From Chiloscyllium plagiosum (Eukaryota): 62,000 nt of DNA. The stretch spans positions 8,131,082 to 8,193,081 of the forward strand of contig NC_057755.1 in assembly GCF_004010195.1 (NCBI RefSeq), given 5' to 3'. The position numbers were made by a program, and so were the translations under genes. A model generated the notes under the pieces. The model worked only from the letters and a program-made list of their open reading frames with translations. It searched no databases and had not been told where the DNA came from. Below, piece by piece: positions 1 to 62,000 of this stretch (position 1 is its first letter; every line of letters starts with the position of its first letter).

Positions 1-907
1 ATCCCCTATAACCACTACTTGTCTTTTTTCTCCCCCCTCTTGAATGGCCTTCTGGACCATGGTGCCTTGGTCAGTTAGCTCATCCTGTCCAGAGCCCTTT
101 TCCTCATCCGAACAGGGAGCAAGAATCTCGTACCTGTTGGACAAGGTCAAGGGCTGAGGCTCCTCCACTCCTGAACTCCGGTTCCCCCTACCTGCCTCAC
201 TTACAGTCACACTCTTTTGTGCCTGATCACTAGCTGAATGTGAATTACTTAATCTCCCACGTGTGACTGCCTCCTGAAACAAAGCATCCAGGTAACTCTC
301 CCCCTCCCGGATGTGCCGCAGTGTTTGAAGCTCAGATTCCAGATCATCAACTCTGATCCGGAGTTCTTCCAGCAACCAACACTTGCTGCAGATGTGGTCA
401 CTGCCGTTCACAATGGGATCAGCCAACTCCTACATCATACAGCAACAGCACATCACCTGCCCAGCCATCTCTGCTTAGTTAGTTAGTTAGTTAGTTACTT
501 TGTACAAGTATGAATTAGAATACCTTCTGATACCTCTCTGCTATAGTTTTTTTGTTACCCTAAATAAGGACTTGATGTATACACACAAAAATAAAGCGAA
601 GAAATAAAAATCCTTACCTTAAAAGAAAAAGCAGTAGTTAAGAAGGTTAGAGGAGGAGGGTGGGTGGGAGATACTATAGGTGTAGAATCTCGGGTTTAGC
701 CGCCTTCCTGACTTATATACTCACTTTTCCTTCCCGGCTGCCCCTCTGCTTGCCGTCACTTCCTCTGCTGCCCCCGCTCTTTCTGTGGAGAGAGAGTGAA
801 AAAAAACACACCGCTGCCCGCTACAGGTAAGCAATTTTAAAACAAACTGTCTTACCTTTGCTGTAGTCTCCCGGGTTCGCTTTTACCTTCGACGCTGCTC
901 CCACTCA
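1..907 (-). mobile_element. CR1-clade LINE, 5' end (5'UTR about 469-907, ORF1 N-terminus 468 to window start), abutting or inserted into an older CR1 ORF2
   Basis: Minus-strand translation from ATG at 468 gives MAGQVMCCCCMM*ELADPIVNGSDHICSKCWLLEELRIRVDDLESELQTLRHIRE, a CR1 ORF1 zinc-finger/leucine-zipper with one premature stop. The neighbouring ORF2 breaks at PDQVYP near 910. Confidence 0.8.
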
Positions 908-2855
908 AAATCGGGTACACCTGATCAGGTCCTGGGGATTTATCCACCTTTAACCGTTTCAAGACATCCAGCACTTCCTCCGCTGTAATCTCGACATTTT
1001 GCAAGATGTCACCATCTATTTCCATAAACTCTATATCTTCCATATCCTTTTCCACAGTAAATACTGATGCAAAATATTCATTTAATATCTCCCCCATTTT
1101 CTGTGGCTCCACACAAAGGCCGCCTTGCTGATCTTTGAGGGGCCCTATTCTCTCCCTAGTTACCCTTTTGTCCTTAGTATATTTGTAAAGATCCTTTGGA
1201 TTCTCCCTAATTATATTTGTCAAAGCTATCTCATGTCCCCGTTTTGTCCTCCTGATTTCCCTCTTAAGTGTACTCCTACTCCCTTTACACTCTTCTAAGG
1301 ATTGATGCGATCTATCCTATCCATACCTGACACATGCTTCCTTCCTTTTCTTAACCAAACCCTCAATTTGTTTAGTCGTTCAGCATTCCCTATACCTACC
1401 AGCCTTCCCTTTCATCCTGACTGGAATATACTTTCCTAGGATTCTTGTTTTCTCATTTCTGAAGGATTCCCATTTTCCAGCCATCCCTTTGCCTGCGAAC
1501 ATCTGCCTCCAATCAGTGTTCGAAATTTCTTGCCTAATACCGTCAAAATTGGCCTTTCTACAATTTAGAACTTCAACTTTTAGATCTGATCTATCCTTTT
1601 ACATCATGATTTTAAAACGAATAGAATTATGGTCGCTGGCCCCAAAGTGCTCCCCCACTGACACCTCAGTCACCTGCCCTGCCTTATTTCCCAAGAGTAG
1701 GTCAAGTCTTGCACCTTCTCGAGTAGGTATATCCACATACTGAATCAGAAAATTGTCTTGTACACACTTAAGAAATTCCTCTCCTTCTCAACCTTTAACA
1801 CTATGGCAGTCCCAGTCGATGTTTGGAAAGATAAAATCCCCTACCATAACTACCCAATTGTTCTTACAGATAGCTGAGATGTCCGTACCAGTTTGTTTCT
1901 CAATTTCCCTCTGACTATTAAGGGGTCTATAATACAATCCCAATTAGGTGATCATCCATTTCTTATTTCTCAGTTCACCCAATTAACTTCCCTGGATGTA
2001 TTTCCGGGAATATCCTCCCTCAGCACAGTTGTAATGCTATCCCTTAACAAAAATGCCACCCCCCCTCCTCTCTTGCCTCCCTTTCTATCCTTCCTGCAGC
2101 ATTTGTAAAATGGAACATTAAGCTGTCAGTCCTGCCCATTCCTGAGCCATGTTTCTGTAACTGCTATGATATCCCAGTCCCATGTTCCTAACCATGACCT
2201 GAGTTCATCTGTCTTCCTTGTTACACCACGTGCATTGAAATAAATGCAGTTTAATTTATTAATCCTACCTTGTCTCTGCCTGCCCTGACTGTTTGACTCA
2301 GTTCTGTTCTCAGCTGTACCCGTCTCAGACCGATCTCTTTCCTCACTATCTCCCTGGGTCCCATACCCCCACCTCACTAGTTTAAATCCTCCCAAGCAGT
2401 TCTATCACTTTTCCCTGCCAGTCAAGTCGTCCCCTTCCAATTTAGGTGCAATCCATCCTTCTGTCCAGGCTAGGTCTACCCCAAAAGAGATACCAATGAT
2501 CCAAAAATGTTAATCATTCTCCCATACACCAGCTCCTCAGCCATGCATTAATCTGCTCTATCCTCCCATTCCTGCCCTCACTAGCTCGTAGCACTGGGAG
2601 TATCGGGATATTACTACCCTTGAGGACCTCCTTTTTAAATTTCTGCCTAACTCTCTGTAATCTCCTTTCAGAATCTCAACCTTTTCCCTTCCTGTTTCGT
2701 TCGTTCCAATGTGGACAATGACCTCCTTCTGGGCCCTCTCCCCCGTGAGAACATTCTGCACCCTCTCTGAGACATCCTTGACCAAGGAAACAACACAACA
2801 TTCTGCTTTTTCTCTGCTGCCACAGAAACGTCTGTCAGTACCTCGGAGTATAGAC
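908..2855 (-). mobile_element. CR1 LINE fragment: ORF1 esterase C-terminus and ORF2 APE endonuclease/linker, degraded
   Basis: ORF track shows VIVHIGTNE (SGNH esterase-like), CIYFNARG..WDIIAVTETWL (APE) and NEYFASVFT..KSPGPDQVYP. Confidence 0.9.
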
Positions 2856-4723
2856 CCGCCCAGAAGGAACATGAAGCTAAAGGCAATGGAGGAATGTCCA
2901 CGATCATCCTCGAACAAAGAGGTGCTTCAATTTTTGGGCCTGAGTGCGGTCTACTGTCCAAAACGTCAGCAGTGTGGTGGCATCGCTGATGGATTCACGA
3001 AAGAAGAACATGACATTTTGTTATACATAACAACGTCAGGGCCAATTTGAAGTTTGAAATGCTGAATTGAGCATCATAGCAAGTTTAGACACATCAAACT
3101 TCTTAAAACCCTTCCAAATCTCGTCAACGTCAGAGATGTAGGGGTTGATGCAGGAGGATGATAACGAAATTGACAGTTTAACTGGTTATTATTCAAAGAA
3201 ATTCAATATTCAACAGAGAAAACATTCCAACGTTGAAATACAGCATTTCACCATGTATAATAGGAGGAATCTCTCACAGATGTTTGTATATACCGACCAC
3301 CACCCTTTCCCTTTTTTGGAAAGATTCAAGAATAAAAATTTGAAAGTATTTCGATGGAGTCTGATGCGACAAGTTTCCAAATTCACAAATAGTACATGTG
3401 GTGACTCGGAATAAAATTATTGCAGAAGTGTTATCACGGGGTGAAAAGAAAACATATAGATATGATTGAACTGATTCAGTGCAATGTGTTACATAAGGTA
3501 ACTTAAATATGAATTTCGTAATAATGGTGTTAAAATTTAATAAGGAAGAGAAAAATGCAGCCATCTTTATATTATCATTGTTCATTAATTCGTAAAGAGG
3601 AGATGTTATGTAGTAATAAGCATGAATGGTGTCTTAAATAGAAAGGGTTCTTTTCTGAGGGGAGAGATTTTGACAGTACATGTGTCCTTGACTAGATATC
3701 AGTGTCACAGAGAGCACTGGGGACTGATAAACTGGAAGAATTTGCAGTAGGGTTATTAACATTGGCTGGGTTTTGTTTTGATGTTAAGGCAACTGCACTT
3801 GAATTTAATCAAACAATTTAAAGTATGCCCAGCATAATAAAAGCAATTAAATTTAAACTTGATTGCATTGAGAAGATCGGACGAATGGGATGTAGGAGTC
3901 ACGATGAATTCTTAAGCTGGGTATTTTGAAAGTTGCTCAGAGCACAATGCCGCCGAGGCGAGCTAACTGCATCTCTGAAAAACGTCTCAAAGAAGTGTCT
4001 TTTAATGATACCATTTTATATAAAGATACGCGGAGTTAAAGGTGAGAAGACCCAGAAGACGAGAACAGATTCGGGGCGCACAGAGGAAGACTGGAGTAAC
4101 AGAAGGAAAGACCATCTGTGTGGACTTTAAGAGAATAAGTATTAATTTACCGTTTTTATTAATTGTGTCATTGGTACAACATAGCAGGAGAATTGTGGTC
4201 GTATATTCGTATTTAGGGAGAAGATTGTTTGGTTTGATAATACTTCTGTTAGAGTGTTCACTTTTAGGATTTAACAAATAAATTTTTACTTTTAGTTATG
4301 GAGTGGAAATCAGGGGTTTACTTTCAGTCATAAAGTCATAGAATACCTACAGTTTGGAAACAGGCTCGTCAGCCCAACAAATCCACTCCAACTCTGAAGA
4401 CTAACCCATTTCTTTGCACTATTACACTACATTTACCCTGACCAATGCACCTAACCTGCGCATCCCTGAGCACTTTGGGCAATTGAGCATGGCGAGTTCT
4501 CTCAAACGGCACATTTTTGGACTGTGAAAGGAAAGCGGAGGACCCAGTGAAAATACGCAAACGCCATAAAGCATGTCACCCGAGACTGGAATTGAACCAT
4601 GTTTCTGGTGCTGTGAGACAGCATTGCTAAACGCAACAGTTTTAACAGCTGATAGGGTGAGACGAGGTTCTCTGTGTGTTTCAGTTTTGATTATCAGTGA
4701 GGCTTTACCTCAACATAGCAACA
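2856..4723 (+). mobile_element. Gypsy LTR retrotransposon 3' remnant: RT thumb/RNase H, polypurine tract (about 3657-3667) and 3' LTR (about 3669-4723, interrupted by a SINE)
   Basis: KAMEECPRSSSNKEVLQFLGL and GYYSKKFN..VYTDHHP..FRWSL are Gypsy RT/RNase H motifs. A GAGGGGAGAGA tract follows, then an LTR-like segment ending in AACA. Confidence 0.75.
4332..4634 (-). mobile_element. HE1-like tRNA-derived SINE, diverged
   Basis: Reverse complement of the element at 41268-41588, with a B-box remnant (ggaattgaacc). Confidence 0.75.
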
Positions 4724-4739
4724 ATAGGAAGGTCACTTA

Positions 4740-6170
4740 TGTACAGTAGCCACATTTGCAGATGACACAAAAATGCGTGGGAAGGCATCTTGGGAGAGGG
4801 ACATCAACAACTGGCAGACAGATATTGATCGTTTGCATTAGTAAGCAAAACATTGTTAAATAGAATATACCATGAGAATATGTTAGGTTGTTCTTTTTGG
4901 AAAGTAAAATAAATGCAACAATATTATTTAAACAAGGAAAAGTTGAAGAAAATTGCAACAGTAAGTGACTTCGATAATTGTGCACGAAACCCAGAATAGG
5001 TTGACATAGGTGCAGCAAGGAAAAAGGAAATACAGGATGGGAGGCTACTAAATAAGACAAGAACCCACAGTATTCGTGGCAAGTTACTGGCATGGATAGA
5101 GTCTTGGCTGACTGGCAGAAGATAAGGGCAGGGATAAGGGGGGCCCTTTTAATTTGCTTACAGTGACCTGTGGAATTTCCCAGATGTTAGTTTGCGACCA
5201 TAAGTATTCATGTTTCACATGAATAATCTGGACAAAGGAATTGATGGCATTTTTGCAACTTAGCATATGATTCAAAGATAGATCGAGGAACAATTATTGT
5301 TGACTAAGAACCAAGGCTGCAACCAAAGAAAAGAACACGAATGGAGACTGAGCAAACAAGTGGAAAATGGAATGCAATGCGGGGAAGTTTGTGGTAATGA
5401 CGTTACGTATAAAGAAAAGAGATGAAGGCTACTTGCTAGGCCAGAAAAAAAAAAGATTTCGTAAATCTGAACAAGTGACTTAGCAGTCGCACTTCTAGAT
5501 CTCTAAATGGTAAAATGCAGGTTTAGTTGGCAGTGCAGAAGGCAAATGCAATGTTGGCTTTCGTTTCAAGAGAGCCAGAAATCTAAACGTGATCATTGCT
5601 GAGATTATATAAGGCTCTGGTCAGATCATACTTTGGATACTGTCAGCAGTTTTAGGGCTTTAATATCAAGAGAGATGTGCATTGGAGCGGGTCAGGTAGG
5701 GGTTTACAAAAATGATCATGGGCTTGAAGGTCTTGTCAAATGAGGAGTAGGTGTGAATTCGGGGTCTGTACTTCATGGAGGTTAGAAGAATGAGGACAGT
5801 CTTTTTAAGTGTTAGATCAGACTGACTATTCAAAAGAGAGTTGACGTGTAGAAAGTGCTTCCAAAAGTATGAGAGACTAGACCCGTAGGGCAATAACTGA
5901 GATTGTAAGATGGCCTTTAGAACTGAGACGATGTGGAATCTCTTCAGCCAGGGGTTGTTTATTCTGCTGGACTGCCGCTGAGGGCGCTGAGGGCAAGGCA
6001 GTGAACGTAATTAATAACAATACCGAAGTGTTCATGATTGGTAAGGTAATTCAACATTGTGAGGAGAAGGCAGGATATTGGGATTGAGAATGGGTTCGCA
6101 TGATCAAATGGCAGAGCAGACTCGATAGGATGAATGGCTTAATTCTGCTCCTATATCGGATGGTCTTATG
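4740..6170 (+). mobile_element. Old CR1/L2-type LINE 3' fragments
   Basis: FADDTK codons (tttgcagatgacacaaaa) near 4754 and the typical 3' tail gaatggcttaattctgctcctatatc..ggtcttatg near 6133-6170. Confidence 0.65.
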
Positions 6171-6989
6171 ATATAATGTAGAAGAATATTTATATATGGA
6201 CTGAAACAGTTTCTAAACAAAACAATATTGTAGAAGATTCAAACACATCCAAAATGCAACAATATTTTTACATTATATCCTTGGTCCAAACGTGCGCAAA
6301 AGAGCTGAATTGGAGACGTGTGATAAGAGTGACTGCCTTTGCCATCAAGTGTGTCTTTGAATCAGTATGACATTAAAGAGTTCTCGCAAAGGTTGCATGA
6401 ATGCGAATCACGGTGCCTAAGTTCCTCTGATTGGTATCATATCTGTTGCAGAAGAAAATCTCTGCAGGAAATCCTCAAAGTCGTGTTCTCGGCCCAAACA
6501 TATTCAGCCAATCCATCACTGACTACATCTTATTTTGTTAAATATTATTTTTACAACATGAGTTCAATGATCTTGGAATACTATGGCCAGTAGAATACCA
6601 CCTCACTCACCAATGCTTGTGCACCACCCAGAAAGGCAGAAATCAACAGTGTAAATAAATACTCTCCACTTGCCTGGATGGGTGCACATTCATCAAAACT
6701 CACCGTGCTCTGCATATTTGCTTTCTCCAATGATAAGATGAGATTGACGTTCTATTTGGAGTGTGCCATTTTTGGACCTTTACTTATGAGGGATTATCTC
6801 CACTAACTCGGTTCATCTGCTCCCCATACTAAACAGTATGCACTCACTACATCACATCAGCGTTTTCAAGATTGATGTGTCTAAATGATTGGATAGATTC
6901 CTATAATGCGTTCCCCAGAACAATATACTGTAGCAGTGTTCTGGGACTTGAAATAATGCATGTGCTCTTGTGCTAAACTGAGAAAACAG

Positions 6990-7600
6990 ATGACTGACAT
7001 ACTTAGTGCGCGTGTGTATGCGTGTGTGCATGCATGCGTGTGTGAAAGAGAGTGAGAGAACAGTGAATGATGGAGAGAGGCAGGGAATGAGATCGACAGA
7101 GAGACAAAGAGGGAAAGGTAGAGAGATAACGATAGAGAAAGGGAGGCAGAGGAGGGAGAGATAGATGAATGGATATAGAGAAATAACACAGGTACAGAAA
7201 GAGAGGGAGACAGAGTGGAGAGATAGACAGCAATTTACGAAGGTAGGGACAAAGAATGAGACACTAAGAGCAAGTGAGAGAGAAAAAAGACAGAGCGAGA
7301 TAGCGAGAGCGACAGACAGTGAAAGAGACAAGGGTTGAGAGATAAAAAAAGGCAAACAGAAATGCAGAGCCAGGCAAACAAAATTGGCATACAGAGAGAA
7401 ATAGAGGGAGAGAGAAAGACAGTAAGATACTGAGAGGGATTCATAGAGAGGGAAAGACAGACAAGAGCATATAAAGAGAGTGAGACGCAGATATAAAGAG
7501 GACGAGAGGGACAGAGACCGAAGCAGACAAAGAGTGAGGGAGAAAGAGGGAGAGAAGGCAACATCATTGCAGTGGGAGTAGGGATAAAGTGGGTTCAAGG
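6990..7600. repeat. GA-rich low-complexity tract
   Basis: Degenerate (GA)n/(GACA)n. A paralogous tract lies at about 42110-42360. Confidence 0.85.
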
Positions 7601-8240
7601 ATAGACAGCAATCAGAGCCCTTCCCATATTGTAATAAAGTGTTTATTGTGAGCTGAACAGAGAGCGTCTGATAATCATCTTGGTGCAGGAAGGAATGCTT
7701 TTGATCCTACCCTTCCGGCCCTGTGAGTAGTCTTCATGTTGGTGTCTAACACTCATCCACAGCGTTGTCCGTGAAGATTTGATATTCCAGCTGAACGCAT
7801 CTCTTCATAGTCACTGAATCACTGATAATCACTCCTGCAGTGCCTTTTAATCCTAAAATGTTTCGAACAGTCACCTCTTGACCCTTACATGCCGTCCCTT
7901 TGTCAAGTCCTTCAATAGCTATGAACGTGGAGGGGTGGAAATTTTGTAAACTCTGGAAGATGGAGTGGGCATGAAAGGTAGACGAGAATGTCGATTTGAT
8001 GTTGCAGCTGCATGTGCTGCGATCTTCTCGAAAGATGGGCGAAATAGGCTCGAGGGGCTGAATAGCCGACTGCTCCTCATTGCTTGTGTGACCCTGTTTG
8101 TGACAATCTAACAATCATTCAGAGAATGTAACGTCTTCCTGAGCGTGTTGAATTCTGCTAATCACCCTTTCTGCACTGGGGAAACAGCAAATGCCTCTGT
8201 ACCGCTCTCAGTTGCTTTTCTGAATGACGAAGTGAGCAAT

Positions 8241-9106
8241 TTACTTCATTAGTTGTTGCCCTGCATTCCTGAACTTCGCTCTGAACTTAGGTAGAGTAAT
8301 TGCATAAAAAAATGTGTTCGTGCTGCAGCTGATATCTTTGAGCAAGTCCCCGACTTGTATAGCAATATTGCCCTGCCCTAGATTTATTCCATTAATCTTA
8401 TAATATAAGAAGTTTGTACCATACACTAACCACAGAAGTAGAAAGCTGACGGATATGGTAAAGAGGGAAATCACCGAATTCCTTCGGTTCTTCACGTCTG
8501 TGTCTTTCTGACCCTCTTCATTTCTCGGACTCCTCAGCCTCTTGCTGAGTCGACTGGCCACGAAAATGTGCCTGACCGTTATCATATTCATCAAAAGAAT
8601 TAACACAAACGGAATGAAAGGTGTTAAAATATTATCTAACCACTGAAATCCAAGCCACTTGAGATCAGAAAAGTAGCTTGATTTTGTTCTGCAGTACATG
8701 GGAACATTGTCAATTATAGTTAAATGTTGAAACCGAAAAAAGAAGGGAATGTTTTTTGAACAGAACAGAATGACAGTTACAGCGAGAGCCACAGCCAAGG
8801 CTTTCTCTGTCCAATATTTTCTCTTCAGTTTCTGGCAGCAAATGACCACAAATCGATCAAAGGAGAAAAGGACGGTGAACCATACAGAACAGTCTGTGGC
8901 TGCATGAGCGAGAACAAAGACAGCACTGCACACAGATGTGATGTCCAGTGAGCTCCTTGGGAGGTGGTAGTTTTTGAATTCCCACAGTATGAGGTGAATC
9001 AGAATGAACAGAAGATCCGCTATTGCCATGGCCACCAGGCATCGTGTTGTGCAATTGGAGAGGTCACACTTTCCACGTGCGAGAACCAAAATCACTATGG
9101 AATTAA
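8241..9106 (-). CDS. GPR139/GPR142-like class A GPCR, unit A, exon 2 (TM1 C-terminal half to stop)
   Basis: Open frame with 7TM pattern: VN..VILVLARGKCDLS, LVAMAIADLL, CSVWFTVLFSFDRFVVICC, PFIPFVLILLMN, CSTNTFFY. Acceptor ctctttcAG|TT at 9107/9106, phase 1. Confidence 0.9.
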
Positions 9107-10149
9107 CTGAAAGAGATATGAAGTAAATAAAACAAAACACAAAAAAATTAGTAAAATATTTTCAGTGTCTGATCAGAAAGCAGTAGACGATTTCAGCTTC
9201 TAAATGGATTAGTTTGGACGGGTCTCAGGTCAAATGTAAAAATGACTGCTCTGAACCTGACATATTTCGAAGCTGCTCACTCCGAACTTTATGTAAGTGG
9301 GGACGGGGAATTGACAGATGACAAGGGCGTGCAGGTCTAAAGTGAAAGTTGTGAGTTTCAGAGGGTATTTGGGGAAAGGGCTTTCACCAGATGCTAATGG
9401 ATTCCTGGAATGTGTTGTTTGGGAGGGCAGTTGAAGTAGAAAATCTAAAAATTTGAAGAAGTCCTTGGATGAGCAGTTAGAATCGCTTTTCAGCACAGTT
9501 TTATCTGAAGGAGTGTTACTGGAACAAAACATTAACTCAATCTTCTCCCTCCTGATGCGACGACACTGGCCAGCTTTCACTGGTAATTTTTGTTTATCTT
9601 TGCTATGTTTCATTAAGGCTGTAAATATTGTTTTTTTCTGCTTTTAGAGTTTAACTCTGGCCGGCTGGTGTTCAATAACTCGTAAAAGGAGTTGTCCATT
9701 CAGCCCTTTGGGCCTGCTCTGTCATTTGACATTGTGGTAGGTGCTTCTCAACACCAGTGCTTGTTCTCTCTCCATTCCCTTTGGTGCCCTCAAGTCACCA
9801 AACGTATCTGTCGTATACCCCAGAAACCTCACTCAGAGTATGGGAGACAGAAAGACAGACAGAGTTGGAATATTTGAGACTAAAAACTTTATCTCTTTTT
9901 CCATCGCTGTACCACCAGGGTATGCAACAACCTGATGGTACTGTGCTGTAAATCGCAATCTGTTTGATGTCAGCTACCGAACACACTGACAGTACTCTTA
10001 CGTTAGTTGTCTTGCCATGAGATCAGTTTCTCGTCAGCAATGTCGAACATAGCAGTTTACCAATGTACTCTGGAAATGTGCAGTCAACATACACAGTCTG
10101 CATTATTGGCTGCAGTTGCAAATACAAATAGGACGGCACCAAATGCCGT

Positions 10150-11125
10150 GCAATCATATAGAATCATACAACAATTCTGTACAACTCATCCATGCCCAAC
10201 AGATACTCTATATTGATGTCGTCCAATTTGCCAACATTGATCTGTATCCTATGTATGTATCTAACCAGATGCTTTTTCAATATTGTAATTGTACCAGCCT
10301 CCATCAGATCCTCTGGTAGCTCATGCGATTAATGCATCATCCTATGAATGACAACTTTGCCCCTCAGGTTACTTTTAAATCTTTATCCTCTCAACTTAAA
10401 ACTCTGTGCTCGAGTTTTCGACTCTCTCCATCAAGAAAAATAATAATTGGATATTCACCCTATCCACGCCCCTCGTGAATTTATAAATCTCCATAAAGTC
10501 AACTCTCAACCTCCAAAGCACCAGGCAAAATAGCGTCGGTCTAGTCAGCCTCTCTCGAAAGCTCAAAGCCTTCAATTCTGGTAGTAGCTCTTTCAATCTT
10601 CTGTGAACTGAATTAAGTTTAATTTATCATTACAATAGTAGTGAGACCAGAACACAATGCATCATTCTAAAAGTGACCTCACTAATGTCTTATACAGCTG
10701 CAACATGACGACCCAACCCCTCTATTCAGTGCACTCCGAATGCAGGTGATCGTGCCAAACACCATGTTTACTATCCTGTCTACTTGCAGCCTGCAATGCA
10801 CCAGTTTTATCGGAAACGCTCCCCAATGCCCGAACATAAACTGTATCAGTCCTGTCCTGCTTTACCTAACCAAATTGCAACAGTTTACATCTATCTGGAA
10901 TAAACTCCGTCTGCAAATTCTCAGTCCAATGCTGATCTGATCAAGATACAACTTTGCTCTGAAGTAACCTTCTGTAAAATCCACTACAACACCTATTTTG
11001 ATGTCATCCGGAAATTTGTAAACCATAGCTGCTATATACAGATTGAAACCATTTCTAAGAATGATGAAAAACATTGGAACTAGCATTCCAATGCTGCTGG
11101 TCACAGGCATCCAGATGGAAAACAA
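10150..11125 (-). mobile_element. Degraded CR1 LINE 3' part (RT C-terminus and tail), within the unit A intron
   Basis: KFPDDIKIGVVVD and LSFRERL..RLRVDFMEIYKFTRGVDRV in the ORF track. Confidence 0.8.
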
Positions 11126-11239
11126 CGATTGAAATCATAATTTGCATTATTTCCAACATTCCCAAAGTTGTGAAATGTCTCAGCACGTTTTAGAATTGGC
11201 TCTATTTAGGAAGGAAGGGGGGCAGCTTGCAATACATTA

Positions 11240-11480
11240 CAATATGGCAAGTTTTACATGCATTTGGAAACTAGGGCAAACTCTCGAACTACTCTCGGAA
11301 TCAGACAGAGACGACGAGTGGTGGTGCAATCTGAATGCCTCGTGCCTCAAGCGACGATAGAGACTGAGAAGGACAATCATTGAAAGGTAAGCTCAACCAG
11401 TGCAGGAATGGGACACACACCGGTGGCATTACTCTGCATTACAAAGTACCGATCCAGCCAACTGAACTAACCGACCCTTA
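11240..11480 (-). mobile_element. Degraded tRNA-derived SINE (non-HE1)
   Basis: Reverse complement begins ggtcggttagttcagttggctgg (A-box-like), followed by a degenerate B-box. Confidence 0.5.
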
Positions 11481-12359
11481 AACACCACGGTCCTCATTAA
11501 AGTGAAAATAATATGCACATTGACAAGGGCGCAGTCTATCAATTTTTTCAAAAGGCTGATTTTCTGTGAGACTCCTTTGAAAACCAAGACCAAAATGGAA
11601 TCAAAGTATTTGCGAACTCAGGGGAACAGGTTCACAAATATGTAAAATAGTGTTAACAGGGCAACAAAACCAAAACATAGCAAAATTAAGGCAATTAGAG
11701 TCTATTTACAGAAGGCAATTGAAATACAAAGAGTTAATATTCCTCTGCAATGGAGTCTTTGTGTGTGCACGTTTAGTTTACCAGATGTAGTTCTGGATAT
11801 CATACCACAACAACATGAGTAAATACGCGAGACTACATGTAATAATACGATGGAGAATGATAACTAAGCTGAGAAACATTTGTTTCATTGTTCATGGTCA
11901 AAGCCACTAACTAAACTCTCACTGTAAATATAATGGTTAACGTCAGAGACACAGAGAAGCGCACTGGTTAATTACTCAGAAAAGCGGAACAAAACCCACC
12001 TGAAATGTCATTGTCCTTACTAGATTTAAATTCCACACTTTAAATCACACAATTCCAAAGTGATTACTTTAATGAATTCGATCGAAACTCTCAGCGTCTC
12101 CAAACAAAATGAAGATTTTCGAAGTTTCCAGAAAGAAGTAAATTATTTACAACAAAATTTCAATTCGTTAAATATTTTGTGGGGACTCTACGATGTTGGG
12201 CATTGTGGAGGGAAATTGGAAAATGAGCCTAAATAACCGACTGTCTGCCCCTCTGTGAGGTTGGTCGCAACATGCCCATGTATCATTGCCAGTGGGAGAG
12301 TGAAAACGCAGAGAATCCTCAGGCATATTCACAAGCGTTCACTGGTACAAGACACTTAC

Positions 12360-12426
12360 CAGGAATTGTTACGATCGGAAGGATTACATAAAATAATTTC
12401 CGTGCATGATGAATTGAGAAACCCAT
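12360..12426 (-). CDS. GPR139-like GPCR unit A, exon 1 (MGFSIHHARKLFYVILPIVTIP+G)
   Basis: ATG at 12426, 67 nt, donor CCTG|GTAAGT. Phase 1 joins in frame to exon 2 and gives 310 aa. Paralogous 67-nt exons occur twice more. Confidence 0.85.
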
Positions 12427-13632
12427 TTTCTCCACGAATCCCTTTGTGCAGGCAATCTCTCTGTACGAAATGCCGAGGCATTATATGCCCAAACGCTTTC
12501 ATTTAGAACTGATGCATCTCCTGGGGACAGTCACGTCATTCAATTGTATTGATGCAGAGTTTGAGAAAACAGCTGACGACATTGAGATAACCCGAAGTTG
12601 CGACAGAACATGTTTCGAACTGAGGTTTACTGGATGATGCAAATCTCAATCGGACAATATCAAATATGGGAAAATACATCTTTGGTACTCAAAACTCAGG
12701 TGCCTAAAGTTCAACTCTCCCTTATTTACAATATTGTCCTTCCCTTGACTTTGACAAATTACGAATCGAACTAAGGTTGCTCAGTATCTCTCTGAGCGCT
12801 GTAGTCCTCAACACTGGCATGTGGCTTATCGATTTAGCAGCGGCTGTTCTGTGAAGAGATAATATTGTTTAATTGAGATGATGCATTGTCTGTGAAAACA
12901 AAATTAATATCACAATAGAATTCCTTGCTGTACACAATTGCGTCTCGATGCACAAATTAAAACAAAACTTTAATCAAGTCATATAACTCACTGAAAATAT
13001 ACTCTTCACAGTTGCATAAGCTTCAATAAATACAGATTCCCCTGCAAATTGAAACAGTTCTGGCGATTTTTCAGAGCTGACTCCTGGAATCACACACAAG
13101 CTGTACAGCAGCAGATGTGAGTTAATTTTTTTCGGTTCCCTACAGTATTATGGACATGTTCAGTGAAGAAAACTAAAACAACTGACCGATGAAGTGATGG
13201 GGTTGTGTGAATGGACATGGAGAGATGAGGCCAGGGAGGGATTTACAGTGGCAAGGATGCAGGAATGTAAAAAAACAGTATTGTTTAAGCTCGAGTCAAA
13301 TTTGTTAGCGAGCCCAAGTAGTGTTGGGGAACCGGGATTAGTGTCACAATTGGTAAGCTGCAGAAAACATAAAATGTGAATCAACATGTGTTTTTCATCT
13401 TTTCAAGGGGGGAGTTAGTGGGTGCCACGAGGAATATTAATCGAAACAAAACTATTTATAATTTCAGTCAATGACTGAAATGATGTGATCATATGTTTCA
13501 TTTTCTGAGAACAGACCATTAGATGAGACAGTAAAATAGAAGGACGGCACAGAAATCTTGAAAGTGGAGATACAGGTTCAGTGATTACGTGAGAAAAAAA
13601 TAATCTGTGCAACGTGAGATGGAGAAGTGATC

Positions 13633-13745
13633 ATTCCTGATGAATGGCTTGTGATCGAAACAGTGATTCTCCTGCTCCTTAGATGCTGCCTGACCGGTTG
13701 TGCACTATTCATTGTACTATCCAACGCCTGCAGTCCTCATTTCAT
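13633..13745 (+). mobile_element. Penelope-like pseudo-LTR remnant with degenerate hammerhead motif
   Basis: cattcctgatgaatggcttgtgatcgaaac..gatgctgcctgacc is homologous to 44412-44505. Confidence 0.6.
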
Positions 13746-14954
13746 CCTAGATTAATATGAAGGATTGTTCTTCATTTCAATCTTGAAAGGATCTCAGAGT
13801 ATTCTTAGATTTGTAGATAATCATCCTAGACCAAGTTCAAAAATCACCAAGAAGCTTTTCTGTGCAGTCGTGCCATCAATTTCCATTTTTCTCTTTCAAA
13901 GTTTACTCCTCACAATTTTTTCTAAAGTTCCTTTCACGCTTTCATCATTGAACCATTGTTATCCATCTTTCATTCTCTTAAATCTGTACTGCACTTAAAT
14001 GGACTTGGGCTCCATAGCCTCAATCTTTCTTGCCTTTCCCTGTTAATGAAGTCAATGCCGATGCTGCATGAACATCAAATGTTGTAATTGGGCAAACCTA
14101 AAATGGCTGACTGACGGACAGTTTCGGGATCATGAGTCCTGACTTGACAAACGTCAGAATGTTATGTTGTTTCAATAGTGCACCTGTTCACGGCAGTGAA
14201 GATTTCTCGTAACTGAACCAGGAAAGCACATCTGACTTCGTAGTCTGTTAAGATATGAGTGAAAGAGAACTCCCACATTCGACAGTTTATCAATTTATTC
14301 TTTAACTTGCAAAGTGGATGTTAAACAATAAGTAATCACAATCCTACGCTCCTCTTTCTCTGAACTGCTTATTATCCATCTTCAACTCTATAACAATGTA
14401 CTGTTTCAAATAAACACTTAAGAAACACATCAAATTAATTTCAATACCGAACAGTGGCTGTCACCTTTGATGCCTTTTTTCTTTTAGTTGCATGTATCCA
14501 TTGGTTGTCTACTTTCTAATTACTGTGAATATGGTTCATATGAAAAGGTATCATTGATAGAGAGTGTTTCAATATCTTCGGTCTTTCGAGATGGCAGTTA
14601 TTCTGTTTGATTTTCAAAGTGCCTTGGTTCAAGTTTAGTAATGCAATATATTCAAACACAATTCGGTTTTCGTATTCTGAGGCATAGTTTGAAATGATTG
14701 GTTAAATGCTAATTGTAGTCAAAATAGCAAATAAATCAGGTACCATTTCATAGTCAAATTTTCAATTTTCCAGTCCACTCCAAGACTGCTAGTTCGTCGT
14801 ATGACAGGTGCTTGGAAGTGCAGAACCACATTCACTCTCTCTTAATGGTTCAGCGCACGCCTTCAACTTAATAATATCTTCTTCATTTTTCCCCCAATTC
14901 TTAACCCGACTACAACGAAATACATAGTTCATAAATCTTAGTTCATATTAATTT

Positions 14955-14956
<2 letters not shown>

Positions 14957-15003
<47 letters not shown>
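14957..15003. repeat. (CA)n microsatellite
   Basis: Perfect CA run. Confidence 0.95.
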
Positions 15004-15005
<2 letters not shown>

Positions 15006-17593
15006 AGGAGTCGTTGACAAAATGTAGAGATCTTCAAGGAGTAGGTCATTTATTTGCAAACAAAAAACCGTGATGCTCAGAAAGCAATTTTGAATGCCCT
15101 CGAACCTCAGGGTCCATGACTCTTTATACGGTTTTTATCATGTTTTGTTAGTTTATCAGCATGCCTAACTGTGTTAATCAAATTACCTCATCCCAGTTAT
15201 ACAATAAACCGATGATGTCAGTTCCCATTATCTCTCTACTTCTGCCACTATATTTTTCCTACATTCTTCTTAATATTATTCTAATGTCACCATTAGATAT
15301 CTTACTGTCAAGGGCCTCAAGCAGGTTGAGTCTGCCTTAATCTTACTCTGATAATCGGTGTAGGAACATTCCACTATTCTTATCCCAACCTGCCATAATG
15401 ACCTTTTAACTAATGTTGCATTCCACAGACCCCTTGTAACCAATCGCCAGATTTCTTAATGCTTTATACGTTCCCATGCTTCCATGCTCTTCATTGTCCA
15501 TAACACACACAAACGCGCGCACACACACACGCACACACACATAACACAGACACACACACACATAACACACACACTCGTATCTGTGTATATGCACAACATC
15601 AGGATCAGTTCAATGTTATCTGTACTTTACCCATTAAATCTGAAATTATGTATCTGCTGTCACATTTTTATGAGCCTGAACATGCACAATTTGTAAATTA
15701 AAATTCTGTAAACTAAGTCTCATATTTTCGTCTTTAATTCATTTCAAAAACGTAAGAGCATTGTGATCAATGTACACGTCTGTTTCAAGACTTTGTTCAT
15801 CATATAACTATTAAAATGTTTTAATGCCTGTACCAAGCTCAACCATTCTGTTTCCATGATAGACTACTTTCTCTGGTGGGTGTTAAGTTTCTTTGAAAAG
15901 TAGCAGATTGACCATTCAATTCCATTATCATCTTCCTGTAGCTCCAACTGTATATCGTTAGCATAGACTGCAACTTTGAACATTATTTTTTTAAAGTGCT
16001 GTAGCTAAAGCAGGTGCCGTGTTTAATACTGCTTTCAAAATCTGAAATTCCTCCTGGCATTGTTCTGTCCATCTACATTTTTCATTCTTCTTTCGTGAAT
16101 CTGTTAGGGGTGACACCACACTACTGAGGTTTGGATCAATCTTCTGGCAGAATCCGCTTATTCCCAAAAATCGAAGTATATCTTTCATTGAGGATGGTCT
16201 TGGAATTTCTTCAATGGCCTTTGTGTTCACGTTTTATAGTGGTCAGCCTTCCGTGGCCTATGTTATGCCCTAAGAACATCATCTCTGCCTTCCGAAATGC
16301 TGTTTCCTTTAAGTTTACTCCAGTGTTGCCTGGATTATCGTTCAAAGTGATCTGCTGACTTTACCACGTGATATTTCTATCAATCACTAAAGATCAAAAC
16401 ATCATCCAGGTAAAATGCACAGTATGTTAACCCAGCGACAGCTGTGTTCCCAAGTCTTTGGAAGGTGACAGGTGTGTTCTTCACTCTAAAATTTATGACT
16501 TTGACGTAATATGGCAAATTTGGGGTTACAAATGCTGAAACTTCTTTCGCTTTCTCTGATCAAGGTACCTGCCTGTAACCACAGATTTTGTGATGTAAGT
16601 GGCTTGTCCAAATTTATCCATACAGCCCTCTAATCTTGGTATCAGGTATAACTCCGATTTTGTTATAGCGTTCACCTTCTGATGCGGCACAACAACTTTT
16701 TGTGGACATTATTAGGGAAATGCAAGAACGACAGAGGCTTGGGAGCCCAGGTCCATTTAAGTGCAGCACAGATTTTTGATAAAACAAAGCTGATTAACAA
16801 TGGCTAAAAGATGAGGGCGTGAAATTAACTTTAGAAAGATCTGAGGGATTACATTTTTGAAGACAAAAGTGGAAATTGATGGCATGGCTGCACAAGAAAG
16901 GCTTCTTGTATATAGACCACGCAACATTCTTGTGTCCCATTAAGTTTGGGACCTAATACGACTGCTGAACTCTGACTTGGTTTGATGATCCCTTCACTGA
17001 GCATCAAATCGACTTCCTGCTGGACAGCTCTGCTTTTGAAAGGATTAGATCGATAGGGGTGATGGTTTACTGGAATAATAGTCCGTAATGCAATCTCATG
17101 CACAATAGTAATAGCCGTCGCCATCTTGTTCCTGCAAGTGTAGTCATATCTCTGCAACAAACCATTCAACTCTTTTCTTTGGTCCTGAGACAGATATTTC
17201 ACGAACTTACCCAAATCCTCAAGGGCGTCCTTATTATTTAAATTATTTTGATAGTAACTAGCACGTGTTTCTCCATTTCCCTGTCTCTATCATAGTAAAG
17301 ATTCAACATATCCAAATGACAAACACGATACAGTTTTTCGTTTTGGTCCAGCATTTTACTAGATAGTTTTCTGACTCCGTTTGACAGGGACTAGTGATCA
17401 TAGCTTTGATGGGATCTCCTGAGACTGGTAAAAATAGTAATACGTCATCCCACAGAAAAACATCCGAATTTTAGCGTTTTATCTGCCATCTGCTTCATTC
17501 TATTCTGTACCCTCTTCAGGTGCGAAATCAAATATCAGTTTTAGTCTTTCCCTCACCTCCAATGCACAATACAAGTGTGAGATATCCAACCTT

Positions 17594-20490
17594 AGAACAT
17601 AGGACATAGAACAATACAGCGCAGAACAGGCCCTTCTGCCCTCGATGGTGTGCTAACCTGCGAAATGTTCTCAGCTCGTCCCCCTACACTATCCCAGAAT
17701 CACCCATGTGCTTATCTAAGGATTGTTTAAATCTCCCTAATGTGGCTGAGTTGACGACATTAGCAGATAGGGCACTCCACGCCCTGACCACTCTCTGCAT
17801 AAAGAACCTGCCACTGACATCTGCCTTAAATCTATCACCCCTCAATTTGTAGTTATACCCCCTCGTACACACTGACGGCATCATCCTAGGAAAAAGACTT
17901 TCACTCTCTACCCTATCTAATCCTCTGATATTCTTGTATGTCTCTATCAAATCCCCTCTTTGCCTTGTTCTTGCCAGTGAGAACAGATTCAAGTCCCTCA
18001 GCCTTTCCTCAAAAAACCTTCCCTCCAGACCAGGCAACATCCTGGTAAATCTCCTCTGCAACTTTTCCAATGCTTCCACATCCTTCGTGAAATATAGGGA
18101 CCAGGACTGTACACAATATTCCAAGTGTGGTCGCACCAGCGTTTTGTATAGTTGCAGCATGATATTCCGGCTACGGAGCTCAATCCCTCTTCCAATGAAA
18201 CCTAACACACTACATGACTCCTCAACGCACTTTCAACCTGGGTGACAACTTTCAGGGATCCCGGTGCATGGACTCCAAGAACCCTCTGCACATCCACACT
18301 ACCAAGAATCTTTCCATTCACTCAGTGTTCTGCCTTCCTGTTATACTTCCCAAAGTGCATCACCTCATACTTAGCTGCATTGAACTCTATCTGCCACCTC
18401 TCAGCCCAATTCTGCAGTTTATCCAAGTTCCTCTGCAACCTGTAACATTCTTCCACAGTGTCCACTACTCCACCGACTTTAGTGTCGTCTGCAAATTTGC
18501 TAATCCATCCACCTATGCCTGCATCGAAGCCATTTATAAAAATGACAAACAGCTGTGGCCCAAAACAGATCCTTGTGGCACACCACTATAACCGGACTCC
18601 ATTCTGAATATTTTCCATCAACCACCACTCGCTGCCTTCTTCCAGAAAGCCAGTTTCTAATCCAAGCTGCTAAATCGCCCTCAATTCCATGCCTCTGCAT
18701 TTTCTCCAACAGCCTACCATGTGGAACCTTATCAAAGGCTTTACTGAAGTCCATGTATCCCACTTCAACTGCCGTACCCTCATCTACATTCTTGGTCACC
18801 TTCTCAAGAAACGCAATGAGGTTTGTGAGACACGACCTGCCCTTGACAAAACTATGTTGTCTATCTGAAATCAAATTGTTGCTTGTTAGATGATTATAAA
18901 TCTTATCTCTTAAAGTCCTTTCCAAAACCTTACAACAGAAGTAAGGCTCACTAGTCTATAATTACTTGGATCATCTCTACTGCCCTTCTTGAAGAAGGGT
19001 ACAACATTTGAAATCCTCCAGTCCTCTGGTACCAAACTGGTAGACAATGACAGTCTCAAATTTCAAAGCCAAATCTCTGCTATCTCCTCCGTAGCTTCCC
19101 AGAGAATCCTCGGATATATCCCATCCGGCACAGTGGGCTTGTCTAATTTCACTCCTTCTAAAATTGATAACACCTGTTGGTAACTAACGTTGATCCTTTC
19201 TAGCCCAATATCTCGTACCACATCCTTCTCCTCAACAATATTCACCTTTTCCTGAGTGAAATCCGAGGGGAAATGTTCGTTTAGCACCTCTCTGGTTTCC
19301 ACAGGGTCCACACTCAACTTCCCACTTATGTCTTTGATTGGCCCTATTTCTACCGTAATCATCCTTTTATTCCTCACATACCTATAACAAGCTTTAGGGT
19401 TCTCCTTTATTCTATTTGCTAAAGACTGCTCGTGTCCTCTCTTTGCTCTTCTTATCTCTCTTTTTAAATCCTTCGCAGCTGATCTGTAACTCTCCATTGC
19501 CTCATCTGAAACATATTGTCTCATCAACACATAAGCCTCCTTCTTCTTCGTAAAAAGAGATGACGTTTCTGTTGTAAAAAACGGTTCCCTCACATTATCA
19601 CATCCTCCCATACCTCACAGGGACATACCCATCAAGGACACGCAATACCTGTCCTTAAACCAGTTCTACATTTCCATTGTCTGCATCCCCTGCATTTTGC
19701 TACCCCATTCTATGCATCCTAATTCTTGCCTAATCGCATTATAATTACCCCTGCCCCATCGATAACTCTTGAACTCTGGCATGTATCTATCCCTTTCCAT
19801 CGTCAAACGAAACGTAACTGACTTATGGTCACACCCACCAAAGTTCTCACCTATAACTAAATCAAACACCTGGCCTGGTTCATTACAAAGCACCCCCCCT
19901 CGTGTCGGCCCTTCGACACCCTGTGCCAGGAAACTCTCCTGTACACATTGGACAAAAACTGATCCAACCCTCTGACTGGAAATGCTATAACTCCAGTACA
20001 TGTTGGGGAAGTTAAAGTCCCCCATAATGACTATCCTGTGCCTTTAACTACATCCCAGAATAATTTTGCTAATCCTCTCTTCCATCTCCCTGGAACTCTG
20101 TAAGGTCTATAAAACACTCTGAGCAGTGTGACCTCTCCTCTCCTCTCCTGTTTCGAACCTCAACCCGCACTACCTCAATGACGAATCCTCATCAAAAGTT
20201 CTCTCAGACACTGTTATGCTCTCCTTGATGAACAAGGCCACGCCTCCCCCTATTTTACCGCCTTGCCTGTTCTTAATTAAAGATCTAAACCCTGGAATCT
20301 GCAACATCGATTCCTCACCCTGCTCTATCCACGTCTCCGAAATGGCCACAACATTGAAGTCCCAGATACCAATCCATGCTCGCCTACGTTACTTCGGATA
20401 CTTCTGGCGTTGACATAAACACACTTCAAACCACTTCGCTGTCTGTCAGCACATTCCTGTGACCCCGAAATCCTGTCCCTGTCCTTGGTC
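17594..20490 (-). mobile_element. CR1 LINE (most of ORF2) inserted in the Gypsy integrase
   Basis: LKCVYVNARS near 20430, MGDFNFP, YMDFSKAFDKVPH and LVRPHLEYCVQ, with a (CATAGAA)-type tail at 17594. Gypsy integrase sequence continues on both sides. Confidence 0.9.
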
Positions 20491-23400
20491 CTGTCAGTTT
20501 TTCTTTAATTAATTTCAGAGGCATCTCACTTCATCTCCGAATATTAACTCTAAGGGTGTAAACTGAATAGATTTATTTGGGTCACCACTCAGTGCAAACA
20601 AGACAAATAGAATGCCTTTATATCAACATTCGGGTCATGCTCACAGTACGCTCTTAACATTGTCTTCAGGGCTTGATGTCACCTTTTCAAAGCTCCCTGG
20701 GATTAAGGATAGTACGCCCTTGATTTAAAGTGCTGTATGCCTAAGCTATTCGTGACTTCCTTGATCAGCCTCGCAGTAAAATTAGACCTGTAGTCTGACT
20801 GAATCTCTCTAGGTAGTCCCTAACACGTGATGAAACTATTGACTCCCGTACCAATTTTTTGTATTAATACTCGGAAATGCAATTGTCTCTGGAAATCTCC
20901 GGTATATACAGCCTTTATGGTTAGCAATTATTGCTTCCCACTGTTAGTTTTAAGAAGGGGACTTACACAATGAATCATAAGCTGTGTGAAAATTTCTTGG
21001 AATAGGGCAATTGGCAGGAATTCCATTATAACTTGCACTATCACCATTGATTTATACTCTCTTACCACATATTTTCCCACAGTTCATTTCTTTAACGACC
21101 AGAAATGCTACTTTCCATTCCTACTTTACCCAACTCGAAACACCCAAGGCCATTCAGCTCCTTTTCATATTATTGGGATTCTTTTTTCACCTGTGGTGAA
21201 CTATTACCAGTGTGCTCTACCTTTTGTTTTGCAGTGTGGCATCTCCAATTCTCCAAATTTCTACTCATCACAGCATGAATTTCTTGTCAGGAGCTAAATA
21301 TTGACTTATGCACCAATGCATATGCGTCTTTAATCTCTGCCTATCTTCTCACTTCTTGAACTTTCTTTTCATCCACATGAATTCTTGTCAACTCTGGAAG
21401 TAGGTTTTTAAACTCCCCCAACAGAATTGCCTCTCGCAAAACCTCATTTGTCTCATCTATTTCTTAGGCCCGCATCAATCTAATCAAATTACAATGTTTA
21501 ATTCTTTCAAACTCAGAATAAGCTTGACTCGTCCCTTCTTTATGTTTCTGAGCCGCAGATTATACGATTCTGTTACTAACTCATTAGCACGCAAAATAGC
21601 CTGTTTCATATCTGCAAGATCTATTGATCCCTGATCTGACTGCGCTGCAAATACCTCACTAGTTCTGCTGACCAGCTTAGAGTGAACAAGCATTACAGAG
21701 AAGTTCACTGACCATTCTGTCTGCCCAGCTAATTTTTCAAATGAAACAAAGAAGGCTTCGAAATGTTTCTCATCGAAGCTTGACAATGTTTTATCACATT
21801 TGTAACCATCAGTACATTCAGTTTTCATCTCCACCCGAATAAATTGATTTTTCTGACAAATTCGCAAACTGTGAAGTTCAAATTCTACCACTCTTTCGCT
21901 TCTTTCTCTCACTTCTTTTTCTTGTCTCTGTCTTTCTTCTTTCTCTTTCTCTCTCTGTTTCTTCTATCTTTCATTCTTCTCTCCATCTCTTTGCTCAGCT
22001 GATAATCTTTATCTCTCCTTCCTTTTCATATTTCTCTCCTTTACTTCATTCTCTCATTATCTCTCGCTTTCTTCTCTCTTGGCACTTCTTATCATTTTGT
22101 TATCTTCTCACTTCATTTGCCTCAATTGCGATTGAAGTTTTTCTAACTGTACTGCACTTGTCTGTTTCTATGATCCACCTCAGTGCTCGGCTAACTTCAT
22201 TCCATTTTCAGTTTTCCTTTTGTCGCTGGTTAGTCCCAATTCAAAACTATTGGTCAGTTCTGAAATTTATGGCCTTTTACTCTCTTTCTAGACTTTCGGG
22301 GAAATTTGGGAAATCGTTTTCAAACTCCAGAATCTCTAGAAATCTCTCTCACTTTTAATTTGACGGACCATAATTAACCAAAATTAAGTGAAATGTCTCA
22401 GCTACGTTTTATTTAAACATTTTGGATCAAGTCAAAATATAAGTGAAAGAGAACTCCCAAACTGTACTAATTAAAGAAAATAACATGTATTTATTCTTTT
22501 ACTCTGAAAGTGAACATTAAACAACAAACTATTAAAAGATCTAAACTCCCTTTCACTTAGCTGCTTATTTTCTTCCTCCAACTCTAACGCAATATACTGT
22601 TCTAATAAAATACTTACTGAAATAACAACTTTATTTGAAACCCACACATCGGCTGTCGTGCTTGGTGTCTTTCATTCTTTAGCTGTAGTTCTCCCTGTTT
22701 CGTCTTCTTTATTTTACTGTGAATATATTTCATATGAAAATATGTCGCTGAGAGTGTGTTTTAATGTCAATTTTTTTTTCCTGGATAGCAGTTACTCTGT
22801 CTGACTTTCAAAATGCCAAGCATTTCTACGTCCGTAACATCGGATTGTCCCATTCAATCAAGGTTGGCTAATCAATAAATTCAAATGCAAATGGATTTCA
22901 GTACCTTGAGGTAAGTATAAACTGATTGGTTAAATTCAAATTATTCTCAAAAGAACGACTGGCGCAGCTGTCCATTTTATAGCTTTATGTGACATATTTT
23001 TTAGTTTGTCAGCACACTCTAAGACTGCTAGCTAGTCTTATGACAGATGCTTTTAAGTTGTTTTTGCAAAACAGCATTCACTCGACCTAAAAGGTACAGT
23101 AGACGTCATTATAGTCGACAGTGATATGTAAATTCATGTATCTGGAATAAATCAGATATTCATTTCTCTGTTGCAACAATAAAACAGGAAAGCGCCAAGT
23201 TTATTTGAAGAATGCACCGTCACTCGGACTTTTCAACAAGCAGCACAATAACGGTTGGCTGATGTTGAGATGGGCACTACTTGTAGGATCCTTCATGTAC
23301 ATCAGTACTCTTCACACCACCTCACGATGACATCGAAGTGGCTACGTGAGTGTAGAGATGCCATACATCTTCTGTTAAAATGTGCCTTTGCAAAGTAAGA

Positions 23401-25270
23401 CTGGAGAAATTTCAAAAACTGTACTTTTGTCAAGGTTCGTTCCACAATAATCTGTGCAGTAATCTGAGCTGTTCAGGCTGTTTTCCTGGATGCAGGCCAA
23501 GAAAATGTTGATCAGGTTTTTAGGACAAACAAAGGTGCTCTTTGCTCTACCAGAAATTTCTTGCGACTCTAGATCAAGGAGTTGGCTTCGAAATCGTATA
23601 GCTAACTATCACAAATTTCAGGTCTATATGTTCAGGGATGCAATAAAGCTCGGACAGCCGCAACCAAAGCAGAATATGAAAAGACCAACAGCTGAGTTCT
23701 TTGTGTTGAAGATAAATGGACGTCCGTTCAGGTAACTAACCTCCAGAGGCTTTAATTATGTGTCCACTTAATCTTGAGCAAGTCAGTAATGCTTTTGCTT
23801 TGTTTGCTGGATGCCATGAATCTTCATTTCATTTTTGTTTCATCATATGTGACTGCAAAGAAACAAAGTACTTCAGCGCCAACTTACAGATGTGATTTCT
23901 TAATTGAATAAAGCATATATTGAAGTTAAAGAAAACAACAGTGTCTCAGCCATCGCTTTTAAGAGAAATTAGGAGCTTTACCTGATCCAAAGAAGAGATA
24001 GATAAAATGGTGAGAAAAAAATTCAAGTCTGTATTCTTGGTGCAGTTCAGAATTCAAGATAAAAAGGACTAAAATGTTGGTCAAGACTGGAAAAAAATCT
24101 AACATGAAAACAAAAGTGTTGGGTATATATATAAAAAAAGTGACTGTAAAGGTTTCCAACGATATTTGAAAAAAAAAAATTCTATGATTTCTTATGTCAA
24201 ATGCGAATCTCTTAAAATCAGATATGAGTAAAATTGTAACTGGAAAGGACAAAGGAAATGGTCGAAAAAAAATTAACATACATTGCGGTTTTCTCTTCAC
24301 AAACATTGTGAATTTCAATAATGTTGTGTAGCCAAGGCATCTGTTAGAGGGTATAATTCACCAAAATCACTTCATTAAAAATATATATATTTTGAGGAAA
24401 TTGATGAGTTTAAATGATGACAAAACCTCCCGAGTGTGATAACTCCCAACACAAAAGTACTAAGAATGCTGCTGGAGAAAATATTGGATCAAATGATCAC
24501 CTTCCAAAATGCTGCAGCCACTGGAGAAATTCCTATGACAAGGAGGGTAGTAAGAGGAAGCGCTCTATTGAAAAACAGATGGAAAAAAGAGAATGACAGA
24601 ACATGTATCCTAATAGTAGTGGCAAATGCTCGAGTCTGTGGTTAAAATCAGGAAAGCAAGAAAATGATTAGATAGAAAGAGAAATACATTACACTCACAG
24701 CAAAACCACCTCCCACCTCCCCACTCACCATTTACACTCAATCCCTCGCACTCAGAGTCGTACTGAAGTATGGGAACACACATATACACTGATATATTAA
24801 TGAACCCACATCTTCCTACTCACAGACGGAAGTTCAGTCACAATGAGCTCAGCTGCAAGGAACAAAAGCTTATTCATGCACAAACCCATTTGCCAGTATG
24901 TAAAAGCATTTTGTTTAATCTGTCTCAGGAGAAATACATTTAAAGTTAATTATCATCTTCAGATAAAAACCGAAACCTAATAGTTATTCACTCAAGAAAA
25001 CCAAAGTGAATACCTGACTTCATTTCACGAAAATGTTGTCCGATTGAAATGGAGATATCTAGAAGTTTGCAGAATGAAATGAAATACCGAGTGGAAAGTT
25101 CAATTGCCCAGGCAAGCTACAAAGGCATGTGTACTCTGAGACTAGATCACCGATCATTTACCTGTTTGTGAGAGTGGCTACAAATGCTCATGTCAAGTTG
25201 TCAATTGCAGAGTGAAACCGCAGGGAATCCTCAGACAGATTTACACAAATTCAATGATGCAACCAATCAC

Positions 25271-25337
25271 CAGGAATTGTTACAATCAGAAGGACTGTGT
25301 AAAATATATTTTGTGCATTCTGAATTGGAAGATCTAT
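25271..25337 (-). pseudogene. GPR139-like unit B orphan exon 1 (start codon mutated to ATA)
   Basis: 67 nt reading (I)DLPIQNAQNIFYTVLLIVTIP+G|GTGATT, paralogous to 12360-12426 and 46854-46920. No cognate exon 2 was found. Confidence 0.8.
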
Positions 25338-25744
25338 TTTCTGCACGAATTGTTTTGTTCAGGCAATCTATCTCTGTAAGTATAAATGAGGTAAATATTT
25401 CCCAAAGCATTTCCTTTGTACTTGCTCTCATTGACTTGGGAACATTCACAGTGCACTCCAATTGATTTTCAAGAATTTGAACAAACAAATGATGACAGTC
25501 AGCTAAATCGCAGTTGTGACAGAACATTTTCTTCGAAATTTATTGGATTATACGAATCTCATTCGATTAATAAAATCATTGAAAATGCATTTACACCACC
25601 ATTGATACCGAACACCATCCACCCCATGTTGAGGTCTCATTTTTTTTTATATATCGTCCTTTTCTTGACTCTTACAGTTTGGGAACAATAATCTGGTTCT
25701 TTAGTTTCTCTCTGAGAAGTGTTTTTCTCAACAAAGGCTCTGTT

Positions 25745-26500
25745 TAATAGTGTTAAAATCACACACAACACAAGGCTTATTTGCAAGTTTCAGCTGTCAA
25801 GGCGTTGCTCCTTCATCAGGTAACGAGTGGGGCAAAATATAACAATATCATGCAACTGAAACATTGTATTGAATAAACCTGAATTTCTATTAAGTCTTTC
25901 ATCTTTTAGTATGGGTTTCAGGTTTGAATTTTTAATATGTGAATCCTAGAATTTCTTTTTCATATTCTCGACATAACTTAAGTCTTTATTTAAAAAGTAA
26001 CATCTCAGCTCAGACAATACATTAAAGGTGTGAGGTCATAGTCTGTCTGTATTCCAATCTTGAGCCAGAACACTTCCTTTGCCAAAGTAGCAATTTATAA
26101 AATGTTATATGCATTGACTGGCTGTGTGTGTGCGCGCGCATGTGTGAGAGAGAAAATTAGTGAATGTGACAGCGTATGTGTGATGTGTGAGTATGCGTGA
26201 GACTGAGCGCTTGCATGCGTGTATGCTTGGTTGAGTGTGTACGTGACCATGGCAGAGTATAAGCCTGTGAGAGGGTGTGTGCGTGGGTGTGAGTGATTTG
26301 TTAAATATTTCGTTTCAATAGAATGACACTGAGATCATTTGCTTTAAATTCTGTGTCTTATGATCCTGCACCACGAGTTACCTGCTGAAAGAGCACCGCT
26401 ATGAAAGCTAATGCTTCCAAATAAATCTGTTAGATGACAACCCGGTGTTGTGGGATTTTAATCTTGTCCAGCCCAGTCCAACACGGGCAGCTTCACATCC
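25745..26500. mobile_element. Non-autonomous Penelope-derived element with inverted termini
   Basis: Starts gttaaaatcacac..ctccttcatcagg and ends cctgctgaa..gaaagcta..tgtccagcccagtccaacac. Same family as 47335-48190 and 61672-61878. Confidence 0.65.
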
Positions 26501-26896
26501 AGTTTAACAGGGGTTTCTGTAAAGCGATGTCAGTTGGTTATTTTAGATGAGACATTGTAGGATTTAACAAATCCAACAGTGCAATAGAATTCCCCACGTT
26601 TTAAGTAATACACTAAAATACATCCTCAATGATTTCATAAGATCCACTTAATGCCGTTCCTCCTACCAGGATGAAAAGGAAATGGTTCAGAGCTAACTCT
26701 GGGATACACAGCAGGAGAGGGATTGAAACATTCTCTGTTGTCTGTAGTGTACTGGACATGAACAAAGGCTGATGGTGAGATACAAACAATATGTACAGAG
26801 GCAGGCTGGATTGACTATATCTTGATTAGCTCCAATGTATTGGACATTTGCAGTAATTAAAGCTCACAGAACTGGCTGAAGATGGGATGGGACTTA

Positions 26897-27870
26897 CAAC
26901 ATAGAACATAGAATCGTACAGCACAGAACAAGCATCTTTCGCCCACGATGTTGTGCCAAGATTTAATCCTAATGTAAAATATAATAACTTAACCTACGCA
27001 CCCCTCAACTCACTGCTATCCATGTGCATGTCCAGCAGTTGCTAAAATGTCCCCAATGACTCCTCTTCCACCACCACACCTGGCAACACATTCCATGCAT
27101 TCACAACTCTCTGAGTAAAGAACCTACCTCTGATGTCTCCTTTATACCTTCCTCCTAATATCTTCAAACTATGACTTCTCGTACCAGTAAATCCTGCCTT
27201 GACAAAAAGTCTCTGGCTATTGATTATATCTATTCCACTCATTATTTTGTACACCTCGCTCAGGTCTCCTCTCTTCCTCCTTCTCTCCAGCTTGTTCAAC
27301 CTTTTTTTGTAAGGCCAGCCCTCCAGGCCAGGCAGCATCCTGGTAAACCTTCTTTGCAACGTCTCCAAAGCCCTGTATCTTTCCTATAGTAGGGCGGACA
27401 GAACTGGACACAATGTTCCAAGTGCAGTCTCACCAGGGAGATGTAGAGCTGCAGCAAAACCTCGCAGCTCTAAAAAACTCAATCCCCTGTTAATGAAAGC
27501 CAAAACACCATATGCTTTCTTAACAACGCTATACACTTGGGTGGCAACTTTGAGGGATCTATGTACTTGGACACAGATCCCTCTGTTCCTCCACACTGGC
27601 AAGAATCCTGTCTTTAATCCTGTATTCAGCTTTCGAGTTGATCCAGGTTGAACTCCATCTGCCATTTCTCAGCCCAGCTCTGCATCCTGTCTATGTTGCG
27701 CTGCAGCCTACAGTAGCCCTCAATACTATCGCCGACACCTCCATCCTTTGTGCCATTTGCAAATTTACTAACCTACTCCTCAACCTCCTCATCCAAGTCA
27801 CTTATAAAATCTACAAAATGCAGAGGCCCAAGAACAGAGCCCTGCGGGAACTCATTCCACACTGTCCTCC
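26897..27870 (-). mobile_element. CR1 LINE 3' fragment
   Basis: LQRRFTRMLPGLEG..RGRFFTQRVVNAWN with an acatagaacatagaa tail. Confidence 0.9.
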
Positions 27871-29149
27871 AGGAAGAAGGGAGATGGAGGGGGAAAGCAG
27901 AGGGAAATATTTACACTTAGAAGGATACAGAGCTGTCAAATGTCTTAACCGTTTACACGGGAGGTAATTAGTTTTGTAAGTGAGCCAATGAAATGATGTG
28001 GAAGACTGTGTGAAGTCTTTGTGCGAAGACTGATAAAGGAGAAAAAAAGAGAGTGAAGTAAACATGCCATTTTCGGGTTATCAGGCTGACAGTAATCGAT
28101 GCCACAGGAATTGTTACTCGAACAACAGCTCTTTTAATTGCTATGAATGACTGAGGTAATGGATCATGTACAACATTTACAATAGCCAGTGCTACACGGA
28201 ATAATAAAATGTAAATTGGACATGGAAACGCTGAAGAGGGGAAGGATAGATTTAGCGAGTGAAAGAGTAAGTAGGAAATAGTCTGTGGGACATAATGCAG
28301 AGAATGCTTATCATTGAACAATTGCAGTCCAGTTTTACTTCTGATGAAACTGTCGCCTTATTTTATTTCTAATTACAGGTAAGATACTTTGATAGAGACA
28401 GATGTGAAGAATATATTCATATCTTGACATATTCAAGTCAATGAATTTGAAGCCCCAATACACATTAGAGAACAAATGTATTGCACCGTGCAGCATTGAA
28501 TCGACATAAAAACACTGATGTTAGCATGCACGAATTTATTATTCTTTCTCCAAAAATAACTAAAGATGGACACACTTCTGCACAGAGAAAACCATCATCC
28601 TTAACGAGTTTTCTACATAACAGGATGACAGTGGACGCATTTCCAATTAACATTCCGAAATCTGGACGGTTTATGCGGTTCATTTGCACATTTGTTGCCA
28701 CATCTCAGGTCTCAATCTCAAATTCATAATTAAAATGGTCGAGCTTTTATCACAGCAACTATTGCCATGAAAAGCCCAAAATGCACCACTGGAACAAATG
28801 CAAACTTGCAAAGAAAATTTGAAGGAATTCCTTTACTCGCTGTTTTCCAAGACACATCTCTCAACCCTTCTCCAGTCCTTGCTCCTTCCTTCATTCTGCC
28901 CTCACTCACAACCTTTCCTTGAAGCCTGCCCGCTCATCTGCCGGTTTTTTCATTTTATACCCGTTGCATATAGAAGCAGAATTAGAACATTCGCTCCATG
29001 AAGTCTGTCCAACACTCTATCTTAGGAACATACGCAACAGGAACTGTCTAAGTGACCCATCAATCCCGCTCCTCAATTAGGCAGCATATATCAGCTATAT
29101 ACAAAAGGATTCAGGTGTATTCCTCCAAGTGTAGATGGATTGTTGCAAT

Positions 29150-29660
29150 ATGTTCCGGAGGGCAAAGCAGATGTAAGACAGCTTTGGCTTTTAAGAATAA
29201 TGCAAAAGTATTCCGCAAATTCATTAAGGACAGAGGAGTAGCAATGGAGGGAATCGGATCCCTTAAGGATCAGTAAGGCTGCCTATGTGAGGCACTGCAG
29301 GAGATGGCTGAGATACTAAATGAGTACTTTGGATTAGTATTTACTGAGGAGCAAAATATGGAAGATAGAGAACTTGGAGATATTAATAATGATATCTTGA
29401 AAACTGGCCTTATTACAGAGGAGGAGACACTGGGCATCACAAATGCATAAAGTTTGATAAATCCCTGTAGCCTGATCAAGTATATCACTAAACCTTGCGG
29501 GAAGCGAGGGAAGAGATTGATGGGCTTCTTGCTGAGATATTTCCATTATCGATAGCCATGGGTGAGGTGCCAGAACATTGGAGGGTCGTTAATGTGTGCC
29601 ATTATTTAAGAAAGATTCTAAGGATCAATCAGGAATGCATACACCAATGAACCTGACGTG
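29150..29660 (+). mobile_element. Degraded CR1 ORF2 linker fragment
   Basis: gagatggctgagatactaaatgagtacttt (EMAEILNEYF). Confidence 0.7.
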
Positions 29661-29694
29661 AGTGATAGACATTGAAGGGTGAAATATATTAGAT

Positions 29695-30015
29695 TATAAT
29701 TACATACAGTGTAGAAACAGACCATTTGACCCAACACGTTTGCACCGACTCTGTTAAGAGTAGCCCGACCAGACCCATTCCCCTCCACAATGTTTACCCC
29801 AGACAAAATGCACATAACTCTTTGGGCAATTTCGTATGGCCAATTCACCTCACCTGCACGCTATTGGACTGACGGAAGAACCCAGAGAACCTTGAGGAAA
29901 CCCACGCAGACACGGGGATAATGTGCAAACTCAACACAGACAGTTGCCCGAGGCGCGAATTGTAGTCAGGTCCGTGACACTGTGAGGCAACAGTTCTAAC
30001 TACGAAGCCACCGTG
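29695..30015 (-). mobile_element. HE1-like SINE, diverged
   Basis: Reverse complement of the HE1 body (ggaaacccacgcagacacgggg). Confidence 0.8.
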
Positions 30016-30099
30016 TCGCTCTTCTAAGTAGGCAGGCATCCCCGTCACTAAGTCACATTTTGTCCACATGCACAATACATGGACGCTGACCAGCTTGAT

Positions 30100-32946
30100 C
30101 AGATCCAGTTCTTAAAATGACTGTTTATACCTCTGAGACAGGGCTCCGTGATTGACTCGAACTAATAGACCCAAACAAGGATCTCATTATGCATGATTTC
30201 GCTTATGTAATTATACTGAATACCTGCCAGCATCAGAAGGTTATGCCTCTAGGCATCCTTTTTCCTGAATATTCGACTGTTCTGCTCCTCCAATGCTACA
30301 TGAACTGCCGTGCTTTTCCAGCACCACACTCTCGACCTATCTATATCTGTGTCATGCAGAATTATATTTGTACTTATCAACTCTTTTCCACATGTTTCCT
30401 CAGATGGTATTGGTTACACTTTCCGATAATTTCCATTCTCCCATGGAAGGCAACTCATTAATTTATCACATTTTTTGACAAATTCGTCATTGTCCAATTT
30501 AATTGAGGAATTCCCAATTCTAAGTCCTCTGAAATTGATTCTTTACTCTGTATTGTAAACAATAACACAATCTCCTTTGGCTCTCTTTTCCTGTCAGAAT
30601 GCGTTTTGAACATCTTCACCTGACACACTCTGTGACATTTTAGAGTCCTTATGAAATAGTTCACCTTATGCCAATTCCTTTCAATTTGATAAGGTTCATT
30701 GAACATTGCTTTTCGAGGTTCGCCTGTCACTGGAAGAAACACCAACACGTTATCTCTGACAATAAAATAACATTTGTTTTCTAAATTTCTTGCCTACTTC
30801 ATGTTGCATTATATGTTGTGATATTTTGAAACTGCAGAACACTTTCTCCGGTCTATAATAGTGCCCTACAATTTTACACTGATCCAAATATGTGAGCTCT
30901 GAGTTATGACTGAATAATTTCTCGTTCATCAATTTTCGTAGTGCTCCCACTTCATGCACAACTGCTGATTCGGATGAACTGAGTTTGCTCGATTCGTTTG
31001 ACATATTTCTTGAACGCAAAAAGTACAAACTGAATTGTCTTATCCCAATCATCTGGATAGTTTCAACTATAAGTCCTCAATACGCTTCCAAATGTCTCAT
31101 CCCACTGTTATAACGCTCTCTGCGATTCTGGGTAGTATGCAGTAGATTTTAATTATTTTATTCCTAACCTGTCCATAACTTCCTTGAATAATTTCGATGG
31201 GAAGGTTGAATCTTGATGCGATTGGATCTCTGTCGGTATTCCATATTTTGTGAAAGAATTGTGCAATTGCTCTGCAATCCTGCGTTTTTGATATTGTGTA
31301 TTATTACGGCCTTTGGAAAGCTAATGGATATATCCATTAATTATAACAAAGACTAATTTCCACCTTTTGTTTTAGGTACAGTCCCTGTGCAATCAAATCA
31401 GACTATTGCAAGTGGTTCCTCAAATGCAGGAATAATTATCACAGGTGCAGATTTTACGGCTGCCTGTGGCTTTCCAATTAATTAACACGTATGACCTGAC
31501 TGGCAAATATCAACTGCATCCTATGGAGGCGAGACCAATAGTAATTTTATTCTTTTGCATTTTAGCTTGGTGTTTCTTACAACTAACTGTTTGTTCATGC
31601 ATAACTCGCAACACGTCTTTTACAACCTATTGGCAATCATATTTGATGAATTTCTGCCTATTTCCTATCTGTCTGAATATATGATGGTCTCGATTTCCTC
31701 ATTAAAGCATCAATTTTAAGACAGTAGTATTCAAGGAAGCACGTTGATTTTTTTTTTGTGGATGCCATTTGATACCATCACTTTAAAGTTTCATCTTTCT
31801 GCTGTCATCGGTTCACTTTTTTGGGCTAAAGATGTCTATGTTGCCATCTATCGCTCCTGGGCTGTGTCAATTATCTGATGAAACAGTTTCTCTGCTACTT
31901 CCAAGTCTACTTTGTTTTCTTTAATCTTTGATCTCTCCTGTTTGAACTGGTGACTTTGTGATCTCGTTACCATACGTTCGGAAAAATTCCAAGAACATAT
32001 ATCCTCAAGTATTTCTGTTGCCTAAGTTTCCATTGGTTTTTCAATACAGTAGGCATAACTACTTCCTGTGAACCAGCTAAATCTTCTGGAGAGACAAATT
32101 GTATTTCTGGAGCTGAAAATTTGGCCTGCATTCCGATCACTACTTCTCAACCCTTCACTAGGCATTATAACTTTAATCTACATAACTGAGTGATTTGTGT
32201 CTCACCCTGAATTCCCATTCCCAATATCTTACCTGGGAACAGTCCCTCAGAAGTACATGTCACCTCAACGTTCAACATCAAAGATTGAGAGCAGCCTGCA
32301 TCTTTTCATATTATAACCTCTTACCTGCTGCTCCTGGCATATGCAAGTAAATTTTATCTTCACGTACATAGTTTCTAAAGATTTGGTCCGATCTCCTCAA
32401 CCAACCTCTGACCAAGTTGTAACTTCCAATTCAACTTTCTCGCCTCCACGGTGCTTTCCATTATTACTGCAAATAAATTCATTAGCTAATCATGTTTTCC
32501 TATATCTTACTTCTCAGTGCTTTTCATAAACCATCAGCGTTGTGATTTCGCGCGTCCTAACTTATTGCAATGAAAACATTACAGCTTTTTAATTTCTCAG
32601 TTAACTTCTCAACTATTCAGCTGCAAATTTTAACTTTCCGTTCTTCCACACGAGTTCTACCTACAAGTTTTGTTTGCATCAACAAAACCCACATGGTCCC
32701 TGGCCATCACATTTTTGCAGCCACCATTTGATATGAGATGAAAAAGGCTACCGCATTTTTCTCATCAAATTTCGGTAATATTTGAATATATTGACTCAGT
32801 TCCTCCCCAGTACTTTGGCTACCAAATATTTGCTAATCCTCACTCAGTTCCTTAGTAAGCTTAACATCTGTCTTCATCTCCATCTTGCAAGCTGACTTTC
32901 ATGTTTAACTACCATGTTCTGGAGTTCAAACACCTTCTATTTCTTC

Positions 32947-32985
<39 letters not shown>

Positions 32986-34000
32986 CCCACACCCGCCCCT
33001 TTTCTTCTGGTATGGTGGTTCTGTCCATTGCGTTTTGTTCTGCAAGGGTTTTACATTCATTTATCTTTCCTCGGATCTTAATCGTAATTCAAACAGCTTC
33101 ATTCTTTTGCTCTTTCCTTGACTTTTGCCTCTAACTCAAGCTCCTTCATTTCCAATTGAACATTAGTTATCTCTAAAGATTCTGATGGCGTTTTCCCCAA
33201 GTTGAAATGTCCAGTTATTACTGTAATTATCTCTCCTATCCTTACAGAAGAAGGCAACTGAACACCAGATTGTCTGCTAATTCCAGCATATTTGCCTTAA
33301 TCAACTTTTGCAAAATCACCAAATTCACTTCTTCCACCCGCAGAAAAAAAGCCTTTATTGATGAAGGAGCCATTGATAACCTAAGCATTATTTAAACTTA
33401 CTGAAATCAACACACAGAACAAAAGACACTACCACCTGCCACTCATAGCCTTTGAGTCCGCCAACCCTAATTCCACTTTGGAACTATAGAACAAATCTCG
33501 CAAAGATCCCCCAATCTGTTTGGATAAGGCCAGATTCCCTCAAAACATTTCAAGGAAATTGCGTGGACCCAACTTTGCTCGTTGTTTCAAGCAGATATCT
33601 AGTGGATATTCACGGTGATGCAGCTATCCCAACCATTTAGTTTAAAAAATAACATAACTTATTTTAAAGATTACCGAATGATATACAAACAAAAGAGAAT
33701 TGAATACAGAATATGTTAACCTCTTTGAAACCTCAGCACGTTATTCCAATTTAACGATGATGTTCCAAATCCTTGTACCAATCCCCATAAACACCCCTAC
33801 GCCGAAATATTCCTACACAGGTTCTTGCAGGAGAGATGTCAGAGAGGGTGTGGAACAGCATCGACCTGCTTATTTAAGTCCAGCAAATATACAACGAATA
33901 TCAGCTCAGATTTCTGTCTCCCACTTTTAAAACGTAACGAGAATAGCTTATTGACCGAGCTAACACTAGTTGAGCTTCAATGCTTGCAGCTTTCGTTAAT
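30100..34000 (-). mobile_element. Second degraded Gypsy (Gmr1-like) element: 5' LTR from about 33517, PBS about 33495-33513, gag, integrase, start of RT
   Basis: TGGGGGATCTTTGCGAGAT resembles a tRNA-Pro PBS. gag FDEKNAVAFF motif near 32760, integrase GPY/F-like VLVFLPVTGEP..EPYQIER (30458-30748), RT remnants at lower coordinates. Confidence 0.7.
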
Positions 34001-34879
34001 CTCTTCTGATTTTTTTTCTTTTATCTCAACAATTCTTGTCATGAATGAACACAAACTTTTCACTCAAAGTTAATATAATTGAATACATCTCTCATTTCCG
34101 TCTCATTAGCATTGATATATACATTCACCCAGCTTCAGTATATTCCAAGGGCAAAAAGAAATGACTCAAAGTTAAAAGTGAAATGAACGTTGGGTGGTTT
34201 CCTCCAGATCAGATTCCAGATTTTTCTAACAAATCTTTGACGCTGCATTAATACCATGCTGATTTGGAAACAACCAGAAAGAAACAAAGGTTCCTTGGTG
34301 CACAAAGCTATTAATCCACGAGCCAGTCTGCAAAGTAGACTCCTTAAAAAAATTGCTGTGGTTGCAATTGCTGTTAACTATTAACGGATGGGGGCATGTC
34401 ACGTTCGCTCTTCAATTTTTTTGTTTCAAGAATTTTAACAAACAGATGTCAAACGTGGGTTGTAACAGATTTTTTTTTGATGTTTATTGAATTGTGGAAT
34501 CTCATTCGTTCAATAACAAACATGGGAAGATGCGTATATTTTAGTATTGATACCAAACACCAACCAACACTTGACTTTGACCGTTTGGTAATTGACTACC
34601 GGTTGTTGAGTGTTTCTCTGAAAATGGCTCCCATCAACACAGGCATGCAGCTCCCTTGTTTAAAAGTGGTTGTTCCGTGAAATGAAGTTCATTTGGTTGC
34701 TTGAGACGACACAATGTATGTTTTAACTAATTCAACATAGTAATCACATTCCTTGCCTTATCGGCCTGCAGCATCACAATCCAATATCACTACTCAAACT
34801 AATACAAAACCTAAGATGAGTTAAGTAACTAACCCAATGACATAATCAATGGTTACATAAACTCCAATTAATTCAGTTC

Positions 34880-35330
34880 CTCCTGCCTGAATGAGAGCAT
34901 CAGTAGAAATGAGCTGGTGGGGACATCGGTAGAGGTAGAAACGGAGGGCGTGGCGTCCCTGGTCATGGCAGATAGAGGTGTAGAGGGATTGGAAATCCAT
35001 GGTGAAAATGAGGCATTCGGCGCCTGGCGGAGGTGGAGGGCGTGGATCTTGGCATAGAAATAGAATTGCGCAGTGTGGGGCTACCGAACTATGAGATTGG
35101 AAGATTTGGGTGGGCGATCTCCTGACGTGATGAAGTTGTGTATGGTCTGTGAGATGATGATTTGTTGATGGGATGTGAGGTCATGGTCGAGGGGGCGGAT
35201 GACGGAGGTATTTTCGAGTTCAGCGGTGTAGAGGTCTGTGCACCAAACTAGTACTGCATTCTCTTAATCCACTGGTTTGATGGTGGGGTTGGGATTGGAG
35301 CATCGAGAGTGGAGGCCTGTACGTTCTTCA
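34880..35330 (-). mobile_element. Penelope-like RT fragment
   Basis: Minus strand encodes QTIHNFITSGD..AQFYFYAKIH and LIFTMDFQSLYTSI. Confidence 0.7.
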
Positions 35331-35540
35331 AAGCTGTAAAGAGGAGGGACAGCATTATGGCCCAGGCCAGAACTCCTCAATATATTTTAAGGAGGTAGTC
35401 TAGACCCTAACTTTTCTTACCTTAATCGCAGATGTTGAGTTGATGCTCTAAGAGTGATGCAGAAGTTCAGACTACGGAATGTTTAGCAAACAAAACTTAT
35501 TGACATACTACAGTGGAGAAACAAAACAAAATTTAGAATG

Positions 35541-36228
35541 CAAGGTTTGTGAAGGTTTGTAGCTCAGGCTGAGATTTAGGATGTAGGTTTGCTTGCTGAG
35601 CTGTAGGTTTGATATCCAGACGCTTCATTACCTGGCTCGGTAACAACATCAGTGGCGACCTCCAAGTGAAGCAAAGCTGTTATCTCCTGCTTTCTATTTA
35701 TATCTTTCTCCTGGATGGGGTTCCTGGGATTTGTGGTGGTGTCATTTCCTGTTCGTATTCTGAGGGGTTGATAGATGGCATCTAGATCTATGTGTTTGTT
35801 TATGGCGTTGTGGTTGGAGTGGCAGGCCTCTAGGAATTCCTTGGCATGCCTTTGCTTAGCCTATCCCAGGATAGATGTGTTGTCCCAGTCGAAATGTCCC
35901 AGTACATGCCATGGACAAAAACATAATCATGTACAAAATTCCATGCAAGCACTGCCACAAACCCTACATAGGACAAACAGGAAGAAAGTTAGCCACCAGG
36001 ATACACGAACACCAGATATCCACAAAAAGACACGACACGCTCTCCCCCGTAGCCCTACACACGGATAAAAAAAACACCAGGAACCCCATCCAGGAGAAAG
36101 ATCAAAATACAAAGGAGGAGACAACAGCTTCGTTTCACTTGGAGGTCGCCACTGATGATGTTACCTAACCAGGTAATGAAACGTATGGATATCAAACCTA
36201 CAGCTCAGCGAGCAAACCTGCACTCTAA
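35541..36228. mobile_element. Penelope-like element 3' end with GIY-YIG fragments and inverted pseudo-LTRs
   Basis: Plus strand MYKIPCKHCHKPYIGQTGRKLATRIHEH; minus strand FDWDNTSIL..EFLEA. About 35575-35735 is the reverse complement of about 36075-36228. Confidence 0.85.
36148..36188 (+). ncRNA. Minimal type I hammerhead ribozyme motif
   Basis: CCA-CUGAUGA-U-GUUACCU[AACC]AGGUAAU-GAAAC-GUA-UGG: intact core boxes, 7-bp stem II and CCA/UGG stem I. Confidence 0.7.
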
Positions 36229-37039
36229 AATTTCGAATCACTTAACTATTTGAAAACCTAACCGACTGATATGGCAACATAACTAAACAGCTGTGCTAAT
36301 TCCCAGAATATCCCCTAAACACTTCTCTCAGGAAAAGGCAAATTCAAACTCTGGTTCTTACAAGCAGGGCGAAACCACTTCCGAAGAGATTTCACAGAGA
36401 AAGCAGTTAGGAACAATTTGTTGTAGACGTTAACCTTTGTCTACAGTTGCAGATTCCAAGTGCCTTCAAAAACTAAACTAAGATAGAGCAAACCCAAATT
36501 GAGAGAACTGGATACTTCCCTACCATTGTTAAACTCGAGTTTCTCCTCGACATTTCAGTAGCTCTGCTTTTACGAACTTTCTAAAAATAAAGGAAAATTA
36601 ACCTTGTTAAATGTGCAACGTCGTCACAACTGGTTCCGTTGCTGAATGGGTAAGACATAAGCTGACGCTTTGTTCCTTCAGTTTCGCCTATAAATGATTT
36701 CAGACTATTGCTACTTTAAAAGATGATGATCCTAGTCCGAGCAGGACACCTCTCTGTTCATTCACGTTATCGGTATACATTATTCTCTGGGTAACTGTAC
36801 GCCACTCAGACCAATCTGCTTTTCAGACGTCTCACGTTGGATTTATGCTATTTCGCTCCTTCATGATTGAACTGCTGCTGAACAGCTACCATTCTGATGA
36901 AAGTATGTCGCATTCAAGTGGCCATTGACACACAAGTCCACACTCTTCCTTGCTTTGACATGTTTACAAGTTCAATGTTGTACTTTGCTAATATCAAATG
37001 GTGGCAGTGGACAAACCGAAGATGATGGTCCAATGATTT

Positions 37040-37770
37040 GTGTACGGCGTTCAATTTAGGTAAATGTGAGGTGTTGAATTTTAGTGATGCAAATCAGAGT
37101 AGGACTTATAGGTCCTGGGGATTGTTGTTCAATAAGGAGAATATAGTGTGCAAACTTATATTTCCTCGTGAAATCAGCGATAGATGGGGGATTGAAGAAG
37201 GTGTTTGGTCTACTTACCTTTATTGATGATTGCATTGAGTGGAGGAGTTTGGATATCAAATTGTGCCTGGACAGAACACTGGTTGGGCAACTTTTGGAAT
37301 ACTGCATACAATTCTGCTCTTCCCGCTATAGGAAATATGCAGTAAAACCCGAACGGATGCAGACTATTTTTATAGAGCTGTTGTCAGAGTTCATGTTTTT
37401 GTGCAATAGGGAGAGAAGAAATTGGCTGGGGCAATTTTCTCTGTAGGAGCAGAAGCTGAGGGCTGATCCTAAATATAACCATGAATTGGGGAGTCCTAAA
37501 CAAGAGGAAAAAGGCTTCAAGTGACAGGGCATTAATATAATGGTATCTATGTGTCGATTGCCACGCAAAATGTGGTACGTGCTTGAGTGCTGGTAATATC
37601 ACAAAATTCCAAAGGCATCGGGATCTTTACATGAACAGGAAGATTTTGGAGGATATGGACCAAATGCTAGCAAATAGGACTAAATTAATGTATAATACCT
37701 GTTCGCATGGAAGAATTACATTGAGGTGTATATTTCTGTGCAGTACAACTTTAAGACTCTATGACGTTAT
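37040..37770 (+). mobile_element. Degraded CR1 3' fragment
   Basis: FNLGKCEVLNF and RTLVGQLLEYCIQF. Confidence 0.75.
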
Positions 37771-40700
37771 GACAGGATTCATTTTTGAGTGCTAGTTTTC
37801 ATTGTGAGGCGGATCCTCACTAAGATACTTGTATAATAGTACAGTTGCTGTAGAAACATCAGTTCTCTTGTTTTTTTATTACACGTGAATTGTCTCCTCG
37901 TTATCATCTTCTACTCAGAGTATAAAGGAGAGGAATTGGAAAATTCGCTCCACCATGACTCTCCGAACCTTCTATCATGAGAACATATGAAACAACAGTC
38001 AATCTAGTGCATGAAGCCCACTTCTCCATTAAATAAGATCGTGGCTGCTCCTTTCGCGGACTTGGCTTCAATTATTACCGCACTCAACACAATCTGTAAT
38101 TCCTAAACTGTTCAAAAATCTATCTGTCTTTGACTCAAAACATATAACGAAATAACTTCAACTACTTTACTGGGCAGTGAATAATTTAGATTTCGTGAAG
38201 ACTTTTCTCCCAAATATCGCACTAAATCTTTTCCACTTATTTTGCGGCTTTGCCTCCGAAATCTAGTTTTTCCTACCAGTGGAATCAATCTCCGTGCATC
38301 TATCTAATCTATTCTTTTTATAATTTTAAATGTTTCCATAAGATCCCTCCTTCCTTCATTGAAATTACAAAGAGTATGTTCCCAGTGCACCCAATCTGTC
38401 CTAATAAGCCACCCAATCCAGTTCCAGTAGGTCAATTCTCAAATAAGGTAAAACGTAAAACATATCATGCTTGATAAGTTTGAAAACCCGATCTTCCCCA
38501 TTTTCCTTATAACTTTCATCCTGTTACCAATCAAGACCCTATCCATCTGTTCCTTCGAACCATCATGAGGAAGTGTAACTCGATCCGAAATTTCAATTCT
38601 CATTTCTCTCCACAGATTCTTCCAGACTTGCTAAGCATTTCCAGCAACGTTTGCTTTCGTTTCTTATTCACAATCTCCTCAGGTAATTCGGAATTAACCT
38701 ATCTACCACTGTCATAAGTGCTCACGGTGACTTGGATTCTACAGCCTTTTGTTGAAATACGTTGCACAAATTCACCTCCCTATGATTGATAAATTTCCGA
38801 CTCAATGTAATTCTAATGTGCCATCCCTTCACTCTACATGTCTCTCCGTACAGTCGAAACATCTTGTCCATTTCCACGTTATCTATCTCGACTTCACAGT
38901 ATTCTGTAAGCCTCAAAGAGATTTTCCCCATATCCTTCTGAACTCTATCGTGTGCAGACACAGAGTTAACAAATGCTCTTCACATTACAAGCTCTTCATT
39001 CCTGTGCTTCTTCTTGGAAACCTTCTCTGGGACCCCTCCAAAGCCAGGACATCTTTTCTGTCGATATGAGTCCTACAATTGCTCATAATATCCTAAATGC
39101 AGTCTGTCCAGAGCATTTTGTAAGTTCAGCAGTGCGTGTCTGCTCCTATATTCTAGTTCTCTTGTAATACATGCTAATACTGCATATACCTTCTGAACTG
39201 CCAAATGAACTGTGCACGCTAACTTTAAGGCGATCCTGAACTGCGACTCTGAAAATGGTCTCTGCTTCAGATTTTCAAAGCGTTTCCCCATTAAACAAAT
39301 GCTTTCAGTTCTATTGACATCGATCACAGCAACCTCCTCGTGTCCCTCTTCCACGATCTGAGTCCAGCATACTCCCTTTCCCCTTTTCACTTGTGTGAAT
39401 TTCAGTATAACTTTCATGGATGGAGACAGGAAATATCAAGAAACAATAAATACTGGTCGGGTTTGTCCACCAAACAGACTGGAGGCATATGGAAAGGCAA
39501 TTAACTGGATCCAAGAAGGATGCAGCTATAATCCTGATTGACTTTAATCTACGTTTTTTTTTTCAGACAAGCCGAGATCTCAATGATGCCATGGAGGACA
39601 CTTTCCTGAAATCTGGAAATGATGTTGATTTAGAGCAACATGTGGAGGAAGGAAATAGAAATCAGGATGTTCTGGATTGTTTACTTGCAATGATATAGTA
39701 ATAATTAATATTATTGTATCGGGTGCAATTGGAAGAGTGACGATAAAATGGTAGAATTAGTTACTCCAATGGAAAGTGAATGTATTGAACCTGACACGAG
39801 GTTCCTTAATTTAAATAAAGAGAACAAGGACGAGTTGGCCTTGATGAATTGGACAAACTTTCAAAAGGGGTTGTTAGTTGTTTTGGAATACTTAAGAAAT
39901 GTACACATGAAATGAAACTATTATTAGTACTCTCTGGCGCAGCAATAAATCAAGCAAGTGTCATTCAGCAGAAATGCTCAGGGCCAGAACTTTCTAACAG
40001 GCATCAATAAATCGCACGGCTAGTTTTAAGAGCACTCATTGGGAGGTCCTTCATGTACATCCTGACTCTTCACACCTCCTCATTGTTCCCTCGAGTGGCT
40101 TCAGGAACATACAGACTGTTATACGTTTACTGCTGGAATATGCCTTTGCAAAAGTAGTTTCAAGAAAGCTACAATTTTGTTTTCTTGTCGAAGTTAATTT
40201 CAAGCAGGTCCGTGACGCATGATTCTGTCCTGATGTGTGTACATATAATCTTGTGTAACAAAGTAATAGGAATGGTGTGTTTCCTGGATCGAGTAAATCT
40301 CTTTTATTTTGTTTCTTCACATGCCATTGTAATGAAGCAAAATGCTTCATCTCCTTCGCATGCATATGAAGACTTTTTTTTTACTGGATAACTTATATTT
40401 TTGAAATCAAAGAAAGAAACAGTGTCTCAGCTATAGCTTGCAGCAGAAATTAGGGATGCAACTGAATCAAATGATGAGATAGATAAAATGGTCAGAAAAC
40501 AATGTTAAGCCTAAGTTCTCGGAGCAGATCCGAATTCAGGAAAGAAAAACATGAAACTATTGGTCAAGATTGGAAAGGTCTAACGTGAGGATAAAAGTAC
40601 AGAAAGCATGACAAAAGTGACTGTAAAGATTTCCGAGGTTATGTGAAAAAAAATTGTGTTTTCAAATATAAATCCCTCAAAATCAGATTTGGGTGAAATT

Positions 40701-41267
40701 GTAACAGGAATGGACAAAGGAAGTAATAGAAAATTAAACATGTATTACGGTTCTCTCTTCAACCAAGGCCTCTAAGAAATGTTCTGTTGCCAAGGCTTCA
40801 GGAAAAGTGTTGTATTCAAGAGCATCCATTAAGTTAAAAAGGCGAAATTAATGGATTTAAATGATGCTAAATCACTTGAGTGTAATAATTCCCTATCTCA
40901 GAGTTGCTAAAGATCGTATAATGAGAAATATTGAATTCTGATGATCACCTTCGAAATTTCTGTAGGCTCTGGAACAATTCCTATGACTTGGAGGATGTTA
41001 AGAACAATCCCACGATATAAAAAGGGCTGGAGAGAGAGAAGGAAGAGAATGATGGAGCAGTTTGTCGAAAAATATTGGGCAAATTCTATATTCTGTGATT
41101 AGAAAAAGGAAACAACCTATTTAGCAAACATGAAAAGGATGAGACAGAAACAGTAATGTATCAAGGTCACACCACCAACTCCTCCTCCCTCCCAAGCACA
41201 AGACATCATGTGCACCGAGTAGTAGTGACGTATGGGAGTACGTATACACAATGATATATTAATACTT

Positions 41268-41588
41268 GTGGGCGGCACGGTGGCACAGTGGTTAGCACTG
41301 CTGCCTCACAGCGCCTGAGACCCGGGTTCAATTCCTGCCTCAGGCGACTGGCTGTGTGGAGTTTGCACGTTCTCCCCGTGTCTGCGTGGGTTTCCTCCGG
41401 GTGCTCCGGTTTCCTCCCACAGTCCAAAAGATGTGCAGGGTCAGGTGAATTGGCCATGCTAAATTGCCCGTAGTGTTAGGTAAGTGGTAAATGTAGGGGT
41501 ATGGGTGGGCTTCGCTTCGGCGGGTCGGTGTGGACTTGTTGGGCTGAAGGGCCTGTTTCCACACTGTAATGTAATCTAATCTAATCTA
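41268..41588 (+). mobile_element. HE1-like (V-SINE) tRNA-derived SINE, young copy
   Basis: A-box TGGCACAGTGG, B-box GGTTCAATTCC, LINE-like tail with (TAATC)n and a possible AATAC target-site duplication. Confidence 0.9.
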
Positions 41589-43182
41589 AATACATTCACA
41601 CCCTCACACACGCAGGCAGAAATCCAGTCATAATGACAGTTATAGGAATGCACGCATGCATGCATACAAAGCGAATGCGTATCCATCAATACACAGAGAA
41701 AATCAGTCAGCCTGCGATTTTGGAACACATCTATACATAGACACCCATTTTCACGTATGGAAATGAATTCATACTGAGAGACAATACATGCCAGTATCCA
41801 AGGACTTAGAGAAATATTGCTATACACCCAAATGAGAACACTCAAATACAGTTAGAGAACGATACAAACAAATATTCGCTGAGGTAAACTGCCAATTTAA
41901 CAAATGCAGAGACACACACGCACAAATGCACAGAGAGATCCTGCTGGCAGTACAGGAAGATCTGAAGACACAGACAAAAAGACAACTACAGTCTTAGGAA
42001 CATACCCATCTAATTGAACAGGAGTGCAGACAATCAATGAAGTACCCTGAACTCCCACAGCAATACATTGCACACACGCGGGGTCACAGAATCATCATGA
42101 CATGCTATCAGTAATACATACACACAGAGAGACAAAATGAGAGATAGGCGTGATAAGATAGGGAGAGAGCGAACAGAGAAAGAGGAAGAGAGAGAGTGAC
42201 AGAAAGATTGAGAGACATACAGAAAGAGACAGAGAGTGAGGGACAGGTAGAGAGAAACTGAGAGAGGAAGATGGAGATAGAGATGGAGAGTAAGTGAGAG
42301 AAGAAGAAAGGGATACTTACAATGGCAGACGGAAAGAGGAAACATCTTTTTGATGGGAGCAGATGGGACGTGGGTTCAACAAAATCTCAGAAAAACAAAC
42401 AGAAGTGCACGAAATAACAATCAATTCAGGGGATATGAACACTAGCTCAGGGAGACTTTCACTTGGAATAAAGTGTTCATTGCAAGTTGAACGGAGAGAG
42501 TCCGACAATCACCATCGTTGTAGTGGGAAAGTATCTGTCCCAACATCTACACCCATGCAGGGGAAATGCAGAAGGTCCTCCTGCTGATCTTTAACACTCG
42601 TCCAGAAGGCATTTCATGTAGACCTGATATTTCAGCTGAATATATCACTTACGGCGAGTCTGTCATATCTAATCCCTCCATGAGCTTCATTCCATTCTAC
42701 CATCGTCACCCTCACCATGCACTCCACCCACCCACACAGTAACTTCTTTTCCCCTTAGCTGCTGTGCTTTAGTCATGCTCAAAAATGTTTTAAAGACTGA
42801 GATGGATAGCTCCTTGTTCATCAGTTTGGGGAGGGGGCATCCTCAGAGGCAGTTTTAATGCTAAAATTAGGTCAGCATTGATCTCCTGAGATGGTGGGCG
42901 GACGAGGCTCGTTGGGCTGAATGCTCCACTGTTGCTCATTGTCTGTGTGTTCCCGTGACCATCAATCTGTCAGTCATTAAGCAATATCAACGTGTTCTTG
43001 AGTTTGGCAAATATAAACTCATCATACTGCCGCCTTCCCCATTCATCACTGCGTCATTTACTCAGATCCATGTGATTTTGCTGACAGAATCTTGGTTGTA
43101 CATCCGCAGATCCTGAACTGGAACACTGCAGTAACATATGGATCTCTCTCAGTTGCTTTGGTGACAAAGTTAAGTGAAAAAT

Positions 43183-44045
43183 TTACTTGACCATTTGTTG
43201 CACCGCATTCTTCAACTTCTCTCTGAACTTGGACAGTGTCAATGTATACAATAATGTGTTCGTGCTGTAGCTGAAATCCTTGAACATATCTCTGACACAT
43301 GGAAACATGTTTTCTATCCAAAGTAGACCGCAGTTCCATTAATGATGTGGGATAACAAGTTTATACTATACACTAACCAGAGACTTATAAAGGTTATTAA
43401 TATAGTGAAGAGGGAGATCGCTGACTTCCTTAGGCTCTCCATCTCTGTATCTTTGTGCCTGTCTCCCTTCCTCCGACCCCTCAGCATTGTACGGACTGTG
43501 CTGGCCATTATGATATGGCTGACAGAGTGTTTGTCAATAGAATTACCATAAATGGGATGAAAGGGGTTAACATTCGATCAAAACACTTAAATCCCTGCCA
43601 CATCAGATCTGTAACATAGCTTGACTTTATATTGTAATAGCGTGGAACGTTGTTATCTTCCGAGGTTTAAACACAAAATAAAAAGGAATACATTTTGAAC
43701 AGAACAAAATGCCAGTTGTCGCGTGAGCCATGGCCAAGGCTTTCTCTGCATAATATTTCATCTTCAGTTCCTGGCAACACATCACCACAAATCGTTCAAG
43801 GAGAAATGGAAAGTGAACCAGATGGAGCAGTATGTGGCTGTACGAAGCAGGATAAAGGTAGTACTGCACACAGAGCTGATGTCCAGAACAGACGGTTCAA
43901 AATAACAGATATTGAATCACGTTAGAACGGTATCCGTGACAATGAAAAACGGATACAACAGTGCTCTAGCCAACAGACATCGCTTTGCATATTTAGACAG
44001 TCCGCATTTACCTCGTGTAAGAATCAAAAACCACCAGGAATTTAA
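43183..44045 (-). pseudogene. GPR139-like unit C exon 2, frameshifted
   Basis: Acceptor ctcttctAG|TT with a +1 frameshift before LILTRGKCGLS. Fragments ERFVVMCCQELK, RKSAISLFTILITF and STNTLLYTLTLSKFREK..VK* lie in different frames. Confidence 0.88.
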
Positions 44046-44411
44046 CTAGAAGAGACAGACGGTAAAACAGGAATCGTAATCAACTGATCAAACATGATGT
44101 GTGTCTGCTCGTGAGAATAAGAAAAGCTCTCAGCACCTGAATATTTCAGTTGGGAGGTTCAAATTTCAAATCTTGAAAGGATTTCTTCAAGGCTAAATCA
44201 TTCCGAAGCTGCACAATCTTGGGATTTGAGGAATGCGCTGCCACCCAGAGAGGGGTTGAGATCTAGATTGCACTGCTTAGGATGGTCGCTAAGGCAAGAA
44301 ATCTTTAAAACTTTCAAGGACTACTTCAATCAGGACTCGAAGTGTTATAACATTCGAAGCCATGAGCCTGGTTATGGAAATTGTGACGGATCTTGCTTTA
44401 GACAAACGTGC

Positions 44412-44505
44412 TTCATTCCTGATGAAGGGCTTTTGCCCGAAAAGTCGATTTTCTTGATCTTCGGATGCTGCCTGACCTGCTGTGCTTTTCCAGCAACACT
44501 CTAAT
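44412..44505 (+). mobile_element. Penelope-like pseudo-LTR remnant with hammerhead motif at 44415-44450
   Basis: AUUC-CUGAUGA-A-GGGC[UUUU]GCCC-GAAAA-GUC-GAUU. Confidence 0.7.
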
Positions 44506-46853
44506 CTAGACTCGAGTCTTGCTTTAGTATAAATTGATAGCACAAGCTTGACGGACCAAATGACTGACTTGTTCTGCATGGTAGGTGTCTACGAAACGAA
44601 ATGAGGAATTGTATCTGAATGACTGTTTAGGATTTTAAAAATTGTAATCATAAATCAAATGGCTGTTGATCATGGAAAAGTGGAGCAGAAACAAAAGAGG
44701 CTCAAGAAACTCAGCAGGCTGGCAGCATTGGTGAGGGGATAAATTGTGGCAATGTTTCGTGTCTGGAATCACGCTGAATAGAACATATTCTTCTGAATAA
44801 GGGACATAGGACTCAATCGTTTAATTCCATTTTCTCCACTGACAAGGTCGTATCATCGCAAACAAAACACAAGTGTTCCTTTCTCAAAGAAATTAAAACT
44901 AGATACCTGTTCTCATATCATTTCCAGCACCCAGCCCACAGTCTTGAAAGTTATTCCATTTCAGTTCAAGATCCTGCTTGTCTTTAAATGAGTTTAGAGT
45001 TGCCACCTCAAGACCGCAAACTGGGAAGTGAAGTCCAGTCGCACCACCACCGTCTGGATGAAATATTTAGCTCTCATGACCTATATAATGCTTCAGCAAT
45101 CAGCCCCAATCTGTGTCCCCCGGTAACTGTCCCTTTCCGTTAGGGGTAACAAGTTTGTATCAACACCCTTCTAAGCTTGTACACCTCAATTACATCAACT
45201 CTCATTCTCCTTTACTCTCTGGAAAACAAGTCTAGCTCAATCCAATCTTCCTCCAATGCTGTTGTCATTTCCAATAGCTCGTAATTCGTTTGTAAAGCTC
45301 CTCTGTGTTCACCACAGTTCAATTCTGCCATAGCTTTTCTGCAGTGATCAAAAATGTGCATGACATTGCAGCTGTAAACTACCCACTATCTTATGTCGTT
45401 GCAGCTTTACAGGTTTTGCGGTGGTCAGGGATTTTGTGTTTGCTTGCGTGAGGTTCAGGGTGAGGGATGAGTCTTTTTTCGGATGATTGAAGGTGGATTT
45501 GATTTCCAGTGTAGATGTCTGGCCAAGGTTTGAGCCATAAAATGGACCTGGAGGGCTGTTATTGTGTGTCTTTGATCCTTTGTGGGATCAGTTAATCATT
45601 TACTCAGAAGATAGACTACGAGTTTAATAGCATTTCTTTTGTCTGATGCGAGCTGATGTAACTGCAGAACAAGCCAGAAGCAGGACCTGCACACAACCTG
45701 ATGGATCACAACCCTACGACGTTGGTTTTGAACACATAACCTCTTGCCAATTCATAGAGACACAATGCTACAAATTTTACTTCAACATCAAAACAACAAT
45801 TCATTACAAAACAAATGAGGATTAAATGGAATAATGCAATCTGTGTGATCATAACACAGATTCAGAGACATTGAACACACAGTAAATGCATAACCTCACT
45901 AATCCAAAAACACTCGATAAATTGAAAGAATGAAAACAAGTTTTATAGAGTATACAGGTTATCACGTCTGGTGTATTTCCAAAAGCCATCCTTCGTTTAA
46001 TACTGACAGCAGGATCCCTGTATCTAATACTTGGTAAAGTATTTGTGAATTCCACTCTAAAAACGCAACTGCAGTAACTTCTTCCGGGATCTAACACACA
46101 GTAGACTATTAATGAATGTTAATCTAACACAAAGATGACTGTCATCTTCAAGTAATCTCTTCATTTTTTAAAAAATTCCAACACTTCTGGTCTGGGATGT
46201 ATGCGAACATTTCACTTCAAGGTCGTCGAAATGACTAAATCTCCAAGTGTCTTCGCATGAGCACTCACCCATACATCTACCCATATCCAGAGTGTTCCAA
46301 GGGCCAAAGTAAGTGACCCACAGTTAAAAGTGAAATTTAAGAATTCTCAGTAAAAGATGTTATGCTGAAACTCAGATTCCAGAAGGCTGGGTTGCAAAGA
46401 GTCGGAAAGAACGCAAGTTTATTGGTTCACAAACCCAATAATCCGAGAGCCAGTGTGTAAAAGCGTTTTTACTTTAAATCTGTGGTTGCAGAAATACCTA
46501 CAAGTTACCGATTATCTTTACACAAACAGAGGAACCTTACGGTTATTCAGACAAAAATAAACAAAGTGAATATTTTACTGAATTCCATCGGAACATTCTA
46601 TAGTCTCCCATTGAAATAGAGATTACTTGAAGGTTGCAGGACGAAAAGATACACCGAATAGAAAATTCAATTGTCCATGCAATTTCTGCGGATTCTGCAG
46701 TAATGGGATTCTGCAGGGTCATCTGTTATATCACCTATCATCTACCTGTGTGTGAGCAGCCAAAATATGCTCATGCATCATTGTGAATTGCAGAGTGAAC
46801 CCGTAGGGATCCCTCAGACAGATTTACGCAATTCAGTGCGAAAACCCGCACAC

Positions 46854-46920
46854 CAGGAATTGGTACAATCAGAAGGACCGTGTAAAACATTTGCTGTGCA
46901 TTCTGACTTGTAAGATCCAT
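46854..46920 (-). pseudogene. GPR139-like unit C exon 1 (MDLTSQNAQQMFYTVLLIVPIP+G)
   Basis: 67 nt, ATG at 46920, donor CCTG|GTGTGC. Belongs with the frameshifted exon 2. Confidence 0.8.
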
Positions 46921-47334
46921 TTTCTGCACGAATGCTTCAATCCAGGAAATCTCCCTCTATATTAATAAACTATATAATGTTTTCTTAAAGCCTTTCCTTT
47001 ATCCTTCTGACATTGCTAGGGAAACTGTCACATTGCACTCCAATTTTTCTTCAGGCATTTGAACAAAGAGGTGACGCCAATAAGTTAGAATACAGGAGTG
47101 ACAGAACTTTTTTGATGTTTATTGGAGTATGTGAATCTCATTTAGTTAACAACAAACATTGTAAAATGCATATGCACCATCTCAGATACCAAACACTACC
47201 CGTCCCATGTTGAGATTTCATTTCAGTACCGTTCTTCCCTTGACTCTGACAATTTAGTAACAACATTCTGATTGTTTACTGTCTCTTTGAGAACTGTTCT
47301 CCTCAAAAGAGGGATTTGGCCTCCCTGCTTAACA

Positions 47335-48190
47335 GTAGTAAAATCAAACATCACCATATTATACTCCAACAGCTTTGGTTGGGAGTCGAACTTTCAGGTT
47401 GCTACTCCTTTATCAGGTAACACGTGGGGCAGAATCACAAGACACAGAATTTATAGCAATCAAACCGACATATTGAAGAAATCTAGATTACTGTTAACTC
47501 TTTCATCTTTTAGAATGTGTTGCAAGTTTTGGTTCATTGATATATAAATCCCAGAACTCCTTTTAAGTCACATTCTCGAAATACCTTCAGGTTTTATTTT
47601 TATAAAAGATGATATCTCTGCTGAGACAAAGTATTCAGAGTGTGAGGTTAGAGGCTGTCTATATTCCACTCTTGGGTCAGAATGGTTCTATTTCCAAAGT
47701 TACAATTTATAAAACGTTATATGGATTGACTACCTACAGGTTGTCTGTTTTTGAGCAAAAATAGAATGTGTCTGCAAATGCAATTCTGTGAATGCAATTT
47801 CACCCCATAGACTTAACTGCGTGTGATTGCGTGTGATTGCGTGTGTGCATGTGAGGAATAGAGCCTGATAGAAGAGAGAGAGAGTGCATGTGTGTGTGTG
47901 CTAGTCTGAGTGGACATGAGAGAGCGTGTTTAAGTGTGTGCATCGTTGGTAGAGTGAGTGTGACGGAGTCTCAGCCTTTTTGACAGAGTGTGCGTAGTTG
48001 TGAGCCAATATCTCGTTTCAATTGCATGACACTTTCATCTTTTGTTTTAAATTCTGTGTCTTATGATCCTGCCCTATAAGGTGTTCTGAAAGCTAATACT
48101 TGCAAATAAACCTATTGGACGACAATCTGTTGTCGAGTGGTTTTTAACTTTGTCCACCCCAATTCAACAACAACCACCTCCACATCCTGT
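47335..48190. mobile_element. Penelope-derived element, same insertion as 25745-26500
   Basis: Same termini and internal sequence, same position relative to exon 1, flanked by cctg(c/t)ttaacagt direct repeats. Confidence 0.65.
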
Positions 48191-48829
48191 TTAACAGTGG
48201 TTGTTCCGACAAGGAATGTTAATTGGCAATTTAAGACGACACCTTGCAGGTTTTAACAAATCCAACATTGCAATAAAATTCCTCACGTTGTTAAGTAATA
48301 CAACGACATTTATCCTGAATGTTTTCATAAACTCCAATTAGTACAGTTCCTCCTACCAGGATGAAAAGGCAATGTGTCAGAGCTGACTTTGAGGCACACA
48401 TGAACTGTTCAGCTGGAGACCTGTTACCTGTAGCAAATGACTGAGATGATGGATTAAGTGCAACGTTTTCGAATAAAATAGTGCTTGGTAGGTCAATAAA
48501 ATATAAAGATGACACAGAAATGCTGAAAAGGGGAGGATAGGCTCAGTGACTGGGTGAGTAACTCTTAAATATTCTGTGGAATTATGAAGGTTTTTTTCAT
48601 TATGTTTAGCCTTGAAGGCTTTCCAACATTTGATACATTTATAGATCATGATTCTTGTCCTGGATCATAACGGAGCAAAAGATCTTGCTTTCCATTCTTT
48701 TCAAAGTGTTTCGGTAATACCATGGTAACTTTACTCCTCTGAGATTCTTCCAAATTTAGGTGTACAATACTGGTTTGTTTAATTTCACTCACTGATCGTT
48801 GAACCACTGCAGACCAGCTGTCATTCTGT

Positions 48830-50960
48830 CAGGAAGAAAAGAATGGCTCGAGTAAGATTCGTGCCACTCAAGGAAAATTTTGGGGCGTTTTTCATGGAAA
48901 ACGAGGAGATAGGAGAAACGCTAACTGATTATATTAGTTACTATTCACACTGGAAAATGACGATGATTTCGTGGAGAGTACTGGGATACAGGCTGTCCAA
49001 GGAGAAGGGATTGAGGTTAATGAGGAGGAGGTTTTAGCAATTCTGGAATGTGTGAAAATAAATGAATCCCTCAGGCCAGATGTTTCTTATCCCAGGATTC
49101 ACTGGGAAGCTAGGCACGAGATTGCAGACCCTTTGGCTTGGCTCTTTACGTCGTCATTGTCTACAGATGTAGTACCAGAAGACTGGAGGATAGCGAACGT
49201 TATCGCCTTGTTCAAGAAGGCGAGTAGGACGATACTGGTAATTATAGACCTGTGAGCCTTATTTCGGATTTGGTTGAAATGTTGGAAATAAATATAAAAG
49301 ATGGGATTTATACTCATCCAGCCACGAATAATTTGATTCAGGATGTTCAACACGGTTTTGTGAAGGATAGATCGTGCCGCACGAACCTGACTGTGTTTGA
49401 GATCGTGACCAAACAGGATGAGGGTAAAGCGTTTGATGTGGTGCACATGGATTTCAGTAAAGTGTTTGATAAGGTTCCCAACAGCAAGCTAATGCAAAAT
49501 ACCGAGCCACGGGCCTGAGGATGATTTAATGGTTTGGATTAGAAATTGGCTAGCTGGAAGAAAATGGAGGTTTTTGGTGATGGGAAATGTTCATGCTGGA
49601 GTTCAGTTACTAGTGGTGTACTGCAAGGGTTTGCTTTGGGTCCGCTGTGGTTTGTCATTTTTATCAGTGACCTGGATGGCGGCATAGTTCGGTAGAGTTC
49701 TGGACAGTGCCGAACGATGGAGTGGGTTACAGAAGGACACGGGTAAGGTGCAGAGGTCGTCTGAGCGTTTACGAATGGAGTTTAATGCGGGAAAGGGTGA
49801 GATGATTGCCTTTGGTAGGGGTAACATGAATGCAGAGTACTGGGCTAATGATAGGTTTCTTGATAATGTAGTTGAGCAGAGAAATCTCGGTGTTTATACA
49901 CATAGATCACTGAAAATTGGCAGCAAGATTGATAGGTTGTCAAGAAGGTATTCGGTATGTTGGCTTTTATTGGTAGAAGGATCGAGTTTCGGAGCCTTAG
50001 GGTAATGTTGCAGCTGTTCAAATGTCCTAACTCCTTCTGACGTATCAGTCCTGATTTGATTGAATAGAGAAAGGCATATTGCTTCAACAGTGCCAAGTTC
50101 ACGGATACCATATAAAAATACAACCTTCAGGACATTTGGAATTGGGAGTGGGTGGTGTGCAGGCGGGGTGGAGCGATTTGGGAGAAGGGGAGTTGGAACA
50201 GGGACCAGGACAGGAAACTGTGGAAAGCGAAGACCGAGTAGTCCCAGTCTAGACTAGCATAAACACTATTTGGCTGTGAAACACGTCTTCAGTGTCTGAC
50301 ATCTCATCACTAAGCATTAGCATTGGAGGATGAGAGGTGAACTTGGAGATGTATATATAAATAAAACGGGAGTTGGATTGCCTACAGTGTGGAATCAGGC
50401 CATTTGACACAGAAGTCCACATCTACACTCCGGAAAGTAGCCCACCCAGACCCATCCCCTACCTCAGCCTAACACTCCTAATTCTATGGGAAACGTCGCA
50501 CGGCCAATTCACTTTACATGTACATGCCTGGATTGTAGAAGGAAACTGCATAACTCAGAAGAAACCCACGCAGTCACGAAGAGAATGTACAAACGCCACA
50601 CAGAGACAATCGTCCACGGGAGGAATCAAACACGAGTCACTGATGTTGTAAAGGAGCAATGTTAACCACTGAGTCACCATTACTTAGGAGCGATGAATAG
50701 TTGATGTCTTTTTTCCGAGTAGGCGAATTCGAAACAAGAGAAAAACAAGCTTTAGGTGAGGGTGCCAGATATAAAGTGTCCTTAAGAAGCAAATGTTTCA
50801 CACAGCATCTGCATGAAATGTGCTGCCAGAGGAAGTGGTGGAAGCTAGTACAATTACAAAAATTTCAAAGGTATTAGGACTGTACACGAATAGGAATGTT
50901 TTAAAGGTTATGTGCCAAATGCCGGCAAATTAGACTAGATTTATTTATAATACTGGTCTT
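48830..50960 (+). mobile_element. Degraded, interrupted CR1 ORF2 (contains a minus-strand HE1-like SINE at about 50370-50680)
   Basis: PEDWRIANVIALFKK, HMDFSKVFDKVP and MEFNAGKGEM. Confidence 0.75.
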
Positions 50961-50964
50961 ATGG

Positions 50965-51710
50965 AGATCAAAGAACAAAGAACAAAATAAAAATGATTGC
51001 GGCTTTCCAACCCTGTGAAGATCCAAATCCAGTGTCTAAACCTATCGCCCAATTTCTAAGGATCTATATTCCTCTGCTCCCCACCTACTCATGCATCTGT
51101 CCACAGGCGCATTAAAGGAATCTACCTGCCTCTACTACCTCTGCTGGCAATGCATTCCAGGCAATTACCACCGTCTGCGTAAAGTACTGTCCGCGTGTAT
51201 ACCCCTTAAACGTTTCTCCTCTCACCTTGAAGGCGTCATCTCTCTTTATTGTATCCCTCACCCTGGGAAAAAAGCTTATCTCTATCCATCCTGTCTATAC
51301 CTTTCATGATTTTGTAGACCTCAATCAGGTCCCCATTCAATCTCTTTTTACCAAATGAAAACAATCCTAACATTCACAAACTCTCTTCATAGATAGCACC
51401 TTCCATACCAGGCAACATCTTCGTAAACACTTTCTGCACCCTCTCCGAAATGTCCACATCCTTTTGGTAGAGGTGACCAGAACTGACAACAGTATTCTAA
51501 ATGCGGACAAACCAAAATCTTATACAATTTTGACATGACCTGCCAGCTCTTATACACATTACCCTCTCCGATCAATACAAGCGTACCATATGCCTTCTTG
51601 TACACACTGTCCACCTGTGTAGCCACCTTCATGGTACAATGGACCTGAACTCCCAGATGTCTCTGCTCATCGACGTTTCCTAGGGCTATTTATGTCTACA
51701 GTATAGTTTT
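50965..51710 (-). mobile_element. CR1 3' fragment
   Basis: KVATQVD..LYKILVCPHLEYCCQFWSP with a (CAAAGAA)n tail. Confidence 0.8.
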
Positions 51711-53281
51711 CTGGAAGTTTAATTCTGTGTTGAACAACTACAAGTTTCTATGACTTTATAGCCGTGTTTTTGTTTGGAGTGCCAGCTTTGATTTTCGGAA
51801 GATTCTCAGTAACATATACGCTTAATGATACAGTTGCTGTAGAAATATCACCTTTTATTTGTGATTACACGTAAGGTATGTGGACAGAAACAGATTTGAA
51901 GAAAACATTAATATCTTCACCGACTCGAGACCGAGAACTTGAAGACACAACACAACTTAGGGAACCAATGCATTGCATCTTGCAACATTGAATTGATTTA
52001 AGAACACATATGTTGGCAATCAGCAATATCTTCATCTTTCTCCAAAATCTCGGACGCATTTTTGCACACCGAAAGCCATCATCCTAAATACGTTTCCTAC
52101 AGAATTGGATCACATTGGATGCATTCCAATGAACTTTCGCATAGCTGGAATACTTAAGCTAATGATTTGCACGCTGGTTGCCACATGTCAGGTCGCAATC
52201 TCAAACTTAATTTAACAATTGATCGAACATTTATCAGAACAGCTAATGTTCCCCAGGCAAGCCCTATATTGTGTCGCTGGAACAACTGTTACTTTCCAAA
52301 GAACATTTCAAGGAATTACTTTCCTTTCTGATTTTGAATCATCCAGGCTTCTGATTTCCATGATACCCCTCTCTAACATTCTCCAGTTCTTGCCACTTCC
52401 TTCATTTTGCTCTCACTCAGACTCTCTCCTTTCCATCCTTGCAGCCTCCCTGTCTCCATTCCTTGCTGTCCATTTTCCAACCATTGCATATCGGAGCCGA
52501 ATTCAAACATTCACTCCGTCAACTCGTCCCAACCTTCAATCGTAGGAACATAAGAAACAGGCGCATCGTCTCTGGCCCATCAAGTCATTTCCTCTATTAA
52601 ATAATTTCACAGCTGATATTCTCCAGGACTCAACACCACTTAATATGCCGCTCAGCACAACCACTAATTCCTCCACTGTTCAATATTCTGTCTTTGACGT
52701 AAAAATATGCAACGAAGTAACCTTAAACATTTCACATGTTACTGAATACCATACATTCAAAACATGTTTGGAAGAAGTTTCCCCTGAATTAATAGCCCGA
52801 ATCTGCTCCACTTGTTTTGAGGCTATGACCCCAAATCTAGTTTCCCCAGCCAGTGTAAATAATCTCCTTGCTTCTATCTTACCTATGATTGTCATATTTT
52901 AATTTTTTCCAGAACATCCCTCGTTCATTCTTCTAAATTTCAATGAGTATGATCCCAAATGACTCAGTCTCTCCTCAAACGCCGTGCACTCTCGTGCCAG
53001 TAGTTCCTTTCTCAAATAAGGTAAATATAAACTTATCATGCTTGATAAGCTTGAAAACCCGATTTTACTTCCTTCTCCAAAGAATTCTCAATCCCGTTAA
53101 CAATGAATAATCTATGTCTCTGTCTTCCTCAGAACGTTCCTGAGGAAATGCTACATGACGTGGAGTGATAACTCTGCTCTCCTTCAGTGATACCAGACTT
53201 GCTGACGATGTCCCGTGACTTCTGCTTTTGTGTCTGATTCACCGCATCTTCATGTCTTTCTGTTTTGACCTCTCTATCTCT

Positions 53282-53590
53282 GTGGGTGGCACGGTGGCAC
53301 AGTGGTTAGCACTGCTGCCTCACAGCGCCTGAGACCCGGGTTCAATTCCCGCCTCAGGCGACTGACTGTGTGGAGTTTGCACGTTCTCCCCGTGTCTGCG
53401 TGGGTTTCCTCCGGGTGCTCCGGTTTCCTCCCACAGTCCAAAGATGTGCAGGTCAGGTGAATTGGCCATGCTAAATTGTCCGTAGTGTTAGGTAAGGGGT
53501 AAATGCAGGGGTATGGGTGGGTTGCACTTCGGCCGGTCGGTGTGGACTTGTTGGGCCGAAGGGCCTGTTTCCACACTGTAATGTAATCTA
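53282..53590 (+). mobile_element. HE1-like SINE, young copy
   Basis: Nearly identical to 41268-41588. Confidence 0.9.
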
Positions 53591-53596
53591 AAAAGA

Positions 53597-55300
53597 ATTT
53601 TCTCCTTAAGAAAGGTGGTAAGGATAAGTCAGGGAAGTATAGATCAGTGAGCCTGACGTCGATGGTGGGCACCTTGCTGGAGGGAACCCTGAGAGGTAGG
53701 ATGCACATGTAATTGAAAAGGCAAGGACTGATTAGGGATAGTAAAATCATGTCTTACAAATTTGATTGAGTTATTTGAAGAAATAATTAAGAAGTTTGAT
53801 GAGGACAGAACGACAGATTTGATCTATACAGACGTCAGTAAGGCTTTCGAAAGGTCTCCCCGTGGAGACTGGTTAGCAAGGTTAGATCTCGTGGAATAAA
53901 GGAAGAACTAGCCATTTGGATGCAAAGCATTCTCAAAAGTCGGAGACAGAGGGTGGTTGTCGAGGGTTGTTTATCAAACTAGAAGCCTGTGACCAGTGGA
54001 GTGCCACTATGATGGTGCTGAGTCCACTACTTTTCATCGTTTGTACAAATGGTTTGGTTGTGACCAGAAGAGGCATAGTTAGTAAGTTTGCAGATGACAC
54101 CAAAATTGGAGGTGTAGTGGAAAGCGAAAAAGGTTACCTCAAGTTACAACGGTATCTTAATCAGATGGGCCAATAGGCTTAGAAGTGGCAGATGGAGTTT
54201 AATTTAGATAAATGTGAGGTGCTGCATTTTGGGAAAGCAAAACGTAGCAGAACTTTTCACTTAATGATAAGTTCTGAGAGAGAGCTGTTGAACAAAGAGA
54301 CCTTGGAATGCAGGCTCCTGAAAGTGGAGTCGCAGTTTAGTGAGATAGTGAAGAAGGCGTTTTGTTATGCTTTCCTTTATTGGTCAGAGTATTGAGCACA
54401 GACTTTGGGAGGTCATGTTGCGGCTTTACAGGACATTGGTTAGACCACTATTGGAATATTGTGTACAATTCTGGTCTTCTTCCTGTCGATAAGATGTTGT
54501 GAAACTTGAAATGGTTCGAAAAGATTTACAAGGATGTTGCCAGGGTTGGAGGTTCTGAGATATAGGGAGAGGTCGAATAGGCTAGAGCGTTTTTCCCTGG
54601 AGCTTCGGCGGCTGAGGGGTGACGGTACAGAGGTTTATAAAGTCATGAGTGGCATGGATATGATAAATAGACAAAGTCTTTTCCCTCGGGTGGGGAAGTC
54701 CAGATCTAGAAGGCAAAGGTTTTGAGCGAGAGGGGAAAGATATAAAAGAGACCTAAGTGGCAGCTTTTTCACGCAGCAGCTGGTACGTGTACAGAATGAG
54801 CTGCCAGAGGAAATGGTGGAGGTTGGTGCAATTGCAACATTTAAAAGCCCTCTGGATGGGTATATAAATAAGAAGGTTTTGAAGGGATATGGGCCAGGTG
54901 CTGGCAGGTGGGGCTTGTGGCGTCACGGTGGCTCACGCTGTTATCCCACAGCACCAGGGTCCCGGGTTCGATTCCAACCTCGGGTGACTATCTGCGTGGA
55001 GTTTGCACCTTCTCCCCGTGTCTGCGTGGAAATCCTCCAGGTGCTCCGGTTTTCTCCAACAGCACCAAAGATGTACAGGTTAGGTGAACTGGCCATGCTT
55101 AATTTGTCAATTAGGTGCATTCGTCAGAGGGAAAAGGGGTTGTATGGGTTACTATTTGGAGGGTCGGTGTGGACCTGTTGGGCCGAAGGGCATGTTTCCA
55201 CACTGTAGGGACTCTATCTAATCACGCTAATCTAGATTAGATTGGGCTATCTCGTCACATGGACGAGTTGGACCGAAGGGTCTGTTTCCGTGCTGTATGC
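53597..55300 (+). mobile_element. CR1 RT and 3' end, with an HE1-like SINE (about 54915-55235) nested in its tail
   Basis: SKFADDTKIGGVV, MEFNLDKCEVLHFGK and MLPGLE. The tail resumes after the SINE. Confidence 0.85.
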
Positions 55301-56658
55301 CTGTTACCATAGATCTTTTCTGCCTCTTTTGAGGGTAATCCCCCGAGGTCTAGTTTCTCCTGCCAATGGCAACAATCTGCATGTTTCTATACAGTCTATT
55401 CCCTTCATAATTTTAAATAAATCTATAACATTCATTCTTCATGCTTCTAAATTACAATTGACATGTTCCCAATCTAATCAATCTCTCCTCATACGCCAAC
55501 CACTCCAATGCCAGTTCGTCTGTTCTCAAATAAGGTAAAACGTATTTTGTAGCATGGTTGATAAGTTTGAAAATACGATTCTTCCGCCTTCTTCCTGAAA
55601 GTCTCTATCCCTTTACCAATTCAGAACCTATCTATCTCTTCCTTTAGAACCTTCCTGAGAAAGTGTCACTGGATCCTAAGTGTTGACTCTGATTTCTCTC
55701 CCCCGATGCTTCAAGACTTGCTGAACATTTGCAGCAACTTCTGCTTTTGTTTCTGATTCACAGCATCTTCGTGTATTTTGGTTATTACCCATTTATCTTT
55801 ATCATACGTGCGCTCAGTAACCTGGACTCTACAGCCTTCTGCGGCAATGAGTGTCACAAATTCACCACCCTCTGGTTGAAGAAATTCCTATTCATCGCAA
55901 TTCTAAAGTGAAGTCCCTTCACTCTGTGGCTTTGCCTTCTACCCTCGACTCTCCTATCTTTGGAACCATCTTCCCTATGTCCGGTCTATCCAAGCCACCC
56001 ATTATTGTGTAAGATTTAAGAGCTTTCCTCCTTATCCTTCTAAACTCCATGGAATGCAGACGCAAAGGATTCTATTGCTTCTCATATGATAAGCCCAACA
56101 TCCCTCGGATCTTTGTTATAAATTTTCTATAGACTCCCTCCATAGCCGTCACTTTTTCCCAGAGCTATGAGCCCGACAACTGATCATTCTGTGCAAAATG
56201 CAGTCTGTTGAGAGTCTCATATCGCTTCAGCAGTACGTCCCTGTTCGTATACGCAAGACCTCCTGTAACACGTGCTAACACTGCAAGTGCCTTCCTAACT
56301 GCCAAATGAACCACGCCCACTAACCTTAAGAGGATCCTGAACAACGAATCTGAAGATGATTTCTACTTCAGTATTCCAAAGCCTTTCCACATTTAAAATG
56401 ATTTACCTTCAGCTCCATCTACATTGCTCCCCGAAACAACCTCCTCTCAGCTACAGCTTGCACACGAAATTAGGAATACTATTGAATCCAAAGAGGGGAT
56501 GGATAAAATGATCAAAAAAAGTCAAACCTGAGCTCGAGGAGCATTTCAGAATTCAGAAAGAGAAAACAAAAAGATTGGTTAAGTTCGGAAAAATCGAACA
56601 CAAGAATAAAATGCAGGGAGCATCAACATATTACTGTGAAGCTTTCCGAGGATATGTA

Positions 56659-58326
56659 AACATAGAACATAGAACATAGAAGAATACAGCGCAGTACAGG
56701 CCCTTTGGCCCTCGATGTTGCGCCGATCCAAGCCCACCTAACCTATACTAACCCACTATCCTCCATATACCTATCCAATGCCCGCTTAAATGCCCATAAA
56801 GAAGGAGAGTCCACCACTGCTACTGGCAGGGCATTCCATGAACTTACGACTCGCTGAGTGAAGAACCTACCCCTAACTTCAGTCCTATATCTACCCCCCC
56901 TTAATTTAAAACTATGCCCCCTTGTAATACCCGACTCCATACGCGGAAAAAGGTTCACACTGTCAACCCTATCTAACCCCCTAATCATCTTGTACACCTC
57001 AATCAAGTCACCCCTAAACCTTCTTTTCTCTAATGAAAACAGCCCCAAGTGTCTCAATCTTTCCTCATACGATCTTCCTTCCATACCAGGCAACATCCTG
57101 GTAAACCTCCTCTGCACCCGTTCCAGTGCCTCCACATCCTTCCTATAGTATGGCAACCAAAACTGCACACAATATTCCAGATGCGGCCGCACCAGAGTCT
57201 TATACAACTGCATCATGACCTCAGGACTCCCGAACTCAATTCCTCTACCAATAAAAGCCAGTACGCCATATGCCTTCCTCACCGCACTATTTACCTGGGT
57301 GGCAACTTTCAGAGATCTGTGTACATGGACACCAAGATCCCTCTGCTCATCCACACTACCAAGTATCCGACCATTAGCCCAGTACACCATCTTTTTGTTA
57401 TTCTTCCCAAAGTGAATCACCTCGCACTTAGCTACATTGAATTCCATCTGCCACCTTTCTGCCCAGCTCTGCAGCTTCTCTATATCCTGCTGTAACCTGC
57501 CACATCCTTCCTCACTGTCAACAACTCCTCCGACTTTCGTATCATCCGCAAACTTGCTCACCCAACCTTCTAACCCCTCTTCCAGGTCATTTATAAAAAT
57601 GACAAACAGCAATGGTCCCAAAACAGATCCTTGCGGAACACCGCTAGTGACGGCACTCCAAGATGAACCTTTGCCATCAACTACTACCCTCTGTCTTCTT
57701 CCATCCAGCCAATTCCTAATCCAAACCTCCAACTCACCCTCAATGCCATATCTCCGTATGTTCTGCAGTAGCCTACCATGGGGAACCTTATCAAACACCT
57801 TACAAAATCCATATATACCACATCTACCGCTTTCCCCTCATCAACCTCCTTCGTCACCTTTTCAAAGAATTCAATAAGGTTTGTGAGGCACGACCTGCCC
57901 TCCACAAATCAAGGCCAATGGCTCTGCAATCTCCTCCCTTGCTTCCCAGAGAATCCTAGGATAAATGCCATCAGGCCCAGGGGACTTATCTATTTTCACC
58001 TTTTCCAGGATTTCCAACACCTCTTCTCTACATACCTTAAAGCCATCCATTCTACTTATTTGTGACTCAGTATTCACATCGACGACAATGCCCTGTTCCT
58101 GAGTAAATACTGAAGAAAAGTATTCATTCAGTGTCTCCCCAATCTCTTCCGCCTCCACACGCAACTTCCCACTACTATCCTTGACTGGGCCTATTCCTAC
58201 CCTAGTCATTCTTTTATTCCTAACATACCTATAGAAAGCCTTAGGGTTTTCCCTAATCCTACCAACTAAGGACCTTTCATGTCCCCTCCTTGCTGCTCTT
58301 AGCTCTCTCTTCAGCTCCTTCCTGGC
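56659..58326 (-). mobile_element. Young 5'-truncated CR1 LINE with a long open RT C-terminal frame (56743-57798)
   Basis: SGVPQGSVLGPLLFVIFINDL, FADDTK and a (CATAGAA)x3 tail. Confidence 0.93.
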
Positions 58327-59895
58327 TTTAAAGAAAATATTGATTTGGGATGTAAAATGCGAATCCTTAAGAACAAAAATCGGGGAAAACGTAACGGAAG
58401 GGTACAATGGAAATGGTAGAAAAATTAAACAAGTATTGCGGTTCTCTCTTCACAAATATCCTTCCAGAAGGTTTCTGTCATTAAAATGTGACACTCGTTA
58501 AGATATAAAGAAGCATTTTGGCGAAAATAATGGGTTTAAATGCTGACAAATCACCAGAGCGTCTTAATTCTCCACTGGAGAGTGCTAAAGACAGTGCTCC
58601 TGGAAATATTGTTGTCATGTTTCAAACTTCTGTCGGCAATGGAACAGTTCTTATCAATTGGAGGGTGGTAAGAGGAACCATGCCGTTTAAAAAGGGAAGG
58701 AGAGAACTCAGAAAGAGAATGATAGAGCAGTTCGCCCAACAGTAATGGGAAAATTCTCGAATCTGTGATTAATAAAAAGATGAAAAGCCCATTTAGCAAG
58801 CATTAAAAGGATTAGACAAAAACATTTTTTGATGATGAAACCAGTCGAATAGAGAAGGATGAAACAGTGTATTGAGTGGATTTGCATGACATGTAGTCTT
58901 TTGATAAAGGTTCAAAGGACAAGTTAATGGACAAATTTAATTGCGTAGATTGAACAGTAATAAATTGCCATGTATTGAGAATTGTTTTGCAGACTATACA
59001 TAGATAATGGGGATGTATTTTATTTCCCGGATGGCAGATATTAAGTAGCGTGATAGCCTGTGCCCATCTCGTCATTGTGTATATTAACAACGTAGAGGAC
59101 AGAAACAAAGACAATATTTCCAAATTGGCCAAGGACACAAACCTAAGCAGGTTTATAATTTGTAACAAGGCTTCAGGGCAATGAAGAACATTTGAGTGAG
59201 TGGCGGGTGCAGTAATAATGTGCAATAAAGTAAAGTTTGCACTTAAGTCTAAAAAGTAATGCAGGAAGTCAGAGTATTGCTAAAGTATGATATTTTGAGA
59301 AAACTAGTTGGACAAATAGATTTAGATGACCTTGTGCATGAATAGCTGATCGTGGGAATGATTCAATGAAAGTAAATAGGCAGGTGTAGTAAACAAATGG
59401 AACACAAATGATATACTGTCCTGCATTGCAAGAGATTCTGAGTTCAGAAATAAGAATGTCTTAATGTCGTGATCTAAGACATTAGCGAGACTACACCTGA
59501 AGCATTGTGTGCAGTTTTGACGTCTCTGTTCAAGAAAGGACAATGTGTCTTATAGGACCTTCAGTAGATGTTCCTTGCATTGGTACTGGGTTGGTCCATC
59601 TGAGACTTTGCTGTCTGCTTGGTCAAATCAAGATGCTGAAGGGAGGAGAGCCTGATTTACTAAGATAACTGTCAATCACAGGGCTCGGGTAGTCAATTTA
59701 GATAAACATAGCTCCATGAATGAATGCTGCTGCTTTCGATCATCAAATGAATATGCATGATTGGGTTCAGAAGTTGCCACTAATTGTCTAAAATGACATA
59801 TTTAATGTGTTCAAAAATCACTGAATGCAGCTAGATGATTTACTGAGGAGACTGTCAGACACAGGACAGAGCTTCCAGCGTGCCCGTAAATCTCT

Positions 59896-60806
59896 CTACA
59901 TGTTTTCTTTGTTTATTAATTGAACAATTGATGTCACCGGATATCTCACAGCGCACAGAACTTGCTCTCTGAACTTTGACTGTGTCACGCCATAAATAAA
60001 TGTATTTGTGCAGCAACTTAAATTCCGTAACATCCAACCAACTTCCCTAAATACATATTCAGAATCACTGTACTCCCAGGGATTTATTCTTTTCACGTTG
60101 TAATATAAGAATTCTATGACGTACACCAACCATAGAACTATGAAGGTACCAGATATGGTGAATAGTAAAATCATAGACTTTCTTCTGTTCTCCATTTCTG
60201 GATCACCGGAATTCTCTCTTCTGCTCTGACCCCTCAGTCCTTTGCGGACATGACTGGCGATTAGAATGTGTCTGACTGTCAGAACATTGAGCAACAGTAT
60301 TAAAGAGAAAGGAAACAATGGTGTTAAGACCCTGTCAAGCCAGCCAAATGCCACCCATCCAGGTTCACTATAATAGATAGGCTTTCGATAACAGAGCCGA
60401 GGAACATTGTTGACTATGATCCATGGTTGGTATGTAAAGTACTGAGGAATGTTTTTTAAACAGAATAGCACAGTGGTTGCTGCGAGAAACGCAGATGATG
60501 TTTTCTTCGTGCAGTATTTTGCTTTTAGCTTCTGACAGCAAATGGCCACAAATCTGTCAAAGGTGAAAGTGACGGTGAACCAAACAGAACAGTCTGTTGC
60601 TGCTCGGAGCAAGACATCATTAGCACTACACACAGGTGTTAGCTCGAGGAATGAGCCGGGAAAATAGTAATAATTAATACGCCATAATATAACCTCTGTG
60701 ACAATAACTAGTAGATCTGCTGTTGCCATGGCCACCAGGTAACGAGTTGTGCAGGTAGACAGGCCACACTTTCCACGAGACAGGATCACAATTCCTAGTA
60801 CGTTAA
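59896..60806 (-). CDS. GPR139/GPR142-like class A GPCR, unit D, exon 2 (exon 1 not found in window)
   Basis: Intact frame VNVLGIVILSRGKCGLSTCTTRYLVAMATADLL..TFDRFVAICC..CCTNTFIY. Acceptor ctctctcAG|TT at 60807/60806, phase 1. Confidence 0.92.
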
Positions 60807-61466
60807 CTGAGAGAGAGAAAAGAGAAATAAAACTAGATAGTAATGAACAATTGTACTCTATGTTAGAGCCTATTATTTATTCTTTATTGACAGGCTTAAC
60901 TCTGAACAGCTGGGTTCCCCATTGGATCCCATAACACACTCAATATCCAGGATTGAAGATCGTTATCAAAATATCATACTCATGCCAGGTGTTTGTGCCC
61001 TCGTGAATTTTCTCATTGCTGGAAAACATTTGACCTTCTGGATTTTCTGAAGTTAGAAGGCTAGGGCGAAGGGTGTCGAGGACGAATGAGGTTGGTGCTG
61101 TCATTTAATTGTGACTGCAACTGCAACATGCCATCTTGTCGCCCAGCCAACAACTCTGCCCCAGGCTTGCTGAAGTACACAAGTGAAGCTCAGGGCAAGG
61201 TGGGAAAAAAATGATTCCCAAAACACATCAACTCAGACATGTCTGGACAAGTTTAGTTTGCCACTTTTCCACTCAAAATTCCTTCTGTTCTACATACCAT
61301 TGCATTCTTTGACGTCCTTTCCCATTATCCTCAACGCAACCAATTTTTATGTCATCTGAAAAACTGCACATCAGACCACGAGCATCTTATGGTAAATCAC
61401 ATTTGTTTGTGCGTTTTATATATATAAATCACTCAAATACACACATTCATAGATCGGCAGAAAGAT

Positions 61467-61613
<147 letters not shown>

Positions 61614-61671
61614 TATAAAGAAAGCAGCACTGCGCCTTGTGAAAAGCCAATTGATATAGACGTCTAAGCAG

Positions 61672-61878
61672 AAAGTTAAAATCACACAACACCAGGTTAT
61701 AGTCCAATAGGTTTACTTGGAAGCACTAGGTTTCGGAGCGCCGCTCCTTCATCTTTTAGTTGTGACCAAGCCTCGCTCCGAAAGCTAGTACTTCCAAATA
61801 AACCTGTTGGACTATAACCTGGCGTTGGGTGATTTTTAACTTTGTACATCCCAGTCCAACACCGACATCTCCAAATCC
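61672..61878. mobile_element. Short palindromic Penelope-derived element
   Basis: 61672-61740 is a near-perfect reverse complement of 61774-61843. Confidence 0.75.
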
Positions 61879-62000
61879 AATCAGAAATGCATCGCTCCAT
61901 AACTGCGCTTGACTTTTACGAATAAGTTAGGTCTGTATCCAACTTGTTTCTAATGAAATTTGCAGGAAAACCAAACCAGAAGGTGACTTATTAAATTCCA

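Follow-up and report, generated by a model that had tools for sequence, protein, structure and literature searches.

The window, the whole stretch of 62,000 nucleotides of bamboo-shark-like DNA that was analysed, holds an old and decaying tandem array of genes from a family of class A receptors that have two exons and are related to GPR139. A tblastn search of the window recovered three copies of exon 2, in units A, C and D, all on the minus strand and with matches far above chance (E values of 2e-93 and 2e-29), and a coding exon 1 of 67 nt recurs in three homologous copies, A, B and C, each lying upstream of an exon 2 or of the site from which one has been lost. The preliminary description had listed four co-oriented units; these are the minus-strand units A to D, and they are joined by a fifth, non-coding relic, X.

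8241..9106, minus strand: unit A exon 2, from the end of TM1 to the stop; open frame, eroded
12360..12426, minus strand: unit A exon 1; ATG, 22 codons plus 1 nt, GT donor
12427..12679, minus strand: upstream non-coding block, common to A, B, C and relic X
23759..26710, minus strand: unit B, a pseudogene collinear with C that has lost exon 2 and the greater part of its intron
25271..25337, minus strand: unit B exon 1; ATA in place of ATG, donor GT kept
about 34027..34894, minus strand: relic unit X, the fifth unit; its upstream and intron blocks align collinearly with those of C (70-80%)
38223..41152, minus strand: flank downstream of C, of which a second copy lies downstream of D (55310-58824)
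43186..44045, minus strand: unit C exon 2, a frameshifted pseudogene with stops
46854..46920, minus strand: unit C exon 1; start codon ATG and donor GT both retained
59896..60806, minus strand: unit D exon 2; open, intact frame

Unit A retains a GTAAGT donor, a TTTCAG acceptor and a phase-1 intron, and its spliced product is 310 aa long; the upstream block shared by the units is possibly a promoter or 5' UTR. Unit B is collinear with C in two blocks (23759-24801 with 40236-41263, 67%; 24857-26119 with 46406-47731, 70%), and about 5.1 kb including exon 2 is missing from B relative to C, with the deletion junction at about 24801-24857; tblastn of the window detects no exon 2 in this unit. Neither coding exon is present in relic X. 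When C is aligned to A, its exon 2 shows indels inside the exon (-1, -4, -4 and +5 nt), a +1 adjoining the acceptor, a terminal extension, and one or two in-frame stops among the aligned codons. No exon 1 of unit D was found from its exon 2 to the end of the window, and a short-peptide search for further copies of exon 1 yielded A, B and C, one further weak match at 13330-13374, and otherwise only matches at chance level.

As first described, B has lost its second exon, C is frameshifted and D is clean, but unit A, which had been called intact, proves to be open and yet eroded: 12 of 59 family-conserved positions are altered in A and 0 of 59 in D, compared with a median of 3 (90th percentile 8) among 57 divergent members of the family. 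It is therefore doubtful that A is a healthy gene; D alone looks fully healthy, and B, C and X are dead. The proteins of A and D are 53% identical, while D is 98% identical to a protein of Chiloscyllium punctatum (P0001) and 88% identical to one of the whale shark (P0002).

The duplications that built the array are old and the window contains no recent births, because the unit flanks are only 65-74% identical and dS among the coding units is 0.74-1.96; a recent expansion within the window is thereby ruled out. The duplicated flanks noted earlier are real, those of C and D being about 70-74% identical. Pairwise dN/dS among the units is 0.23-0.43 (0.27 for A versus D).

The family consists of class A (rhodopsin-like) GPCRs with seven helices and a helix 8. 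Both A and D match PF00001 (7tm_1) at 65 bits, the only Pfam domain found at E<=0.01, with no family-specific domain of OR, V1R/ORA, V2R or T2R receptors. The AlphaFold model (pLDDT 86.4) has seven long helices and a C-terminal helix, and Foldseek places it at a TM score of about 0.7 to class A receptors, with NTSR1 at rank 1 and GPR139 at rank 2, a search that does not separate these two and was not used for assignment. N1.50, D2.50, C3.25, DRx, W6.48 and NxxxY are all present in A and D, and across 179 members R3.50 (99%), W6.48 (97%), Y7.53 (98%) and C3.25 (97%) are nearly universal, with P6.50 kept in only 5%.

The best sequence match among PDB chains is GPR139, at 45.8 bits for a single protein and 80.8 bits for the family profile (next best 60.8), which places the family in the GPR139/142-related branch in the wide sense, with GPR139 as its nearest characterised relative. 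Like human GPR139, the family has a short N-terminus and keeps W6.48, but the shark protein is only 22% identical to it, scores well below amphioxus P0258 (100.8 bits) and a coelacanth protein (70.4 bits) against the same chain, carries a C3.25 (97%) that aligns to an Asp in GPR139, and belongs to a family of dozens of copies rather than one. Human GPR139, an orphan receptor, is activated by L-Trp and L-Phe. Its activation requires F3x33, H5x43, W6x48 and N7x38 (PMC5430874). The corresponding residues are R, D, W and W in D and H, D, W and D in A, so that only the Trp is kept; among the 179 members none retains all four, 5 retain three, 32 two, 138 one and 4 none. Since identity is 22% and the Trp/Phe site is complete in no member, the family genes do not appear to be GPR139 orthologues. 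Tandem copies of GPR139 itself are rejected on the strength of this site, and so is the idea that these receptors, by homology, sense Trp or Phe. The earlier label "GPR139/142-like" thus stands insofar as human GPR139 is the nearest solved relative, but not in the sense of copies of GPR139 or GPR142.

The family was said to be unrecognised, and we found no description of it in the literature searched; its genes bear only the automatic NCBI label "probable GPR139". Further GPR139/142-group subtypes lacking in mammals are known in GPR210A and GPR210B, the bony-fish paralogues of Rinne et al. 2019 (PMC6504862), which are small sets in that survey, unlike the shark expansion; its text makes 0 mentions of sharks or cartilaginous fishes. 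A coelacanth, teleost and frog clade (P0233/P0242/P0262) may be one of these two, and falls outside the shark and amphibian clade in our tree.

Within that clade, the shark family groups with a gene of amphibians and sturgeon with strong support (SH-aLRT 99.5 / UFBoot 100) in trees that contain no true GPR139 or GPR142, relatedness to GPR139 being gauged by PDB-chain scores; monophyly of the chondrichthyan genes has moderate support only (72/89). The shark family is thus best placed as a separate paralogue lineage, sister to the amphibian and sturgeon gene. The sister gene, likewise named "probable GPR139" (P0235, P0280, P0282, P0296), is conserved, is represented by a single cluster in each of 20 amphibian species and in a sturgeon, and is apparently single-copy. 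Three of its clusters are the nearest ones in the ESM Atlas, followed by FMRFamide-receptor-like clusters. It is 29% identical to D and differs from the shark family in its near-invariant pocket, with F/Q/W/N and P6.50 kept in amphibians; three of the four GPR139 site residues are thus retained, and amphioxus P0258 has Y/Q/W/N and human GPR139 F/H/W/N.

In cartilaginous fishes the family has evidently grown to dozens of genes in each genome. At E<=1e-3, 2531 of 3525 candidate proteins matched, and the best 120 of the 2531 matches are all elasmobranch, 72 of them horn-shark 90%-clusters (several long contigs); 119 clusters at 50% identity match at E<=1e-30, and named members come from sharks, skates, rays and Callorhinchus. 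The horn shark has at least 75 distinct family proteins, a count that, like the others, is a lower bound from protein clusters of other species, which may include alleles, haplotigs or mispredicted genes. With clades specific to the horn shark and the sawshark, and with dead units in the window, the proposed lineage-specific expansion with birth-and-death turnover is borne out. For cartilaginous fishes a total of only about 10-50 olfactory receptors is reported (PMC10116579), and this low number, together with a relative paucity of GPCRs, has been attributed to a trade-off of sensitivity over discrimination (PMC10116579, PMC8455134); at least 75 distinct class A proteins in one shark, under the automatic name "probable GPR139", challenge the published count.

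The copies differ most at the predicted ligand pocket, a set of positions taken from class A numbering and picked after the alignment had been seen. Amino-acid rates over TM2-7, which do not amount to a dN/dS test for positive selection, are 1.29 at pocket positions, 0.63 at other positions of the extracellular half and 0.30 in the cytoplasmic half of the shark family (p=0.0009), with 1.63, 0.67 and 0.28 in the horn shark alone; in the sister gene they are 0.22, 0.74 and 0.75. In 25 same-species sister pairs, 195 of 674 pocket cells differ (29%), as against 235/1324 (18%) at other extracellular positions and 198/2375 (8%) at cytoplasmic ones, while 8 amphibian orthologue pairs differ at only 1/216 pocket cells. 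The 75 horn-shark proteins carry 74 distinct 12-residue pocket strings and the 23 sister-gene proteins 2, the two sets being near equal in mean identity (0.74 and 0.75), so that diversification of the ligand pocket is supported. Between orthologues the pocket is mostly kept: D and its whale shark orthologue differ at 1 of 27 pocket positions and at 5/53 and 7/95 other positions, and of the few shark orthologue pairs (3), one differs at 6/27. The GPR139 branch offers a natural experiment, in which hundreds of pocket variants can be set against an amphibian receptor that is single-copy, frozen and provided with a GPR139-like pocket.

Because the pocket evolves fast and the cytoplasmic face slowly, and the pocket is kept in most orthologue pairs, the family is very probably a repertoire for many ligands that signals through one pathway. 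The family would go back to a single gene whose pocket, like that of GPR139, took aromatic ligands. Repeated duplication would have followed, new copies would have altered their pocket residues, and each would then either have settled on one specificity and persisted, as with D, or been lost, as with B, C, X and perhaps A. The predicted ligands, amine-, amino-acid- or peptide-like, differ from copy to copy, and all copies would share one G-protein pathway. Acidic residues are common at 3.37 (91% D/E), 2.57 (69%), 5.42 (65%) and 5.39 (64%), which suggests cationic ligands; Asp5.42, found in 60% of the family, is the non-canonical amine contact described for teleost TAARs (PMC4695389).

Our preferred reading, an old array of an expanded family working as a chemosensory repertoire, we put at about 0.5, the chances that the repertoire is used in chemosensory cells being evenly balanced. 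It resembles the clade III TAARs of teleosts, OR, V1R and T2R receptors, and the rodent FPR and MRGPR families, in its tandem clusters, pseudogenes and variable pocket on a conserved signalling face, and the non-classical TAARs in its frequent Asp5.42. It differs from all of these in ancestry, coming from the peptide-receptor-like GPR139 branch, and in having its coding sequence split in two by a phase-1 intron in TM1, and would lie outside the known families of smell and taste receptors. More tentatively, and with the balance somewhat against it, it could be a fifth olfactory or chemosensory receptor family of vertebrates, evolved independently from a GPR139-related receptor for peptide or aromatic ligands, with Asp5.42 convergent for amine-type odours; if so, the family would in some species outnumber all known olfactory receptors together, and would account for how keenly sharks smell although their OR/TAAR/V1R repertoire is tiny.

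The clusters, pseudogenes and variable pockets are also the genomic signature of the MRGPR and FPR families, so the receptors could instead be an internal surveillance repertoire, equivalent in sharks to the MRGPRs or formyl-peptide receptors of mammals. They would then be carried by leukocytes, mast-cell-like cells, and skin or somatosensory neurons, and would sense cationic peptides and molecules of microbial or irritant kind. The acidic pocket would suit this role, and cartilaginous fishes are reported to be without MAS1 and its relatives (PMC8455134). We consider it rather unlikely, as the pocket of D has been kept between bamboo shark and whale shark, which is easier to square with a stable ligand than with a rapid arms race against pathogens. 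A role in the gut, the brain or the endocrine system, in which the receptors would serve endogenous peptides, or amino acids and amines from the diet, and so extend the ancestral role of the GPR139/142 group, is improbable: the site residues kept by the sister gene, the nearness of GPR139 and FMRFamide-receptor-like clusters, and a fold like that of peptide receptors such as NTSR1 speak for it, but the species-specific clades misfit a fixed set of endogenous ligands, and we know of no peptide family as large as the dozens of distinct pockets that one genome holds. It is very improbable that copy number has for the most part drifted neutrally in these repeat-rich genomes, under relaxed constraint and with little divergence in function, for although four of the five window units are dead or eroding and tandem duplication is reported to scale with genome size in rays (10.1101/2025.06.08.657570), relaxed constraint should speed up change at all positions, whereas the cytoplasmic face is more constrained than that of the sister gene (0.30 vs 0.75), pocket positions outrun adjacent extracellular ones, and D has stayed close to its whale shark orthologue (88%).

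As to where the proposed chemosensory repertoire might be expressed, the olfactory neurons of sharks are reported to be microvillous cells of the TRPC2/Go type that express V2Rs robustly (PMC10116579), so that the nose already has a receptor family, which counts against the chemosensory reading. The top-50 catshark genes for "brain & olfactory epithelium" (PMC11979771) include no GPCR at all, a ranking by which sparse expression is neither shown nor excluded. Two runs of one single-cell sample, its tissue unlabelled, speak neither for nor against expression: in the roughly 6% of X6 that was read there were 0 matching reads, and in about 2% of X5 there were 170, most of which fell on a LINE fragment; about a dozen over TM3 carry paralogue letters and lie mostly opposite to the coding strand. 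A further run (X1) behaves like DNA, and its summed depths, which do not represent copy numbers, were left out of account; in it D and its flanks are matched with 0-2 differences per piece, and as it may be the source of the window it is not independent.

The tandem array is real. On the minus strand the window carries two long GPCR frames, each with a Pfam 7tm_1 domain, to which tblastn added a third, broken copy, and these copies lie among LINE, SINE-like and simple repeats. The gene has an exon 1 with 67 nt of coding sequence and an exon 2 of ~870-910 nt, joined at a phase 1 junction within TM1. Its copies are as follows:

Unit A, minus strand: exon 1 at 12426-12360 spliced to exon 2 at 9106-8241, canonical splice signals, product of 310 aa
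Unit B, minus strand: exon 1 only, with ATA replacing ATG; exon 2 lost in a ~5.1 kb deletion
Unit C, minus strand: broken copy; exon 1 retained, exon 2 with several frameshifts and stops
Unit D, minus strand: clean exon 2, open frame
Relic X, 34027-34894, minus strand: fifth unit, upstream and intron blocks only, coding exons absent

B is collinear with C on either side of its deletion, and no exon 1 of D was found within the window. The preliminary description of four units (intact, exon-deleted, frameshifted, and with an intact exon 2) was right, because the splicing of A, the deletion in B, the frameshifts in C and the clean exon 2 of D all match it; it overlooked the relic, and A is open but eroded. 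A is altered at 12 of 59 family-conserved positions (D at none; median 3 and 90th percentile 8 in 57 divergent members) and forms a long branch in the tree, so that the gene may be on its way to becoming a pseudogene. Unit flanks are 65-74% identical and dS is 0.74-1.96; every duplication in the window is therefore old. The block surrounding and upstream of exon 1 (12224-12679, 25137-25590, 46764-47320 and 34424-34566) is the chief non-coding stretch alignable between A and B or C, which hints at a constrained promoter.

The receptors belong to a real and large family, and the lineage-specific expansion proposed earlier is borne out: a 50%-identity library yielded 119 clusters at E<=1e-30. All family counts are of protein clusters, some of which may be alleles or mispredicted genes. 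D shares 98% identity with a Chiloscyllium punctatum protein and 88% with one from whale shark, which makes the DNA bamboo-shark-like. Of 3525 candidates in a protein search, 2531 passed E<=1e-3; the best 120 of these 2531, among which taxa were counted, are all elasmobranch (72 horn shark, 18 sawshark and 30 across eight other species) and nearly all automatically named 'probable GPR139'. Separate searches added 3 and 1 further horn-shark proteins. Members also occur in catsharks, zebra shark, skates, a stingray, an electric ray and Callorhinchus milii, the last of which extends the family to holocephalans. Some carry the wrong label, 'neuropeptides capa receptor-like' or 'vasopressin V2 receptor-like', and this masks how large the family is. 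In P0003, P0023, P0132, P0139 and P0167/P0316 a single protein contains parts of two receptors or a domain unrelated to them; these are probably gene models in which adjacent genes of a tandem array were fused.

From 311 proteins with a profile match, 215 were kept (profile coverage of at least 78%, plus outgroups), 6 near-duplicates being dropped. The shark-family set (n=179) comprises 2 window, 120 named and 57 other sequences, of which 27 were checked for taxon or name (26 chondrichthyan) and 30 assigned without a name. In an IQ-TREE analysis of 38 sequences, which held no true GPR139 or GPR142 since database searches returned neither, the shark family and an amphibian/sturgeon sister gene were united at 99.5/100, with 72/89 for the shark family alone; a coelacanth/teleost/frog clade, an anchovy protein and amphioxus proteins fell outside. 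Human GPR139 was the top PDB match for each clade tested, at 45.8 bits for a shark protein, 70.4 for coelacanth and 100.8 for amphioxus, with 22% identity in the structural comparison. The low score and identity despite this best match place the shark genes, on sequence grounds, as a distant paralogue lineage within the GPR139 branch; they are not GPR139 itself, to judge by the 22% identity and by bits lower than those of coelacanth and amphioxus. The available text of Rinne et al. names bony-fish subtypes GPR210A/B of this branch, with sharks unmentioned (PMC6504862). The sister gene (P0235, P0280, P0282, P0296), for which 20 amphibian species and a sturgeon each gave a single cluster, is apparently single-copy and without a name, its pocket nearly invariant from frogs to sturgeon; none of 25 search matches was from an amniote or teleost. 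It is a good target for de-orphaning. Amphioxus P0258 and P0303-P0308 form their own small set of GPR139-like paralogues; two of them are on contigs of equal length, suggesting a small, separate tandem duplication.

Generic numbering was anchored on P0001, the Chiloscyllium punctatum relative of D (N1.50, D2.50, R3.50, P5.50, W6.48, Y7.53), and variation was compared at 27 positions that we take to be the class A ligand pocket, picked after the alignment had been viewed. Across TM2-7, family site rates were 1.29 in the pocket, 0.63 in the rest of the extracellular half and 0.30 in the cytoplasmic half; the corresponding relative rates were 1.63, 0.67 and 0.28 when horn shark was taken by itself, and the sister gene gave 0.22, 0.74 and 0.75. 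With TM1 added, the family values were 1.29, 0.84 and 0.34 (p=0.019). Same-species sister pairs (n=25; identity of at least 78%, pairs involving unnamed or window sequences excluded) differed in 29% of pocket, 18% of other extracellular and 8% of cytoplasmic cells. Eight amphibian orthologue pairs differed in 1 of 216 pocket cells, D and its whale shark orthologue at 1/27 pocket positions, and two other orthologue-like shark pairs at 1/27 and 6/27. In sets of matched mean identity (0.74 and 0.75), distinct 12-residue pocket strings numbered 74 among 75 horn-shark proteins and 2 among 23 sister-gene proteins, and random 12-column draws gave 73 (pocket), 56 (other extracellular) and 30 (cytoplasmic) distinct strings per 75. 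As read from these alignments, the pocket changes after duplication and is kept after speciation, and the intracellular face is conserved. We put at about 0.85 the probability that this is the signature of a many-ligand repertoire.

GPR139 requires F3x33, H5x43, W6x48 and N7x38, according to the available text of PMC5430874. These sites read F,Q,W,N in the amphibian gene, which thus retains three of the four, Y,Q,W,N in amphioxus P0258, R,D,W,W in D and H,D,W,D in A. The full set occurs in 0 of 179 family members, which argues against a Trp/Phe ligand carried over from GPR139; together with the amphibian and amphioxus residues, it points to a GPR139-like ancestral pocket from which the shark family would have moved away. 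Acidic residues are frequent at 3.37 (91%), 2.57 (69%), 5.42 (65%) and 5.39 (64%), and Asp5.42 is a non-classical amine contact in teleost TAARs (PMC4695389, available portion); from both we infer that the family's ligands may be cationic.

The shark family would work like the TAAR, FPR and MRGPR expansions, yet is a member of none. Its repertoire has an even chance of being chemosensory. Immune or somatosensory surveillance is a doubtful alternative use, and a gut, brain or endocrine repertoire is unlikely; neutral drift, set beside the pocket pattern, is the least probable account. D gave no clear reads in a small fraction of one single-cell sample of unlabelled tissue. About 12 reads of the single-cell run X5 at 60528-60603 derive from a paralogue in a different subfamily, and most of them are antisense relative to the coding strand; they stop at a pyrimidine tract plus AG (plus strand, 60514-60528) and may stem from an antisense RNA that crosses a family member and is spliced.

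The family is apparently undescribed so far: no description of the expansion was found in the searched literature, which took in few subscription journals and not every shark genome paper. In the portions available, PMC11979771 mentions GPR139/142 nowhere, PMC8455134 with 24 supplement files has no GPR139 and GPR142 once, in an orthogroup list, and no account of the expansion appears in PMC10116579, PMC12208981, PMC12294341, PMC6504862, PMC7677710, PMC10620051, PMC6367278, 10.64898/2026.08.31.747588, PMC5430874 or PMC4695389. A tandem-cluster survey, as far as its accessible text goes, may mark the family's clusters (10.1101/2025.06.08.657570).

The stretch 52493-53283 repeats part of the downstream flank, matching 37927-38712 and 55327-55798, and is either a local duplication or the leftover of a further unit. 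A young repeat pair (41267-41579 and 53281-53591; 313 nt, 96% identity) is probably a SINE, and one copy adjoins the start of B's deletion as placed relative to C. Other elements are:

56743-57837, minus strand: LINE-type reverse transcriptase fragment, open 364-aa frame, RVT_1
17581-18850, 26892-27847 and 49003-50022: LINE-type reverse transcriptase fragments
16849-17286 and 21484-21963, minus strand: decayed frames resembling LTR-retrotransposon pol and gag remnants by eye, with no Pfam match at E<=0.01
35575-35732 and 36072-36229: inverted repeat (158 nt, 89%) flanking a short frame that by eye looks like the GIY-YIG endonuclease end of a Penelope-type element

Run X5 is rich in sequence related to the LINE reverse transcriptase fragments.
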